From IMG/VR virus record IMGVR_UViG_3300025030_000042: a stretch of DNA of 64,000 nucleotides. One strand, written 5' to 3'. Each line of letters opens with the position of its first letter. Positions within the stretch are counted from its first letter, which is position 1. The DNA is from a virus (taxonomy: Duplodnaviria > Caudoviricetes). The notes under the pieces are model-generated. The model ran no database searches and was not told where the DNA came from. It was given only the letters and a program-made list of their open reading frames with translations. The position numbers and the translations under genes are program-made. Shown one piece after another: positions 1-64,000 of the stretch.

Positions 1-2414
1 TCTATATATGTTGCCGAAGTTGCTTTTTGAGGAGTAACCTGGTTAATATCTGTATATACTGTTTTTATTAGTTTGCCAGAAAAATCCTTATAACTACTTG
101 GTTTTACTTCAGTTCTATATATTTGATATATTGTATTATGATCATCTGTAGTGTATTTTATTTTTTCTTTATCGTCAAGATTTTTTGCCTTTCTTATTTC
201 ATTTATTTTTTCTTTATCCCCGTCTTCAATCTCTATTGGATCCAAAAAATATTCACCGGTATTTGAGCGAAGCATAAATATCAACCGATCATTAACGGCG
301 CGATAAGGAACAATATCTATTTCCGGGAAAACGGGCGGATCGTCAATAACAGCGCCAACAAATGAATAATATGGAACTTCTACTAAAATAATATGCGGTG
401 CTTGTGTTACCAGAAACGAAGCCAGTTCACCATTTGTTTCAACATTGGTATAACTATATTTATTTCCAACGACCGCTTGATACGCATAAATGTTATATGT
501 ATACTCTTTATTATATTTAACTTGTGTATCAATAAATTCAACAACATCTATTTCATTGCTGTTTGGAAAATAAAAGTTTTGCAATACTTGATTTCCGGAA
601 GATTTTTCCACCCTATAAAGAACGGTTTCTGAATATGCTATCTTTCCTTTTAAAATCTCTTCATATGTTCTAAATCTTTCCTTTATAAGTTTTCGTAACT
701 TTCCAACAAATATTATCTTTAATATATTGCGAAAAAACTTATTATTCGCATTATTTATAAAGTTTTCATCATTCTTTCCCAAAAAGACTGAAATATCTTG
801 ATTTGAAGAAAAAATGTTTGACGCTCCCGAAACGATTTCATCTTGATCATCAATCTGTTTTAAAAGTCCCGATATATCCCATACACGACGATCATTTTTT
901 TGAAATGAAAAAGACTTCTTGATATTTTCTCCATCAACCGTTTTAAATATTTCAAGTAATTCTTTTGCTTCTATAACTTTATTAAAATCGGGCTTTTCTA
1001 TATCATTGATGCCGGCGACAACTTTGTTTAACACTAAAGAACTCAAGTTCGTATCCTTTAAGATTTGTGCAAAAACGGTTGTTCTGTCGGTTGAAAAAGA
1101 AATATTCGTAAACATAGGAAATAAATATTTCTTATCATTAAAGTTTTTCAAAAGTTCAATATTTGAAAGTGGAACAATGATATTTGTATTTTTTCTTAAA
1201 AGTATATTCAATCTATCAACCTTGCTGGTTCTTATTCTTTCTTCTGCTTCTCTATTACCAGATCTCTTTATTTTTTTATATTCTCGCGCAAATCTTGAAT
1301 AGTAATCGCTTTGAATATTTGAGTTTATTTCTTTTAGATTTATAGTTCCCGCCAACGATATTAAATCTTGAAACTCTATTTTATTTGATTCCTGACTTAA
1401 TTCTGACATCATTGTGTATAGATTTGGTATAAGGGGTTCTGGAATATCAGATAAAATCTTTTCATAATCTTCAATATAAAAATTATAATCCGTTTCAATG
1501 TCGGCGCTAATAGGATTATTTATTCCAGAATATCTCATTAACTCTTTTTTAGAAAATGGTATTGGTAGTTCAAAACAAAAATCTACATATTCAATACCTT
1601 GTTGTATTGCTGGAGGAAATATTTCTCCATTTTGCCCCGTTCCACCTTTTACAAACACTTCCCATAAATTTTCATTAAAAACAAAATCATATTCTCCATT
1701 TTGATTTAAAAACGAAGACGCATTCACTACCGCTCGAGATTCAAATACGGGAGAAGCATTATTGTTATTTGTATTATTATTTGAACTTCTTTTTTCAGTT
1801 CTTAAAAATCTATTTTTTTGTGCCTGGATTAAAATCCATTGCTGTGTTCCAAAAAATACATCTTCTTGAGTTTGTATTTTACTTTTAAATAAACTATCAA
1901 GTTGTGTATTTATTTTGTCTTTTAATATTCCAACTTTTTCAATATTTTGAGGCTTAACTATTCCTTTGCCAGTAAAGTTATAATCAAGTATTTTAAAAGA
2001 ACTTCCTTGTTCGGTATTCAGATATATTAAATGTTTATCATCATCCGTGACCGTCCAATATTTACCAGCAAATATTCTAAATAAATCAATAATCGTATTA
2101 TTTCCAGCACCAACAGTTACACCCGCCATGCGATCCTTTAAAGGAGGACCGAACGATTCATTGTTGATTACATATATTTTTTTTCCTATTGCCGATGCTT
2201 TATCGCTTATTGATAACTCTGATTTGAGTAGTTTTATTTCTCCCATCTTAACATATGAGGTTGTTTCAAGTTTTATTTTTTCATCTACAAGTCTTTCAAC
2301 GATTTCATCTTGAGATGGTATTAAACTAATAGTGTTTATATATGTCTTTTTAGGATCTCCTGAAACAACAGAAACCGCAACATTTCTTGATTTTGTTTTA
2401 TTCTCACAAGACAT
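1..2414 (-). CDS. Large hypothetical virion-module protein (runs off the left edge, >800 aa)
   Basis: Not in the ORF track. Manual translation from ATG at 2414 (TAATG overlap with the upstream stop) reads MSCENKTKSRNVAVSVVSGDPKK... with no stop through position 1. Lies in the structural gene run. Confidence 0.75.
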   Translation of the reverse strand, partial: MSCENKTKSRNVAVSVVSGDPKKTYINTISLIPSQDEIVERLVDEKIKLETTSYVKMGEIKLLKSELSISDKASAIGKKIYVINNESFGPPLKDRMAGVTVGAGNNTIIDLFRIFAGKYWTVTDDDKHLIYLNTEQGSSFKILDYNFTGKGIVKPQNIEKVGILKDKINTQLDSLFKSKIQTQEDVFFGTQQWILIQAQKNRFLRTEKRSSNNNTNNNNASPVFESRAVVNASSFLNQNGEYDFVFNENLWEVFVKGGTGQNGEIFPPAIQQGIEYVDFCFELPIPFSKKELMRYSGINNPISADIETDYNFYIEDYEKILSDIPEPLIPNLYTMMSELSQESNKIEFQDLISLAGTINLKEINSNIQSDYYSRFAREYKKIKRSGNREAEERIRTSKVDRLNILLRKNTNIIVPLSNIELLKNFNDKKYLFPMFTNISFSTDRTTVFAQILKDTNLSSLVLNKVVAGINDIEKPDFNKVIEAKELLEIFKTVDGENIKKSFSFQKNDRRVWDISGLLKQIDDQDEIVSGASNIFSSNQDISVFLGKNDENFINNANNKFFRNILKIIFVGKLRKLIKERFRTYEEILKGKIAYSETVLYRVEKSSGNQVLQNFYFPNSNEIDVVEFIDTQVKYNKEYTYNIYAYQAVVGNKYSYTNVETNGELASFLVTQAPHIILVEVPYYSFVGAVIDDPPVFPEIDIVPYRAVNDRLIFMLRSNTGEYFLDPIEIEDGDKEKINEIRKAKNLDDKEKIKYTTDDHNTIYQIYRTEVKPSSYKDFSGKLIKTVYTDINQVTPQKATSATYI

Positions 2415-5400
2415 TAGAACTTAAACCTCCTAGAATCATTAACAATAAACGCATTGGTAGTAGGAGTTGTTGTTTCTATTTGTGTTGCGTCAGTTTCTTT
2501 TGGTTTTCCTATTGGTTGTGTTGTATAATACTCTCCCTCAAGCATTTTATATTCTTTTTCTTTATTTGATAAATCTTCGGTTATTTCCGTTATTTTAGTT
2601 ACAACTGTTATTTGTGGAGATTCTTCTGGTATTATATCGTGTGGACTTAAAATAAAATACTCATTATATATCATAAGTTTAAGATCTTTTGGTTGTGTAA
2701 CTTGAAACTCTGGATTATTATATGGTTTTAATCTACATAAAATATTTTTATCTTTTGTCATATTAAATAATGCCGGCGTCATCTTCTTCCAAATCGGTAT
2801 TTTTACATACGCCTCTGTTTCATTTTTTTCAAACCCAGTCAATACCTCTATTGTTTGTAACATATTATATTTATAGTTATAAAGTGGTTTTAAGAAAGGA
2901 TTTGCTTTTATATCAACCGCTTGAGATAACGCTTTCTCGTTTATATTTTCTGGTGTTGCTAATCCGACCATCAATGATTTTATTTGATTTGGAAGTTCAA
3001 CTATCTTATTTTGAGATTTATTCTCTAAAATATGAAAAGGTTCGTTGATATTATAAAACTTTATTTCTTCTTCTTTTTTGTTTTCAAAAGTAACGAAATC
3101 ATCTGTCAACATCAAAAATAAAGAAGAATTTGAAGTTTCTTTTATTTCTTGATTTGATGTTTCAAGATTGTTAATAACTGGATTATCTTGTTTTGTTTGT
3201 GTTTCAAAAGTTGAGTTAACGCCAAAAACATCGGCAGTTGAAGTTGTTTTCTCTTTTGAAACTTGTTCTCGTTCGCTTTCAATAACCAATCCTCTTTCTG
3301 AAACTGTTGATAATAAATTAGAACGAGTCTTTTGTTGCGTAGTGTTCACTTTCGTATTATTGTTGCTTGTATTAAATGTTCCTTGAATGGGAAGAAAGGG
3401 AGATTTTCTCAAAGCATTAAATCTTGTTACTGTTGAAGAAATTTGTTGATATTGTTGAGTATTATTTTCTATTCCATTCGTGAGAGTAACTTTTTGATCT
3501 CCCAAATTAACCATAGTTGGAGATAAATATGTATATTTTGAGTTAGCCAGCGAATCATCTACAGTATATTCTTTGATTTGTGATTTTAGATTTATATTTA
3601 TATCTTCAGATTTAAAATATTTTAATGTTTCTATTTTCGTTCTTTCTTCAAACTTTAATCCAGAAATAACAACTAGTCCATCGTTATTTTCTGTTTCTAT
3701 TTTTCCCTCAAGGGTAAGAAAATCATATCCAACATTTTTGGGTATATCGGAATCAAATATCTTTGTAAATGTATTTGATATTTCAATACTTTTTAGTGTT
3801 TGACTAAAGTTTCCGCCACCATCGTCTTGTTTTTGTCCAGACGTTCTTCTTTTTTCCGTTCCAGCAACCGAAACCTTGGCGATGCTTAAAATCTGATTGA
3901 CACTATCTTTAATAATATTGATCACCTTCAATATCGTATCTAAAGTAGCGGTTTTAGGATTTACATAATAGAACAATAGTTTTTGAAAATCACTAAAATC
4001 AGTTTTTTGAGAAAAGAACAACATCGTTTCAATGAAGATTGAAATCGAACTTATCCAAGGAGATTCTTTATTAGATTTATTTGATAAAGTATTTATAAAC
4101 TTATTATTTAATCTATTTTTATCATAATCATAGTTATACAAACATTGATTGTAATATTTTTGTAAATCATTTATCTGTTTTGAAAGTTTATTTGCTTGTT
4201 CTCTTAAAAATAACGGTGTTTTATCTTCTATCTGTAAAATAACTTCATATTGATATAGACCAAAAGTTATATCAGAAGCAAACTTATCCATACCAGTAAA
4301 ATATCTCATTCCTAAAATATCGGTATCTTCCAAAGAAATATTTATTTCCCGTAACGTGCCAACACTAGAAGCTCTGGTTATAAAGTTTTGTGGCTCTTTT
4401 TCTCCGGACATAATCACATTTTCTGGAGGATCTTCTGTATTAAAAACTTTACCGATATATCCTTCTATTGAATCACTTTTAACTCGTATTCTTCTAATCA
4501 CCATTTGTGATATTCTAACATACTTCAATAAATCTAAAACATTTGAAGTGAAAATACTTCCAAACTGTGTTTTTTCACGAACCATTTGTAAAAAGTTAAT
4601 CGCAAATAGAAATCTTACATCCCCATTTTTATCTCTTGAAATGGACGCTTCTGAAAAATAAGAAGTATTAGATAGATTTATAATCTTTTGACCATTTATT
4701 TTATTTATAATATTATTTATTTGCTGGGTATATGGTGTTATATCAAATTCAATCTGTTCAAGTTCATTTGAAGTTCTTGAATCTTGAACCTTATTGTTTG
4801 AAACTGTAATCAGTTGTAATATTTCTTCATTTTTTTGAACATCTTTATATTTTGCCCAGTTACCTTGTTGAGTTTGATGAACATCTCCTACCCAAATATT
4901 ATTTTGTTCATCTACGAAAACAAACGCTCGTGAGTTTAAAATATAATCATCAAATATCAACTCTGAAGCAGTTTTTCCATACATATTATCTTCATTATTG
5001 AGATCAAGGTTCATTTCTTTCGCAAGCTCTTTAATATCAATATAACTTACAGCAAAATACGAAAGATGTTGTGGATTTTCATTGTTTAAAGTAAAGTTTG
5101 TATTTAAGGTGATATCATAGATTTTGTTTCCATTATCATCTACGCTTGAATCTATTTGATTTAACTTTGATTTTTTAACAACATCAGAAACAGAAATCAG
5201 ATTTTGTTTAATATTTTTGTCATTATATAAATCTTTATTTGTAATAATATTTTTTATAAAACTATTCGTTATTTCTTTATCTAAACTTTGAAATACGATA
5301 ACTTTTAAATATTTCACAAAGTTTATATTTTCAAACCAAGTAGAAACTAATCCATCATCCAACTTCTCCTTTATAACAAGTTGTATATTTACAAATAACT

Positions 5401-5617
5401 TTTTAGAAGAGTTCTTTGTTTTTCTTTCCAAGAATGCTGGAATAGATTCTCTTTTTAGTTTTCCCGTTTTCGGATCTCGTATAACATTCGGTTCTCTTTC
5501 GGAATCAATATGAGGATTTATTTCTTGATACTCCATTCCAGAAGATTCTAAAGAAATATTCTTAAAATATACATTCGGCAATATTGAGTCAAAAAATGAT
5601 TTATTATCTATTGCCAT
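2414..5617 (-). CDS. Hypothetical virion structural protein, 1067 aa
   Basis: Long ORF co-oriented with and coupled to baseplate genes; no recognisable catalytic motif. Confidence 0.7.
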   Translation of the reverse strand: MAIDNKSFFDSILPNVYFKNISLESSGMEYQEINPHIDSEREPNVIRDPKTGKLKRESIPAFLERKTKNSSKKLFVNIQLVIKEKLDDGLVSTWFENINFVKYLKVIVFQSLDKEITNSFIKNIITNKDLYNDKNIKQNLISVSDVVKKSKLNQIDSSVDDNGNKIYDITLNTNFTLNNENPQHLSYFAVSYIDIKELAKEMNLDLNNEDNMYGKTASELIFDDYILNSRAFVFVDEQNNIWVGDVHQTQQGNWAKYKDVQKNEEILQLITVSNNKVQDSRTSNELEQIEFDITPYTQQINNIINKINGQKIINLSNTSYFSEASISRDKNGDVRFLFAINFLQMVREKTQFGSIFTSNVLDLLKYVRISQMVIRRIRVKSDSIEGYIGKVFNTEDPPENVIMSGEKEPQNFITRASSVGTLREINISLEDTDILGMRYFTGMDKFASDITFGLYQYEVILQIEDKTPLFLREQANKLSKQINDLQKYYNQCLYNYDYDKNRLNNKFINTLSNKSNKESPWISSISIFIETMLFFSQKTDFSDFQKLLFYYVNPKTATLDTILKVINIIKDSVNQILSIAKVSVAGTEKRRTSGQKQDDGGGNFSQTLKSIEISNTFTKIFDSDIPKNVGYDFLTLEGKIETENNDGLVVISGLKFEERTKIETLKYFKSEDININLKSQIKEYTVDDSLANSKYTYLSPTMVNLGDQKVTLTNGIENNTQQYQQISSTVTRFNALRKSPFLPIQGTFNTSNNNTKVNTTQQKTRSNLLSTVSERGLVIESEREQVSKEKTTSTADVFGVNSTFETQTKQDNPVINNLETSNQEIKETSNSSLFLMLTDDFVTFENKKEEEIKFYNINEPFHILENKSQNKIVELPNQIKSLMVGLATPENINEKALSQAVDIKANPFLKPLYNYKYNMLQTIEVLTGFEKNETEAYVKIPIWKKMTPALFNMTKDKNILCRLKPYNNPEFQVTQPKDLKLMIYNEYFILSPHDIIPEESPQITVVTKITEITEDLSNKEKEYKMLEGEYYTTQPIGKPKETDATQIETTTPTTNAFIVNDSRRFKF

Positions 5618-5622
5618 TTATA

Positions 5623-6495
5623 TTAACATTCCTTTTTATTTGGCATTATTGGAGTTTGTGTAATATCTCTTACAACATCTTCTGTTTCGTCGCATATATC
5701 TATGTTATCTGAAAATATATCTTTTTTATTGGCGCTTGATAAATGTTTACACATAATACTTTTATCTATTTCATTATCCACCAAAACATCCAAATAATAT
5801 CCAACTTTTTGTGATTCTTTATCGGTCTCAAAAAACAATGGTGTCTGTTTAATCTCTTTTCTGTGCGGAGGGATTTTAGATTTTTTAACTTCTTCTATTT
5901 TATAGACTTCTATATCAAAGTTATCGTTCAAAAATCTTGTATTTTCTTCCGTCACCTCTAATAATATATAATCTTCTTTCACGGAAATCATTGTTCCATC
6001 TGGAAATATTTTATTTGGATTTGTGAACTCCACATTATTTCCAACATATGTAATATATTCCACAGAAGAACTTAACTGCGGTATTCTTAAAGATTGATTA
6101 GAACCGGTTAAATATTCTACCGATCCAGATAAACTACCGTTTAAATATTTAATGTTCCACGATGGAATATATGAAGTGTTTAAATATGAATTTCCTAATA
6201 AGTTACTATATAAAAACCCTTTATCTCTTGTATTTTGATATTCTTCTCCTCTTTTAACATTTGTTTCAATACCATCAACATTCGGTTGAATATCGTTATA
6301 AGGAGTATTCTCTTTTATTCTCGTTTGAATATCGTTTTGATGTTCTATTAATCCAGCATACGCTCCATCATATATAACATCGTCGTCCATAAAAGCGTAA
6401 TATTCTGGCTTAAACTTGCCTTTGGACAAAAGTTTCTTTCCAAAAGAAGTTAATTCTATTGATATCACCCTTTCTTTTGGGTCAATAAATGACAT
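5623..6495 (-). CDS. Putative baseplate/tail-fibre attachment protein, 290 aa
   Basis: N-terminus IELTSFGKKLLSKGKFKPEYYAFMDDDVIYD resembles the T-x-x-G-x-x-L-L...F-x-D start of tail-collar/fibre-anchoring proteins; directly downstream of the giant baseplate protein. Confidence 0.5.
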   Translation of the reverse strand: MSFIDPKERVISIELTSFGKKLLSKGKFKPEYYAFMDDDVIYDGAYAGLIEHQNDIQTRIKENTPYNDIQPNVDGIETNVKRGEEYQNTRDKGFLYSNLLGNSYLNTSYIPSWNIKYLNGSLSGSVEYLTGSNQSLRIPQLSSSVEYITYVGNNVEFTNPNKIFPDGTMISVKEDYILLEVTEENTRFLNDNFDIEVYKIEEVKKSKIPPHRKEIKQTPLFFETDKESQKVGYYLDVLVDNEIDKSIMCKHLSSANKKDIFSDNIDICDETEDVVRDITQTPIMPNKKEC

Positions 6496-9400
6496 TATTT
6501 ATCTTCTACATCCTTTTTATCTTTTATTGCTAAAGTTGCATCCATTTTTACTAATTCAACCAAAGAAAAGAAATCGTATGGCCAGTTATAACTATAGTCT
6601 GGCTCTACTGCTTTAGAAGCACCTCGACCGCCGCCAATATTAAAATTAAACTTAAATCGATCGTCGTCAAATGAATCGGCGGTTTTAGCAAAATAGTTCC
6701 ATTGTGCTTTTTCTTTAACCTTAAATACCATCCATTGTAGTTTATCTGAAAATGTTCCTTTCAAGAGTTCATTTGATAATAATTTATGAGAAATAGAAAC
6801 CTCTTTTTGTTCTACTTTAACTCCGATTTCTGGTTGAAGGTTTTGCCAAATATCTGCCAAATCTTGTTTTGTAAGTTTGTGTTCAAACTCAAATATATAC
6901 ATAGCAAACGGTCTTATATTCTTATTTTTTATGAAGTCCATTTTAGGAGGAAATACATATTTCTTCATTTTTTCTACCATATCAACAATAGTATCTCCAA
7001 CTTGTTTTTCATTTTCTTTTTTCTGTCTTTTATTTAACGCCAAATCTATTTCTCTTCTACTAATACTGAAAAACTTTTTATTTCCGTTAACCACAACAAA
7101 TGGAACAGCAACGACCGCTTCTTTAATAACTTTCTCGTCAGCTATTCTACCAAGTTTTTTCGGAGTTTTATCAAATCCTAGTAAATCTGCCATAGATTTA
7201 ATTTCATATTTTGGACTACTTCCGCCAGCAAAATAAACGTTATGTCCTGTTGTTTTATTTCCTTTTTTATCTGCACCTTCCAATACCCAATAATCCAAAG
7301 AGTTTGTTTCAATAGAAACAACCCTTTTATTTCCCAAAACACCAGCAGCATAATAATCCGGATATGTCATCGCCGATCCGCTGGCGGCACTATATACCTG
7401 ACCATAATCTATAGCCCCAGCATCTTCACGATAAAATGGATCGGAAATCATATGTTGAATTTTTTTATCCAATGTGTCAACAAAAACGATATCTACAGCA
7501 GCAACAACTGAACCAGTAGTAACATTTGTGTCGACAAATGGATTATTTTCATATACCAATCTAGCAGAAGCGCTAACTCTTTGATATAATGGAATACCTC
7601 CTGGATTAGAAGAACCTACTGTAGAATTTGTCGTACTATTAATAGCTGAAACTAGATTTAAAGCTGCATTAAAATTACTAGTACTTACAATAAAATCTCC
7701 ACTCGCAACTCCACCAACCAAACTAGTTCCATCTATAATTATAGTTTTTGAATCTAACTGTAAATGATCTCCTATATAAACAGTTACTTTTGCGTTTTGT
7801 TTTTCCAATTCTACAAGATTTTCAGATCTATTAAACCAAGAACCAATCGCTTTTTGTTGAGTATTTGTATTAGTAACACTAATAGAACTTTTTCCTTCTG
7901 AATTAAGTTTTGAATCTGGAATATCATTAATGCTAAAATATATTCCTTCGGAACCAGTTATAATATCACCATATTGATGCCACATTCCCCGCGATAATGA
8001 ACCGGTTCCGGAGTTTTCAGAAGGTGCTACTGGAGTTTTATTTTTAAAATTTAAAATAGGAGTTTCCCATTTCGGTTGAATAGACCACACTATTTCACTG
8101 TTTGTTGGATCATCTTCAACTAATATTGGTTCATATTCTTCTGATTTTCCTTTTCCATAGGTGACTTTTTTGACTTTTGTTTTTCCAAGTAAATTAACAG
8201 AAGCACTTAACATCATCCAATTATTTGATGCTGAAATAAATGTAGAAACTAAATCCGAAACGCCCAATGAATTTATAGTAATACCAACTTCATCATCGCG
8301 AGCATTCACTGTTTTATTAAATGCGCTTTTATCTAAATGCGCCAATGTTGTCCAATCCATAATATTGTCGGTTAAATAAACACCACAAACTCCATTTCTT
8401 TCTGTTGGCATTCTCGTATAAGACATAGTTAAATGTGATTGAATTTCATCTATTGTGTATTTTCCAGCACCTTTATATGGATAAAATAAAAGTCTAGCAG
8501 ATCCATATCCATTAAAATATGAAGGCGTAAATGGTTCATATGAATGATGATATGAAACAATTGTGTTTGAAGCAGTAAAATAATGATGCGGAAATACCCA
8601 GGGTGGTCCGAATGCTGAATTTCTATCATACATTTTAGTGTGAGTTCCCTTTAAATCATCCCAATCGGAACCACTAACTTTAAATGTCTTAGAATCTAAA
8701 TAAGAAAACTCTTTCGATGAACGCCTTTCATGATAATCCGTCAAACTTTTAATTTGACCATTGTAAACAGTTACATCCATCCCAAAAAATGATTTAGAAT
8801 CTTCTTCTTTTACTATAATTCCTTCTTGTGGTATAGGTTTAGAAGTAAAAGTAGTAAAGTTTTCATTTTCCAAAAAGAAATCTGGGACTTCTGCTAAAAA
8901 GTTGTGTATAGCGAGTTTATATTTTTGTGATCCTTTGCCTCCCCAAAAGGCAGCTTGATTTGTGGCAGCATCGTTAAATTTTGTTCTTAAAGAAGCAGAA
9001 TGATCTGGTTCCATATCCCAAATCATTTTTTTTGAAATATAATTTTCTGGAGTTACCAACCCTTCAAACGGAATTCTTGAAGAAAATGGACTTGCTAAAA
9101 CCGTTTGCCATTCTACTTTATCATCACTACCAGTAGGATTCACGCCGATTAAACCATATACCTGATCATTAAGCAATAAAGAAGCATCATTTCCATCTAT
9201 TACCCATTGATTCGCCCGAGCGTTGGTGGGAATTCCATAAACACCTCGTGATGTTCTAGAACTAGTTAAATACGGCTCTAATCCATAAGATAAAGCATCT
9301 TCACTACCAACACCTGACTTAAAATCTTCCATAATGTTCGGAGGAATATTTCCATCATATATTGGAAAATCAACTGCTATTCCAGATTTAATGGAATTAT

Positions 9401-12400
9401 ATAAAATCCCTGGTCCAAAAAATGGCGCCAGAAATGCTCGCCAACTTCCAGTAGAAGCACTTCTATTACCATAACCCCGAGGGAACACATTATCACCATA
9501 GGATTGTGAAAACAAAGTTGCTATTTGTAGAGTTCTATTTTGAGGATAAAATCCCTCATATGGAAGAAATTTTAATAATGCTTTACAAGATAATACAATC
9601 TCATCTATTTTTCCCATATCTTTATGATCGTTGTTAATGATATCAAAATATTTCATAAAATCTGTATGAGAATATGTTTTATAAAAATCATTTTGAGAAC
9701 TATTATCTATAGTAGCGCCAGTTAAATTTAAAAATCCATCATTATCTGAATAAAAGTTTCCTCCTTGTTGATCAACATAATTCGTCATATGTTCGCTTAT
9801 TCTAAACTCTGGAATTATTGAATAATCTTTTCCAATGGATTTTAAACCATCATTATAATCACTATATGATTCGTAAAATGGTTTCTTCCCAGATTCATCT
9901 GGTGCTGACCACTTAGTATCTCCAGCAAAAATCTTGCTACCGGTTAATCTAACTTCAAAGTTAAGCGCTGGAGATATCGCCGACTCTATTAAGACTTTTC
10001 TAATCCACGGAATTCCCGTATATTCCACAGTTCTTCGAGAATATAACGCCCCGACTTGAAAGCTATCTGCCCACGCAGAACTTCTAACTTCTGCTGTCCC
10101 CAATAGAGTATGAGAAGTTATAAAATCATTATAATTCATACCATTTAAAGGTATACTATACCTTGTACTTCCAGAATGGAACATATTCCAAAAACGATTC
10201 GCCCGAGTAGATGTATAATTGGTATCATTATAATCTTTTCCACTGCCATTCATGTTGTCTAATACTACCCAAGATTTACCAAATAAACTGGTATTTGTAT
10301 AATCTCCAAGCGCATCCGTTAATGTCCCAAATCCTCCGCCAAGACGATACCAGTGATCCCAAACACTAGAAGTTCTTGTTAATGTATATAATGATCTTGG
10401 CTTACCATTGTTATAAAGTTCACCAATTTGTGTTGCAGTCATTCCTCCACTTAATAAAGAAAAATCACTCATATATCCTTCATAAGGAAATGATCCGTAT
10501 GAAGAACTAGCAATGCACGATCCGGTAGAAGATATCGTTACCGAGCCAGTTCCAGCGCCCCAAATATCTGAAGTTACTTCGGAACCATTTACATAAAACT
10601 TCACTCGGGTTGCCATTGCGTTCGCCAAATCTACAACAGTAACAACATGATACCAAGTACCATCATTTATTTCTGTTTGTGTTCTCCACTGACTATTATT
10701 GCTTCCACTAAAACCAAGATATCTTGTATTTACCGCAGAGCCAGTCTCAAGATAAAAGACGTAGTTATCTGCCCCCATAGATAATATTGTTTGGCGAGCA
10801 GGTTGTTGTGAAGTAGAACCAGAAAAACTTGACGTAAGATTTATCCAAGCAGAAACAGTAAAATCATTTGGAAACGTTGAACCTTGAGAACCAAAAAAAC
10901 TATTACCAGCGCCAAGATACACACCCTCTTTATAATAATTTATTCCTAACGTCTGTGCTGAAGGCTCTGATGTTCTAGCGTTTGATTCAGAAACAAAATT
11001 AAATCTCACCACTGCCGGATTTGTATTTCCGGGAAGAGAGGGTTGTTTATTATAATCCGGATTACCTCCAAAAAATGTCGTATAATTATTTTGAAGTTCT
11101 CCCTCTCCACCACTCGAACCAGTTACGACATTCGCCGTTTCATAACTATTTCTTCCATCTAGCGACCACTTGCTTTGATTTACCGTAAATCCTTGAGAGT
11201 TTTGAACATTTGTTTGATGTCTTTGTCCTCTATTTTCGTTCCAAATATCAAAACTATAGTTTTCCCTTTGTCTAACTTTAGAAAGATAGGTATTTATTTC
11301 TCTGGGAAATAGAGTTTCAGAATACTTTAAAAAGTTAAACTTATTGATGGGATTATTTACATCTTCAACACTACGATTGATGTAGTTGTTTACAAGTTTA
11401 TCATAAATCGTAAACTTATTATTTAGTTTGATACGATTTGATAAATCATCGTTGGCAAATGATGATATCTCTCCGGCATATGGATATTTTATTGTTATAT
11501 TTTCTTCTTTATTGTTCTCGCCCAAAATAACAAACTGCTGAACGATTGGCTTATATTTTGAAGTTATTGAAGGTTCCGTATAAGAAACCAACTTTGAACC
11601 TCGTTTTTCTACGACCGTTTGTTGTCCGCCAGCAACCGAAACAATCAACGGCTGTGGTTTTTCAATAATCGTGATTATATTATTCTTTTTTAGATATCTC
11701 GCCAATGGAGTTTCGCCGGCGCGAATCTGTTTCCACGATGACCAACCATAAGGACCATTTCTTTTGTTTAATAGGGTGTTCAAATATGTAAATCTATTTG
11801 GAACCGAAAGACTTCCAACCGAAAAGAAGCCATCAATAATGTTCGTATTATAGAAACCGTTATTTATGTTATTCCAGTTTACATTCTCACCAAATCCAAG
11901 AAGATGATTTGATGCTGTTATATTTTCATATATATGATAGTTTAAAAATGTAAAGTTATCTGGAATAAAATCTGTCGCAGAATAGAGCGATAGTTCTTGA
12001 GCATCAATATCATAATATCTTGTTCCACCAATAAGAGCAGAACCATTTGAACTGGCACTTATAAATGTGATATCTTCTGATCCCGTTGAAAACCCATACG
12101 GAAGCAAATAATATGAAGAACTTATCCAAGAATAGTTAAACTCATTTCTTGGTATCGCGTGTTGAATAAACAGGTTGTCAAATACAGAAGCGGTTACTAA
12201 AGAATCGTTTGATCCGCTCTGTTTTGGTCTTTCCAATCTGTTTCTGTAAACTTTGTGAAATGACGCCGTTCCTTCATATGTATGTGCCTGAACTCTTCCA
12301 AGTTGACTATCATATCCAAACGGTCCACAATGTCTTGCTGACGCTGTGTTCAAATACTTTCGTATAAAAGGATTTCTATAGTTTAAGCTATTATATGGAG

Positions 12401-20649: not shown

Positions 20650-23600
20650 TATTTATTATCTTCCTCAGCGCAAACTTCTCCATTTTCAGTTTTCTTTTCC
20701 ATTTCTTTTTGATTTTCTCTTTCTTGTTCTCCTGGAAGTAATCCGGCAGCTAAAGCACCAAACCCGTATGGTCCAATAGGAGGACCAAAACCAAATGGTC
20801 CAAATATATTCACCGGTGCGACGGGCAAAATGCTACCCGGATTTAATGGTAATCCCAATGATTTTATAAGTTTATAGCTTGGGTCATAAGTTTCCGCCAG
20901 TCCCTTAATTAACAAGGGAACAGTCATCCTCGCCATAGACTCATATCCTTTCGCTCCGGCAGTCGTAAGATTTCTCATATATTCTGCCCTTATTCCAACA
21001 TTATCTCCAGCACCTTCAACATTCGGATCTTCTCTCTTCCACCACATTCTATCTGGAGTTAGTGTTCTAATCAGTGAAAACAGTTCTTTTTTTGTATTTT
21101 CAAACACTTCCCTATCGTAATGTCTTTCCAAAAATACTACATTGTAAATAGAAATCAATGTTAAGAAGCGCTCAAGAGGAAACACAAATCTAAATAATAG
21201 TTTATATTCTTCTGTTTCAACAAGTTTTTGTTTTAATCTTTCTATAATCTTATTTTCTTCTTCACGACCAATAGGCTTATCAGTAGTCAAATCCATTTCT
21301 TCATCTTCTACCGAAATCAATGGAATAGAAAAAACCATATTTTTTTCAAGTGAAAATGCTTTATATTGAACCGCTTTATTTTGATCAATATTAAACTTTT
21401 TCATTATTTTTAACATTTTTGAATCTGATTTAAGTTCTGGAATATATGTAAGTCTCAATCCAAAGTTACCACACCTCTTTTGTTCTTTGCCGAACTCTTT
21501 TTCGGTCAAAAAGAACTGGCTTGGTCTTTGAACAACATCAACTCCTCTTCCGTTCAAAGTTTTTGTTCTAACATATTTTTCTAATATCAAACCACCTTCC
21601 GCATATCTATTTTTTCCTAATGTCTGTTTTCCTTTGACATCAACGAAAAATCTCTCCGATTCTATTGCTTCAGGAACATCTTCCGGAGTTAACATCCAGT
21701 TATTCAAAAAATAATGATTTAATGTTACATTTTTGGGCGATCTAAATATACTCTCTATATTTGAAGATATTTCATTGAGTTCTATTTTTATTAGTTCTTC
21801 CAAATGATAAATCCCAGAAATAAAATCCGGACTTGAGGGATCATTTTTAATGGTTTCATTTGGCTCATCGGTATTGTTTGGATTTATTGTTCCAGAACCG
21901 ATTTCTTTTTTTATTGTATCAAAAATAATATTCTTTACTTCATTTTGTTCTTTATTGATATCCGCCTTGATTTTTTCCACGACAAACTTAACAAATAAAT
22001 CAGAGTTTAGAATGTCCGCGACTTTAAATGTAGAAAATGTAAATATATTCTTTAATAAAACATCCAAAATATAAATCTTAACGATAGTTTTAGTAGCGCC
22101 GGATAATCCAGCCGTTTCTACCGCAGATTGTTGATTGTTTCCACAAACTTGATCAAACTTATCTTTTGTATTTTGTTTTATTTCATTTATATTCAATAGA
22201 CCGTTTTTATTATTCGGCGGACAACTTGTATTAAATGTTTGAACTCTATCGTTTTTTAATAAATCAAGTTTATTAAACTCTTTGATATTAAAAAGAGATG
22301 AGTTAGATATTTGTAATGCTGTTTGTTGAATAAAAAACTGCGTCAACTTATTAAAAACATCGTTTCTAAAATAACTTACAAACTCGCTATCATTTTTAGA
22401 TATTTTATCAATATCATTTTTTAATATTGGGCTCCACAGTTTTACTATAAAATCTGAAAACACTTTTTGTTGTGGAGATGTACTATCATCTAACCCAACA
22501 TTCATTTTAGAAATAATATTTTTTGTTTCAACATCAATATTTTTATTGACCGAAATGTCTAAAAGTTCGGTATTCGTGTCTATAATAGTTCTATAAGTAT
22601 CGTGTATATCTTTTGACTGGAGAAGAAGATATTCAACCAAACTTTTGTCACTCAATAGAGATAGGGCAAGATCTTCTTTTATTTCAGTGATTTCGGTGAT
22701 ATAAGAAGTATATTGTTTTTCTTTTTTTTCTTGTTCACACTCTTTATTTTGCTGTATTAGACCACTGCTCATATTTGATGTATTTACCAATCCACCAATA
22801 GAAGTTGGTTTAGCGAGTTTTGATTGTTCTTTTTCTTCTAATACCGCTACTGTTTGTTCTTTCGTCGCTTTTTTGTTTCGTAGGGAAATATTTTTTCTTA
22901 TTTCCTCAAGTTCTTTATTTCTTGATTTCGTTCCATTGAAAACATATGTTGTGTTTACACTTGAAACACCATCTTTCTTCACAAAGTTATCAACCGTAGA
23001 AAGCGATTGTTTTAAATCCGGAAGTATTGTTATATTTTTGGAATCAAATAATCCTGATAACATATCTGACATAAGAATATTACTATCTTCTTTTGATAAA
23101 TCCGACAGTTTTTTCAATCTTATATCATATGCTTTTTTAAAGTTTTCAACATCCGTCTTCAAACCATCTTGAAGATTTGAAATCATTCCTTGTAGAAATG
23201 ATGATACATCATTTTCAAAAGCAAACTGAATGCCTGAAAACATTACATCTACAGTCTTTTCGTTTAAATAAGAGACCGATAGAGGATCTTTATTCAAGAA
23301 ACAGTTCTTATTATCAAAGTTTGGAATAACACCTTGAAAAAATGATTCATTTAGTTTTGAAAACAACTTTATCTTTTCGGCGTTTCTTTTCTTTTTCTCA
23401 GAAAGTTGTTCATCAATCTGCTTTGAAGACATACGACCTTCAAGTATACATTTCCGAAACTTATCTAACGAAACATTTTCACAAGAATCGGGTATTCTTT
23501 CGTTCAACTGCTCACACACTTTTTTATCAACATATTGTCCAAGCAATAAAAACAGTTCTTTTATTTTTTCTTTATTCGGGAAAATCTTTCTCAAGGATGG

Positions 23601-26219
23601 GTATTTTGAATCAATAAGATTTTCAATAATATTGACAACATCTTGCGGAGGATCTCCGTTGATCAATGAACATACTTCGCTCGGCAATAACATTGCCGAT
23701 AAATCATCAAAAAAGTTCTTTAATATATCTTCGTCGGTTATCTCTGAAGAGATTATATTAAAGTTGACGCCGGCTTTATTTACCAAATCAACAAACGGTA
23801 TATCACCATATCTTTCGCCGTTATTTATTCCCTCGTTAGAGCAAGCATTACACAAAGATTCAAAAATGGTTCGTATTATAGATATCAAAGAAAATGTAAG
23901 TGCTTGTTTTACGGAATCTTCAATGGTTTTGCCAACATCACTTAAAATATCTTCAGTTGGTAGATTATCTGGAACGCTTATCGTCGGCAATGATGGAAGT
24001 TTAAACTTGCTCAATATTTTATCTTTTGAGAATCCAGATATAAAATCAGATAGTAGCGTTGGATCAAATCCATTTATTGCTTTACATATTTCAGATTGTG
24101 GAATAGATTCTCTCATAGCAAGAATCATTTGTTCTGAATCAGTTCCGATATTAGAGCCAGCCGGAGATTCTCTATTTATTTCTATTATTTTATTTTGAAC
24201 GCCCTCGTAGTGTTCCATCGGCAAAAGATTTGACACTTCATTCAAATCTTCATACGACATTGATTCTAATATTGACTGACACCCTATATTAAACAACTCG
24301 TCTGGAGAGAAATCATAAGTCAAACACGATGACACCAACGAAATAAGAGTTTTCAAATCCACTCTGTTCAAAACTTCTTTATAAACATCATCAAGCGTTT
24401 GAACCCTATCGAGAATGGCTACAATCTCCTCACATGATAAAAAATCATCCCCTACAAAATCAACTGTCGTAGAACGCTCTCTTTGGGTGTTTTCTCGGTA
24501 TTCTGTATTAAAGATTTTTAAATCTTCATTTTCCTTTTGCTCCGTCGTCTTTAACGGACCATCAGTATCTATTGTTGGTTTGCCGCTATTAAAATCTGGT
24601 AATGGACAACTATACTCTTGAACAAACTTTATCCAACTCTTTCTATTTGTCCTCTTCAAATCTTTTATCATTGCTTCAAGATAAAAGATATATCCCATTG
24701 TCCTTTCATATTTAACAGGTTCGCTTCTTTTAAAGCAATCAAATCCAATGCGCAACGGAACAGAAACACCCGTTTGATTTATTAAAACATATGCTACTTG
24801 AAAACAAGGCCCTTCAAACCCTATTTCAAATGTATCTTCTTCCTTTTCTCTTAACTCAAAATCATTATCTTTCAAAAACTTTACGAATACTGGAATAAAT
24901 GATCTTAACCTTTTTGCTTCCAAGCGAAGATCTATATCGGTCGTTCCAGTCCATTTATCCGCATCTTTGGCATATTCCTCAAAATCTTTAGCAACATATT
25001 CAATGTTTTTTCTTATCTTTGACGAATAAAAATGTGTTGTCTTCCAATCAAAAGGTATGGATCCTTCAACGTTGGGAATATCTGATAAAAAGTCTGCTTG
25101 ACGCGGAATGGCATCAAAAAACCTTGACGGTATTTTAACAAGAAACTTTAACTTGGAGTTCGGTCTTTCATCAAGAAACCACTCTTTAACTTCGGCAAAC
25201 TGATATGAAGTCATCAGTTTTTGAACATATGTAAAATCTCTTTGCTTATCGTAAAACTCCAACAAAAGTTCCACGCCCGTTAGAAGTGCTTCTTTTTTTT
25301 GTTGTTCCAACTCCAAATCATCGGTAGATTCGTGTTCCGTTGTTATCGTTATATAATAACCACAAGTCGGTTCATCAAAAAAAGGTTCACATTCGGTTAG
25401 TTTTGTCCAATCTGGAAATGGTATTTTGCGTGGCGGAACATTTGATATTTGTTCTATACATTTTTCACAGTTTGTTGGAAGAAGTGGAGCGGTTTTATCA
25501 AGTGGATGAATAAACTCCGCAAAACAAAATACTTTTTTTGTTTTTTGGATTTCTTTAACTTTGTCATATTTCGCATTTAAATCCGTAACTTCAACTTGAG
25601 CCCATAAACACTCAAAACCAACGCCCCATTCTATAACTTTTAATATCGTCCCGTTATCCATCATAAGGATAAGTTGTCCCTTATCCTTTGTATCCTCCCA
25701 AGCGTTTTTGCCTACCTTTACATAAGCAGGAGCATAACGCAACGCAAGTCTGCTCTTTGGATCTTTGGTTAAAACAAAGTGAGTTCCGGCGCCAATATCG
25801 GCTGCCTGCGGAGGATCGGGAACTTTTGGTGATTCAACCTGTTCTGATTGAGATTCTACTGGTTTTGTAGATACAGAGTTTGTGGACTGTCCAGAATCTT
25901 CTTGAATAACACGCCAAGTCGAGTAATCAAGAGTTCCAAGAATCTTATCAAAATCAGCATCAGAAAGATTACCTACTTTTTTGATTCTTTCTTTATTTCT
26001 TTTCTGATATTCTGAAAGATATAATCGCGATTCTTTTTCAAAGTTCCCATAAATATTGGCGTCTTTAAAAGAAAATCCTTTACCGAAGTCTTTTAGGAAG
26101 TTTTGAGCCTTTTGAACCTCTGGAAGACTCTGTAAAAAATCTTGTAGTTTTTTAACAGCATCACCTGTATCGCCAAACTTCAAAGGTGGATCTGTTAGTT
26201 TTTGTGGTAGTTCAGCCAT
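20649..26219 (-). CDS. Large tail-associated protein with N-terminal peptidoglycan-binding and SH3b-like domains, 1856 aa
   Basis: LKFGDTGDAVKKLQDFLQ...GTLDYSTW is PG_binding_1-like; LALRYAPA...MDNGTILKVIEWG...WAQVEV is SH3b-like; remainder helical and unrecognised. Confidence 0.6.
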   Translation of the reverse strand: MAELPQKLTDPPLKFGDTGDAVKKLQDFLQSLPEVQKAQNFLKDFGKGFSFKDANIYGNFEKESRLYLSEYQKRNKERIKKVGNLSDADFDKILGTLDYSTWRVIQEDSGQSTNSVSTKPVESQSEQVESPKVPDPPQAADIGAGTHFVLTKDPKSRLALRYAPAYVKVGKNAWEDTKDKGQLILMMDNGTILKVIEWGVGFECLWAQVEVTDLNAKYDKVKEIQKTKKVFCFAEFIHPLDKTAPLLPTNCEKCIEQISNVPPRKIPFPDWTKLTECEPFFDEPTCGYYITITTEHESTDDLELEQQKKEALLTGVELLLEFYDKQRDFTYVQKLMTSYQFAEVKEWFLDERPNSKLKFLVKIPSRFFDAIPRQADFLSDIPNVEGSIPFDWKTTHFYSSKIRKNIEYVAKDFEEYAKDADKWTGTTDIDLRLEAKRLRSFIPVFVKFLKDNDFELREKEEDTFEIGFEGPCFQVAYVLINQTGVSVPLRIGFDCFKRSEPVKYERTMGYIFYLEAMIKDLKRTNRKSWIKFVQEYSCPLPDFNSGKPTIDTDGPLKTTEQKENEDLKIFNTEYRENTQRERSTTVDFVGDDFLSCEEIVAILDRVQTLDDVYKEVLNRVDLKTLISLVSSCLTYDFSPDELFNIGCQSILESMSYEDLNEVSNLLPMEHYEGVQNKIIEINRESPAGSNIGTDSEQMILAMRESIPQSEICKAINGFDPTLLSDFISGFSKDKILSKFKLPSLPTISVPDNLPTEDILSDVGKTIEDSVKQALTFSLISIIRTIFESLCNACSNEGINNGERYGDIPFVDLVNKAGVNFNIISSEITDEDILKNFFDDLSAMLLPSEVCSLINGDPPQDVVNIIENLIDSKYPSLRKIFPNKEKIKELFLLLGQYVDKKVCEQLNERIPDSCENVSLDKFRKCILEGRMSSKQIDEQLSEKKKRNAEKIKLFSKLNESFFQGVIPNFDNKNCFLNKDPLSVSYLNEKTVDVMFSGIQFAFENDVSSFLQGMISNLQDGLKTDVENFKKAYDIRLKKLSDLSKEDSNILMSDMLSGLFDSKNITILPDLKQSLSTVDNFVKKDGVSSVNTTYVFNGTKSRNKELEEIRKNISLRNKKATKEQTVAVLEEKEQSKLAKPTSIGGLVNTSNMSSGLIQQNKECEQEKKEKQYTSYITEITEIKEDLALSLLSDKSLVEYLLLQSKDIHDTYRTIIDTNTELLDISVNKNIDVETKNIISKMNVGLDDSTSPQQKVFSDFIVKLWSPILKNDIDKISKNDSEFVSYFRNDVFNKLTQFFIQQTALQISNSSLFNIKEFNKLDLLKNDRVQTFNTSCPPNNKNGLLNINEIKQNTKDKFDQVCGNNQQSAVETAGLSGATKTIVKIYILDVLLKNIFTFSTFKVADILNSDLFVKFVVEKIKADINKEQNEVKNIIFDTIKKEIGSGTINPNNTDEPNETIKNDPSSPDFISGIYHLEELIKIELNEISSNIESIFRSPKNVTLNHYFLNNWMLTPEDVPEAIESERFFVDVKGKQTLGKNRYAEGGLILEKYVRTKTLNGRGVDVVQRPSQFFLTEKEFGKEQKRCGNFGLRLTYIPELKSDSKMLKIMKKFNIDQNKAVQYKAFSLEKNMVFSIPLISVEDEEMDLTTDKPIGREEENKIIERLKQKLVETEEYKLLFRFVFPLERFLTLISIYNVVFLERHYDREVFENTKKELFSLIRTLTPDRMWWKREDPNVEGAGDNVGIRAEYMRNLTTAGAKGYESMARMTVPLLIKGLAETYDPSYKLIKSLGLPLNPGSILPVAPVNIFGPFGFGPPIGPYGFGALAAGLLPGEQERENQKEMEKKTENGEVCAEEDNK

Positions 26220-26221
26220 TT

Positions 26222-27145
26222 TTAGTTAGTATTATTCCATCGCGATAAAACATATTTTTGACCTGCTGAAGATAAATAAGTTATTTTGAATGCTGCCAGA
26301 TTTTTCTTAATATTGACCAACGATGTTTTAACTTTTGTTAAATAATCTATTGCCGCTTTAGTTCCTTTAATAGATACTGTTTGACTTGGGGTAGTCGGAG
26401 CACTAAAGTAGGGCGAAATATGCCAATGATTTTGGATAGTTGCGTTATAATCGTATTGAATCATCAACATAGCGTCCACGGCGCCAACAAGAGAATCGAT
26501 ATGAAATGTAAGACGCTCCAACGCCTCTACAAGATTATCACCCTTCGCCATCGGTTGTAAATCTTCGTCGTCATTTCCCGCAATAAGATCTATTCCCTTT
26601 ATAGATATAACCTCCCCACCTTGCGAGTTTTTCAAATCCCCACCCGTTACAAGTTTTATTCCCTCTCTCGCAATGATTCTAACAGCATCAGCTTTTAATC
26701 CAATCGCTGAACGAACTTTACTGTTTCCTACCTTACCCTCCGTTAAATCAAAATATTCGTCTATATCCGCCTTCTGCGAAATATATATCCTTGCCGTATC
26801 TCTTTTAAAATCTGGATCACACCAAAGTTGTTCATTATTTTGATTTATTTTTTTTGATTCCGCCCCTATTCTTCCAACGACAATATCGATACTCGAACAT
26901 TGAGTATCGCCCTTACCCCCATATCCGGATATTCTTGAACCGGAACGATCTTTACCTAAAACGATATAGGCGTTTCCTTGAGAATATACTTTTTCTGATT
27001 TAGTTGTTAGAAAATGAGGGAGTGGTTCCGGAATGATATCGCCAGCAGTTCCGTTTGGTTTAAAACGATCATCCAGTTCGGAAATATATTCTTTAGTTTT
27101 TTCCTCAAATCCGCCTAAATCTATTGCTTTTTTATGATTTTTCAA
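26222..27145 (-). CDS. Putative baseplate hub/spike (gp5 C-terminal-like) protein, 307 aa
   Basis: Beta-strand-rich repeats (IDIVVGR, ARIYISQKADID, AIGLKADAVRIIAREGIKLVTG); lies between the spike gene and gp25; TTG start overlapping the upstream TGA. Confidence 0.5.
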   Translation of the reverse strand: MKNHKKAIDLGGFEEKTKEYISELDDRFKPNGTAGDIIPEPLPHFLTTKSEKVYSQGNAYIVLGKDRSGSRISGYGGKGDTQCSSIDIVVGRIGAESKKINQNNEQLWCDPDFKRDTARIYISQKADIDEYFDLTEGKVGNSKVRSAIGLKADAVRIIAREGIKLVTGGDLKNSQGGEVISIKGIDLIAGNDDEDLQPMAKGDNLVEALERLTFHIDSLVGAVDAMLMIQYDYNATIQNHWHISPYFSAPTTPSQTVSIKGTKAAIDYLTKVKTSLVNIKKNLAAFKITYLSSAGQKYVLSRWNNTN

Positions 27146-27384
27146 ATATTATAAGACTCCAACTTTTTTAAATGTTGTTTAAAAAAAGTTATCTTTTTAT
27201 CATTCCAACCATTATATAGATACATTTCTACTTCTGGTTCTTTTACCCAAAATATTTTATATGCCACTTCATAATCGTCTATATTTTCTGCCATATATTC
27301 TCCAATAACCATATAAATCATTCCAATACTTTTTTTATAGTTGATATGTTCAATCAAATCTCCAACTTTAAGCATTTTTAACAT
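27142..27384 (-). CDS. Small KVGDL-family (SH3/KOW/Tudor-like) protein, 80 aa
   Basis: MLKVGDLIEH...IGMIYMV...YKIFWV pattern shared with ~18 other minigenes in the window. Confidence 0.7.
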   Translation of the reverse strand: MLKMLKVGDLIEHINYKKSIGMIYMVIGEYMAENIDDYEVAYKIFWVKEPEVEMYLYNGWNDKKITFFKQHLKKLESYNI

Positions 27385-29650
27385 CCTTCATCGTGACCAC
27401 ACAAGATTGCGCCACAGATATCTGGCTTGTCGGTATTATGCCTCCGGTAGTGTTGATTTGACCTATATTTGCAACAACTACCGCATAGTTATCGGTAAAC
27501 TCTTTTCCAGTTAACCAACTTTCTTTTGGTAACCTCATTTCATAATGCCATGCTTCGTGTTGATAGTTTTGGATACCAAATAAATAGGAGTTTTCTTTCA
27601 ACCATTTATATAATTTTGTTTGTTTTTGTTGTTCATTGATTTTACTATTTGGAGTCAATCCAAGATTTCCAAGATCAAATGCTAATCCAAGTTCGTGTGG
27701 TGAATTATAGGCTAGCAATTTTCTCCCTTTTTCTATGGAACCATATTTCGATATCAAAACTTGCTCATAATGTTCTCTGCTTTTCCAGCGATGTTGTCTC
27801 CAGCCACTTGCCACTTTTATTTCTTGTTCCCCGGTATCTTTTTGCCACTTCGCATTCATCGCCATAAATCTTTTGGCAACTAATATATGTAAATATTGTT
27901 GTCCCCCAACACTTGGAATTTTTACCAACAATCCACTATCAAAACTCAAAGGTATTCCATAATCTTTAACATACACTCTGCTTTCTTTAAATGGTTCTGC
28001 CTTTTTTAAAGAAACGCCTTGTGGTATCTTCGTTTGAGTTCCAGTTTTTATTTTAGCGCTTGGTGAAGTAGGAGCATTACCTGTAACTGGAGATTTACTG
28101 TCTGGTTGTTTAGGAATTTGATTTTTTGTTGTCTCCGGAGGATTTTCGTCATCCGCGATTTGTTCAGGTTTTGACAAAGTATTACTATTTGTTGATTCAT
28201 TTTTATTTGGACCGACATATTGTAACGCATAATCACCAATATCTCTATGAGACTTGCCATTTAATACTTCAATATTTACATTTTTTACACTTGCCGATAT
28301 TTTATTTTTAAAATCTTTTGCTTTTTTAAATGGCGTTCCTTTTTCTTGAACCAATATATCATATTGAACATTTGAATCTTTGCTTACATATTTATCCCAA
28401 ACGCTTTGAATATAATCTCCAAAATCGCCATCCGAAAAAACAATCTTATTTGGTTTAACGAAATCAAAACTTAGCGATGCTGTCTTTATAGCACCGCCAC
28501 CAGCAGAATGACCAACAATGGTTATATATCCCACATTCAAAGAACTGGAAAAACTTTCTTTTAAAATATTCAAAACTTCTTGGTGAAATCTTCCAAAGTT
28601 ATCCTTTCCCGTCCAAGCACTTGTTTGTCTGCCGGTAGGTGTTTTGGTATTTATACTCCACGGAAGTTCTGGGATTATAATAACAAAGTTTCTTTTTTGT
28701 TCTTTCGACATTTTTTTTGAGGACTGTATAATCCTTTTCTCAAAATCATGTCCATCTCCAAACTCTTTAAATCCGTGGAAATAATAAATAAGTTCTACTG
28801 GCGCTGAAAAATCAGTAGACACTGGAGAATAAATGATTGTTTCTCTTTTTCCGGAAAGATGTTGTTCGTCTTGAAGACCATTGGAAGGCAGATTTCCTAT
28901 CCAGGATATTCCTTTTATATTATTTTTTTCTATTGCCTTCACCCATTTATTTACTACTATTGGAGAAAACTTGTGTCCCTTCAACAACTTATTTTCGCCC
29001 AATACAGAACTGTAAGATTTTCTTGGCAATAATGGAAGTCCTGTATGAGATAACGCTTTATTTTTTCCAGGAATATCCGAGCCTTTTGGAGTATTTGAGT
29101 TTAATCCTCCGGAACAACTGTTGTGCTGTGTTGCTCCACTTACAGATCCAACGGAAGTTGGCGCGGTATTTGTATTATCTACCGGTCGAATATACATTGG
29201 ATCTTGATAGTTTACTTTATCAACAAAATCTACCCACACTAACGAACCGACTTGAGGAGATGGAACTTGATCGCTTTGCGCAATAAATGTTGGATACATT
29301 TCTATGGTCGCTATATCATTATTATTTTCTGGTATTGGTAACGCGGAATGTATTTCTGGTATTCTTGCTTTAATACGGACGAATTTTGGTTTTGAGTCTT
29401 CGGATCCTAAAAAAGAACCAAAAAAGTCAGACACCCAACTTCCTGCTTCTGGTTTTGAAGGAACTTCTTCTACTTGTAAAACGATTGCTTTAAATGGTCC
29501 AACATTTGCCAGGGCATTTGGAGTAAAAACTTGTTCCGTTATTCTTTTAAATAACTTTATTGGGTCGTCGGTATAGAAATCAATCTTTTCGGTGATTTGA
29601 GGGATCTGAATGGGGTTCAGAACGCCGTGAGATGGAATCTTCGGAGGCAT
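27368..29650 (-). CDS. gp5-like tail spike: N-terminal OB-fold + alpha/beta-hydrolase + M15 (VanY-like) peptidase, 760 aa
   Basis: KARIPEIH...PQVGSLVWVDFVD...PMYI (gp5/gpV OB-like); LIYYFHG...IIIPEL...IVGHSAGGG (nucleophile elbow); VASGWR...SPHELGLAFDLG...WLKENSYLFG...EAWHYE (M15B Zn motifs). Confidence 0.75.
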   Translation of the reverse strand: MPPKIPSHGVLNPIQIPQITEKIDFYTDDPIKLFKRITEQVFTPNALANVGPFKAIVLQVEEVPSKPEAGSWVSDFFGSFLGSEDSKPKFVRIKARIPEIHSALPIPENNNDIATIEMYPTFIAQSDQVPSPQVGSLVWVDFVDKVNYQDPMYIRPVDNTNTAPTSVGSVSGATQHNSCSGGLNSNTPKGSDIPGKNKALSHTGLPLLPRKSYSSVLGENKLLKGHKFSPIVVNKWVKAIEKNNIKGISWIGNLPSNGLQDEQHLSGKRETIIYSPVSTDFSAPVELIYYFHGFKEFGDGHDFEKRIIQSSKKMSKEQKRNFVIIIPELPWSINTKTPTGRQTSAWTGKDNFGRFHQEVLNILKESFSSSLNVGYITIVGHSAGGGAIKTASLSFDFVKPNKIVFSDGDFGDYIQSVWDKYVSKDSNVQYDILVQEKGTPFKKAKDFKNKISASVKNVNIEVLNGKSHRDIGDYALQYVGPNKNESTNSNTLSKPEQIADDENPPETTKNQIPKQPDSKSPVTGNAPTSPSAKIKTGTQTKIPQGVSLKKAEPFKESRVYVKDYGIPLSFDSGLLVKIPSVGGQQYLHILVAKRFMAMNAKWQKDTGEQEIKVASGWRQHRWKSREHYEQVLISKYGSIEKGRKLLAYNSPHELGLAFDLGNLGLTPNSKINEQQKQTKLYKWLKENSYLFGIQNYQHEAWHYEMRLPKESWLTGKEFTDNYAVVVANIGQINTTGGIIPTSQISVAQSCVVTMKDVKNA

Positions 29651-29652
29651 TT

Positions 29653-29955
29653 TTATTTTGTTTCATTTATTTCGCTAAATAGATCATTAGCTTCTTCTTC
29701 TGATAGTTCTATACTATTTTCTCCAGTTTCTTTTTTTCTTAATATCTCACCAATTTTAATTAACTGTTCGTTTGATCTTTGAAGCGCTTCAACATATTTA
29801 GCAAGTATCAATCCTGCTTTGGGAATATTTTCTTCATTTTTCTTTATATATTCAAGCGATGTAAGATAACCTATACCAGCTCGATCGCGATCATCGTTGA
29901 TATTTTTTAATGCTTGTATTAATGCTTCTTCTGAGGTTTTACTTTTTGCCATCAC
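29653..29955 (-). CDS. Hypothetical helical protein, 100 aa
   Basis: ORF filling the gap between the sigma factor and spike genes. Confidence 0.65.
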   Translation of the reverse strand: MMAKSKTSEEALIQALKNINDDRDRAGIGYLTSLEYIKKNEENIPKAGLILAKYVEALQRSNEQLIKIGEILRKKETGENSIELSEEEANDLFSEINETK

Positions 29956-29957
29956 AA

Positions 29958-29965
29958 ATAAATAG
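29958..29965 (-). promoter_or_regulatory. CTATTTAT candidate late-promoter element
   Basis: In the 19-bp gap upstream of the first gene of the structural run, just after the sigma gene. AT-rich context makes chance occurrence possible. Confidence 0.25.
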
Positions 29966-29974
29966 ATATATTAT

Positions 29975-30694
29975 CTAAATATCACCATTATTCCAATCTT
30001 GTCTAAAATCAATGTAACATATTTTAAGTTTCTTTAAAACTTGGACTATTTGTTTGGTGTTTAAATCGGTAAGTTCTCTAATATTAAAGTATATTGCCTT
30101 TTTATTAAAAATCTCTATTTTATCGGCATTTTCATAGAGATAGTTTATAGCCCACAAAACTTTTCCTTCTGTAGTAGAAGAATCATATTCATATTTCCAA
30201 TCCTCCATCTCTTTTAAAAAGAAATTATTAAATTCCGACTTTTCTCTCTTTCTATTGTAGGGATTTTCAACCGAAAAAAAAGCATTTTGATCTTCTATGG
30301 AAAGATTTTCATAACTAACTTCCTCTTTCATTCTTTTACTTTTCTTCTTTGTTTGTTGAATGAAAAAGTTTTTACTTATTACTGAAAAATACGAAAACGC
30401 CTTATATCCTCTTTTAACATCAAATTTATTTAATATTGTTACGAGAAAAACCTTACACTCTTGTTTTAAAATATCTATATTTGGAAGTTTATTAAATCTA
30501 TAAGTAAGAACAATCTTATCAACCATTTCGTTAAATGCCGGCGCTATAAGATCATTATAAAGAGATTCTCTGATGTCCCTTAAATCCGTCTTAACATAAT
30601 CCAAAATTGCTTCTTCGTGGACTTTCGTAAAATACAAATTCTTAGTTCTTTTTGCTCGTTTCCGAGTTATTTCTTCACACAAGAGAATCATCAT
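29975..30694 (-). CDS. Phage late-transcription sigma factor (T4 gp55-like)
   Basis: YFTKVHEEAILDY...LNKFDVKRGYKAFSYFSVISKNFFI matches the region-2 KF(D/N)...AFSYF motif of gp55-like sigma factors. Confidence 0.75.
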   Translation of the reverse strand: MMILLCEEITRKRAKRTKNLYFTKVHEEAILDYVKTDLRDIRESLYNDLIAPAFNEMVDKIVLTYRFNKLPNIDILKQECKVFLVTILNKFDVKRGYKAFSYFSVISKNFFIQQTKKKSKRMKEEVSYENLSIEDQNAFFSVENPYNRKREKSEFNNFFLKEMEDWKYEYDSSTTEGKVLWAINYLYENADKIEIFNKKAIYFNIRELTDLNTKQIVQVLKKLKICYIDFRQDWNNGDI

Positions 30695-30992
30695 CCCCTT
30701 CTTGTTCTTCTTCTATTTCTTCAACAATATCATATGTTTTTTTTCGTTCCTTTATTTTTTGAACTACATCTTTGGCGTGTTTTAAAAGTTGTTCTAGCGT
30801 GTCATCTCCGTGAAAAACTGGAAGTTCATAAACTTTTTCTAAATGTAATAAAAAATCTTTTAATAAATCATATACTTCCGTTACATCTTGATACATAAAA
30901 TCTGCTTTCTTAAGAAGTTCTCTAATATACCAAATCAATAAAATCAGAGAACTTAAAAAAACAACATTAAGAAGTATTAAAAATATTATCAT
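30675..30992 (-). CDS. Hypothetical membrane-anchored coiled-coil protein, 105 aa
   Basis: N-terminal hydrophobic helix IIFLILLNVVFLSSLILLIWY followed by a charged helix. Confidence 0.65.
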   Translation of the reverse strand: MIIFLILLNVVFLSSLILLIWYIRELLKKADFMYQDVTEVYDLLKDFLLHLEKVYELPVFHGDDTLEQLLKHAKDVVQKIKERKKTYDIVEEIEEEQEGDDDSLV

Positions 30993-31234
30993 TTTCTATT
31001 TTCTTCCAGTTCCTTTTTCATTTCACTTAAATCTTTTCTTATTTCTTCAATATGTTTTTTTGTTACTTTTCCGACATTGCTGGATTGAACAATCGTCGGA
31101 ATAGTTAAAACATTTACCATTGATTTTTTTGAACCACACCTGTCACAATCTTTTGATTCACCACACTCATCTGGAGAATGATTTAATGTGATTATCGCTT
31201 CGCATTTTTCACATTCATAAGCATATCGTGGCAT
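30989..31234 (-). CDS. FmdB-family zinc-ribbon protein
   Basis: MPRYAYECEKC...CDRCGS is the MPxYxYxCxxC...CxxCG FmdB signature; start reassigned to ATG at 31234. Confidence 0.85.
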   Translation of the reverse strand: MPRYAYECEKCEAIITLNHSPDECGESKDCDRCGSKKSMVNVLTIPTIVQSSNVGKVTKKHIEEIRKDLSEMKKELEENRK

Positions 31235-31235
31235 T

Positions 31236-31433
31236 TTATTCTTCCGATTGTTCTTCATCATTTAGATTGATTTGAAACTTTGGCGGATTTATAACTTCCA
31301 ACTCTCCTTGATCGTTTTTAACAAACTCCAAGTCTTTTAGAATTTCAACAATGTCACTTTGTTCTGCCAATGACTTTACAAGCGCCATTGTTAAACAGCT
31401 CATACTTTGATGACTCAACTTTAAATTTTCCAT
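31236..31433 (-). CDS. Hypothetical protein, 65 aa
   Basis: Short ORF coupled to both neighbours. Confidence 0.6.
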   Translation of the reverse strand: MENLKLSHQSMSCLTMALVKSLAEQSDIVEILKDLEFVKNDQGELEVINPPKFQINLNDEEQSEE

Positions 31434-32422
31434 TTTTGACTCCCCTTAGTAATCTCTTGTTTTATTAAAAGTTCATCTGAATCATACATCATTTTTACGA
31501 GTTTTTCAAATTTTATTTTTGGTATCCAACCAAGATTCTTTTTTGCTTTTGAATAATCGCCCAACAGAAGAGGAACTTCTTGTGGTCTGAAATATTTAGG
31601 ATCTATTTCTACATATTTCATAGGATCACCAAGCCCAGCATATTCAAAAGTTAAATCAAGAAACTCACGAATAGAATGAGTTTCACCAGAGCAAATAACA
31701 TAATCTTCTGGAGTTTGTTGTTGTAACATCAAATACATAGCTTCGACATAATCTTTTGCGTGACCCCAATCTCGTTTCGCTTCAAGATTACCTAAATAAA
31801 GTTTATCTTGTAACCCATATTTTATTCTTGCTGCCGCTAATGTTATTTTGCGCGTTACAAATGTTTCACCGCGACGCTCCGATTCATGGTTAAACAATAT
31901 TCCAGAACACGCAAATAAACCATAAGACCTACGATAAACGTCAACCATGTGATGTGCTGCAAGTTTAGAAATGGCATAAATTGAAGAAGGAATGGTGATA
32001 GATTCTTCGTTTAATGGTATTTTTGAATTTATACCATAAATTTCACTAGAACTAGCTTGATAATATTTTGATTCTGGTATTATTGTTTTATACGCATTCA
32101 ACAACCTTAAGGTTCCCAAAACTATTCCATCGGCAGTATTTTCACTCAAATCAAAAGAAACCCTGACGTGGGACTGCGCAGCTAAATTATAAATTTCATC
32201 TGGTTTATATAAGTTTAATAATTCATACATTCTTCCAGAGTCATTCAAATCAAAATATTCAAGTTTAAAATTTAAATTATTTAACAAATGATCTATTCTA
32301 CAAGTATTTATTAAACTTGTTCTTCGCTTTAATCCAATAACAAAATATCCTTTATTAAGAAGGAACTCTGAAAGAAAACTTCCATCTTGACCACTAACAC
32401 CAGTTATTAATGCGGTTTTCAT
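31421..32422 (-). CDS. gmd: GDP-mannose 4,6-dehydratase (copy 1)
   Basis: KTALITGVSGQDGSFL, YNLAAQSHVRVSF, YQASSSE, YAISK, GILFNHESERRGETFVTRKIT, LGNLEAKRDWGHAKDYV. Confidence 0.97.
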   Translation of the reverse strand: MKTALITGVSGQDGSFLSEFLLNKGYFVIGLKRRTSLINTCRIDHLLNNLNFKLEYFDLNDSGRMYELLNLYKPDEIYNLAAQSHVRVSFDLSENTADGIVLGTLRLLNAYKTIIPESKYYQASSSEIYGINSKIPLNEESITIPSSIYAISKLAAHHMVDVYRRSYGLFACSGILFNHESERRGETFVTRKITLAAARIKYGLQDKLYLGNLEAKRDWGHAKDYVEAMYLMLQQQTPEDYVICSGETHSIREFLDLTFEYAGLGDPMKYVEIDPKYFRPQEVPLLLGDYSKAKKNLGWIPKIKFEKLVKMMYDSDELLIKQEITKGSQKWKI

Positions 32423-33147
32423 ATTATTTTATCCTTCCAATTATAAAAATTTTCCACCAGCATTTTTACCCATTCTTTAAATTTTACAATTGTCATATCT
32501 CTTTTGGATTTATTACATACCTCACAACAGGTAACACAATTATCTTTTGTATATCCCAAACTATTATTCACCCTATCTATTCCATTATATGTATATCCTC
32601 CATAATTTCCATTAGAAGGTTTTCTATATGTAGAAGGAACGGATGAGCAATAAAAACAATTCGCATCAATAAAATCTTTAAATTCTTGTCTTGTTAAAGA
32701 AAATTCTATATTTTTTCTTTCAGCAGCTTTTTTATATCCCAACATTATTCTATTTACAGTTCCTTCTCCAAAATCCATACGATTAAATCTATAACACCCA
32801 CAACTTGTTGAATTTCCACTTATTATATTTGATGTTTTGATCCAAACTTCATTACCACAATCGCAAATACACAATACTTTATCATTGTCAAAAGTATCTG
32901 TAACAAACAAATATTTAAATTTCTTATTTTTTACTTTTTCTCTTGAAATATCTCTTCTTTTACAATTATTTAAAGATTTTTTACACCCACAACTTTTTCT
33001 ACTACCTCTGTGCCTCACTAATTCCCCTGTTTTTATCCAAACTTCATTACTGCAATCGCAAATACACAACCTTTTTCCACTTTTCATTTCATTTGTAGCT
33101 ACAAGTTTATCAAATCTATTTCCCAATAAATCCATCATTTTTCCCAT
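32419..33147 (-). mobile_element. Free-standing HNH homing endonuclease gene
   Basis: Two CICDC(S/G)NEVWIKT...SCGC repeats, then CFYC...NGIDRVNNSLGYTKDNCVTCCEVCNKSK (HNH); splits the normally adjacent gmd-fcl pair. Confidence 0.88.
32840..33069. repeat. 35-bp internal direct repeat (2 mismatches) in the HNH gene
   Basis: atccaaacttcattac(ca/tg)caatcgcaaatacacaa at 32840-32874 and 33035-33069, encoding the duplicated LCICDCxNEVWIK module. Confidence 0.9.
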
Positions 33148-34075
33148 TTATTCCTCTCAAATTTGGATAGTTACTTTCAAAATGTTCGCAAACTTCTTCA
33201 AGCACTTCTTTTAGAGGAGTATAATCTGTTTTCTTCCAGCCTGTCAATCCCAAAAACTTCTTGTTGCAAGATGGTTTTAAATATTGGCCGGTTGGTTGAG
33301 AAACATCCCAAATAATATTTTCTTTTCTAAAACCTAAAATATCGCAAATCATATTAACGACTTGCCTAATAGAATGTGACTGCGTATTACCAACATTTAA
33401 AGGATATTCGTAGTCATATTTTTCCAATATTAGTTTAATAATCTTTGCTATATCTTTTGAACTTGTAAACTCACGCCACGCAGAGCCATCGCCCCAAATA
33501 GTTGCCTTCGTATTATTCTTTTTTGCTTCATATATTTTTCTTATCAATGCTGGAACTACGTGTGATCCATTCAAATCATAGTTATCGTTTACTCCAACCA
33601 AATTGTTTGGAACTATCGTAACAAAGTTACATCCATATTGTTTACGATATGCTCTTGATTGAATATCCAAAGCGCGTTTAGCGTAAGCGTATCCAAAGTT
33701 AGAAATATGTGGCTCTCCTAAATGTATTTTATCTTCAGTTAGCGGATGTTCTATAATATCAGGAAATATACAACTTGACATTAGAGACACAACTTTTTTA
33801 ACATTATATCTTCTTGAATATTCAAGAACATTCGTATTCATTTTTATATTGTCGTAAAAAAACTCTCCAAGATGTTCTTGATTATTTTTAACTCCACCCA
33901 CTCTTGCCGCCAAATGAATAACACATTCTGGGCAATACTTTTTAAACATAGCGTTACACTCTTCTTCACTTCTTAAATCATATTGTGAAGATGAAACATA
34001 AATCGCTTCTGGATATATTTCTTTTAAAGCGGTGCCAAGCATACCAGAACCGCCGGTAGTTAAAATATTTTTCAT
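33116..34075 (-). CDS. fcl: GDP-L-fucose synthase
   Basis: ILTTGGSGMLG, VIHLAARVGGV, SSCIFPD, YAYAKR, SHVVPALIRK, IWGDGSAWREF. Confidence 0.95.
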   Translation of the reverse strand: MKNILTTGGSGMLGTALKEIYPEAIYVSSSQYDLRSEEECNAMFKKYCPECVIHLAARVGGVKNNQEHLGEFFYDNIKMNTNVLEYSRRYNVKKVVSLMSSCIFPDIIEHPLTEDKIHLGEPHISNFGYAYAKRALDIQSRAYRKQYGCNFVTIVPNNLVGVNDNYDLNGSHVVPALIRKIYEAKKNNTKATIWGDGSAWREFTSSKDIAKIIKLILEKYDYEYPLNVGNTQSHSIRQVVNMICDILGFRKENIIWDVSQPTGQYLKPSCNKKFLGLTGWKKTDYTPLKEVLEEVCEHFESNYPNLRGINGKNDGFIGK

Positions 34076-34779
34076 TTTTTACACCCACCGTGTAATCCAC
34101 ACTCTTTTTGCTCTGAAGGAGCCTCCCAGCGCCACCGACCACTTCTTATATGATCCCAACGACAGGTTTTGTTAGAACAACAAGCACATCCAATACTGGA
34201 ATAACCCTCATAAAATAAAGGATTTATTTCTATCTTATTTTCTTTTATATATTCCCAAACTTCTTCTTCTGTCCAGTCGGCAAGAGGATTTATTTTCTTT
34301 TTTCCCGGATTCACAAAATCGTCTTCAATATTTTTTAGGTTATTTCTTGTATCGGATTGTCCATTTCTTAGTCCAGTAATCCAAGCATCACAAGATTTTA
34401 ACGCTCTTTGAAGAGGTTCTACTTTTCTTATATGACAGCATTCTTTTCTATTTTCAACCGATTCTCTAAATCCATTTATTCCATACTGATTAACATATTT
34501 TTCAACATTTTGTGCTTCTGGAAAGAAGATTTTGAAATCAAGATTTTCTTTATATTCGTCTATAATAAAAGAAATATATTGATATGTTTCATTATGAAGA
34601 CGACCGGTATCAAGAATAACAACGCTATATTTTTCTGTTGTCTTTTGTCCTATTTTTGATATCATATCAAGAACAACCGTTCCTTCTAAACCCAGAGAAG
34701 TGACCAATGTTATTCTTTCTCTGTACTGATTTAAGATTTGTTCAAGAAACTTTGCTGTATTTAAAACTTTATTTTTCAT
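34072..34779 (-). CDS. cysH: APS/PAPS reductase
   Basis: LDTGRLHNETY, ECCHIRKVEPL, WITGLR, KINPLADW, GYSSIGCACC, RSGRWRW, KECGLH. Confidence 0.93.
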   Translation of the reverse strand: MKNKVLNTAKFLEQILNQYRERITLVTSLGLEGTVVLDMISKIGQKTTEKYSVVILDTGRLHNETYQYISFIIDEYKENLDFKIFFPEAQNVEKYVNQYGINGFRESVENRKECCHIRKVEPLQRALKSCDAWITGLRNGQSDTRNNLKNIEDDFVNPGKKKINPLADWTEEEVWEYIKENKIEINPLFYEGYSSIGCACCSNKTCRWDHIRSGRWRWEAPSEQKECGLHGGCKK

Positions 34780-35224
34780 CTCTTTCTATTTTCCACTCTT
34801 CTTTATTACCGTCTTTATCATATTGTTCTCTATTTCCAAGAACGCGTAATCTGACATCATTTACTACAATATCCCCTTCTTTTAATCGTTTACTGTTTTT
34901 TTCTGTTATTATAGTTCCCGCGCCAATAACACACTTATCTGGAATGTTTGACCCAGCAAGAATAATCGCTCCCGCACCAACCCACACATCATTTCCAATA
35001 ACGGTGGGTATAGTTACAATACGATTAGTATTTTCTGCGTTCATAGTGGATTCAATACTTTTTATCACGTGTTCAGCACTGTGGACAATCACTCCAGGTC
35101 CAAATAGAGTGTTTTCTCCTATTGTTATACCACCTCTGGCATTAAACCAACAGTTATCATTATAGCCACTTCCTTTTCCCATTTTAAATCTTTCTGGGTA
35201 ATTAATCACTACATTTTTGCTCAT
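34769..35224 (-). CDS. Hexapeptide-repeat (LbH) O-acetyltransferase
   Basis: ITIGENTLFGPGVIV...VIGNDVWVGAGAIILAG...VIGAGTII. Confidence 0.88.
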   Translation of the reverse strand: MSKNVVINYPERFKMGKGSGYNDNCWFNARGGITIGENTLFGPGVIVHSAEHVIKSIESTMNAENTNRIVTIPTVIGNDVWVGAGAIILAGSNIPDKCVIGAGTIITEKNSKRLKEGDIVVNDVRLRVLGNREQYDKDGNKEEWKIERDEK

Positions 35225-35225
35225 T

Positions 35226-35915
35226 TTATTTTACCATCAGAAGTTCTGCCAATCGAAAATCAACTTCGGTATCAATATCTACGCTTCTTTCTCTCGACAT
35301 ATAATAACCTTTAATTTTCCCACCAAAAAAATGTCCTTCTTCAAGAAACATTTTTCTTTTACATCCATATAATGCCCCATTTGGTCTATATTTCTTTTCC
35401 CAATCTTGAGATCTTGTATTATTATTGGCAAATGGCTTATCGGGATTATTTTCAGTTACAAAGTTACCATCAAACCGTAAAGATAACTCTGGAGGAAACT
35501 CATAATCCGTGATAGACACCACCCCATCACAAGCATATAAGAGTTTTTTGGCGGCCCGAACATCTTCTTTTATTCGCAACGGACAAGTCGGTAATGCCAA
35601 CCAAACTTCAGCAAATCTATTATTATTTTCTATTTCCTCTTGAACATAATGCCAAACCGTATCAATAACTTTGCTCGTGTTTGTGGATAAATGTTCTGGT
35701 CTCTTTGAGATATTAAAATATTTTTGATACCCACTATGCTTTGTTGCGATATCCAAAATCTCATCGTCATCAGAAGTAAAAATAATCTTTTCAAACTCTC
35801 CACAAACAGCATCAAGCGTCCAATAAACAAGTGGTTGTCCAGATAGTTCTTTGATGTTTTTCTTTTTTAATCTCTGACTTCCACCTCTCGCCGGAACAAC
35901 AAGTAATCTTGACAT
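35226..35915 (-). CDS. neuA: CMP-N-acylneuraminate (nonulosonate) cytidylyltransferase
   Basis: VVPARGGSQRLKKKNIKEL, KRPEHLS, PTCPLR, YRPNGALY, SVDIDTEVDF. Confidence 0.92.
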   Translation of the reverse strand: MSRLLVVPARGGSQRLKKKNIKELSGQPLVYWTLDAVCGEFEKIIFTSDDDEILDIATKHSGYQKYFNISKRPEHLSTNTSKVIDTVWHYVQEEIENNNRFAEVWLALPTCPLRIKEDVRAAKKLLYACDGVVSITDYEFPPELSLRFDGNFVTENNPDKPFANNNTRSQDWEKKYRPNGALYGCKRKMFLEEGHFFGGKIKGYYMSRERSVDIDTEVDFRLAELLMVK

Positions 35916-36802
35916 TATTCCTCCCCTATTGCTATGCGATAAAGATATTCGGAATATTTATTTTTACCCAATCCTTCAGAAAGTTTTATTAGTTGCTCTT
36001 TATTTATCCAGCCTTTATTGAAGGCAATCTCTTCAATACAAGATATCATAAGTCCTTGCCGACTTTGAACAGTATATACGAAAGTTGAACTCTCCAATAA
36101 ACTATCATATGTTCCAGAATCAAAATAAGTATATCCTCGTCCCATTTGAACGAGTTCAAGTCTATTTTCTTCAAGATATTTATTGTTTACTGAAGTTATT
36201 TCAAGTTCTCCGCGTTCGGATGGTTCAATATTTTTCGCTACACTTACAACATCTGAATCATACATATAAAGACCAACTACAGCATAGTTGGATTTTGGCT
36301 TTTTTGGTTTTTCTTCAATACTGGATATTTTCCCATTTCTTTTATCTATTTTGACCACACCATATCTTTCCGGATTGTTGACACGATACGAAAATATCAC
36401 TCCATTCCTTTTATTTTTTACAACTTCTATACCCTTTTTTAAAACATCTTCCGATATATCCGCCCCATAAAAAATATTGTCTCCCAAAATAAGACAAACA
36501 TCATCATTTTTTATAAAATCTTCTGCTACAACAAAAGCATCCGCTATACCACGAGGAGCAGTTTGTATGGCATATGAAATATTTATTCCAAGATGTTTTC
36601 CATCTTTCAAAAGTTTTTGAAACTGTTCTTTATCTTCTGGATTACATATAATCAATACATCTTTGATATCCGCCAGCATTAGTGTTGAAAGAGGATAATA
36701 GACCATCGGTTTATCGTAAACCGATAATAAAGATTTCGTTGTTGTTTTGGTTATTGGATACAACCTTGTACCTCTGCCGCCGGCTAAAATAATACCTTTC
36801 AT
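35915..36802 (-). CDS. rfbA: Glucose-1-phosphate thymidylyltransferase
   Basis: MKGIILAGGRGTRLYPIT, VYDKPMVYYPL, LILGDNIFYG, EEKPKKPKSNYAVVGLY, RGELEIT. Confidence 0.97.
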   Translation of the reverse strand: MKGIILAGGRGTRLYPITKTTTKSLLSVYDKPMVYYPLSTLMLADIKDVLIICNPEDKEQFQKLLKDGKHLGINISYAIQTAPRGIADAFVVAEDFIKNDDVCLILGDNIFYGADISEDVLKKGIEVVKNKRNGVIFSYRVNNPERYGVVKIDKRNGKISSIEEKPKKPKSNYAVVGLYMYDSDVVSVAKNIEPSERGELEITSVNNKYLEENRLELVQMGRGYTYFDSGTYDSLLESSTFVYTVQSRQGLMISCIEEIAFNKGWINKEQLIKLSEGLGKNKYSEYLYRIAIGEE

Positions 36803-37761
36803 AAGCTATTTAAAAAACTCCTCATTTTTTCTATCCTATCATCATTTTCGGGCAGTTTTTTTTCTTTATCAATATGATATTTAAGTATTTGTTTTTCTTC
36901 GGGTATTTTAAGCATATATGATTTTCTAAATGATTTTTTTATCTGTTCTATGCCGTTCTCATCTTTAAAGTTTGACGCAACAGAAACAGCGTCCACCATT
37001 TTTCTGAAGTTTTCGGTCCAATCTGTTTGTGTAATCCATTTATTTTGAGGCGGGAAATGTTCTTCTATACCCTTTATTCTCTCCGACCCTTCACCGTGAT
37101 AGATAAAATCTATATCATTTAATCTTATGCTGTTTCCCCACACGACACTCAAATAATCTATTATCTGTCCCGTAAATCTGAAGTTAGTTGGATCTGCTAT
37201 AGAAAGCAAACCGAAACTTTTTATAGCATCCGTTGTTCTCATTACATTATGCCAGTTAGAATGTGGACCCTTTGATTGTTCTATTATTCTCTCCTCACTA
37301 GATAAGCCAACAATAGAGCATAAATAAGTCCCATAAATATTTTCATATAACTTTTGTGGATTATTATTATAAAATCTTTTAACACTCCCGCGCGCCGAGG
37401 ACATATTTAAATGATTTTCTAAATATCCTACAATATATAATATTCCATTTGTAGTGAAATAATCATCATTATCAATAATAACACAATATTCTGTTCTAAT
37501 ACTTTTAACAGTTTCAAACATTTTATTATGAAAATCTGTTAAAGTGGAATCATAAGGAAACTTTCTATACTCACAGTTTACATTTGTGTAATGTAATAGC
37601 TCTCGACTTAAATCTTTATCCCCACCATCGGCAAATATAATCTTTATTGGATTTCCTAAGTATTCAAGATCCTTTGATAATAAATCTAAAAATCTAAAAG
37701 TGCATTGTTCTCTTCCTTTAAGTGGAACAATAATGGTTATTTTTTCGTAAAGTTCTTTCAT
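36799..37761 (-). CDS. GT2-like glycosyltransferase (TIGR00180-like)
   Basis: ITIIVPLKGR...IIFADGG...CVIIDNDDYF (GT-A DxD). Confidence 0.75.
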   Translation of the reverse strand: MKELYEKITIIVPLKGREQCTFRFLDLLSKDLEYLGNPIKIIFADGGDKDLSRELLHYTNVNCEYRKFPYDSTLTDFHNKMFETVKSIRTEYCVIIDNDDYFTTNGILYIVGYLENHLNMSSARGSVKRFYNNNPQKLYENIYGTYLCSIVGLSSEERIIEQSKGPHSNWHNVMRTTDAIKSFGLLSIADPTNFRFTGQIIDYLSVVWGNSIRLNDIDFIYHGEGSERIKGIEEHFPPQNKWITQTDWTENFRKMVDAVSVASNFKDENGIEQIKKSFRKSYMLKIPEEKQILKYHIDKEKKLPENDDRIEKMRSFLNSL

Positions 37762-38487
37762 TTATTTTATTCTTCTAATATATCCATCGGGTTGACACGA
37801 TAATAATAACTTATTCTGTATATCCGTGTCAATTTCAAAGTTTGTATTTTCTTTTAAAAACTGTTGTAATGCTGTCCTTGGATTATTTCCCTTTCCCCAA
37901 GGTCTTTCGCGAGATGTCTTATCGTCCTCAAAATCTTCAATAATCGTATCACAAACGACAATATAATCGCCAACATTTAAAAACTGGGAATATAGTTTAA
38001 GTTCTTGATACACATGCTCGTGTGTGTGATTGCTATCAAGGATTATAAACGTAGAATCCCCGAACTTATATTTTTTAACGAGTTCAAGAACATCATTACT
38101 TACAGAATCTCCCTCTATAAAACACAAATCGCAGTTTCCTTTGTTTTTGTTTTCCACTCTTTTCTTTAAATCTTCTGGAATATATTTATCAATAGCAATA
38201 ACGAGTCCCGTTCTCTTCAAATGAGAAATAAAAAGAGATGTTCCAGCCCAACAAACACCCACTTCTATGATTGTTGTTGGTTTTGTTTTATATATTATTT
38301 CTTGTATCGCAAACAAATCTTGTGGCAGTTGAAGAGATGGTTCTCCGGCAAATGTCGTTTGATGAATCCAATGATATGAATCTGCTTTTTGAAGTATTTT
38401 GCTCATTTGATTAATAAGTTTTTTATCAAGAAACATCCTTTTTGCTTCTTCTTTTCTCATATGTTCAAACTCTTCGCGTGTATACAT
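37762..38487 (-). CDS. CmcI / cephalosporin-hydroxylase-family SAM-dependent (sugar O-)methyltransferase-like protein
   Basis: LQLPQDLFAIQEII..TKPTTIIEVGV..AGT, ILDSNHTHEHV, GDYIVVCDTIIE, WGKGNNP; start reassigned to ATG at 38487 (GAGGA upstream). Confidence 0.88.
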   Translation of the reverse strand: MYTREEFEHMRKEEAKRMFLDKKLINQMSKILQKADSYHWIHQTTFAGEPSLQLPQDLFAIQEIIYKTKPTTIIEVGVCWAGTSLFISHLKRTGLVIAIDKYIPEDLKKRVENKNKGNCDLCFIEGDSVSNDVLELVKKYKFGDSTFIILDSNHTHEHVYQELKLYSQFLNVGDYIVVCDTIIEDFEDDKTSRERPWGKGNNPRTALQQFLKENTNFEIDTDIQNKLLLSCQPDGYIRRIK

Positions 38488-38488
38488 T

Positions 38489-39415
38489 TTATTCCTCTTC
38501 AAAAAGTCTCTTTATTTCGTCCATTTCTTTTTTGTAGTTAAAATAAGAAGTTATAAATTTCACATCTCCGCACAATCCATTATAGTTCTTATAATGATTT
38601 TCTAATAGAGATTTAATAAAATTTTGTATTTCAAATTTATTATATTTTACATCCATTTTTCCCATCAGAAAAGAACCTAGTGGTTCTAAAAATTCTGGCG
38701 TAAAAGAGATACTTGGATCAAATTCAAAATTTAACTCTCTTTTAATATCTTCTCTTTCTATTAAATGTTCTTCTATACCGGAACTAATCATATATGGAGT
38801 TAATAATTTTTCCAAACGACCATTTATACAACACAAAAAAACAAATAATCTATCGGCAAACAAGATAGAATCAATTTTTGGATTTTTCTTTAAAAATTCA
38901 AAATAAAATCTATACATTTCAGATCTTAAAACGGAATGTTGACGAGCATGATAAAAATCAAAATAATATAATAATCTTGAAAATATTCTATCGGTTTTTA
39001 AAGGATTTTGTATTTGGTTATTAACCGCCTTAATATAATTCGTTTTAATGGTTAAATCTTTTTTTTGAATGTGATATTTAAAATATTCTCCATCGCAAGA
39101 AATACATTTAGGATCTTGTCTCATGTGCTCCAAACACTTAATAATACCGTCTTTAAAAATAATATCATCATCCGGACACTCTACAATATAATTTGTATTT
39201 ACCATTTGAGCAATAATATTCATTTTGTCAAAATATTTCATAGATCCGAAATAGATATATTCGAATCCAGATGGAACTAAATCTTTATACTCCTCCTTTG
39301 AACTGTCACAAATAATCTTACGACATTCAAAATCAGAATAATATTTAAATATTCTTTTTAAATTATAGTGACGATCGCGGACTGGAACAATAAGAGTTAG
39401 ATCGTTTATTTTCAT
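38489..39415 (-). CDS. GT2-like glycosyltransferase (TIGR00180-like), second paralogue
   Basis: LTLIVPVRDRH...IICDSS...VECPDDDIIF. Confidence 0.75.
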   Translation of the reverse strand: MKINDLTLIVPVRDRHYNLKRIFKYYSDFECRKIICDSSKEEYKDLVPSGFEYIYFGSMKYFDKMNIIAQMVNTNYIVECPDDDIIFKDGIIKCLEHMRQDPKCISCDGEYFKYHIQKKDLTIKTNYIKAVNNQIQNPLKTDRIFSRLLYYFDFYHARQHSVLRSEMYRFYFEFLKKNPKIDSILFADRLFVFLCCINGRLEKLLTPYMISSGIEEHLIEREDIKRELNFEFDPSISFTPEFLEPLGSFLMGKMDVKYNKFEIQNFIKSLLENHYKNYNGLCGDVKFITSYFNYKKEMDEIKRLFEEE

Positions 39416-39419
39416 ATAT

Positions 39420-40547
39420 TTAATGTTTTATGTGAGTTAAATAAGACTTAATACAATCACATATATATTTTTGTTGTCCTCGTGTCAAACTGAAGGAGCA
39501 CGGAAGGTTAATGCCACGATTAGAAATATCATAAGCGACTTTATTTTTGTCTTTATATTGTTCCGATAGACTAAACGCTGGTAGAGAAGAAACTGGATAA
39601 AAGAACCTTCTTGCGGGAACATTCATATCGTTTAAGAAGTTTAATAACTTTTCAATGTTTATTTTTTGTAACTCCCCAAATAAAACCGTAGTCACCCAAG
39701 CAGAGTTATAAGTTTGTTCATCTTCATAATTAAAATATATATCATCAATGCTTGAAAGTTGTTCTTTATAATATTCAAACTGTTCTCTCTTGATATGAAG
39801 CAAAAGATCTATTTTTTCAAGTTGTGCACAAGCTAACGCACCTTGAATATTTGTTGGCATAAACTTTAATGAAACCAAATCATTAAAATATGGCTTTGTT
39901 GAATGTCCTCGTCCCAAATCTCTCAACATATAGCACTTATCATAAACCTCTTTATTATCTGTCAATAGTGCGCCACCCTCCAAAGTCGCCAAAGTTTTCG
40001 TCCGATGTAAGGAAAAAACCGACACATCTCCAAATGTCCCACATTGTCTTCCATTTAGTTTTGAACCCAATGCTTCAGCGCCATCTTGTATCAAAAATAG
40101 ATTATATTTTTTTGCTATATCCTCAAGTCTACTCCAGTTCGACATATTACCATAAATGTCCACCACTATAACCGCACGAGTCTTATCGGTTATATTTTTT
40201 TCTACTTCTTTTGGAGATATACACCAAGTTTGTTTATCAACATCTACAAAAACTGGCTTTGCTCCTAAAACCGATGTTGGAAAAACAGAAGCAGCCCAAG
40301 TAAAATCTGGAACTATTACTTCATCTCCTTGTTTTATATTTTGTGATTGCTGTGATATATATAAAGCACTCGTGCAGGAGGGTAAAAGAAGACAATATTT
40401 TCTTCCTATGTATTGGGCAAAATCTTTTTCAAACTTCTCTACGAAATAATATTTTTTAGATCCCTCAACATTTTTCAAAGCCTCGGTAACATATTCTATT
40501 TCCAGATTATCATAATACGGACCAGAAAAATCAGTTATTTTGTTCAT
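39420..40547 (-). CDS. DegT/DnrJ PLP sugar aminotransferase (perosamine synthetase-like)
   Basis: PSCTSAL, GDEVIVPDFTW, VDIYGN, QDGAEALG, SLHRTKTLATLEGG (PLP Lys). Confidence 0.92.
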   Translation of the reverse strand: MNKITDFSGPYYDNLEIEYVTEALKNVEGSKKYYFVEKFEKDFAQYIGRKYCLLLPSCTSALYISQQSQNIKQGDEVIVPDFTWAASVFPTSVLGAKPVFVDVDKQTWCISPKEVEKNITDKTRAVIVVDIYGNMSNWSRLEDIAKKYNLFLIQDGAEALGSKLNGRQCGTFGDVSVFSLHRTKTLATLEGGALLTDNKEVYDKCYMLRDLGRGHSTKPYFNDLVSLKFMPTNIQGALACAQLEKIDLLLHIKREQFEYYKEQLSSIDDIYFNYEDEQTYNSAWVTTVLFGELQKINIEKLLNFLNDMNVPARRFFYPVSSLPAFSLSEQYKDKNKVAYDISNRGINLPCSFSLTRGQQKYICDCIKSYLTHIKH

Positions 40548-40843
40548 TTCTCATCCTTCTTTAAATAATCAACACAAACATCTCTCAATCTTTTAACTTC
40601 TTTTGGAGACAACAGAAATTCATCCCAGTGACCATATTTACTAGTCTTTCCAAAAATATATTTTATTCCCGCCCATAACCTCTTGAAAAATGTTTTTTCT
40701 CTTAAAGAAACAATAACATACATATAATCATCATTTTCATTGTGATCATTAAAATATGATATACGAAAAGTGTGATCGAAATCCGAACAATCACAAGTAA
40801 AATACTCCATTTTCATCATTTCATCTGTAAACGACATTGGCAT
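40544..40843 (-). CDS. Hypothetical protein, 99 aa
   Basis: Coupled ORF with CDC..DH motif; no known family recognised. Confidence 0.6.
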   Translation of the reverse strand: MPMSFTDEMMKMEYFTCDCSDFDHTFRISYFNDHNENDDYMYVIVSLREKTFFKRLWAGIKYIFGKTSKYGHWDEFLLSPKEVKRLRDVCVDYLKKDEK

Positions 40844-41039
40844 ATTCCAAAAACTCCCGTGAAAAAAAATAATTTCTCCAATATGGCGTTGAATAAAAAT
40901 TAGGTACTTTAATCCAAAAAATTTTATATCTTTTTATTCTATCTAACTTACGTATTTTATATATTACTCCCAAAGAAAAATTAGTTTTATTATCACCCCT
41001 ATATGTTACCAAATCACCAATGAAAAACTCTTCACACAT
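40821..41039 (-). CDS. Small KVGDL-family protein, 72 aa
   Basis: FFIGDLVTY...LGVIYKI...YKIFWI. Confidence 0.7.
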   Translation of the reverse strand: MCEEFFIGDLVTYRGDNKTNFSLGVIYKIRKLDRIKRYKIFWIKVPNFYSTPYWRNYFFSREFLEYANVVYR

Positions 41040-41697
41040 ATTTATTCTTTCTCAAAAATCTTGCTGGATTTCCTACCCATATCTCTCCGTCTGGAATATC
41101 TTTTAAAGCTACAGAACCGGCGCCAACTATAGAATCCGCTCCAATATTTATATTTTGTCTTACCGTCGCATTTGCCCCAATCCAAGTATGCTTACCTACT
41201 TTTACATTTCCGCACAAAACCGCTCGTGGACCAATCTCCACACCATCTTCCAAAATACAATTGTGTTCCACAAGACATCCGGTATTCAAAATATTCCAAT
41301 CGCCAACTTTCGCTTGTTCGTTAACAATAACTCCCGGATGTATTTGTGTTCCTTTTCCGAGGAGTGAAAAAACAATAGCAGATTTGTGTTGAACTGTCAA
41401 TGGAGAAATATTATATTTTTGTTCAAAAAGTTCTGAAAGTTCTATTCGTCTTTTGGCGTTTGGATTTCCTATGGTAACAACAAAACCGCCCAACATAATA
41501 AAGACTTTTCTTTTTTTTCTATCCCATTCTTCTATTGTTTTATAAAAATCACAAGGAAACTTTGGTTTATTTCCATATTCATCAATAATCTGAAATGATG
41601 GATTTCCATATTCTTCTTCATCATTAACTATAATAGAATGAATAACGGTCGCTTGTCCCGTTCCGCCAAATAATAATATACTATATGGTCTACTCAT
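41032..41697 (-). CDS. NeuD/PglD/PerB-family sugar N/O-acetyltransferase
   Basis: LLFGGTGQA, VVTIGNPNAKRR, NTGCLVEHNC (catalytic EH), LbH repeats, GNPARF. Confidence 0.92.
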   Translation of the reverse strand: MSRPYSILLFGGTGQATVIHSIIVNDEEEYGNPSFQIIDEYGNKPKFPCDFYKTIEEWDRKKRKVFIMLGGFVVTIGNPNAKRRIELSELFEQKYNISPLTVQHKSAIVFSLLGKGTQIHPGVIVNEQAKVGDWNILNTGCLVEHNCILEDGVEIGPRAVLCGNVKVGKHTWIGANATVRQNINIGADSIVGAGSVALKDIPDGEIWVGNPARFLRKNKYV

Positions 41698-42445
41698 TTA
41701 CTTCCTCTTCTATTTTGATGCTTACTTGATATTTTTTGCCATCCTTATAAAAAAAAGATTTATTTCCAGGAACAGTCCTGGCTCTCATAATATTTATTAA
41801 ATCCACCGCCTTATATTCTTTATCAAGTTTTATTTCAGAATGTTGATCGAGTTCTTTCGCATAATGAAAAGTTCCATGTGAAGTATCTACTAGAGTTAGT
41901 GTATATTTTCCTTCCAATATATTTTTATATTGCCGGCAAAATAAATCTATCATTGTTTCAGCGCATTTATTATAAAGTTGTTCTCCATTTGTTGTTATAT
42001 CTTTTTGAATTTTCTGCTGAAATAATATTTGTCCACGATCGATCTTATCGTCAATAAAATGAATAGTGACACCAGAAGGAGAATCTTCAACTATATCCCA
42101 AAACCAATAATTACGCCCGCGAGAATATGGAATATATGAAGGATGTAGATTTATAACCCCTATTTTCATATATTCTATTACTCGTTGTTTTAAAATTGTC
42201 GGATACCATAAAAGAAAAAGTATATCAATATTTAATGATTTTAAGTATAAAACAAACTCTTTCCCGTTTATATCAATACCGCAAAAATATTCAATATTAG
42301 AATAATAGCAAAAATCTTTTATTTTATCTCTATATCCTTCATCCTTTTCATTTCCAATAACAAAAGATATTTTTCGTTCTTCCTGTCCCATAAATCTTAA
42401 AAGTTCATACCCAACATAATTGGAAGCACAAACGCCAATGTTCAT
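41690..42445 (-). CDS. Sugar N-formyltransferase (Fmt-like)
   Basis: INLHPSYIPYSRGRN, SGVTIHFIDDKIDRGQIL; C-terminal RART domain typical of dTDP-aminosugar formyltransferases. Confidence 0.88.
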   Translation of the reverse strand: MNIGVCASNYVGYELLRFMGQEERKISFVIGNEKDEGYRDKIKDFCYYSNIEYFCGIDINGKEFVLYLKSLNIDILFLLWYPTILKQRVIEYMKIGVINLHPSYIPYSRGRNYWFWDIVEDSPSGVTIHFIDDKIDRGQILFQQKIQKDITTNGEQLYNKCAETMIDLFCRQYKNILEGKYTLTLVDTSHGTFHYAKELDQHSEIKLDKEYKAVDLINIMRARTVPGNKSFFYKDGKKYQVSIKIEEEVNE

Positions 42446-43122
42446 TTATTTTCCTTTTCAAAAACTACATCGCACGAATTTCTTATTCTATATTCTTCCG
42501 GAAAGTTATTTTGATCATATGTAAAATATCTTATACTATCACTAAAAGAAGTCGGCATATATTCATTATTTCTCAAAAAACTATATATATCGCCAAGTCT
42601 TATAAAAAGATAAGGAATCTGTGTATCATCTTTCCAAGTTTGAAGTGTCAAATATGTTTCTTTTATGCTTCCAGCGGCAAAATCTTGAAATATCATTTTT
42701 TCTGGATTACATAAATCTATTACTTTTTGAAGTGCTACTTGATAGTTTTCAGAATATTGAAGCGCCGATTTCACAAAGAACTTATTTATTTTTATTTTTG
42801 GAATATCCGAATAAAACTCAACAACACCACTATCTTTTAAAAGTTCTTTTCCTCTTTCACATATTTTTTGTGTTTCAACTACAATATACTTTTTAACTTT
42901 TTTGTTTATTGTAAAATAACTTAATGCTAACGACCCGCCAAAATCCATAACGACATCATTATCTTCAATATTATTATTTAAAAAAGCATTTATATTCTTA
43001 TTATGTTTCAAAAACTTTGTCGTTTCCATTTCAACCCACTCGTTTGTTTCAAGAGTAGATTTTCTCGAATCTTTGATTTCATCTAAACTTTTATATATTC
43101 CATTCCAAATATATGTTGTCAT
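42442..43122 (-). CDS. Putative SAM-dependent methyltransferase (TIGR04325-like)
   Basis: VMDFGGSLALSY, IVVET, SALQY. Confidence 0.7.
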   Translation of the reverse strand: MTTYIWNGIYKSLDEIKDSRKSTLETNEWVEMETTKFLKHNKNINAFLNNNIEDNDVVMDFGGSLALSYFTINKKVKKYIVVETQKICERGKELLKDSGVVEFYSDIPKIKINKFFVKSALQYSENYQVALQKVIDLCNPEKMIFQDFAAGSIKETYLTLQTWKDDTQIPYLFIRLGDIYSFLRNNEYMPTSFSDSIRYFTYDQNNFPEEYRIRNSCDVVFEKENK

Positions 43123-43337
43123 TGAATAATGTCCAAGTTACAAGTCAATGTATATTCTTTATATGAAGTCCCCATCCAATAAACCAATACGGGTTTCCAA
43201 GCATTATCCCCACATTTAAGAACGACACCATATGTTTTATTATATTTATCTTTAACCAGAGATCCCTGTTTAATATCTATATAATCACATTCAAAATCTT
43301 TATATTGAACTATTGGATTTATAGATTTAATAATCAT
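43119..43337 (-). CDS. Small KVGDL-family protein (divergent), 72 aa
   Basis: IKQGSLVKD...YGVVLK...VLVYWM. Confidence 0.6.
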   Translation of the reverse strand: MIIKSINPIVQYKDFECDYIDIKQGSLVKDKYNKTYGVVLKCGDNAWKPVLVYWMGTSYKEYTLTCNLDIIQ

Positions 43338-43366
43338 TTTATTCCGTAAACAGTTTTATTGTTTCG

Positions 43367-44276
43367 TTAATCTTCCCACTTTACCACAACATTATATCCA
43401 TTTTGACGATACACTTCTTCTTTTTCTAAAGTTTCTTGATAAACATCTTTATTTAATTTTCCAATTACAGGATGAATTTCTTCTAAATTTAAAAAATTTG
43501 GATGAGCATGCCAAAATTTTCCATGAAATAAAAAAACTGTATTAGCGATTAAAGAAAAACCATCGGCACATAATCTTTTATATTTTCCTTTTTCGAGTTT
43601 TAAATGTTTTTCTCTTTCTAAATCAGAAAATTAATTTCTATTTTATCCAGCCACTCTTGTGATGGTTTTGAAATATGAGCAGAACTACACCTTCGACAAC
43701 CATATCTTATTGTTTTTGATAGATGTGAGTTTGGAGTTATCCAAAATTCTCCGTGTCTCAAACACATAAGACAAACTTTAGTATGATTATTAACATATTT
43801 AACTTTAGAATATTCAAACATATTTCCATATTTATTAATTGATTTTTCTATAAATTCCTCCTTATTGGAAACTTTTATTTTCGATAAATATTCATAAGCA
43901 CATTTTTTACAACCTTTTCCATTTAAATGATCATATGGAAGTTGTTCAAAATATTCATGTTTTTACATCTAATCAACACTTTACAATGTGCAGTTTTATA
44001 ATCAACTAACGAATAATCATATCGATCGCCATGAATATTATAGGATTCTAAAATAAATTCATCTCTAGTTTTTTTATCTTTATCTTGCGCGCATTTTTTA
44101 CAACCATTTCCATATAAATGAGCAGACGCTCGTTGAAAAAATACTCCATGTATTTTACAAATTATATTGATTTTACTATCAGTGTTTATATATACACTTT
44201 CAGAATAATCATATTTATCACCATAAATATTTTTTGCTTCTTCAATAAATTGTTGAATTGTTTTCTTTTTTACCAT
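43367..44276 (-). pseudogene. Frameshifted homing-type endonuclease (DUF723-like Zn repeats + Vsr/DUF559-like nuclease domain)
   Basis: Three YDY...I.C..HG.F......HL..GC..C repeats and C-terminal ADG...FHGKFWHAHP...GYNVVVKWE. Adding one base in each of two homopolymers (43960-43964; 43627-43630) restores a single ~303-aa frame; track ORFs 43923-44276 and 43618-43821 are fragments. Confidence 0.85.
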
Positions 44277-45169
44277 TAACTCAAATTTTTTAATAATCTT
44301 AAAGTTTTTTTAATTTCATTTTCAAGATTTTCTTTTGGTTTATATCCAAATTTTTTAATTTTATCAAAATTTACTTTATATGAATATTGATTTAACAATG
44401 GTGTATCAACAAAATTTAATTGTGTATTCAAATTATATTTCTTTATAATAGAAACAATATTATCGAGTCTAAAATTATCCGTTAAAACATTATAAATTTC
44501 ATTTTTTTTTACTTTATCTAATAATATTAATTCAATGACTTGACAAAGATCTTTTAATCCTAAATAGGGACGATACATTGTATAATTTTCAGAAAAAATT
44601 GTTAACGGAATATTTAAACTTGCTTGCCAACAAAACTTATTAATACAGGTTTGAAAGCGTATACCAGATGAAACACCAAAAATTGTAGCCAATCTCAAAA
44701 TAATATAATTCTTAATATTTTCTTTTAAAAAATTTTCAGTTTGATATTTTGTAATAGCATAAGGAGATTGGGGAGATATTATTCCGTTTTCATATACAAT
44801 TTCCTTATTTTTCCCATATACCGAAGTGGTAGAAAACATTATTATTCTTTTATTTTGTATTTTTTTAAAAAATTCAATTGTCTTGTAATAGTTTTCTTCC
44901 CAAACAAATTTTTCATTTTCAAAACTATTTGGAGCATCAACAATATTTGCTAAATGTAAAATTACATCTATATTTTGTAATTCCTCATCTGTTAAATCAA
45001 TATAATCTTTTAATAAAAACTTAAAATTTTTTCTTTTTAAATTGAATAGTGAACAATATCTTTGTGTTAATAAATTATCTACTCCGACAATATTATATTT
45101 CTTATCTAAATTTCTAATTAAATAAGATCCCAAATGCCCGCAAACGCCTGTAATCATTACATTTTTCAT
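44276..45169 (-). CDS. NAD-dependent sugar epimerase/dehydratase (extended SDR)
   Basis: ITGVCGHLG, STTSVYG, YAITK (YxxxK), LRLATIFG. Confidence 0.88.
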   Translation of the reverse strand: MKNVMITGVCGHLGSYLIRNLDKKYNIVGVDNLLTQRYCSLFNLKRKNFKFLLKDYIDLTDEELQNIDVILHLANIVDAPNSFENEKFVWEENYYKTIEFFKKIQNKRIIMFSTTSVYGKNKEIVYENGIISPQSPYAITKYQTENFLKENIKNYIILRLATIFGVSSGIRFQTCINKFCWQASLNIPLTIFSENYTMYRPYLGLKDLCQVIELILLDKVKKNEIYNVLTDNFRLDNIVSIIKKYNLNTQLNFVDTPLLNQYSYKVNFDKIKKFGYKPKENLENEIKKTLRLLKNLS

Positions 45170-45172
45170 ATA

Positions 45173-45541
45173 TCACCAAGTTTCTCCAAAATGCCCCGGT
45201 TCTACTTTTTGTTCATCTGCCGGATCATATTTCCTATCAATATAATACATCATTATTGTATCATCTTCAAGAGCGCAATATCCGTGCCACATATAAACTG
45301 GTATATTTACCGACTCACCTTGTTTTAAAATGACCCATTTCACTTGTTTTTCTGGATTAAGATTATCTACAAGACCTACTTTTAAAGAACCTTTAAGACA
45401 GACCCATTTTTCATTTTGTGTCGAATGAATTTTAAATGCGTTTTTTTTATCTTTCTTCGGAAATGTAACATTTATTTGAATATTATGAATATCCACAACA
45501 TCGTATAAACGCAACCCTTTCTCATCTTCAAATCTATTCAT
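45173..45541 (-). CDS. RmlC-like cupin (dTDP-sugar 3,5-epimerase/isomerase family)
   Basis: RFEDEKG, H..QNEKWVCLKGSLKVGL, IPVYMWHGY. Confidence 0.8.
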   Translation of the reverse strand: MNRFEDEKGLRLYDVVDIHNIQINVTFPKKDKKNAFKIHSTQNEKWVCLKGSLKVGLVDNLNPEKQVKWVILKQGESVNIPVYMWHGYCALEDDTIMMYYIDRKYDPADEQKVEPGHFGETW

Positions 45542-45542
45542 C

Positions 45543-45710
45543 TTAACATACCTTTGTTAGATTATCTACGTGGCATATCCAAAATTTGGATATACTTAAA
45601 AAGTATACATCATAAAGATCACTAAAAATATCTTTTTTGAGAATAATCCCAACACCCGATAATCGTACGCCGTCAACCAATTCATAATAAACTAAATCAC
45701 CCGTTTTCAT
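45543..45710 (-). CDS. Small KVGDL-family protein, 55 aa (not in ORF track)
   Basis: Manual translation MKTGDLVYYELVDGVRLSGVGIILKKDIFSDLYDVYFLSISKFWICHVDNLTKVC; fills the gap exactly. Confidence 0.75.
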   Translation of the reverse strand: MKTGDLVYYELVDGVRLSGVGIILKKDIFSDLYDVYFLSISKFWICHVDNLTKVC

Positions 45711-45891
45711 TGATGTTCACCTTTATTAAGTTATCCCGATGACACAACCATATTTTTGATATTTTATTATTAAAAAAATACACTTTATAAAGCCCATATA
45801 CATTCATACTTAACATCAATCCAATAGCATTATTTTTTATAAGGTTAATATTATTTTTATTTTTATATACAACCAAATCGCCTACTTTCAT
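45697..45891 (-). CDS. Small KVGDL-family protein, 64 aa
   Basis: MKVGDLVVY...IGLML...YKVYFF...WLCHRDNLIKV; tandem paralogue of 45543-45710. Confidence 0.78.
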   Translation of the reverse strand: MKVGDLVVYKNKNNINLIKNNAIGLMLSMNVYGLYKVYFFNNKISKIWLCHRDNLIKVNINENG

Positions 45892-47159
45892 AAATCTTCT
45901 TTACCAATAATACGAATCTCTGGAATATATTCAATAAACTTGCCTCCACGATCCAAGAAATCTTTTTCTTTTTTAAAGATTTCTTCTCTAAAGTTCCAAG
46001 CAGACAACAAATAATAATCCGGAACAATCTCTTTTTCTTTTAACTGTTCCGGGGAAACAATCGGAATACTTTTACCTGGCGAATATTTCCCCTGTTTCTC
46101 TGGGGTTGTATCAATAATATATGGCACCAAACTTTTTCCAATATTACAATAGTTATAAACTACTGTGCTCTTGCTGGTTGCTCCATATCCAACGACATTT
46201 TTTTTCCCTTTTTTTAAAGCAATCAACAAGTGAACAAGTTGTCTTTTATTTCTTCTCACGCCGGCAGCAAAAGAAACATATGTTACATATTTTGTTATTC
46301 CGAAATCTCGTTCTTCAAATATCGCATCCGCTACGCTACCATCAACATCTTCTTTTAATTTTTGTGATTCTTTTTTGACGGCATAAAACCTATTTGAACC
46401 GCCGTGCGTATTGACTTTTTCTATTTTATGTATTTTCATTCCCGCGCGATCCAAAAATACCTTCATCGAGTGGGCACAAAATAGATAAGCGTGTTCGTCA
46501 TATATTTGTTCATATGAACCAAGTTTCAACATTTCCAAAAGCGACGGATCCTCAAAAATAAAAACTCCATCATCATTCAATACTTCTTGAACACTTTTAA
46601 ATGCTTGATAAAGTCTGGAAATATGACACATACAGTTGGCAGAATAAACGACATCAAACTTGCCTTGTTCTGTCAACATTTTATCTTTCAAAGGCTCATC
46701 CCAGAACTCACTATATGTTGTGTATCCAAGTTCTTGCGTGATTTTGGCAAAGTTACCACACGGTTCTACAGCAACTACCTCTTCTGGTGTAAAGTTTTTG
46801 ATAAAAATTCCATCGTTTGAACCAACTTCCATAACTCTTTTTGGAGAAAACTCTTTTTTTATTTGTTCCGCAACTCTTTTGAAATGTTCTCGCATTGTGT
46901 TGGACATAGAAGAACGATAAGGATAATGATCGTGAAATAACATTCGTTTATCCGGAATCATTCCCAGAGCGACCAAACAACTATCTGGATCGAATGTGGC
47001 ACTCAAATTAAATCTAAACTCATAATCCGGATATTGCCCGATTAAAAATGCGTTTGCTAACGGTTGTAATCCAAGTTCTATAAATGTTATTCTTTCTCTT
47101 TGATGATTTTTTTCAAGTTTTACGCTACCGCCGAGTCTTTTTTTATCTGTAGTAATCAT
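45888..47159 (-). CDS. NDP-hexose C-methyltransferase (Methyltransf_13/14 architecture)
   Basis: LGLQPLANAF, YPYRSSMS, VMEVGSNDG, IYDEHAY, THGGSNR, GYGATSKSTV, DTTPEKQGKYSPG; start reassigned to ATG at 47159. Confidence 0.92.
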   Translation of the reverse strand: MITTDKKRLGGSVKLEKNHQRERITFIELGLQPLANAFLIGQYPDYEFRFNLSATFDPDSCLVALGMIPDKRMLFHDHYPYRSSMSNTMREHFKRVAEQIKKEFSPKRVMEVGSNDGIFIKNFTPEEVVAVEPCGNFAKITQELGYTTYSEFWDEPLKDKMLTEQGKFDVVYSANCMCHISRLYQAFKSVQEVLNDDGVFIFEDPSLLEMLKLGSYEQIYDEHAYLFCAHSMKVFLDRAGMKIHKIEKVNTHGGSNRFYAVKKESQKLKEDVDGSVADAIFEERDFGITKYVTYVSFAAGVRRNKRQLVHLLIALKKGKKNVVGYGATSKSTVVYNYCNIGKSLVPYIIDTTPEKQGKYSPGKSIPIVSPEQLKEKEIVPDYYLLSAWNFREEIFKKEKDFLDRGGKFIEYIPEIRIIGKEDL

Positions 47160-48115
47160 TATTTTAGTGTCTCCCACATATCCAATACATCTTGTGTCGC
47201 TTTTACGATTTCTTTATGTTGTGGTTCTGGGAGTGGCATTAAAGGCATTCGTTCATTTCTACTCATTAATCCACAATATTCTAAAGAAGAACGCAAAGAA
47301 ATATGCCAACCGTATTTCTTGGCAATCTTCAAATACGGCTGTTCTATATTTTCAACTATCTGTTTACATTTTTCTTTATTGCCTTCCTGATATGATTTGT
47401 AAAATGTAGTAGATATTTCTGGAGCAAATGATCCAACGCCTATTAAATATGATTGAGCCCCATATGGTTCACTGTTCATATATTGTTCTTTTGCGCGACC
47501 TGAAACAAGTATAGCAAGTTCGTCTTTCAAAGATTTAATAATCTCTTTACTATATTCATAATCTTTTGAATCTTCTTTTAACGCTATTACATTATCTATT
47601 TGAGCAAGTTTTTTAAGTAAATCAATGGGATATGGAATACGAGCACTGGAATGAGTATTTAAATGATCTGCGTGTATCAAAATACCGATATTAGAAGCAC
47701 TTTTAGCAACAAGTTCATAATGTTTCAAAACTTGTTCTTCAAAGTGATATCGCTCACTAAAAATAAGTGAAATGGCATCGGCACCATATTCACTCGCATT
47801 TTGAGCAAAATCACGACTTACTGTCGTTCTACAAGCAAGAGGATCCGCTACTATGACAACGCAATCATTATATTTCTTTTTAATATATTTAGACACATAA
47901 AGATTTAATGTATCTATTTCTTCGTTTTCCAACAAAGTAAATCTTGAAGAATAACACATTGCGTAAAAAACGCGAGCGCCATCTAAATAAAGAAAATCAA
48001 TATAATCAAACAAAACATCGTAATCTATTTCTTCATCATCTTTAAATGGCGGTATTATAGGAAATATCGGTCCTTTGATTTTATTTTTTAGTTCTTCAAA
48101 CTTCGTTGGTTTCAT
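47159..48115 (-). CDS. DHDPS/N-acetylneuraminate-lyase-family class I aldolase
   Basis: PIIPPF...EIDY, GADAISL, VIALKEDS (Schiff-base Lys), RMPL. Confidence 0.8.
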   Translation of the reverse strand: MKPTKFEELKNKIKGPIFPIIPPFKDDEEIDYDVLFDYIDFLYLDGARVFYAMCYSSRFTLLENEEIDTLNLYVSKYIKKKYNDCVVIVADPLACRTTVSRDFAQNASEYGADAISLIFSERYHFEEQVLKHYELVAKSASNIGILIHADHLNTHSSARIPYPIDLLKKLAQIDNVIALKEDSKDYEYSKEIIKSLKDELAILVSGRAKEQYMNSEPYGAQSYLIGVGSFAPEISTTFYKSYQEGNKEKCKQIVENIEQPYLKIAKKYGWHISLRSSLEYCGLMSRNERMPLMPLPEPQHKEIVKATQDVLDMWETLK

Positions 48116-48764
48116 TATATTCCTCTTCGGGTAAATGTTTCCAAGATTCTCGATTTATTATTTTACCTATCAAACATTTTGTAATTTTATGTTTATATTC
48201 TTCATATAAATCGCTATATGAATAGCCATTTTTAAATTTTCTTCTAATATCTAAAACTTCTTCGGGGGTTAATTTTGAATGAAATCCGCTTTCTCTTATT
48301 TTACCCCACATAGGATTATTTTTTCCAGAAACATCATGATGATTTTGACTTATTTTTTCTTTTGTTTCTTCGGTGTGCTTTTTGCCATAAAATGGATTTT
48401 TTTCTCCCTTGAGTGATTCGCTTATTTTCTTTTTTGTTTCTTCGCTAATAATTTTATGACCATTTATGATTCGCTCAATATTATATCCATATCTTTTATC
48501 CCAAGATTTTTTATCTTCTATCCAAAATTGTTCTGCTTCTGCTAAAAAATTTTCACAAACATATTCTATTATTTCAAATACAAAATTTTGTTTACCATAT
48601 TTATCCCAAGCACTTTGAAGATGACAAGAATTTCTTTTCCATTTAAAGTCTATTTTATGCCAAGTCCATCGCTTTCCAAAATTAACAGTGCTTCCAATAT
48701 AAATTTTTCCATTTATTAAATTTCTTATTTGATATATACCACTTTTTAGATTATGACCTATCAT
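48096..48764 (-). mobile_element. Free-standing GIY-YIG homing endonuclease with NUMOD3 repeats
   Basis: SGIYQIRNLINGKIYIGST; SEETKKKIS..KGEKNPFYGKKHTEETKEKIS. Confidence 0.93.
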
Positions 48765-48770
48765 CTTGTG

Positions 48771-50654
48771 TTATAATATTCCTTTATATTTTTTTAAATA
48801 ATGTAATCCTTCAAATATTCCAACTCCAAAATTATTATGTTGTTGCCAAATTTCCGTAATCCAGGAAAAATCTTTATCTTTTAAAACTTCTAAAACTTTA
48901 TCAAAATCTATCGTTCCATCTCCAAATTTTAATCCTTCTTCGTTTATATTTTTTGCGTCACTTATATGTAAATGTTGAATAAACGGCTTAACTTTTTGGG
49001 TATATTCTATCAAATCTTCTTTTGCCCAGTTACAATAAAGAGCACTATGACAAACATCATAACACATTTTCAGATTCAAAGCAACACAAAAATCTATCAT
49101 ATGTTCTGCTTTTGTAAAGGCATATTGTGTCCAGTGTCCCGAAAAATACCATGGAAATTTTGGAAGCGATTCTGGCAAAATATTTATTTGTTCTGAAGAA
49201 CAAGACAGTCTCTTGAAATTTTTAATTGCCCTTTCCATCATATCATCTTCATATTTTTCTAATCCCTTTTCTAAACTCATTCCTCCCACATGAACAACCA
49301 CAGAAGGAATACCTTTAAATCTTTGTCCTATTTCTATTGTTTTGTCAATGGTCTTTTGTATTATTTCGACAGATTTATCAACCACATTTTTATCTAAAGA
49401 ACAAAAATCCACCAAAGTTCTATCTACAATTTCCGGAGCATGTATAATAAGTTTTGAGTTTTTATTACTACCTTTAAAATTTATATTTAAATCATTAGAA
49501 GAACAATGAAACTCTATAATTTTAGCATCAATTTGTTTATATTCCTCATAATCGTGAAAACGACATTTTATTCCATAATCCTTTTTAAAATTAAACTTTA
49601 TATTTTTCCAATCTGGAATATCATTACTAAAATCTTCTTTACAAATATATTGTTCTTTTTCTATGTCTCGTTTAATCTCTTTCCCAAAATATTCTTCAAT
49701 CTCATGAGGAAATATTCCTTTTCCCGGAGATTTCCATTCAATTAATTCTTTTATTAATATTGTGCCTTTTTTAATTTTTTTTATTGCCACCGCAGATTTG
49801 GCAAATACTTCTTTATTTAATTTTTCAGCTACATTTACTTTTTTATTACAGTGAAATGATTTTTCAAAATTACGAATATTAGATACCATTTCTTTAAATT
49901 CATTAGGTAACAATGATGAAGAGTGATCTGGTCCTGATTGATTTTTGTTTAAAGTAATATGTTTTTCTATTATTCTTGCTCCTAAAGCAATTGCTCCTAT
50001 TGGAAGAAAAATCCCCGGATCGTGAGATGAGAGTCCTACAACATTTTGTCCCTCTTTTACTAACTCTTTTAAAAATTCAATAAATTTTATTCCAATATCA
50101 GCATAATCGCAAGGATATGTGCTATTAGTTAATAATAAAGCAAAATTTATAATATTATGATCATAATAATAATCAACACATTTTATAATTTCTTTTTGAT
50201 TCCATGTGCCCGTGGAAATAACCAGAGGCAGTCCATACAAGTTACATTTTTTAATCAACTCGTAGTTCACCATATCGGCAGACGAAATCTTAAATGCCTT
50301 CACGCCAAGATTATAACAAAACTCTGCCGACTTTAAATCAAACGGGGTTATGATAAGATCAATATTTAAATCATTACACTTCTTTTTAATAACCGAATAA
50401 TCTTCTTCAGAAAGTTCAGTTTCTTTTAGAATAGGAATAATATAGTCAAAATTCCACTCGGCGGCGTTGCTATCTTCCAATATTTTTTTTGTATAAATCT
50501 CTTCAAGGTTTCTTTTTTGAAATTTGACGGCATTAACACCAGCATTTTTTGATATTTCAATAAGGTCCAATGCTGTTCCAAGATCTCCATTATGATTTAT
50601 TCCAATCTCGGAAATGATGTAAACCTCTTTTCTTATTTGATCAAAAAAACTCAT
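48771..50654 (-). CDS. neuB: N-acetylneuraminate-synthase-family protein (NeuB + SAF) fused to C-terminal xylose-isomerase-like TIM barrel, 627 aa
   Basis: IISEIGINHNGD, AVKFQKR, FKISSAD, STYP, GLSSH, IIEKHITL, DHSSSLLP; C-terminal IIHAP, VVHVG, CYDVCH, HLHISDA...G...GDG.IDF, ITEI. Confidence 0.9.
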   Translation of the reverse strand: MSFFDQIRKEVYIISEIGINHNGDLGTALDLIEISKNAGVNAVKFQKRNLEEIYTKKILEDSNAAEWNFDYIIPILKETELSEEDYSVIKKKCNDLNIDLIITPFDLKSAEFCYNLGVKAFKISSADMVNYELIKKCNLYGLPLVISTGTWNQKEIIKCVDYYYDHNIINFALLLTNSTYPCDYADIGIKFIEFLKELVKEGQNVVGLSSHDPGIFLPIGAIALGARIIEKHITLNKNQSGPDHSSSLLPNEFKEMVSNIRNFEKSFHCNKKVNVAEKLNKEVFAKSAVAIKKIKKGTILIKELIEWKSPGKGIFPHEIEEYFGKEIKRDIEKEQYICKEDFSNDIPDWKNIKFNFKKDYGIKCRFHDYEEYKQIDAKIIEFHCSSNDLNINFKGSNKNSKLIIHAPEIVDRTLVDFCSLDKNVVDKSVEIIQKTIDKTIEIGQRFKGIPSVVVHVGGMSLEKGLEKYEDDMMERAIKNFKRLSCSSEQINILPESLPKFPWYFSGHWTQYAFTKAEHMIDFCVALNLKMCYDVCHSALYCNWAKEDLIEYTQKVKPFIQHLHISDAKNINEEGLKFGDGTIDFDKVLEVLKDKDFSWITEIWQQHNNFGVGIFEGLHYLKKYKGIL

Positions 50655-50833
50655 TAAACTACCTTTTTATAGCCTTTCTTATGTCCTAAATATAGTTTTG
50701 GAATCATAGAAACGGTATTTGAATCAAGAGAATATATTTTTATCATATTCATAGTTAAATCTAAAATCACTCTATAAAATCTTTTATCACCTATCTCAAG
50801 ATAAACTAAATCCCCAACTTTAAAATCATTCAT
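50654..50833 (-). CDS. Small KVGDL-family protein, 59 aa (not in ORF track)
   Basis: Manual translation MNDFKVGDLVYLEIGDKRFYRVILDLTMNMIKIYSLDSNTVSMIPKLYLGHKKGYKKVV; stop overlaps the neuB ATG. Confidence 0.78.
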   Translation of the reverse strand: MNDFKVGDLVYLEIGDKRFYRVILDLTMNMIKIYSLDSNTVSMIPKLYLGHKKGYKKVV

Positions 50834-51785
50834 TTTGTAATCTCTCTATATCACTCTTAACCATTTGCACAATAATCTCTTGGAATGAAGTTCTTGGACT
50901 CCACCCCAAAACTTCTTTTATTTTTGTATTATCTCCGATCAAAACATTTGGCGTAGCATCTTTATAATATTTTTTATCAACTCCAACATATTCTTGCCAA
51001 TCTTTTATTCCAATATACGAAAAACCAACATTTAAAATATCTTTTAAAGAATGCGCTTGACCAGTCGCAACAATATAATCTCCTGGCATATCTCTTTGAA
51101 GCATAAGATATATTGCTTCTATGGTGTCCGGCGCATATCCAAAATCTTTTGAAGTTTCAAGATTTCCTAAATATATTTTTTTTTGTATTCCCAGATATAT
51201 TTTCGCAATGCCATCCGTTATCTTTCTTGTTACAAACTCAAAACCTCGTCGTTCGCTATCGTGAGAAAACAAAATACCGTTACAGTTAAACATATCGTAT
51301 GTTTCGCGATATATTTTTGTATACCAATATGCTGCCGCCTTGGAAACGCCATAGGGACTTACAGGAAGAATGGGACTAACTTCCGTAATCATACCAACAT
51401 TTCTGGCGTACATTTCTGATGACCCAGCTTGAAAAAACTTTATTTTTTTTCCATATGACCGGATTGCTTCCAGCAATCTCAAAACACCAAGAGCGGTTAT
51501 ATCGGTTGTTTCTTCGGGATTTTTCCAACTTTCAAAGGGAAATGATTGGGAAGCAAGATTATATATCTCGTCCGGATTGCTTTTTTCAATGGCACCTAAA
51601 AGAGATTTTTGATCCGTTAAACATCCAGTAAAAAATGTTATTTTTCCTTCAAGGTGTTGAGTGTTTATTCTATTTCTTTCTCTTTCTAACCCAAAAACTT
51701 CATAATCTTTTTTCAATAGAAAATCAGCAAGATGAGAACCATCTTGTCCATTGATTCCAGTTATAAGTGCTCGTTTTTTTAGCAT
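50826..51785 (-). CDS. gmd: GDP-mannose 4,6-dehydratase-like (copy 2)
   Basis: RALITGINGQDGSHL, YNLASQS, FQAGSSE, YGVSK, GILFSHDSERRGFEFVTRKIT. Confidence 0.9.
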   Translation of the reverse strand: MLKKRALITGINGQDGSHLADFLLKKDYEVFGLERERNRINTQHLEGKITFFTGCLTDQKSLLGAIEKSNPDEIYNLASQSFPFESWKNPEETTDITALGVLRLLEAIRSYGKKIKFFQAGSSEMYARNVGMITEVSPILPVSPYGVSKAAAYWYTKIYRETYDMFNCNGILFSHDSERRGFEFVTRKITDGIAKIYLGIQKKIYLGNLETSKDFGYAPDTIEAIYLMLQRDMPGDYIVATGQAHSLKDILNVGFSYIGIKDWQEYVGVDKKYYKDATPNVLIGDNTKIKEVLGWSPRTSFQEIIVQMVKSDIERLQNE

Positions 51786-51825
51786 ATTTTTTTATATAAA
51801 AGTTCAATATGATTATCAAAATATG

Positions 51826-51963
51826 TTAAAAATTTCTTATATTTAAAACAATATAACCTATATGTTTGCTTGCCGTTTTTAAAAAAGAAGAGATTACAAA
51901 ATAATCTGGTTCATTTATTTTAACTTTATAAATGTAAACTATAAGATCTCCGGAAGTAATCAT
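51826..51963 (-). CDS. Small KVGDL-family ORF, 45 aa, possibly truncated by a frameshift
   Basis: MITSGDLIVYIYKVKINEPDYFVISSFLKTASKHIGYIVLNIRNF; ATGA overlap with the GT29 stop; one extra T in a T5 run would extend it to the gmd start. Confidence 0.55.
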   Translation of the reverse strand: MITSGDLIVYIYKVKINEPDYFVISSFLKTASKHIGYIVLNIRNF

Positions 51964-52583
51964 TTTAAAATGATCAGCCCTTCTTCATCAAGTTCAATAA
52001 GAAGATTTTTTTCTTCGTTAACACCGTGATATCCACTCGGTTGTGGGCGAGAACCGTAATAATGTGTTCTAACATATTCCGCATCTTCTTTACCACTATC
52101 AAACCCATAACAAACCGGTCGGACACCAGAAAAAATACAAGTTAAAATAAAACACACACCAACAGTCGGATTTTTTAAAAGATTAAAATATTTTTTATAA
52201 AGTTCCACCGTTCGGTAATCATAAAGAAATACTTGATTACTGGAATGAGTATTTTTATCTTTGTTCCAAAAAGGAACTAAATCTTCGGCAATATATAAGA
52301 TATTCGTGTTTCGCAAATCGCGAATAAAGTATTGCGGTTGATTTGACCATTCATCTTCGCGAAGTTTATTATTATTGAAGACGTGATTATTCACACAGCG
52401 AACAGTAGTTTTACTACCCACCCAACGCTCAAATCCCTCTGTTGGCGCACGATTAAATCGCATTACATCTTCAAAAGCGTCTATTTCTTCTCCATATTCG
52501 GTCTCAACAAGTTTTCCGCTACTGCCAACCACAGCGACACTCTCCGATATTTGAAGTTCTGGATTTACATATAAAAGTTTCAT
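51960..52583 (-). CDS. GT29 (eukaryote-type) sialyltransferase-family glycosyltransferase
   Basis: Sialylmotif L (SVAVVGSSG...YGEEIDAFEDVMRFNRAPTEGFERWVGSKTTVR), motif S (PTVG...CYGFD), motif III (HYY) and VS (H....E). Confidence 0.88.
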   Translation of the reverse strand: MKLLYVNPELQISESVAVVGSSGKLVETEYGEEIDAFEDVMRFNRAPTEGFERWVGSKTTVRCVNNHVFNNNKLREDEWSNQPQYFIRDLRNTNILYIAEDLVPFWNKDKNTHSSNQVFLYDYRTVELYKKYFNLLKNPTVGVCFILTCIFSGVRPVCYGFDSGKEDAEYVRTHYYGSRPQPSGYHGVNEEKNLLIELDEEGLIILK

Positions 52584-52850
52584 TTATGTATTCTCGCTTG
52601 GACCGGATAATAATATTGATTTACGACCGACTAAACTATCATTATCAAACTTATAAATCTTATTTTCCAAAAAATCATAAGTTTTATAATCATACTTAAA
52701 ATCTCCTATTCGGCCGTCTTTAAGAGAGAATATTCGTTCTCTCGTTTTAACATCGTCAGTATTGATGGACAATATTAAATAAATCTTGGCTCCTCCAATG
52801 ATATGATTGATGATCAAATCTCCGGGTTTAAATCTAAATATTTTACCCAT
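52584..52850 (-). CDS. Small KVGDL-family protein, 88 aa
   Basis: FRFKPGDLII...IYLILSI. Confidence 0.7.
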   Translation of the reverse strand: MGKIFRFKPGDLIINHIIGGAKIYLILSINTDDVKTRERIFSLKDGRIGDFKYDYKTYDFLENKIYKFDNDSLVGRKSILLSGPSENT

Positions 52851-53664
52851 TCGCGTATTCTTTCATAAAGGATTTCGCACCACCCTGGAAATGTAGCATC
52901 AAAAATCTAATATCTCGTTTTAAAATTTGGTTATAACCATAAGGATTTTTGTTAAACCATTTTATTTTTTTGATGCCGTTTTCCATTTCAAAAAAGTCTG
53001 ACTGGTTGATATTGTGATCAAAAGTTGTATCATCCGAAAATATTGTGCTCGTTTCTCCGACCATTCCAGGGTTATTATATCCGTCGTTTGAAAAAATATC
53101 CCAAATGGTCATATCGTTGGCGCCGCCCGCACGACCATTTTCTTGAAGATTTTTGAAGTGATAAAAACACTTATTAAAGTTAAACTTGTCTTTTTTAGAA
53201 TAAATGTTTGTTGTCAGTTGACACCATTCATTCAACACTGTTAAATCCATAATAAATGTAATACCGGCGGAAATACGATTTGTTGTGGTATAACGAAAGT
53301 TTTTAAATTTTTCTGCCTCTTCGTTAACATCACAAAACAAAAGCGTATCGCTATCTGTAGTAAAAAATCTATAAATATTATGAAACTTTACAAACTCATT
53401 TAAAATGAACCATCTTGAAAAACAAAATTTCTCAAAATGAATATTATTCGTGCTCATATGTTGATATATTTTTTCAAACTCTTTCGCAGAGTGAAAGTAT
53501 TCTTTGATATTATAATGTTCAATATGATCAAAACGATCGTTTTCTTCTGTTCCCAAAAGAATAATCCGAGACATCGGATTTCTACGGCGGGCTTGTTGAA
53601 TAGAATATTGTAAATAATCAGACCAACCGATATGAATATATATGATTGGAATATTTAAACACAT
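52843..53664 (-). CDS. Putative GT-A-fold glycosyltransferase, 273 aa
   Basis: IPIIYIHIG..DYL, FCFSRWFIL, TDSDTLLF (DxD), terminal LHFQG. Confidence 0.55.
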   Translation of the reverse strand: MCLNIPIIYIHIGWSDYLQYSIQQARRRNPMSRIILLGTEENDRFDHIEHYNIKEYFHSAKEFEKIYQHMSTNNIHFEKFCFSRWFILNEFVKFHNIYRFFTTDSDTLLFCDVNEEAEKFKNFRYTTTNRISAGITFIMDLTVLNEWCQLTTNIYSKKDKFNFNKCFYHFKNLQENGRAGGANDMTIWDIFSNDGYNNPGMVGETSTIFSDDTTFDHNINQSDFFEMENGIKKIKWFNKNPYGYNQILKRDIRFLMLHFQGGAKSFMKEYANG

Positions 53665-53847
53665 TTATGATACCTTTTGATAAGAAAAATCTGCCCAAAT
53701 GGGTAAATATATTATTTTTTTCTTACTACACCCATTTACACAATAAAGTTTATAACACAAATATATTCCATGTTGTATCGTTCTCAAAACTAACCGATAA
53801 TCTTCGGTTACGGTTATCAAATCACCAATTTTAAACTTTTTTAACAC
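53665..53847 (-). CDS. Small KVGDL-family protein, 60 aa
   Basis: FKIGDLI...YRLVL...CYKLYCVNG; GTG start overlapping the upstream TAG. Confidence 0.8.
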   Translation of the reverse strand: MLKKFKIGDLITVTEDYRLVLRTIQHGIYLCYKLYCVNGCSKKKIIYLPIWADFSYQKVS

Positions 53848-54029
53848 TATAATACCTTTTGATAAATACTTTCTTGACTAATGGATTGATATATTATTTC
53901 GTTCTTTTTCCACCCATTTATACAATAAAGTTTATAACATAAAAATAATCCTTTTTGTTCTACTCCCAAAACTAACCGATAATGTTCTTTGTGTATTTTA
54001 ACTATCAAATCACCAACTTTAAACTTCAC
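53847..54029 (-). CDS. Small KVGDL-family protein, 60 aa
   Basis: True start GTG at 54029 (the longer track ORF overlaps the upstream gene); FKVGDLI...YRLVL...CYKLYCING. Confidence 0.8.
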   Translation of the reverse strand: MKFKVGDLIVKIHKEHYRLVLGVEQKGLFLCYKLYCINGWKKNEIIYQSISQESIYQKVL

Positions 54030-54201
54030 AAATTTTCCAATATTTATCAGCATAATAAAAAGTTTCTCGAACAATAAAAAACTTTTTTGTAAAAGAATCG
54101 CCAAAATATAAAGATCTGTAACAGAGATCATTATCAACACTTAAAATAAGTCTATAGTGACCACTGTTATTTGTTACTAAATCCCCAGTCTTAAACTTCA
54201 T
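54019..54201 (-). CDS. Small KVGDL-family protein, 60 aa
   Basis: MKFKTGDLV...HYRLILSV. Confidence 0.78.
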   Translation of the reverse strand: MKFKTGDLVTNNSGHYRLILSVDNDLCYRSLYFGDSFTKKFFIVRETFYYADKYWKICEV

Positions 54202-54220
54202 ACTTTTCCCAATATTTTTA

Positions 54221-54418
54221 TTATAATACCTTCTCGTATTGATCGGTGCTCATCCAACTAACCACACAACCTTTTAATGGCGGATTATTTATAAAATAAA
54301 CTTTGACCAATTCAATTCCACATGATAGTCTTTTTATATCCAAAACAAATCTATAACCATATGTACCATCCAATCGTCCAACTAAATCCCCGACCTTAAA
54401 TCTCAAAATGCTTGACAT
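54221..54418 (-). CDS. Small KVGDL-family protein, 65 aa
   Basis: LRFKVGDLV...YRFVLDI...VKVYFIN; start reassigned to ATG at 54418. Confidence 0.78.
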   Translation of the reverse strand: MSSILRFKVGDLVGRLDGTYGYRFVLDIKRLSCGIELVKVYFINNPPLKGCVVSWMSTDQYEKVL

Positions 54419-54839
54419 ATATTTTATTATTGCCCACAAGTTTCAAAAACTGTAAATAATCTTTTATATAATCCTTCTCATCATATTCCATTGAACAAAT
54501 AGACATCAAAATCGCATATTCGTTCATAAATGTTATTTCTGCCCACTCCATCTCCGAGTGAAACACACTATCACCTGCCCAAGCATAGATATACCTCTTT
54601 TCGTGCCCGTTGTCAAGCATTATTCGGATTTTTCCCTTAACAATAACAAGCACTTGCTGATTTTGATGATGTGCATGATATCCTCGCGTCTCTCCTGGAG
54701 GAACATCCGTCACAACAAAAATCCGTTGCGGCACAAACGGAATATCAGAAAAACTTATTGGTAAAAGTTTTCCTCTATTCTTTTCGTCATAAATATTAAG
54801 AATATTTCTATTCAAGATATTCATACTTTCTATATTCAT
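54396..54839 (-). CDS. FdtA/QdtA-like cupin sugar 3,4-ketoisomerase
   Basis: RGKL...IPFVPQRIFVV..VP.GETRGYHAH, CSMEYDEKDYI. Confidence 0.9.
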   Translation of the reverse strand: MNIESMNILNRNILNIYDEKNRGKLLPISFSDIPFVPQRIFVVTDVPPGETRGYHAHHQNQQVLVIVKGKIRIMLDNGHEKRYIYAWAGDSVFHSEMEWAEITFMNEYAILMSICSMEYDEKDYIKDYLQFLKLVGNNKIYVKHFEI

Positions 54840-55857
54840 GAAGAAACTCTTCTATTTTCTGAATATCGTTTTCTTCTAAAAACGGATGGACTGGAAGAGA
54901 TAATATTTTATCATTTACGCGGTATCCGACATCATTATATTTTCCTTGTAATGCCGGAAGTTCGCTTACGTGATATGAATAATGAATCATATACGGTATT
55001 TCTGATTTGTTGAGTTGTTCAATAATAAAATCTCTATTATTCCATAGAGTTACATATTGATGATATACGCCTCCACGGCGGCCGTCAATACCTTTAATTA
55101 TATTATTATAATGTCTTGCAATCTTTCTTCTTTTGTTGTTTAACTTTTCAAACTTTTTAAGTTTTATATTTAGTATTGTCGCTTGTGTTTCATCTATGCG
55201 CGAGTTGATACCGCCCTCCTCCGTTACCATTCCTCCAGTTTGACCGTAAAACCGAAGTTTTCTTAAAAGTTCATTATCTTCGTCGGAATCAGTTAAAATC
55301 GCACTCGAATCACCATTTGAGTTCAAAGGTTTTGTAGGATAAAAAGAATAACACGCAAAATCAGATAAAAAACCACATCCAGATCCAGTGCTTTGAGCAC
55401 AATCTTCTATTAAAATATGATTATTTTGTTTACAATATGAATATATATCAATCATATTTGCTCGGTTACCAAAAAGATTTACCGGTAATACAATACCGTT
55501 TTGAATATCTGGAAGTTTATTTATATCTATCGTCATACTACGATCAACATCAACATAATGAATATTATTTGTATATTTTTTTATTGCCACCGCAGTAGGC
55601 ATTGCCGTAAAGTTGGGAACTATAACAGTCGCATTTGGATTTTTCTTTAAAGAAATCTGGATACATAACATCAAAGCGTCTGTCGCATTTTTAACAGTTA
55701 TACAATGTTTGCGACCAATATATTCGGCAAAACTTTTTTCAAACTTTTTTGTTTGTTCTCCGAAAAAAAACTGACCGGAACACAATGTTTTCGTAACCTC
55801 ATTTAAAAGTTCCGGTTGATAAAAAAGATAATCTTTTTCTAAATCGTTGAACTTCAA
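54808..55857 (-). CDS. DegT/DnrJ PLP sugar aminotransferase (FdtB-like)
   Basis: NATDAL, VNLFG, IEDCAQSTG, SFYPTKPLNSNGD, GINSRIDETQA; adjacent to fdtA-like gene. Confidence 0.9.
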   Translation of the reverse strand: MKFNDLEKDYLFYQPELLNEVTKTLCSGQFFFGEQTKKFEKSFAEYIGRKHCITVKNATDALMLCIQISLKKNPNATVIVPNFTAMPTAVAIKKYTNNIHYVDVDRSMTIDINKLPDIQNGIVLPVNLFGNRANMIDIYSYCKQNNHILIEDCAQSTGSGCGFLSDFACYSFYPTKPLNSNGDSSAILTDSDEDNELLRKLRFYGQTGGMVTEEGGINSRIDETQATILNIKLKKFEKLNNKRRKIARHYNNIIKGIDGRRGGVYHQYVTLWNNRDFIIEQLNKSEIPYMIHYSYHVSELPALQGKYNDVGYRVNDKILSLPVHPFLEENDIQKIEEFLHEYRKYEYLE

Positions 55858-56078
55858 AACTTCACCTTCTTTAAATAATCAAATATAATACCACGAAACG
55901 AATGATTACTTACCTTTTCATTTCCAATCCAATAAATAATATATTGATTTTTTTCGTCATCATAACCAATCACCACGCCAACCCCTTTACACCAATCAAC
56001 ACAATAATCAATAATATTAAAACCTTCAAACTTTTTATGTTCTACAAGATCTCCAATATCCAAGTATCTTTTTTTCAT
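55854..56078 (-). CDS. Small KVGDL-family protein, 74 aa
   Basis: LDIGDLVEH...GVGVVIG...YIIYWI. Confidence 0.72.
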   Translation of the reverse strand: MKKRYLDIGDLVEHKKFEGFNIIDYCVDWCKGVGVVIGYDDEKNQYIIYWIGNEKVSNHSFRGIIFDYLKKVKF

Positions 56079-56737
56079 TATTTACATAACAACATCGAAC
56101 CCTTCCAGTCCCCAAAATCCATATTTTCATTATGTTTAATATGTTGCTCAATCTTAAAATGATATATATCAAGCATATTTTCAAACTCAATGAAGTTTAT
56201 TATAGATTGATAGGTTGTTCCACCGTAGGAAGGATTTAGTTTTATGCTCGTTGATTTATATTCAGAAAATAACTGACGATGTAATATTATTTTTCGTGAC
56301 ATCATCAAAACTTTTTCAAAACATTCAAGAGGCTTTTCCAACACATCAATAAACGCATTCATTAAAACAACATCATACTCTTCCACAAAATCTATATTAT
56401 CTTTATAAATATCAAATGTAATATAGGTGTTTGATGGGTTGACTGCTCTTGATACAGCGTTTACGATGTGTGGTAGGTCTGCTCCGATATAAAAATACTC
56501 TGGAAATACTCTTGAAAACTCTGCCGCTCCACACCCGAGTTCAACAATAGAAGACATTTTCGGAATATGAGAAACAAGTGTTTTTAATATTGAAAAATGA
56601 TCGGAGTGTTCTAATATGGGAAATAAAACACCTTGCGCTCCCAAGATCATTTGTTTGGGAGTTGTCTTTTTGTCATACCAACAGGTATCTGTATTATATT
56701 TCTTCTTCTTTTGGGACATTTGCTTTAGAATATTCAA
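56078..56737 (-). CDS. Class I SAM-dependent methyltransferase-like protein
   Basis: SIVELGCG...YIGADL...YDVVL. Confidence 0.7.
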   Translation of the reverse strand: MNILKQMSQKKKKYNTDTCWYDKKTTPKQMILGAQGVLFPILEHSDHFSILKTLVSHIPKMSSIVELGCGAAEFSRVFPEYFYIGADLPHIVNAVSRAVNPSNTYITFDIYKDNIDFVEEYDVVLMNAFIDVLEKPLECFEKVLMMSRKIILHRQLFSEYKSTSIKLNPSYGGTTYQSIINFIEFENMLDIYHFKIEQHIKHNENMDFGDWKGSMLLCK

Positions 56738-56900
56738 AAAAACCGTTTATATTATAAAAAACAGAACCGATTTTCATAAAAAAAGAGTTGACAACTAAAT
56801 ATCTATGTTTTCCCAAATAAACCCTATATGATTTTTTATTCCCCTTCAAACAATATACCAAATCCCCAACTTTAAACTTTTCCGGTTCGCTTGAACTCAC
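56694..56900 (-). CDS. Small KVGDL-family protein, 68 aa
   Basis: KFKVGDLVYC...YRVYLG. Confidence 0.72.
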   Translation of the reverse strand: MSSSEPEKFKVGDLVYCLKGNKKSYRVYLGKHRYLVVNSFFMKIGSVFYNINGFFEYSKANVPKEEEI

Positions 56901-57126
56901 TGATTTTCTCGTTTTGAAGTGTCCATAGTTCGTTGACTTGTTTTTGAAGTGCCGCCAAAGAAATATTGGAAGACTTACAAATAAAACAAGTTAAACTAAC
57001 CAACGCATTTAAAACTGGAACAATAGAATCTGGCTGTCTCATCCAATCTGTTCTATCACGAAGTTCTTCAAGTCTCTTTCGCAACCCCATATACACCATA
57101 TTCGTTTTTTCTTCAAGAGTCATCAT
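56872..57126 (-). CDS. Hypothetical helical protein, 84 aa
   Basis: Coupled ORF, no motif recognised. Confidence 0.55.
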   Translation of the reverse strand: MMTLEEKTNMVYMGLRKRLEELRDRTDWMRQPDSIVPVLNALVSLTCFICKSSNISLAALQKQVNELWTLQNEKISEFKRTGKV

Positions 57127-57316
57127 TTTGTTTTATCTCCTTGTAATGTAAGTAAACATAGTTTTTTGTAAAACTAACTATTTGACCAGAACAAATGCCG
57201 TTAATTCTTAACAAATAGTAACGATCGCCAGTTACCTTGTAAACAAATCTTATAAGTCCATAAAATTTTTCTATAATAAGATCTCCAACTTTAAACTTTG
57301 TTTTTTTCATCTTCAA
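57113..57316 (-). CDS. Small KVGDL-family protein, 67 aa
   Basis: TKFKVGDLII...RFVYKV...YYLLRING. Confidence 0.75.
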   Translation of the reverse strand: MKMKKTKFKVGDLIIEKFYGLIRFVYKVTGDRYYLLRINGICSGQIVSFTKNYVYLHYKEIKQNDDS

Positions 57317-58172
57317 ATCTTTTTAAGAGTTCTGGCAATGTTTTCTGAATCGGTTCCGGATGTGTTCCTTCAAACTTTGCCGTAAACGCTGGTCCTCTAT
57401 ATTCCGGTTTGAACTCGTGCGTGCCAGAATAGAGGTGCTCCGTCATTTCTCTTTCTTCATCTGTTTCTGAAGATATCCACGGTAAATACACACGATTGAA
57501 GTAATCTGGAATGATCTTGTTAATAGCAACCTTACTTTCGTAATACTCCATTTTCTGTTTGACTTGACTCGGAAAACAATAGCTGTAGTGATACATCATC
57601 AAACCGATTTCATTGAACATTTGATCACTGGAAATATGTTTTTGTTGTATCGGCGATTTATGTTGAATCGTTGGTGGACGGTGTGTTTTCCAAAAACAAT
57701 CAGGGGTTAGACGAAACGCCCTCAAAAAATTATCGGTTGCCTGTTCAAATCCGGTCACATATCTATCAAATCCACCATAAAACGAATAGGGCTTGACTCC
57801 GCACGAGGTTGGTTGCTCCTTCTCCAAAAACCGAATCACATTTTCAATATCTTCGGACTTGTAACACTCGTCGCTGTCAATCTGAAAAAGGTAATCGGCG
57901 TTCGCTTCGTTCACAAACTTCATATATGCGTTACATTGTTGATCTTTTTCGGACCATTGACCGTGAACGATTTTGATTTTGCCAGTGGGATCTGGAAAAG
58001 AATACAAAATATTATTTGTGTTGTCCGATGAGGTTTTGTGTCCCTTATCTTGCCAGTAACGGACCGGTCCTTGCGCTATTGCGATGACCGAGGCATATGG
58101 ATAAACACATTCAAGAACTTGTCGTAAAACATAATCGCTGTTAAAGGTAATCATTCCGAAGGCGAGTTTCAT
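57291..58172 (-). CDS. GT2-like glycosyltransferase
   Basis: MKLAFGMITFN...LFQIDSDECY (DxD), MYHYSY; start reassigned to ATG at 58172. Confidence 0.78.
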   Translation of the reverse strand: MKLAFGMITFNSDYVLRQVLECVYPYASVIAIAQGPVRYWQDKGHKTSSDNTNNILYSFPDPTGKIKIVHGQWSEKDQQCNAYMKFVNEANADYLFQIDSDECYKSEDIENVIRFLEKEQPTSCGVKPYSFYGGFDRYVTGFEQATDNFLRAFRLTPDCFWKTHRPPTIQHKSPIQQKHISSDQMFNEIGLMMYHYSYCFPSQVKQKMEYYESKVAINKIIPDYFNRVYLPWISSETDEEREMTEHLYSGTHEFKPEYRGPAFTAKFEGTHPEPIQKTLPELLKRFEDEKNKV

Positions 58173-58176
58173 TTGG

Positions 58177-58368
58177 TTATTTTCCAACAAGTAACTTTCT
58201 ACAATGCCGAAACGCATTATATATCATATCTCGTTCAAGATTACAATAGTTTACTCTATTTTGTTCATTTTGACAACTATCACTAAAAAACTTATTTGTA
58301 TAATATCCCGAAAAAAAGAATACCGTCATAAGCAAAAGCATTATGAATATAATTTTAAGTTTCATCAT
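58177..58368 (-). CDS. Small membrane/secreted hypothetical protein, 63 aa
   Basis: Hydrophobic N-terminus IIFIMLLLMTVFFF. Confidence 0.55.
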   Translation of the reverse strand: MMKLKIIFIMLLLMTVFFFSGYYTNKFFSDSCQNEQNRVNYCNLERDMIYNAFRHCRKLLVGK

Positions 58369-58576
58369 TTAATTTCCAAACACAAAACTGTGATTTGATA
58401 TTTGTTATTGTTACTTTTTCAATATAAACTTTTCTACACCTTTTGGCACAAAGAAAAAGAACCTTAACATAATCGCGTCCTAAAATCCTGTTTTCTCCAC
58501 AAACAAGCCCCATACACTTATCGTAATCTGAATAAACCAGATCGCCAACTGATAGTTCTAATCTTATCATTCCCAA
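58355..58576 (-). CDS. Small KVGDL-family protein, 73 aa
   Basis: LSVGDLVYS...MGLVCG...YVKVLFL. Confidence 0.7.
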   Translation of the reverse strand: MGMIRLELSVGDLVYSDYDKCMGLVCGENRILGRDYVKVLFLCAKRCRKVYIEKVTITNIKSQFCVWKLNDET

Positions 58577-59478
58577 TGCTCTTCAATCTTTTTAATCTTT
58601 TTAATCTTTTTCCAGTTTTCTTTACACACGAAATAATATTCAGTGTAACGCTCCCGATTCTCAATGTCAAGCGAAAATATTCCTGTGATTCCGTGCCTTT
58701 GCGCGGGCACAAAAAAATCTTTTTCGTAATCTGCCCGAAAATCCGAAAAGTGAAAGAAATCTGGATTTCCCTTTACTGTTCTAAAACTCCAAGGTGCTTT
58801 TTGAATAATCCCAGCATCATCCAAGATACAAATATTATGTTCGCCAAATAACTCTGGAAATAGATTTAAATATTTCTGATCTCCACATTGACCATATTCT
58901 TTCACATATTCGTTATTCGGGTTTAATAACCAGTTTCGCCAAGTATAAAGACAAGAGTTACCTATGCGATCGTTTTTGAAATAAGTAAACGAAACATTAT
59001 ATTTTCCGTTATTTTCATCCGACGCATTATTTTTAACAATGCCGATACTTTTATTTTCTATTTTATCCACAATATTTTGAACATCGGAATAGAAATAAAC
59101 ATCGGAATCAACATAAATGACCGAATCTGGATTATATGTTTCCAGAACGTAATAAGAAAAGAACGATGCTAAACACCACATCATTTCCATTCGTTTTGGA
59201 TCAATATTTTTTTTATTGCCCACATTCATTGCTTCAAATGATAGTGGCTTTTTGAGAAGTTGAAGATAATCTTGATCGACGTGTAGAACTCTTATATCAA
59301 CTGGGATTATATTTTTATATTGCCCATTCTGTATCTCGTCTCGAAAAAACTCATATATTTCATTATCAAGACAAAGATAATACAGTTTAAAGTCTTTTGT
59401 GTGTTTTTCTAACGATTGATATAATGATAGACCTTGAGGAAGGAAGTTGATATCAGATAGAGTTGTTAAAGTTATCAT
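58567..59478 (-). CDS. Putative nucleotide-diphospho-sugar transferase (GT8-like GT-A fold)
   Basis: TLSDINFL..GL.L..SL, IYVDSDVYF, YNVSF, GDQKYL, FFHFS. Confidence 0.75.
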   Translation of the reverse strand: MITLTTLSDINFLPQGLSLYQSLEKHTKDFKLYYLCLDNEIYEFFRDEIQNGQYKNIIPVDIRVLHVDQDYLQLLKKPLSFEAMNVGNKKNIDPKRMEMMWCLASFFSYYVLETYNPDSVIYVDSDVYFYSDVQNIVDKIENKSIGIVKNNASDENNGKYNVSFTYFKNDRIGNSCLYTWRNWLLNPNNEYVKEYGQCGDQKYLNLFPELFGEHNICILDDAGIIQKAPWSFRTVKGNPDFFHFSDFRADYEKDFFVPAQRHGITGIFSLDIENRERYTEYYFVCKENWKKIKKIKKIEEHWE

Positions 59479-59774
59479 TAAAAAGTAAAATGTCCGCCTT
59501 TATCTTCAGTGCTTTCTTCAAAAGCAACATCATCGTCATTGCCTATCTCAACCGGAATCTTAAAAGTTTGAATCAAATCCCAAGTACACTTTTCACACAA
59601 ATCAAAAAAATAATCTACATCATCTTCAAATAGTTCTGATTCATAACATCCAGTAATAAACCCACACAATCCAGTATGATTATGTTCATCTGGTTTACAA
59701 GTTTGTCCACATTTATTACAAATAGCGTCAGTTTCTTCTTTATAAACCACTTGTTTTTCTTTATATACTCTCAT
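59478..59774 (-). CDS. Hypothetical Zn-finger-like protein, 98 aa
   Basis: CNKC...DLCEKC pair. Confidence 0.6.
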   Translation of the reverse strand: MRVYKEKQVVYKEETDAICNKCGQTCKPDEHNHTGLCGFITGCYESELFEDDVDYFFDLCEKCTWDLIQTFKIPVEIGNDDDVAFEESTEDKGGHFTF

Positions 59775-59962
59775 TTTATTTTCTCCAGCGAATAGTCGCT
59801 ATGTCTCTGATATTCAGACCATATATCATTATTATGTTTAACCCAATAAACTCTATTGAAATCCCCTATATATTTTTTCACAATAATGCCTAAAGAAGCC
59901 GCATCGGACCAATGTCTCACCAAATCCCCTACTTTAAACTTTTTGTTGTTTTGTTTGATCAT
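59771..59962 (-). CDS. Small KVGDL-family protein, 63 aa
   Basis: KFKVGDLVRH...LGIIVK...RVYWV. Confidence 0.8.
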   Translation of the reverse strand: MIKQNNKKFKVGDLVRHWSDAASLGIIVKKYIGDFNRVYWVKHNNDIWSEYQRHSDYSLEKIK

Positions 59963-59986
59963 TTTGATGAAACTACTTTTGCGTTT

Positions 59987-60178
59987 TCATAAATATAACT
60001 TTTTGTTACAAAATAACCAACCCAAGCAGTTTCGGCGTATTTGGGATATATAATATGCCAAAATATTGTCTTCAAATTTCTCTATCTCATATATAGCTCC
60101 AATATAATGTTTATAGAGAGTGTTGATTTTTGAATATGAATATTCAATCAAATCGCCCACTTTAAACTTATTATCCAT
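59987..60178 (-). CDS. Small KVGDL-family protein, 63 aa
   Basis: KFKVGDLIEY...IGAIYEI. Confidence 0.75.
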   Translation of the reverse strand: MDNKFKVGDLIEYSYSKINTLYKHYIGAIYEIEKFEDNILAYYISQIRRNCLGWLFCNKKLYL

Positions 60179-62189
60179 TCATTTCTCGCATTCTTTCAAT
60201 ATACATTTTTTGATACTTACGAAATACTTCAAGTTCTTGTTTTCTCTTCAAATCGTCCGTTTCTTTATTTGATGATAACCCGCGCGGATTCACATAATAG
60301 AGAACTCCGCTTTTGCTCTCCATTTTTTGGAATATAGCACCTCCAAACACCGAACGCAACCAAAACTCCCAATCGGAACAACTAAAATATTCCTCGCTGA
60401 AATGCCCGAATCGATCATGCAACGATTTTCGCCACACTGGCGCACAATGCGGAAGATTCTGTCGCAGAACCGCTTCCACAGAAAACTTTTCCATACGAGC
60501 ATACAATTTCTCTTCTCCGCTGTTGTTTACCCAGTTCTCGTTCGGTTTATGTGTTATATAAGCATCCGAATATACCAGATCCACTTCCTTCGGAGCGCGA
60601 TATAGTGCTTTCATGTGCCGTTCCAAAGACCAAAATGATTTTCGATCATCAAGATTCCAGTTAGATAATATTGTTGATGTAGATAACCTTATCGCTTCAT
60701 TCCAACATCCATATACACCCTTATCTTCGTCAAGAATTTTATAAACTATATTTTCTGGGTATTCAGATTTAAACTTTTCTATTGCCGCATTTTCTTTTTC
60801 AAAATCCGGCGATGTTTTCGGATGAACAAAAACAACTTCGCATTTACTTGGAAACACGGATTGTTCTTTTACATTTTCAATAAAACTATCAATAAACTCG
60901 CCACCTTTAAAAACAGAAGTCAATACAGAAACTTTGGGAAGATCATCTATAGTCACTTTCATTACTGAATGATCCAATAATGCTTCAACAAACTCTTTAT
61001 ATTTATCTTTATTATCAAAATTTTTCTTAATATGTTCTTGAAGTTGTTTTGCTTGAGATTTGAAACGAGAATATCCTTTATATACCTCTCGCAACTTCAT
61101 TTTAAACGAACCTTGCTTCGGATATGCCCATTGACTTTCTGGAATCAATACATTATTCCAAACGGCTTCTTTTTGAATGGGCTTGATATCGTAATCTACT
61201 TTAGCAAATAAAGGTTTATTTTTTGTTTTACCGTCTTTTTCTGTAACCGAAGCATAAAGAAAATCGGTTTGTCCGCCCCAATCGATCGTTATAACAGGGG
61301 TGCCGTAAGTTGCGGAATCGAATAAAGAAAAACTCCACCCTTCTCCGTGAGATATACAAATCGTTGCTTTAATCTTTTTGTGACTGTACAACCCCGCCAT
61401 TTCTTCTTGAGAAAGATCACCGTGAAGCAAGTGAACAGAACATTTACGCTCTTTATAATCTTTCAAAACATATTCAAGTTTCTTTTCTGTGTGTTCTCTA
61501 TCCATCATTGAATGATTTCGCAAACTCGTCTTTACAACTAATCCCACCGGAACATCAATAAACTCTTCCACAAACCAACGAACAGTATTTTCAAAGTTCT
61601 TTCTTATACTCCACTGCGACATAAGAAGAAAGTTAAAATCGTGCGGTAATGAATCTAGATTCAAATCTTTTGGTTCTTGTTTTGGATAAGCATAATGAAC
61701 AACCTTGACTGGTTTTTGAACACGATAATCTTTTATGATTTCACCGGTTTGATTATTTTTTGCTTCATATGAAGTTGTATCAAAACCATATTTTGCGTGA
61801 TTAGATATTACAAGAACACGATCAAAAATCTCATTTATTTTTGATACCCATTCTCCAGAGATTTTCGTTGTTTCAATGCCCGAAGTATAAAGAACATCAA
61901 CCGGAGCCATTTTGGCAACTTCTTTTTCATTGGGGATTGAAATCTGAAGACTCATATCAAACTGCCCACCTTGTTGAAGGTAAAGTTGAGTCTTTAAAAG
62001 AAGAGAATCAATCCATTTTCTTTCTTCGGTGTCCTCAAAACTCCAACCACATTGCCCCCACGGTAGAGAAACAGCATATATATCAAAATATTCTTCATAT
62101 TCGCGAAGCGCGCGCAAAGCAAATCTTGCTTGTTCGCCATATCCCGCTGTAACCAATATAGGAGCACGAACCAATATTTTCTTTTTCAT
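60171..62189 (-). CDS. Bifunctional glycosyltransferase: GT4-like (GT-B) + GT2 (GT-A), 672 aa
   Basis: N-part TAGYG, RKNFE, SHGEGWSFSLFDSA..GTPVI; C-part VSVLTSVF, GVYGCWN, WNLDD, PHCAPVWR, DWEFWLR. Confidence 0.85.
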   Translation of the reverse strand: MKKKILVRAPILVTAGYGEQARFALRALREYEEYFDIYAVSLPWGQCGWSFEDTEERKWIDSLLLKTQLYLQQGGQFDMSLQISIPNEKEVAKMAPVDVLYTSGIETTKISGEWVSKINEIFDRVLVISNHAKYGFDTTSYEAKNNQTGEIIKDYRVQKPVKVVHYAYPKQEPKDLNLDSLPHDFNFLLMSQWSIRKNFENTVRWFVEEFIDVPVGLVVKTSLRNHSMMDREHTEKKLEYVLKDYKERKCSVHLLHGDLSQEEMAGLYSHKKIKATICISHGEGWSFSLFDSATYGTPVITIDWGGQTDFLYASVTEKDGKTKNKPLFAKVDYDIKPIQKEAVWNNVLIPESQWAYPKQGSFKMKLREVYKGYSRFKSQAKQLQEHIKKNFDNKDKYKEFVEALLDHSVMKVTIDDLPKVSVLTSVFKGGEFIDSFIENVKEQSVFPSKCEVVFVHPKTSPDFEKENAAIEKFKSEYPENIVYKILDEDKGVYGCWNEAIRLSTSTILSNWNLDDRKSFWSLERHMKALYRAPKEVDLVYSDAYITHKPNENWVNNSGEEKLYARMEKFSVEAVLRQNLPHCAPVWRKSLHDRFGHFSEEYFSCSDWEFWLRSVFGGAIFQKMESKSGVLYYVNPRGLSSNKETDDLKRKQELEVFRKYQKMYIERMREMNG

Positions 62190-63484
62190 TATTTAATCTC
62201 CATCAACTTCCAACCTTGATAACCTTTTCGCCTACCTAGAACATTCCAAGAACCATATTTTTCATAAAGTTCCAACATTAGTTCTACCCATCGAGTTTGA
62301 AAGCGTTCGTAGTTCATATTTTTTAATATATGTTCACGACCTTTTTTACCCCATTCATCTCGTTCTTCTTTGGACATATAATACATTTTTTTCATTGCTT
62401 CAACAAAATCTTTTCCAGATATTGCGTCATCGTAAATATAAGGTACCATATAACCAAACTGATCTCGCCCCGATGAACCAACGAGAGTTTGAGCCGCCGG
62501 ATATACTGGAATACCAAACCAATTTTCGCCATCGGTTAGTTGATCTTTCATTCCGCCCGTCCAAGTTGCAATGACAGGAGTCTCGCAACTCATTGATTCC
62601 ATTAGAAATATTCCCCAACCTTCCGCCGAGCTCGCCGAAATCGTGCAGTCCGCCATATTATAAATCATTGCCAGCGCTTCGGGTGGAATTTTCTGTCTTG
62701 AAAAGAGAACTTCTCCATTTGTCAATCCCAAATATTCAATAATCTGTTCAAGATCGCATCCATTCGGATCAGTCGGATCTGTATGAAGAATCAATGTCGA
62801 TTTATCTTTTCCTACTTCGTTTAAAAAATCATTGAACCACCAAACGATTGAACCAGTGTTTTTTCGTTTGGCATTTCGGCTGTTATAAAAGAAAATGAAC
62901 TTATTACCGTCTGTCGTAGTTGTAGCAAAACTATCTTTACGAAATCTTTCAACATCCAGCATTGGCAACTTCTTAAAAATATTTGTGTCAACGGCGTGCG
63001 GAAGATATTCGCATTCCACTTCGGGTGCTACTTTTTGATTTAAATCTTGAGTTAGTTTGGAGATTGCTACGAGTTTATCTACACTTGTCCAAGAAGATCT
63101 ATTAAAATAGGGGTATGGGTGATTATCCCAAATCTCATAATACACAATTGGCATCAAAGGTCGTATTTCATTAGCAATATCAAATAGATGCGAGTGGAAT
63201 CTTGGATCGCTCATGAGGTAAATCATATCTGGTCTTTCTTGACGAATAACCGATCGAATAAGTTCTTGATTTCCGAAACCATCTACCGGTACGATCAAGA
63301 GATCATCGCCAAATTCTTCTGTTTTTGAATGTTGATAATTCGGATGCGCAATGGCACCAGCCAAGTGAACTATCTTAAACTTACCACTTCTCAAAAGTGC
63401 TTCGGCAATGATTCTACTTTGGTGCGCTACACCGCTCGTCGAATAAATCATATCCGAAATAAACAATACTTTTATTTTATCCAT
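62189..63484 (-). CDS. GT4-family (GT-B) glycosyltransferase, 431 aa
   Basis: STSGVA, PHAVD, RNAKRKN, YNMAD...SAEGWGIFLMESMSCETPVI...TGGM. Confidence 0.88.
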   Translation of the reverse strand: MDKIKVLFISDMIYSTSGVAHQSRIIAEALLRSGKFKIVHLAGAIAHPNYQHSKTEEFGDDLLIVPVDGFGNQELIRSVIRQERPDMIYLMSDPRFHSHLFDIANEIRPLMPIVYYEIWDNHPYPYFNRSSWTSVDKLVAISKLTQDLNQKVAPEVECEYLPHAVDTNIFKKLPMLDVERFRKDSFATTTTDGNKFIFFYNSRNAKRKNTGSIVWWFNDFLNEVGKDKSTLILHTDPTDPNGCDLEQIIEYLGLTNGEVLFSRQKIPPEALAMIYNMADCTISASSAEGWGIFLMESMSCETPVIATWTGGMKDQLTDGENWFGIPVYPAAQTLVGSSGRDQFGYMVPYIYDDAISGKDFVEAMKKMYYMSKEERDEWGKKGREHILKNMNYERFQTRWVELMLELYEKYGSWNVLGRRKGYQGWKLMEIK

Positions 63485-63491
63485 TTTAACC

Positions 63492-63719
63492 TCATTTATT
63501 TCCTACCTTTCTTAAGTATTCTGGAGAATGTCTTAAAATCTTTGTATTAGATTTCCAGATTTTAAGAATACTATATGGACTTATAATCCAATAAACTAAA
63601 ACATTTATTCCTATTTGTTTCACTATTATTCCCAAACTTTTTAAAAACGAATTTTCTGTCGAAGGTATTTCCCAATAGCTCACCAAATCACCCACTTTAA
63701 ACATTTTTCGGATATCCAA
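63492..63719 (-). CDS. Small KVGDL-family protein, 75 aa
   Basis: MFKVGDLVSY...LGIIVK...VLVYWI. Confidence 0.8.
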   Translation of the reverse strand: MDIRKMFKVGDLVSYWEIPSTENSFLKSLGIIVKQIGINVLVYWIISPYSILKIWKSNTKILRHSPEYLRKVGNK

Positions 63720-64000
63720 ATGAAGATGAGCAATGTTTTGTCATAAAAAACTCGCATCGTTCGCATTTTGAACGATTTTTGACATATCTCTTATTATCAA
63801 TATTTGTCAAAGAAGTCAAGAGTAGATGTTTGGCGTTGTCCAATCTTTTTTGTCCTGAAGTCGGAGTGAATATTTCTACGAAATCTTTTTTTGCTGTTCT
63901 CTTCAATAAAATGAAATGTGTTTGAATATTTTTTATTCCTTCTTCAATCTCGTATTTCTGGGAGAAATAAAGTTTATATAACATAAGTTGATATAATATT
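63697..64000 (-). CDS. C-terminal part of a PD-(D/E)XK RecB/Cas4-like exonuclease (runs off the right edge)
   Basis: Frame stays open to the window end: ...ILYQLMLYKLY (QLxxY motif) and terminal CERCEFFMTKHC Cys cluster. Confidence 0.65.
   Translation of the reverse strand, partial: ILYQLMLYKLYFSQKYEIEEGIKNIQTHFILLKRTAKKDFVEIFTPTSGQKRLDNAKHLLLTSLTNIDNKRYVKNRSKCERCEFFMTKHCSSSFGYPKNV

What the first reader, a model, noticed from the sequence alone, without database searches (positions are those of the whole stretch)
31421..63484. A ~32 kb phage-encoded glycan factory next to the tail/baseplate module: candidate virion glycosylation system
Seen: roughly 30 nucleotide-sugar and transfer genes in one co-oriented, translationally coupled run directly upstream of the late sigma factor and structural genes. 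They include gmd x2, fcl, rfbA, two DegT aminotransferases, FdtA- and RmlC-like cupins, acetyl-, formyl-, C- and O-methyltransferases, NeuA/NeuB and about 8 GTs. No membrane-spanning wzx/wzy/wzm/wzt, WecA/WbaP priming enzyme or GtrA/B is visible. Established: bacterial LPS/capsule loci and serotype-conversion cassettes require such membrane components, and giant eukaryotic viruses build virion glycans with soluble enzymes. Inference: this phage assembles complex, modified glycans in the cytoplasm and attaches them to its own virion proteins, possibly as a shield or adhesin, or alternatively to its DNA.
Basis: partly seen in the sequence, partly recalled or inferred. Interest (0 to 1): 0.88.

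Follow-up and report, generated by a model that had tools for sequence, protein, structure and literature searches.

The report
Phage-encoded soluble glycan-building island
An uncultured groundwater phage carries a 32-kb block of soluble enzymes that make rare activated sugars and join them into a complex glycan; the block has a conserved two-enzyme core shared with cultured relatives, so its target (probably the phage's own tail proteins) can now be tested.

Summary
Window 31421-63484 (minus strand) is one tightly packed run. It holds 24 enzymes with Pfam or NCBIfam support: GMD x2, GDP-fucose synthase, RmlA, two DegT, FdtA, a cupin, C- and O-methyltransferases, formyl- and acetyltransferases, a NeuB fusion, a CMP-sugar synthetase and a GT29-like enzyme. 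Three more GT-A-like proteins bring the count to 8 glycosyltransferase proteins with 9 domains. No protein has more than one hydrophobic segment.

New here: the island's edges are conserved. It starts with two GT4 enzymes just after a PD-(D/E)XK nuclease gene. In this lineage it ends at a Zn-ribbon/sigma-like/baseplate block. The GT4 pair recurs, in the same order and behind the same nuclease gene, in every related contig where that end was read, and in cultured phages immuto and Mel-JY01. It diverges at the same rate as core phage proteins, while the genes between are swapped. Both complete relatives lack Wzx, Wzy, WecA, WbaP, Wzm and GtrA. Published LC-MS of immuto DNA shows no glycosylated base.

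A phage-protein acceptor is therefore the best reading (about 0.45) but is unproven. In both cultured relatives the island lies far from the tail genes. This is a new variant of a known kind. The scan also noted this island in a second, overlapping reading.

The parts
63697..63984 (-). 3' end of the upstream PD-(D/E)XK nuclease gene; conserved 5' anchor of the island
   Evidence: 42% identity over 33 aa to the tail of the PDDEXK_1 gene that precedes the GT4 in L015. The same order is seen in L028, immuto and Mel-JY01.
62189..63484 (-). Core glycosyltransferase 1 (GT4, 431 aa, EX7E motif); first gene of the island
   Evidence: Pfam Glycos_transf_1, E 6.8e-14. 45-46% identical in L015, L016 and L017, 31% in immuto gp181, 28-33% in Mel-JY01. 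1672 homologue clusters at E <= 1e-10. No close relative in prokaryote genomes. Motif seen in the alignment.
60171..62189 (-). Core glycosyltransferase 2 (N-terminal about 410 aa GT4-like, conserved) fused to a C-terminal GT2 domain (672 aa)
   Evidence: Pfam GT2 at 421-593 and weak GT1. N-terminal part 44-50% identical in L015, L016 and L017, 28% to immuto gp180, 27% to the Mel-JY01 455-aa protein. GEG-x5-E/D motif.
58567..59478 (-). GT-A fold, GT8/Nucleotid_trans-like glycosyltransferase (lead)
   Evidence: Atlas feature score 0.98 and TM 0.91 to mostly viral clusters in which a minority of members carry Glyco_transf_8. No Pfam or PHROG hit.
57291..58217 (-). GT2 glycosyltransferase
   Evidence: Pfam Glycos_transf_2, E 6.9e-9.
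56078..56737 (-). Possible SAM methyltransferase (weak)
   Evidence: Pfam MetW, E 7.9e-4, below cut-off.
54396..55857 (-). FdtA-type 3,4-ketoisomerase (54396-54839) and DegT aminotransferase (54808-55857): 3-amino-3,6-dideoxyhexose module
   Evidence: Pfam FdtA, E 2.1e-28; DegT, E 4e-61.
52843..53664 (-). GT-A fold glycosyltransferase-like protein (lead)
   Evidence: Atlas score 0.98, TM 0.93-0.94 to clusters named glycosyl transferase; weaker matches to Nucleotid_trans and GT47-fused viral clusters.
51960..52583 (-). GT29-like (sialyltransferase family) soluble transferase, 207 aa
   Evidence: Pfam Glyco_transf_29, E 5.5e-23, 82 bits against a cut-off of 23. A weak GT29 hit also lies beside a CMP-transferase in the Tara relative L016.
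48771..51785 (-). Nonulosonic-acid module: GMD-like 4,6-dehydratase (50826-51785) and a NeuB-SAF-xylose-isomerase-like TIM fusion (48771-50654)
   Evidence: Pfam and NCBIfam. Both have orthologues (56% and 51%) lying side by side in L015.
48096..48764 (-). GIY-YIG + NUMOD3 homing endonuclease inside the island
   Evidence: Pfam.
44276..48115 (-). Branched/deoxy-sugar module: SDR (44276-45169), RmlC/FdtA-like cupin (45173-45541), sugar C-methyltransferase (45888-47177), DHDPS-family aldolase/dehydratase (47159-48115)
   Evidence: Pfam and NCBIfam.
43119..44276 (-). Decayed HNH homing endonuclease in pieces
   Evidence: PHROG endonuclease hits for 43923-44276. Fragmentary ORFs and the largest non-coding gaps of the island.
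39420..43122 (-). Amino-sugar tailoring: LegC-like DegT (39420-40547), NeuD/PglB-type N-acetyltransferase (41032-41697), sugar N-formyltransferase (41690-42445), unknown 226-aa protein (42442-43122)
35226..39415 (-). CMP-nonulosonate synthetase-like (35226-35915), RmlA (35915-36802), weak GT2 (36799-37761), CmcI-type O-methyltransferase (37762-38502), GT2-like (38489-39415)
31421..35224 (-). GDP-fucose module split by an HNH endonuclease (GMD 31421-32422, HNH 32419-33147, GFS-like 33116-34075), CysH PAPS/APS reductase (34072-34779), hexapeptide acetyltransferase (34769-35224)
29975..31433 (-). Conserved 3' boundary block: 65-aa ORF, Zn-ribbon protein, N-terminal-TM protein, sigma-like 239-aa protein
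   Evidence: The block is found in the same order in L005, L007, L009, L011 and L013; the Zn-ribbon gene alone gave no tblastn match in L009, where the contig's own gene table lists a weak Zn_ribbon_8 gene. Sigma-like fold.
5623..29955 (-). Baseplate and tail-fibre module downstream, including the candidate acceptors: the 3474-aa Laminin_G_3 protein (6495-16919) and the 487-aa protein (16968-18431)
   Evidence: PHROG wedge hits. Pfam VanY and Laminin_G_3. [ST]GS enrichment: 32 against 4.7 expected, and 7 against 0.8.

Best explanation
This is an autonomous, fully soluble glycan-assembly island of a large contractile-tailed phage.

Shown: the island encodes several sugar-synthesis modules.
- GDP-L-fucose: GMD plus a GDP-fucose-synthase-like enzyme.
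- dTDP-linked 3-amino-3,6-dideoxy and C-methyl-branched, N-acyl/N-formyl, O-methyl sugars: RmlA, FdtA, DegT, cupin, C-methyltransferase, formyl- and acetyltransferases, CmcI-type methyltransferase.
- A CMP-activated nine-carbon acid: GMD-like dehydratase, LegC-like aminotransferase, NeuD-like acetyltransferase, the NeuB fusion and a cytidylyltransferase.

Shown: two GT4 enzymes at the 5' end are core genes of the lineage, inherited vertically. Everything between them and the 3' boundary is a swappable cassette.

Inferred: the two conserved GT4s place the first sugars on a conserved acceptor that the phage itself encodes. The six other GTs, whose families differ between relatives, extend the chain. 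The GT29-like enzyme caps it with the nine-carbon acid.

Inferred, least certain: the acceptor is one or more exposed virion proteins. The most plausible candidates are the distal tail/fibre proteins made from the genes immediately downstream. The result would be a lineage-variable sugar coat, comparable to the glycosylated fibrils of mimiviruses and the glycosylated capsids and tail tubes of mycobacteriophages.
For: - Enzyme content and tight packing.
- No multi-span membrane protein and no lipid-carrier machinery in the island, in three complete islands of relatives, or in the whole genomes of immuto and Mel-JY01. There PF01943, PF00953, PF02397, PF04932, PF01061 and PF04138 are all absent, while the controls ring in 8-14 of 14 cellular genomes.
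- The GT4 pair keeps its order and its anchor behind the PD-(D/E)XK nuclease gene in L015, L028, immuto and Mel-JY01. L016 and L017 show the pair in the same order at their island start, but the gene before it lies outside the fetched DNA.
- The pair's identity to the window tracks that of core phage proteins. GT4 is 45-46% and sigma-like 51-55% in close relatives. GT4 is 28-33% (31% in immuto), sigma-like 28-31% and the gp6-like wedge 29-31% in immuto and Mel-JY01.
- The pair is conserved across phages of Bacteroidota and Cyanobacteriota hosts, which argues for an acceptor that travels with the phage.
- No close homologue of the GT4 exists in 185,579 prokaryote species genomes.
- immuto DNA holds dA, dC, dT and fdPreQ1 only (PMC10516641).
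- Precedents exist: mycobacteriophage capsid and tail-tube glycans (as cited in PMC12619734) and clade-specific glycan gene clusters for Megavirinae fibrils, one with sulfate-metabolism genes (PMC9614988).
- Weak lead: [ST]GS is 7-fold enriched in the 3474-aa fibre-like protein and 9-fold in the 487-aa protein. It is also enriched in distal tail proteins of Mel-JY01 and immuto, but not in T4 gp34/37/12/7/10/wac or in LR756508.1, which lacks the pair.
Against: - No glycan has been shown on any virion of this clade.
- Soluble GTs also assemble O-antigen and capsule units on host undecaprenyl carriers, so missing membrane genes are compatible with use of host machinery.
- In immuto and Mel-JY01 the island sits among replication and recombination genes, far from the tail genes.
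- The GT4's nearest solved structures are enzymes with small-molecule acceptors (BshA, MshA) at weak E-values, so family membership says nothing about the acceptor.
- [ST]GS enrichment may be a fold feature of homologous fibre proteins rather than a glycosylation motif.
- Several pathway steps have no assigned gene: a clear dTDP-glucose 4,6-dehydratase and a NeuC/LegG-type 2-epimerase.
Confidence: 0.45

Rival explanations
1. Host-envelope remodelling. The phage makes unusual nucleotide sugars and soluble GTs that build a new oligosaccharide on the host's own undecaprenyl-phosphate carrier. Host flippase and ligase export it, changing LPS or capsule during infection. This would block superinfection or keep progeny from re-adsorbing to debris.
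For: This is the published reading for 15-gene sugar/GT clusters of jumbo cyanophages (Iyer et al. 2021, PMC7824862). O-antigen GTs are normally soluble or peripheral. JGI names the GT4 homologues 'involved in cell wall biosynthesis'. Hypervariable cassettes fit selection at a surface.
Against: No priming enzyme, flippase, polymerase, ligase, ABC-2 permease or GtrA is present in the island or in the two complete relatives' genomes. The first two GTs are conserved as core genes across phages whose hosts belong to different phyla with different envelope glycans. A lytic cycle leaves little time for a new 8-GT glycan to pass through non-cognate export machinery (inference).
Confidence: 0.28
2. 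DNA hypermodification. The GTs attach sugars to modified bases of the phage genome to evade restriction, as in T4 or the 5hmC-glycan systems.
For: The island follows a PD-(D/E)XK nuclease gene and, in Mel-JY01 and immuto, lies among replication genes. Phage DNA GTs include GT-B enzymes whose nearest structures are also BshA and MshA (bioRxiv 10.1101/2023.12.21.572611).
Against: No dCMP/dUMP hydroxymethylase, TET/JBP or C5-methyltransferase lies in the window. Known DNA-glycan clusters hold 1-3 GTs and at most an epimerase, not 8 GTs and five or more sugar pathways. LC-UV-MS/MS of immuto DNA, a phage that carries the orthologous GT pair, shows only dA, dC, dT and fdPreQ1.
Confidence: 0.05
3. 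Another acceptor: a small molecule or lipid (a glycolipid or natural-product-like glycoside), a host cytoplasmic protein, or a non-virion phage protein.
For: GT4 relatives such as BshA, MshA and PimA use small-molecule or lipid acceptors. C-methyl, N-formyl and O-methyl deoxysugars are typical of antibiotic glycosides (established knowledge). Iyer et al. raise a secondary-metabolite reading for a second cyanophage cluster.
Against: No aglycone-building genes (PKS, NRPS, terpene) are present in the window or in relatives' islands. Eight GTs imply an oligosaccharide rather than a decorated aglycone.
Confidence: 0.15

Closest known systems
Megavirinae (mimivirus) fibril glycosylation gene clusters
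   Same: Virus-encoded nucleotide-sugar pathways for bacterial-type rare sugars lie clustered with several GTs. Cluster content is specific to each clade. One cluster (Cotonvirus) also holds sulfate-metabolism genes. The enzymes are soluble (PMC9614988).
   Different: Those are eukaryotic giant viruses with 9-21 genes and proven glycans on the fibrils. Here the virus is a tailed phage with about 28 enzymes, a conserved GT4 pair as a fixed core, and no glycan yet demonstrated.
Mycobacteriophage virion glycosylation (Freeman et al. 2023, as cited in PMC12619734)
   Same: Phage-encoded GTs act in the cytoplasm on the phage's own structural proteins.
   Different: Those phages carry a few GTs and use host nucleotide sugars. 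Their glycans sit on the C-termini of capsid and tail-tube subunits. Here complete rare-sugar pathways are encoded and the acceptor is unknown. I could not read the primary paper.
Jumbo cyanophage sugar/GT clusters (e.g. P-SSM2, about 15 genes; Iyer et al. 2021, PMC7824862)
   Same: Epimerase/dehydratase paralogues, cupin isomerases, PfkB kinases, nucleotidyltransferases and several GT families lie in a polymorphic phage cluster. PfkB and HIGH-type nucleotidyltransferases also occur in relatives' islands.
   Different: Those clusters are read, without experiment, as LPS/O-antigen modification. The island here is about twice as large, carries a nine-carbon-acid module with a GT29-like transferase, and has a vertically inherited GT4 pair at a fixed genomic anchor.
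Cytoplasmic flagellin O-glycosylation with pseudaminic/legionaminic acid (Maf, FlmG)
   Same: A soluble NeuB-family synthase, a CMP-sugar synthetase and a soluble transferase modify a secreted structural protein in the cytoplasm. The Maf catalytic domain resembles GT29/GT42 sialyltransferases (bioRxiv 10.1101/2022.03.25.485807).
   Different: No Maf or FlmG family hit here. The transferase scores as GT29 proper, and the acceptor would be a phage protein.
Wzx/Wzy- or ABC-transporter-dependent O-antigen and capsule loci; GtrABC serotype conversion
   Same: Nucleotide-sugar genes and several GTs lie in one co-oriented cluster.
   Different: Every membrane component that defines these systems is missing.

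Membership tests
Wzx/Wzy- or ABC-dependent O-antigen/capsule locus | Priming phosphoglycosyltransferase (WecA/MraY-type PF00953 or WbaP-type PF02397) | tested here: not met
   No such Pfam hit in any island ORF or in relatives' islands. Absent from the whole immuto and Mel-JY01 genomes, while the controls ring.
Wzx/Wzy- or ABC-dependent O-antigen/capsule locus | Flippase (Wzx) or ABC-2 permease (Wzm), and Wzy polymerase or WaaL ligase | tested here: not met
   No protein with more than one hydrophobic segment in the island or in relatives. PF01943, PF01061 and PF04932 are absent from both complete relatives.
Wzx/Wzy- or ABC-dependent O-antigen/capsule locus | Nucleotide-sugar synthesis genes plus several GTs in one cluster | tested here: met
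GtrABC phage serotype-conversion cassette | GtrA flippase, GtrB bactoprenol glucosyltransferase and a serotype-specific membrane Gtr | tested here: not met
   No GtrA_DPMS_TM hit and no polytopic proteins.
Phage DNA glycosylation systems (T4 alpha/beta-GT; 5hmC/5hmU-glycan clusters) | A base hydroxymethylase, TET/5mYOX or C5-methyltransferase next to the GT(s) | tested here: not met
   None among the window's ORFs. The rest of the genome could not be searched.
Phage DNA glycosylation systems (T4 alpha/beta-GT; 5hmC/5hmU-glycan clusters) | Glycosylated nucleosides in virion DNA | not testable with these tools
   For the relative immuto, which carries the orthologous GT pair, published LC-UV-MS/MS shows dA, dC, dT and fdPreQ1 only (PMC10516641).
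Virus-autonomous virion glycosylation (Megavirinae fibrils, mycobacteriophage capsid and tail tube) | Virus-encoded soluble GTs (with or without sugar-nucleotide pathways) clustered in the genome, with lineage-specific content | tested here: met
Virus-autonomous virion glycosylation (Megavirinae fibrils, mycobacteriophage capsid and tail tube) | Glycan covalently attached to virion proteins | not testable with these tools
   Needs purified virions. The only sequence lead is [ST]GS enrichment in distal tail proteins, which is inconclusive.
Legionaminic/pseudaminic/neuraminic acid pathway | NeuB-family synthase and CMP-nonulosonate synthetase | tested here: met
   NeuB Pfam E 9.5e-63; TIGR03569 scores 283 bits, below the 400-bit equivalog cut-off. 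CTP_transf_3 and PseF-like score 118 bits against 206. Family level only, so the exact acid is undetermined.
Legionaminic/pseudaminic/neuraminic acid pathway | Hydrolysing 2-epimerase (NeuC/LegG, PF02350) or PseG-type hydrolase | tested here: not met
   No Epimerase_2 hit in the window. One is present in the relative L017. The TIM-barrel domain fused to NeuB might substitute (speculation).
GT29 sialyltransferases | Match to the Glyco_transf_29 profile above the gathering score | tested here: met
   82.2 bits against a cut-off of 23, covering profile positions 58-271 of 272. Donor and acceptor are untested.

The most novel reading that the evidence does not exclude
A very widespread lineage of large aquatic and groundwater tailed phages, with thousands of metagenomic representatives, coats its own tail fibres or other virion proteins with a self-made glycan. 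The glycan is capped by a nine-carbon acid. Its composition is swapped cassette-wise between relatives, while a fixed pair of phage-specific GT4 enzymes anchors it. This would be a bacteriophage counterpart of the mimivirus fibril glycocalyx.
Probability: 0.4. Interest if true: 0.85.

Novelty: new variant of a known kind. Interest (0 to 1): 0.7.

Why it matters
Phage sugar clusters are usually filed as 'LPS genes' without a test. Proven virion glycosylation in phages is limited to a few GTs in mycobacteriophages.

This report defines a modular island with a conserved GT4 pair, a swappable rare-sugar cassette and fixed genomic anchors. The GT4 alone has 1672 homologue clusters in metagenomes, and the neighbouring sigma-like protein has more than 7,400. 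Two cultured members exist: Flavobacterium phage immuto and Microcystis phage Mel-JY01.

That turns an open question into a bench experiment: do tailed phages build their own glycocalyx, and what is it for (shielding, adhesion, escape from grazers or defences)? The island is also a compact source of soluble enzymes for rare sugars and of a soluble bacterial-virus GT29-like transferase.

Tried and rejected
- Alternative genetic codes: the standard code already gives about 94% coding, so none is needed.
- Own genome: none is held.
- Source or near relatives: an exact-word scan and a GT29-protein scan of IMG/VR, and a megablast of 20 kb against INPHARED, all found nothing.
- Whole-contig searches of the metagenome relatives are not possible. 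I walked upstream with three extra look-ups instead.
- The early-promoter motif GATCGTATAAY, noted elsewhere in this genome, has no true copy in the window. This says only that the island is outside that regulon.
- The sigma-70 and terminator scan is noise in this AT-rich DNA: 120 found against 99 expected. Intergenic regions are too few for motif discovery, so the timing of expression could not be inferred.
- A profile of the sigma-like protein against PDB sequences found nothing. The fold search gave only weak, though consistent, sigma matches.
- Sequencing runs: no RNA holder is listed. Laying contigs of four groundwater/soil runs on 25001-45000 gave identical low-depth pieces and no alternative island forms. 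The joints at conserved enzyme genes come from other organisms.
- [ST]GS as a glycosylation motif: enrichment is real and absent from T4, but it is confounded by homology of the fibre proteins. I keep it as a lead only.
- The 'GT4-conflict' Pfam label on orthologues is a weak overlap with the generic GT4 core. The window protein scores E 0.025, so I draw nothing from it.
- Literature: no paper was found on the island of immuto or Mel-JY01. The 'moraphage' paper (PMC12619734) describes a Bacteroidota-linked jumbo lineage with four core GT orthogroups, but I could not establish that it is the same lineage.

Full report
**What is there**

All ORFs of the 64-kb window lie on the minus strand, and the standard code gives about 94% coding. 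From 63484 down to 31421 the genes are packed almost without gaps. There are 54 ORFs; 39 of 53 junctions overlap and 9 more are 0-10 nt.

Pfam and NCBIfam support 24 enzymes:
- GDP-mannose 4,6-dehydratase (above the equivalog cut-off) and a GDP-fucose-synthase-like SDR.
- RmlA (above the cut-off).
- Two DegT aminotransferases, one closest to LegC.
- FdtA and a second small cupin.
- A sugar C-methyltransferase and a CmcI-type O-methyltransferase.
- A sugar N-formyltransferase with the N_formyltrans_C domain.
- A NeuD/PglB-type and a second hexapeptide acetyltransferase.
- A second GMD-like dehydratase.
- A NeuB-SAF domain fused to a xylose-isomerase-like TIM barrel.
- A CMP-sugar synthetase closest to PseF.
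- A DHDPS-family protein and another SDR.
- A bona fide CysH-type PAPS/APS reductase (242 bits against a cut-off of 154).
- A GT29-like protein (82 bits against 23).
- Two GT2 proteins, a GT4, and a GT4-like+GT2 fusion.

Three proteins without Pfam hits are GT-A-like by Atlas features and predicted structure, with TM 0.81-0.94. That gives 8 GT proteins with 9 GT domains.

It missed three homing endonucleases: an HNH between GMD and the fucose synthase, a GIY-YIG, and a decayed HNH. It also missed the 13 'KVGDL' mini-ORFs between the enzyme genes.

Downstream lie a sigma-like protein, gp25-like and gp6-like baseplate wedge proteins, a VanY-bearing 760-aa protein and a 3474-aa protein with two Laminin_G_3 domains. 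The sigma assignment rests on JGI names for homologues. It also rests on an AlphaFold model (pLDDT 78) whose top fold matches are almost all sigma factors, although weakly at E >= 0.057.

**No membrane machinery**

A hydropathy scan finds no island protein with more than one hydrophobic segment. No ORF hits a priming transferase, flippase, polymerase, ligase, ABC-2 permease or GtrA family.

**Origin**

No whole genome is held and there is no near match in INPHARED or IMG/VR. The DNA occurs in groundwater- and soil-labelled metagenomes of ten studies. The same sequence is present at low depth in the four runs I laid.

The nearest catalogued relatives, at about 30% protein identity, are:
- Microcystis phage Mel-JY01 (cultured);
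- Flavobacterium phage vB_FspM_immuto (cultured);
- the 484-kb uncultured phage record LR756508.1.

**The island is a lineage feature with fixed edges and a variable middle**

The sigma-like protein has more than 7,400 homologues in metagenomes. In five of five long contigs carrying a 51-55% identical copy, the same order recurs. The contigs come from JGI, ENA, a viral metagenome and Tara Oceans.

The order is: a nucleotide-sugar cluster, then a 65-aa ORF, a Zn-ribbon protein, a small TM protein, the sigma-like protein, a 98-aa protein, a 263-1120-aa protein, a protein of about 310-375 aa, and a giant protein.

Few of the sugar genes are orthologous to the window's. Some relatives carry radical-SAM enzymes, PfkB kinases, an APS kinase, UDP-glucose dehydrogenase, GT11 or GT47 instead.

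Walking upstream in three relatives showed complete islands of about 19 kb. Each begins with an orthologue of the window's 431-aa GT4 (45-46% identity), followed by an orthologue of the N-terminal 410 aa of the 672-aa protein (44-50%). In L015 the gene before the GT4 is a PD-(D/E)XK nuclease. In L016 and L017 that position lies outside the fetched DNA. The ORF at the window's end (63697-63984) matches the tail of that nuclease.

The closest long relative is a 207-kb contig with a GT4 56% identical to the window's. It shows the same order, with an RNA ligase and several small ORFs inserted.

**The same anchor in cultured phages**

- In immuto_2-6A the order is: PD-(D/E)XK nuclease, a small ORF, GT gp181 (31% identity over 480 aa, E 4e-66), then GT gp180 (28%, E 1.5e-46). 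An 11-kb set of GTs, aminotransferases, a methyltransferase, an acetyltransferase and an epimerase follows.
- In Mel-JY01 the order is: PD-(D/E)XK nuclease, GuaB, the GT4 (annotated as two ORFs), the second GT (27%), then GT-A proteins and a methyltransferase.
- Both core proteins keep a GT4-type GEG-x5-E motif; the window's second protein has D at the last position.

The pair's divergence from the window equals that of the sigma-like and gp6-like proteins in every genome compared: about 45-55% in close relatives and about 27-33% in the two cultured phages. The GT4 has 1672 homologue clusters at E <= 1e-10, and the best 120 are all about 420 aa and 48-56% identical. No close relative exists in 185,579 prokaryote species genomes.

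The pair therefore behaves as a vertically inherited phage core gene pair, not as a recently captured host gene.

**What this says about the acceptor**

- The complete genomes of immuto and Mel-JY01 hold no Wzx, WecA-type or WbaP-type primer, Wzy/WaaL, ABC-2 permease or GtrA. The same searches ring in 8-14 of 14 control genomes.
- The first two transferases are conserved across phages infecting Bacteroidota and Cyanobacteriota. This is easier to explain if the acceptor travels with the phage than if it is a host-specific envelope glycan.
- DNA is unlikely. The window has no base hydroxymethylase, TET or C5-methyltransferase. Known DNA-glycan clusters are far smaller. Published LC-UV-MS/MS of immuto DNA found dA, dC, dT and fdPreQ1 only (PMC10516641).
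- By elimination and by precedent, phage proteins are the most likely acceptor, with virion proteins the obvious candidates. The precedents are mycobacteriophage capsid and tail-tube glycans (cited in PMC12619734) and clade-specific glycan clusters for mimivirus fibrils (PMC9614988).

**Caveats**

- Nothing shows a glycan on any virion of this clade.
- O-antigen GTs are soluble too, so the phage could borrow host carrier, flippase and ligase. This is the published, untested reading of jumbo-cyanophage clusters (PMC7824862).
In immuto and Mel-JY01 the island sits about 18 and about 70 kb from the sigma/baseplate block, among replication and recombination genes.
- I could not infer timing of expression.

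**A lead on the acceptor**

I confirm that [ST]GS occurs 32 times in the 3474-aa protein against 4.7 +/- 2.2 expected, and 7 times in the 487-aa protein against 0.8. It is absent from the other structural proteins of the window except for one or two copies, and its sequence contexts are diverse.

| Phage | Carries the GT4 pair | [ST]GS enriched in distal tail proteins |
|---|---|---|
| Window phage | yes | yes |
| Mel-JY01 | yes | yes |
| immuto | yes | yes, more weakly |
| LR756508.1 | no | no |
| T4 (gp34, gp37, gp12, gp7, gp10, wac) | not checked (used as a control on outside knowledge) | no |

The fibre proteins of the three positive phages are partly homologous, so a fold motif is an equally good explanation. 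I keep this as a lead.

**Proposed mechanism**

Shown are the enzyme families, their solubility, the conserved core pair and the cassette swapping. The rest is inferred.
1. Host GDP-mannose, glucose-1-phosphate and other precursors are converted to three groups of donors: GDP-fucose; dTDP-linked amino, N-formyl/N-acetyl, C-methyl and O-methyl deoxysugars; and a CMP-linked nine-carbon acid.
2. The two GT4s start the glycan on the conserved acceptor.
3. The variable GT-A enzymes extend it.
4. The GT29-like enzyme caps it.

Open steps are a clear dTDP-glucose 4,6-dehydratase (candidate 44276-45169) and a NeuC/LegG-type epimerase. The epimerase step may be replaced by the TIM-barrel domain fused to NeuB; the fusion is conserved in L015 and split in L016.

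**Verdict**

The system is a new, much larger and modular variant of known virus-encoded glycosylation clusters. Its main value is that the acceptor question is now testable in two cultured relatives.

Noticed in passing
window 27142-27384 and 13 ORFs between 45543 and 63719: Fourteen 45-88-aa ORFs start with a K[VI]GDL[VI]-like motif. They are wedged between enzyme genes and often overlap their neighbours. They look like a dispersed paralogous mini-gene family, possibly selfish elements.
   Followed up: partly
window 32419-33147, 43119-44276, 48096-48764: Three homing endonucleases lie inside the island: an HNH that splits the GMD / GDP-fucose-synthase pair, a decayed HNH in pieces, and a GIY-YIG+NUMOD3. 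Relative L028 also has GIY-YIG genes in its island. These may drive cassette exchange.
   Followed up: partly
window 34072-34779 and 44276-45169; L016 14909-15643: A true CysH (PAPS/APS reductase) lies in the island. A Tara relative has an APS kinase fused to a two-span DUF2061 domain. The 297-aa SDR has a partial match to UDP-sulfoquinovose synthase (E 3e-14). This hints at a sulfo- or sulfated sugar, and a Cotonvirus glycan cluster also holds sulfate-metabolism genes (PMC9614988).
   Followed up: no
window 48771-50654; L015 15305-17224; L016 11208-13515: NeuB is fused to a xylose-isomerase-like TIM barrel (AP_endonuc_2). The fusion is conserved in one relative and split into separate genes in another, so the two parts are probably functionally linked. 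No NeuC/LegG-type epimerase is present in the window.
   Followed up: no
window 6495-16919 and 16968-18431; L001 24289-37960; L026 26009-38817: [ST]GS tripeptides are 7-9-fold enriched in distal tail/fibre proteins of this phage. They are also enriched in Mel-JY01 and immuto, but not in T4 fibres or in LR756508.1.
   Followed up: partly
L025 7442-8933 (Mel-JY01 83441-84932): The Mel-JY01 orthologue of the core GT4 is annotated as two adjacent ORFs matching residues 1-152 and 160-401. It is either a real split, a frameshift or a sequencing error.
   Followed up: no
L016 7531-8280: A second GT29-like protein (weak Pfam hit, 249 aa) lies two genes upstream of a CMP-sugar synthetase in a Tara Oceans relative. 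The GT29-like transferase therefore recurs with the nine-carbon-acid module in this lineage.
   Followed up: no
window 27368-29650: The 760-aa protein after the sigma-like gene carries a VanY D-Ala-D-Ala carboxypeptidase domain. Its orthologues in relatives carry Amidase_2 instead, which suggests a tail-associated cell-wall hydrolase with swapped catalytic domains.
   Followed up: no

What the first reader, a model, noticed from the sequence alone, without database searches (positions are those of the whole stretch)
51960..52583. Eukaryote-type GT29 sialyltransferase with its own NeuB/NeuA donor pathway in a bacteriophage
Seen: the 207-aa ORF carries sialylmotifs L, S, III (HYY) and VS (H-x4-E). 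It starts right at motif L, with no TM anchor or stem, and lacks the motif-L Cys of the Golgi-type disulfide. NeuB (48771-50654) and NeuA (35226-35915) lie in the same cluster. Established: GT29 is mainly eukaryotic (viral example: myxoma virus), while typical bacterial sialyltransferases belong to other families such as GT38, GT42, GT52 and GT80. Inference: a soluble cytoplasmic GT29 caps phage glycans with a nonulosonic acid, i.e. a sialylated phage. I found no AATT in this gene, the resident-gene signature described below, which suggests it is an old resident rather than a recent pickup.
Basis: partly seen in the sequence, partly recalled or inferred. Interest (0 to 1): 0.87.

Follow-up and report, generated by a model that had tools for sequence, protein, structure and literature searches.

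The report
Minimal phage GT29 acid-sugar transferase
A groundwater tailed phage encodes a stripped-down, soluble relative of animal sialyltransferases inside a large sugar-building gene island. It belongs to a large, undescribed phage and bacterial branch of that family, and probably adds a sialic-acid-like or Kdo-like acidic sugar to a glycan whose target is still unknown.

Summary
The ORF at 51960-52583 (-) encodes a 207-aa protein that hits PF00777 at 82 bits against a cutoff of 23. All four sialylmotifs are present, and the AlphaFold2 model (pLDDT 95) matches pig ST3Gal-I best. There is no membrane anchor, no stem and no motif L-S disulfide. A NeuB-family synthase and a cytidylyltransferase lie in the same island, and the gene contains no AATT.

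- **Clade:** the protein is not a recent eukaryotic capture. It belongs to a large clade of about 200-aa forms found mainly in tailed phages and also in bacteria (Opitutales, Pseudovibrio).
- **Donor:** relatives almost always sit beside a cytidylyltransferase, a DHDPS-like enzyme, and either a NeuB-type or a KdsA-type synthase. Two related phages with 89%-identical GT29 and collinear, about 83-85% identical flanks, including the cytidylyltransferase gene, differ by exactly this synthase cassette. The donor is therefore a CMP-activated 2-keto-3-deoxy acid sugar, but not demonstrably sialic acid. The window has no NeuC, and its NeuB scores below every equivalog cutoff.
- **NeuB history:** the window's NeuB fusion and the adjacent homing endonuclease gene are AATT-rich, so they look recently imported.
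- **Acceptor:** a "sialylated virion" is plausible but untested, and host-surface remodelling remains a live rival.

This scan has flagged similar phage GT29 modules in at least 13 genomes, this one included.

The parts
51960..52583 (-). Minimal soluble GT29-family glycosyltransferase (207 aa). Motif L about residues 16-47, motif S 139-161, motif III H174-Y-Y, motif VS H186..E191.
   Evidence: PF00777 at 82 bits; family alignment; AF2 pLDDT 95.2; Foldseek top hit 2wnb ST3Gal-I, E 7.5e-12; profile against PDB E 1.4e-25.
52843..53664 (-). 273-aa GT-A (GT8-like) glycosyltransferase with an invariant D104-S-D106. It is the conserved upstream partner of the GT29 gene.
   Evidence: 49% identical and directly upstream of GT29 in L007 and L008; 36% identical in L034, about 2 kb upstream with three genes between. 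AF2 pLDDT 85. PDB matches are SetA, glycogenin, XXYLT1, LH3 and PBCV-1 A64R at TM about 0.4-0.5. Atlas structure neighbours are Nucleotid_trans and GT8.
52584..52850 (-). 88-aa minigene abutting the GT29 start codon; function unknown.
50826..51785 (-). GDP-mannose 4,6-dehydratase-like SDR, immediately downstream of GT29.
   Evidence: PF16363 at 334 bits; TIGR01472 at 334 bits, below its cutoff of 415; AATT 0 against 11 expected.
48771..50654 (-). NeuB-SAF-AP_endonuc_2 (xylose-isomerase-like TIM barrel) fusion, 627 aa: a PEP-dependent ulosonic acid synthase of undefined substrate.
   Evidence: Pfam. NCBIfam NeuB 283 bits against cutoff 400, PseI 198 against 340. Nearest PDB is N. meningitidis NeuB, E 4e-41. 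The same fusion occurs in L001 and L013. AATT O/E 0.80, unlike its neighbours.
48096..48764 (-). GIY-YIG/NUMOD3 homing endonuclease gene adjacent to NeuB.
   Evidence: Pfam; AATT O/E 1.06 and GC 0.27, the same non-resident signature as NeuB.
47159..48115 (-). DHDPS/NanA/KdgD-family Schiff-base enzyme. It is a conserved companion of phage GT29 genes, and its role in the pathway is unknown.
   Evidence: PF00701 at 82 bits. Best NCBIfam match is KdgD, below cutoff. The catalytic Lys is aligned (ALKED against AIKDA). Found near GT29 in 15 of 22 distinct loci. AATT 0 against 12.7 expected.
35226..35915 (-). CTP_transf_3 cytidylyltransferase (NeuA/PseF/KdsB-like), the presumed CMP-ulosonate synthetase.
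   Evidence: PF02348; PseF model 118 bits against cutoff 206; homologues near GT29 in 16 of 22 distinct loci.
45888..47177 (-). Sugar C-methyltransferase (Methyltransf_14/23) that often co-occurs with phage GT29.
   Evidence: Pfam; 44-48% identical homologues in L004, L007, L008, L013, L019, L024, L026, L027 and L034.
31421..63484 (-). Co-oriented glycan island. It holds 7 glycosyltransferase proteins (62189-63484 GT4; 60171-62189 GT4+GT2; 57291-58217 GT2; 52843-53664; 51960-52583; 38489-39415 TIGR04440; 36799-37761 GT2-like, below the Pfam cutoff) plus nucleotide-sugar enzymes. None has multiple membrane spans.
   Evidence: hydropathy scan.
2414..29650 (-). Adjacent baseplate and tail-fibre module that marks the replicon as a contractile-tailed phage: gp25-like 20278-20649, gp6-like wedge 18452-20248, VanY-domain protein 27368-29650, and giant 3474-aa and 1856-aa proteins.
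   Evidence: Pfam; tblastn to baseplate wedge proteins of Microcystis phage Mel-JY01 and Flavobacterium phage immuto at about 30%.

Best explanation
The gene encodes an active, cytoplasmic, anchorless GT29-family glycosyltransferase from a prokaryotic and phage short-form clade. By homology it uses a CMP-activated 2-keto-3-deoxy-ulosonic acid as donor, with the motif-VS His186 as catalytic base and motif-III His174 at the phosphate. In this phage the donor would be made by the NeuB-TIM-barrel fusion, probably processed by the DHDPS-like Schiff-base enzyme, and activated by the CTP_transf_3 cytidylyltransferase. The enzyme then adds that acidic sugar to an oligosaccharide built by the neighbouring soluble glycosyltransferases, including the conserved GT8-like partner. 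Shown here: family membership, fold, motif conservation, the conserved linkage to CMP-ulosonate genes and the exchange of synthase cassettes. Inferred: catalytic activity and the donor class. Unknown: the exact sugar (a 9-carbon NeuB product or a Kdo-like sugar) and the acceptor. My estimates for the acceptor are virion proteins about 40%, host envelope glycan about 35% and other about 25%.
For: Family and fold: PF00777 at 82 bits; profile against ST3Gal-I E 1.4e-25 with motifs in register; AF2 pLDDT 95 with all top PDB hits GT29, followed by GT42 CstII. Selection: His186 is invariant, and His174, Tyr175 and Glu191 are at least 90% conserved across 40 sequences down to about 29% identity. There are 278 50%-identity clusters at E<1e-10. 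Donor class: of 22 distinct loci, 16 carry a CTP_transf_3 gene, 17 carry a NeuB-type (9) or KdsA-type (8) synthase, and 15 carry a DHDPS-like gene within 10 kb. L013 and L027 are collinear at 83% nucleotide identity up to the last base of GT29. They then carry NeuB-TIM+DHDPS+kinase in one and DHDPS+KdsA in the other, and then become collinear again through the cytidylyltransferase. Their GT29 proteins are 89% identical. Precedent for non-sialic donors in GT29: plant RCKT1 is a probable Kdo transferase (PMC12168206). Soluble machinery: none of about 70 minus-strand ORFs in the window, some 55 of them in the island, has more than one predicted membrane span.
Against: No enzyme of this short clade has been assayed, so activity and donor rest on homology and gene linkage. 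The cytidylyltransferase lies 16 kb from GT29 in this window. NeuB and the cytidylyltransferase are below the NCBIfam equivalog cutoffs, and no NeuC or phosphatase is present. The window's NeuB has a different AATT signature from GT29, so the two may not have co-evolved. The 57 N-terminal Pfam positions that help form the acceptor site in animal enzymes are absent. One jumbo-phage locus with full flanks (L028) has a GT29 homologue with none of the four companion genes detected by tblastn at E 1e-5.
Confidence: 0.72

Rival explanations
1. One reading: a genuine sialyltransferase that uses a CMP-nonulosonic acid (Neu5Ac, Leg or Pse) made by the phage's NeuB and NeuA to cap glycans on the phage particle, giving a sialylated virion.
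For: NeuB-family and NeuA/PseF-like genes lie in the island. The island abuts the baseplate and fibre module. All enzymes are soluble, with no Wzx, Wzy or priming transferase. The partner GT-A resembles protein-glycosylating enzymes, including the chlorovirus capsid glycosyltransferase A64R. [TS]GS tripeptides are strongly enriched in two neighbouring virion proteins, 32 against 4.6 and 7 against 0.8. Phage virion glycosylation has precedent in mycobacteriophages (Freeman 2023, cited in PMC12619734).
Against: No NeuC, LegG or PseG-type step is present, and NeuB is below every equivalog cutoff. Near-identical GT29s pair with KdsA instead of NeuB in sister phages, and the closest homologue (56%) sits by a KdsA-type gene. 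There are no virion glycan data. The structural matches of the partner GT are weak (TM 0.4-0.5), and the GT8 fold also includes LPS enzymes.
Confidence: 0.25
2. Host-surface remodelling: during infection the island rebuilds or caps the host's LPS, capsule or S-layer glycan using host lipid carriers and export. The purpose would be to block superinfection or alter recognition, the usual reading of cyanophage 'LPS' clusters.
For: This is the standard interpretation of large sugar clusters in lytic cyanomyoviruses (P-SSM2, PMC1079782; S-SCSM2R with kdsA and kdsB, PMC12801897). GT2 and GT4 enzymes normally act on undecaprenyl-linked intermediates without being integral membrane proteins. Bacterial members of the same short GT29 clade sit in cellular polysaccharide loci (L030 Opitutales with GT8 and a methyltransferase; Pseudovibrio next to a polysaccharide pyruvyl transferase).
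Against: The window has no flippase, polymerase, ligase or initiating phosphoglycosyltransferase. The island sits next to structural genes. A 32-kb investment for a transient host modification in a lytic phage is hard to explain, though that is not evidence.
Confidence: 0.3
3. Kdo-type transferase: the enzyme's native donor is an 8-carbon Kdo-like sugar, as for plant RCKT1. The NeuB fusion either makes the same or a similar sugar by a phosphate-independent route, or serves another transferase.
For: The closest homologue's island (L034) is collinear with the window's but has a KdsA-type gene where the window has NeuB. Eight of 22 loci are KdsA-type. The synthase type changes at least 3-5 times on the GT29 tree and is no more clustered than shuffled labels, 148 of 500. 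The window's NeuB looks recently imported. The L013 NeuB cassette carries an extra kinase, consistent with convergence on a KdsA-like product.
Against: The window's AATT-free, resident DHDPS-like gene is of the type that travels with NeuB: 41-47% identity to NeuB-type loci against 22-26% to most KdsA-type loci (31% in L022). The lineage has therefore probably been NeuB-type for some time. No KdsA homologue is in the window.
Confidence: 0.2
4. An inactive relic, or a carbohydrate- or nucleotide-binding protein without transferase activity.
For: It lacks the N-terminal part of the eukaryotic catalytic domain, and no member has been assayed.
Against: The catalytic His and the nucleotide-binding motifs are conserved across hundreds of diverged clusters. 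The gene is intact in many phages, and the model is compact and very confident.
Confidence: 0.04

Closest known systems
Animal Golgi GT29 sialyltransferases (pig ST3Gal-I 2WNB; human ST8Sia-III, ST6GalNAc-II, ST6Gal-I)
   Same: Same Pfam family, same GT-A-variant fold (TM by query 0.6-0.74), sialylmotifs L, S, III and VS in register, and conserved motif-VS and motif-III histidines.
   Different: About 22-25% identity. The phage protein has no membrane anchor, no stem and none of the first 57 Pfam positions. Both cysteines of the L-S disulfide are replaced. It is cytoplasmic and phage-encoded, and its donor may not be sialic acid.
Bacterial GT29-like proteins (Petit et al. 2018, PMC5811610; e.g. 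the 203-aa Pseudovibrio japonicus protein)
   Same: Short anchorless form of about 200 aa. It falls in the same cluster apart from animal enzymes, at SH-aLRT 98.
   Different: Only 28% identical and on a long branch. The bacterial ones sit in chromosomal polysaccharide loci. Phage members were not described in that paper (0 occurrences of 'phage' or 'virus'). I know of no assayed member.
Plant GT29 RCKT1/MGP2 (probable RG-II Kdo transferase) and SIA2
   Same: GT29 members that use, or are proposed to use, CMP-Kdo rather than CMP-sialic acid (PMC12168206). This parallels the KdsA-linked phage GT29s.
   Different: The plant enzymes are Golgi type II membrane proteins acting on pectin. No sequence comparison was made here.
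GT29 genes of eukaryotic viruses (myxoma virus, from my own knowledge; chelonid herpesvirus 5, title only, not read; EhV-18 and EhV-156 coccolithoviruses)
   Same: Virus-encoded members of GT29.
   Different: Those are host-derived, eukaryote-type genes in viruses of eukaryotes. This one is in a tailed phage and belongs to the prokaryotic short clade.
GT42 bacterial sialyltransferases (Campylobacter CstI and CstII)
   Same: The next-best structural matches, sharing the GT-A-variant fold and CMP-sugar chemistry (E 1e-4 to 1e-3).
   Different: A different CAZy family. The window protein scores far better against GT29.
Virus-encoded glycan machineries: mycobacteriophage virion glycosylation (Freeman 2023), chlorovirus A64R, and cyanophage 'LPS' clusters (P-SSM2; S-SCSM2R with kdsA and kdsB)
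   Same: A large virus-borne set of sugar-synthesis and transferase genes. The partner GT-A matches A64R weakly. kdsA and kdsB are reported in a cultured cyanophage.
   Different: No GT29 is reported in the texts read for P-SSM2, S-SCSM2R and the moraphage survey; Freeman 2023 was not read. Only one of 50,697 GenBank phage records, an unannotated 484-kb metagenomic phage, matched this protein.

Membership tests
CAZy GT29 / Pfam PF00777 | Score above the Pfam gathering threshold | tested here: met
   82.2 bits against 23, E 5.5e-23; every listed homologue but the weakest carries PF00777.
CAZy GT29 / Pfam PF00777 | Sialylmotifs L, S, III and VS in order, with the conserved His of III and VS | tested here: met
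   Family alignment and alignment to ST3Gal-I: L residues 16-47, S 139-161, III H174-Y-Y, VS H186..E191.
CAZy GT29 / Pfam PF00777 | GT-A-variant sialyltransferase fold | tested here: met
   AF2 pLDDT 95.2; Foldseek 2wnb E 7.5e-12, TMq 0.71; the first 30 hits are all GT29.
CAZy GT29 / Pfam PF00777 | Conserved disulfide between motif L and motif S | tested here: not met
   Val16 and a non-Cys residue occupy the two Cys positions of ST3Gal-I; these columns vary across the family. This is a feature of the Golgi enzymes, not a requirement of the CAZy family.
CAZy GT29 / Pfam PF00777 | Type II membrane topology with a stem region | tested here: not met
   The protein starts about 15 residues before motif L. 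There is no membrane segment apart from the buried motif-S helix. Profile positions 1-57 are absent.
CAZy GT29 / Pfam PF00777 | Inverting transfer from a CMP-beta-ulosonic acid donor | not testable with these tools
   Only indirect support: linkage to CTP_transf_3 plus NeuB or KdsA genes in most loci.
Short prokaryotic and phage GT29 clade | About 195-225 aa, no anchor, clusters apart from animal GT29 | tested here: met
   Nearly all of the best 150 representatives are 195-225 aa. The cluster of 48 rows, including Pseudovibrio, has SH-aLRT 98. Only five animal sequences served as outgroup and the search was quick.
Canonical Neu5Ac pathway (NeuC-NeuB-NeuA) | NeuB equivalog, a hydrolysing UDP-GlcNAc 2-epimerase and a CMP-Neu5Ac synthetase | tested here: not met
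   NeuB 283 bits is below the cutoff of 400. No Epimerase_2/NeuC was found in the ORFs of 99 aa or more that were scanned. The cytidylyltransferase fits PseF best but is below cutoff.
Pseudaminic / legionaminic acid pathways | PseB/C/H/G/I/F or LegB/C/H/G/I/F sets | tested here: inconclusive
   DegT aminotransferases (LegC/PseC-like, below cutoff), acetyltransferases and SDRs are present. PseI scores 198 against a cutoff of 340, LegB 68 against 475, and there is no PseG or LegG.
Tailed phage (contractile tail) | Baseplate and tail genes on the same replicon | tested here: met
   gp25 PF04965; gp6-like wedge about 30% identical to Mel-JY01 and immuto phages; VanY tail protein; GIY-YIG homing endonuclease.

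The most novel reading that the evidence does not exclude
Phage GT29 and its cytidylyltransferase form a donor-tolerant 'acid-sugar capping' platform. Next to it, NeuB-type and KdsA-type synthase cassettes are repeatedly exchanged between co-infecting phages, in this window possibly carried by the adjacent GIY-YIG homing endonuclease. This would diversify the terminal acidic sugar on a phage-made glycan displayed on the virion. If so, tailed phages would be both a large reservoir and a possible vector in the deep history of the sialyltransferase family.
Probability: 0.2. Interest if true: 0.82.

Novelty: new variant of a known kind. Interest (0 to 1): 0.6.

Why it matters
GT29 is the textbook animal sialyltransferase family. 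Bacterial members were first reported in 2018, and to my knowledge none has been assayed. This work shows that the window's gene belongs to a large, diverse clade of minimal, disulfide-free, soluble enzymes carried mostly by tailed phages and genetically tied to CMP-ulosonate supply genes.

That matters in three ways.
- **Tractable enzymes:** these are small catalysts that should express in E. coli, useful for glycoengineering and for defining the minimal GT29 catalytic core.
- **Testable hypothesis:** phages may make and display, or impose on their hosts, sialic-acid-like or Kdo-like sugars.
- **Evolutionary history:** a phage reservoir has to be considered in accounts of how eukaryotes acquired sialyltransferases.

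The clean NeuB-to-KdsA cassette swap beside an 89%-identical transferase is a natural experiment on donor specificity.

Tried and rejected
- **No genome held for this window**, so genome-wide checks, such as a second cytidylyltransferase, KdsA or NeuC elsewhere, were not possible.
- **No nucleotide match to known phages:** megablast of 12 kb against GenBank phages found nothing.
- **Locus search with the 40-sequence alignment failed** for lack of a conserved stretch. It was repeated with a 9-sequence alignment. That pattern-based scan is narrow, so the count of 3 cellular hits is a lower bound.
- **Promoters:** the promoter motif reported elsewhere in this genome (GATCGTATAAY) is not in the island, and the generic promoter and terminator scan was uninformative. 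There is therefore no evidence on expression timing.
- **Sequencing runs:** no RNA holder was listed. Contigs from four groundwater or soil runs matched the region piecewise and identically, including across the DHDPS-endonuclease-NeuB junction. No variant lacking the cassette was found, and the joints reported had sides too short to trust.
- **Literature:** four full-text searches aimed at GT29 or sialyltransferase in phages found no paper describing one. This is absence in the searchable library only.
- **TIM-barrel domain of NeuB:** its nearest solved structure is an uncharacterised protein (MJ1311), so no function could be assigned.
- **DNA glycosylation considered and set aside:** GT29 chemistry and the multi-transferase island fit an oligosaccharide, and no base-hypermodification genes were seen in the window. 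The rest of the genome was not examined.
- **AlphaFold DB fold search:** organism names were hidden in the output, so it added nothing on taxonomy.
Full report
**1. The observation**

The minus-strand ORF at 51960-52583 encodes 207 residues from an ATG. It matches Pfam PF00777 (Glyco_transf_29) at E 5.5e-23 and 82 bits, against a gathering cutoff of 23. The match covers profile positions 58-271 of 272.

I aligned it with 39 homologues that go down to about 29% identity. The invariant and near-invariant columns fall on the four sialylmotifs:
- motif L: V16-P47, with I34, R42 and N44 invariant
- motif S: P139-F161, with G142 and G160 invariant
- motif III: H174-Y175-Y176
- motif VS: H186-x4-E191

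A profile of that alignment finds pig ST3Gal-I among all PDB sequences at E 1.4e-25, with all motifs in register. In that alignment the two cysteines of the Golgi-type L-S disulfide align with Val16 and a non-Cys residue.

An AlphaFold2 model built on the alignment is very confident (mean pLDDT 95.2, pTM 0.92). Its first 30 Foldseek hits in the PDB are all GT29 enzymes: ST3Gal-I at E 7.5e-12 and TMq 0.71, then ST8Sia-III, ST6GalNAc-II and ST6Gal-I. The GT42 CstI and CstII enzymes follow.

Homologues begin at the same point, so the protein really does start about 15 residues before motif L. It has no anchor or stem. The one hydrophobic stretch is the buried motif-S helix.

AATT is absent from the gene, against 6.7 expected from base composition.

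**2. The replicon**

The window carries several phage markers:
- a gp25-type baseplate wedge protein
- a gp6-like wedge protein about 30% identical to those of Microcystis phage Mel-JY01 and Flavobacterium phage immuto
- a VanY-domain tail protein
- giant 3474-aa and 1856-aa proteins
- a GIY-YIG/NUMOD3 homing endonuclease

No whole genome is held for the window, and no GenBank phage is similar at the nucleotide level. An identical GT29 protein lies on a groundwater metagenome contig. The DNA recurs in groundwater and soil runs from several studies.

Positions 31.4-63.5 kb form a co-oriented sugar island. It contains seven glycosyltransferase proteins, two GMD-like dehydratases, a GDP-fucose-synthase-like SDR, an RmlA-like nucleotidyltransferase, FdtA-like isomerases, two DegT aminotransferases, formyl-, acetyl-, C- and O-methyltransferases and a PAPS-reductase-like protein. 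None of the roughly 70 minus-strand ORFs in the window, some 55 of them in the island, has more than one predicted membrane span. There is no flippase, polymerase, ligase or priming transferase.

**3. Which GT29 is it?**

An exhaustive HMMER search of 1.84 billion representatives gave 2,071 hits at E<1e-3, 278 at E<1e-10 and 51 at E<1e-30. Nearly all of the best 150 are 195-225 aa long.

In the ESM Atlas, 83 of the 100 nearest clusters carry PF00777. Those shown are mostly Uroviricota, and fusions to a methyltransferase or a GT8 domain also occur. A pattern scan of IMG/VR returned 22 viral loci, including contigs of 442 and 459 kb.

A near-identical pair of peptide patterns, run over one genome for each of 185,579 prokaryotic species, found only three loci. 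One of them is a 169-kb Opitutales contig that looks cellular, with a sigma-54 activator and a DAHP synthase. A profile search also recovered a 203-aa 'glycosyltransferase family 29 protein' of Pseudovibrio japonicus and several animal enzymes.

In a quick maximum-likelihood tree, the short forms including Pseudovibrio cluster apart from the animal sequences (SH-aLRT 98). The window protein groups with four metagenomic proteins, the nearest being P0188 at 56% identity. The outgroup sample is small and Pseudovibrio is on a long branch, so this shows separation and not direction.

Bacterial GT29s are already in the literature (Petit et al. 2018: 23 sequences, 19 of them alphaproteobacterial). 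That paper does not mention phages. 'Eukaryote-type' is therefore correct only at the level of the CAZy family. The gene belongs to an old, diversified clade of short prokaryotic and phage forms.

**4. Conserved neighbours and what they say about the donor**

I used the window's proteins, plus a KdsA-like protein from a relative, as tblastn probes against all fetched loci, together with precomputed Pfam calls. There are 22 distinct loci including the window:

| Companion gene within 10 kb | Loci (of 22) |
|---|---|
| CTP_transf_3 cytidylyltransferase | 16 |
| DHDPS-family gene | 15 |
| NeuB-family synthase | 9 |
| KdsA-like (DAHP_synth_1) synthase | 8 |

Three of the five loci with neither synthase have truncated flanks. 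In several loci the order is GT29, then DHDPS-like, directly adjacent.

The synthase type does not follow the GT29 tree. It needs five changes, at least three of them forced by well-supported branches, and it is no more clustered than shuffled labels (148 of 500).

The clearest case is L013 against L027:
- The two contigs are collinear at 83% nucleotide identity up to the last base of the GT29 gene.
- They then diverge completely. L013 carries a 3.6-kb NeuB-SAF-TIM fusion plus DHDPS plus an APH-type kinase. L027 carries a 1.7-kb DHDPS plus KdsA-like cassette.
- They become collinear again through the CmcI methyltransferase and the cytidylyltransferase.
- The two GT29 proteins are 89% identical.

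So an 89%-identical transferase and a cytidylyltransferase lying in an ~85%-identical collinear segment work beside either kind of PEP-dependent synthase. Either the cassettes converge on similar sugars, or the activating and transferring enzymes tolerate both 8- and 9-carbon 2-keto-3-deoxy acids.

**5. The window's own cassette**

The nearest relative's contig (L034) is collinear with the window's island from the GT4 gene through the DegT gene, at 36-56% protein identity. Between GT29 and the C-methyltransferase the two differ:

| Replicon | Genes between GT29 and the C-methyltransferase |
|---|---|
| L034 | DHDPS-like (22% identical to the window's), a 259-aa protein, a KdsA-like gene, and two small ORFs (DUF6356, Tad5-like) |
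| Window | GMD-like, the NeuB fusion, the GIY-YIG endonuclease, a DHDPS-like gene |

Per-gene AATT observed/expected is bimodal:
- Most genes, including GT29, the DHDPS-like gene, the GMD-like gene and the cytidylyltransferase, are at 0-0.3.
- The NeuB fusion (0.80) and the endonuclease gene (1.06) are near expectation, as are a few other genes.

NeuB looks like a recent import, possibly moved together with the endonuclease gene; that last step is my inference.

The window's DHDPS-like gene is of the subtype found with NeuB-type loci (41-47% identity, against 22-26% for most KdsA-type loci and 31% for L022). The lineage was therefore probably already NeuB-type before that replacement.

On pathway identity:
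- The NeuB domain scores 283 bits on the NeuB equivalog (cutoff 400) and 198 on PseI (cutoff 340).
- The cytidylyltransferase fits PseF best, at 118 bits against a cutoff of 206.
- The DHDPS-like protein is nearest to KdgD, keeps the Schiff-base lysine, and is below all cutoffs.
- No NeuC, LegG or PseG-type enzyme and no HAD phosphatase is in the window.
- The C-terminal TIM-barrel domain of the NeuB fusion has no informative relative.

The donor is thus best described as a CMP-activated ulosonic acid of unknown structure. Calling it sialic acid is not justified. A non-sialic donor has precedent within GT29: plant RCKT1 is required for Kdo on RG-II (PMC12168206).

**6. The acceptor**

Nothing here shows what is glycosylated.

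Points in favour of virion proteins:
- all the enzymes are soluble, with no export or polymerisation genes
- the island sits next to the baseplate and fibre genes
- the conserved upstream partner, the 273-aa protein at 52843-53664, is a GT-A enzyme with an invariant DSD motif, and its best solved matches are protein-glycosylating enzymes (SetA, glycogenin, XXYLT1, LH3 and the chlorovirus capsid enzyme A64R), though only at TM 0.4-0.5
- [TS]GS tripeptides are strongly enriched in the 3474-aa and 487-aa virion proteins

Points in favour of host-surface remodelling:
- this is the standard reading of such clusters in cyanomyoviruses
- GT2 and GT4 enzymes commonly act on lipid-linked intermediates supplied by the host
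- cellular members of the clade sit in polysaccharide loci

I put virion proteins at about 40%, the host envelope at about 35% and other targets at about 25%.

**7. Comparison with what is known, and novelty**

The protein meets the sequence, motif and fold criteria of GT29. It fails the two features specific to the Golgi enzymes, the disulfide and the type II topology. Its donor chemistry cannot be tested with these tools.

Only one of 50,697 GenBank phage records matched it. That record is an unannotated 484-kb metagenomic phage with four GT29-like places and a NeuB about 2 kb upstream of the best-matching one. Four targeted full-text searches found no paper on GT29 in a bacteriophage. Family-level annotation does exist in databases.

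This scan has independently flagged similar phage GT29 modules in at least 13 genomes, this one included. That agrees with the breadth I measured but is not independent proof of function.

I class the finding as a new variant of a known kind: a minimal, soluble phage GT29 lineage coupled to interchangeable ulosonate-synthase cassettes.

**8. Verdict**

| Claim | Estimate |
|---|---|
| Real gene, real GT29 fold | about 0.97 |
| CMP-ulosonate transferase within a phage glycan island | about 0.7 |
| Interest | 0.6 |

The family-level picture and the cassette swap are new and testable with simple biochemistry. Function and target remain inferred.

Noticed in passing
window 1-64000, per gene: AATT is depleted about 3.6-fold overall (229 against 829 expected), but the depletion is bimodal by gene. 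Most genes have O/E 0-0.3. 31421-32422, 32419-33147, 38489-39415, 43923-45169, 48096-48764 and 48771-50654 have O/E 0.6-1.3. This looks like a marker of recently acquired DNA, or of avoidance of a restriction site.
   Followed up: partly
window 6495-16919 (3474-aa gene): The giant virion gene is mosaic for AATT. About 35 sites lie in 6553-11084, the C-terminal part, and only 3 in 11085-16919. This suggests recent exchange of the distal, probably receptor-binding, portion.
   Followed up: no
window 6495-16919 and 16968-18431: [TS]GS tripeptides are strongly enriched in the 3474-aa protein (32 against 4.6 in shuffles) and the 487-aa protein (7 against 0.8), but are absent from the 1067-, 598-, 1856- and 760-aa neighbours. 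This may be a glycosylation sequon or simply a repeat signature.
   Followed up: partly
L013:10626-14217 against L027:10626-12285: Two IMG/VR phage contigs that are otherwise about 83-85% identical differ by a clean replacement directly after the GT29 stop codon. One has NeuB-SAF-TIM plus DHDPS plus an APH-type kinase, and the other has DHDPS plus a KdsA-like gene.
   Followed up: yes
window 48096-48764: A GIY-YIG/NUMOD3 homing endonuclease gene sits directly beside the AATT-rich NeuB fusion and shares its composition. It may have carried the flanking synthase gene with it.
   Followed up: partly
LR756508.1 (uncultured 484-kb phage), about 322.7-326.1 kb: This published but unannotated huge-phage genome has four GT29-like places and a NeuB-like gene about 2 kb upstream of the best-matching one. 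Its baseplate wedge protein is also 29% identical to the window's.
   Followed up: no
L001 (7052-9983) and L004 (13990-17702): Related phage islands carry eukaryote-flavoured families next to GT29 (Exostosin GT47/RXYLT1_C, Nucleotid_trans PF03407). They also carry sulfotransferases and a PhyH dioxygenase beside the cytidylyltransferase, which suggests sulfated or hydroxylated acid sugars.
   Followed up: no
L034:7986-8345 and 13256-13690: The nearest relative's glycan island contains an RF-1-domain protein and a Tad5-family (anti-defence-like) protein embedded among the sugar genes.
   Followed up: no
ESM Atlas neighbours of the GT29: Phage clusters exist in which the GT29 domain is fused to a Methyltransf_11/23 domain or to a GT8 domain. 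A chlorophyte cluster has GT29 fused to TIG domains.
   Followed up: no
window 52584-52850 and many other inter-enzyme positions: Small 45-99-aa ORFs are threaded between the sugar genes. The 88-aa ORF abuts the GT29 start codon and is also called on the independent groundwater contig L032. It has no Pfam hit.
   Followed up: no
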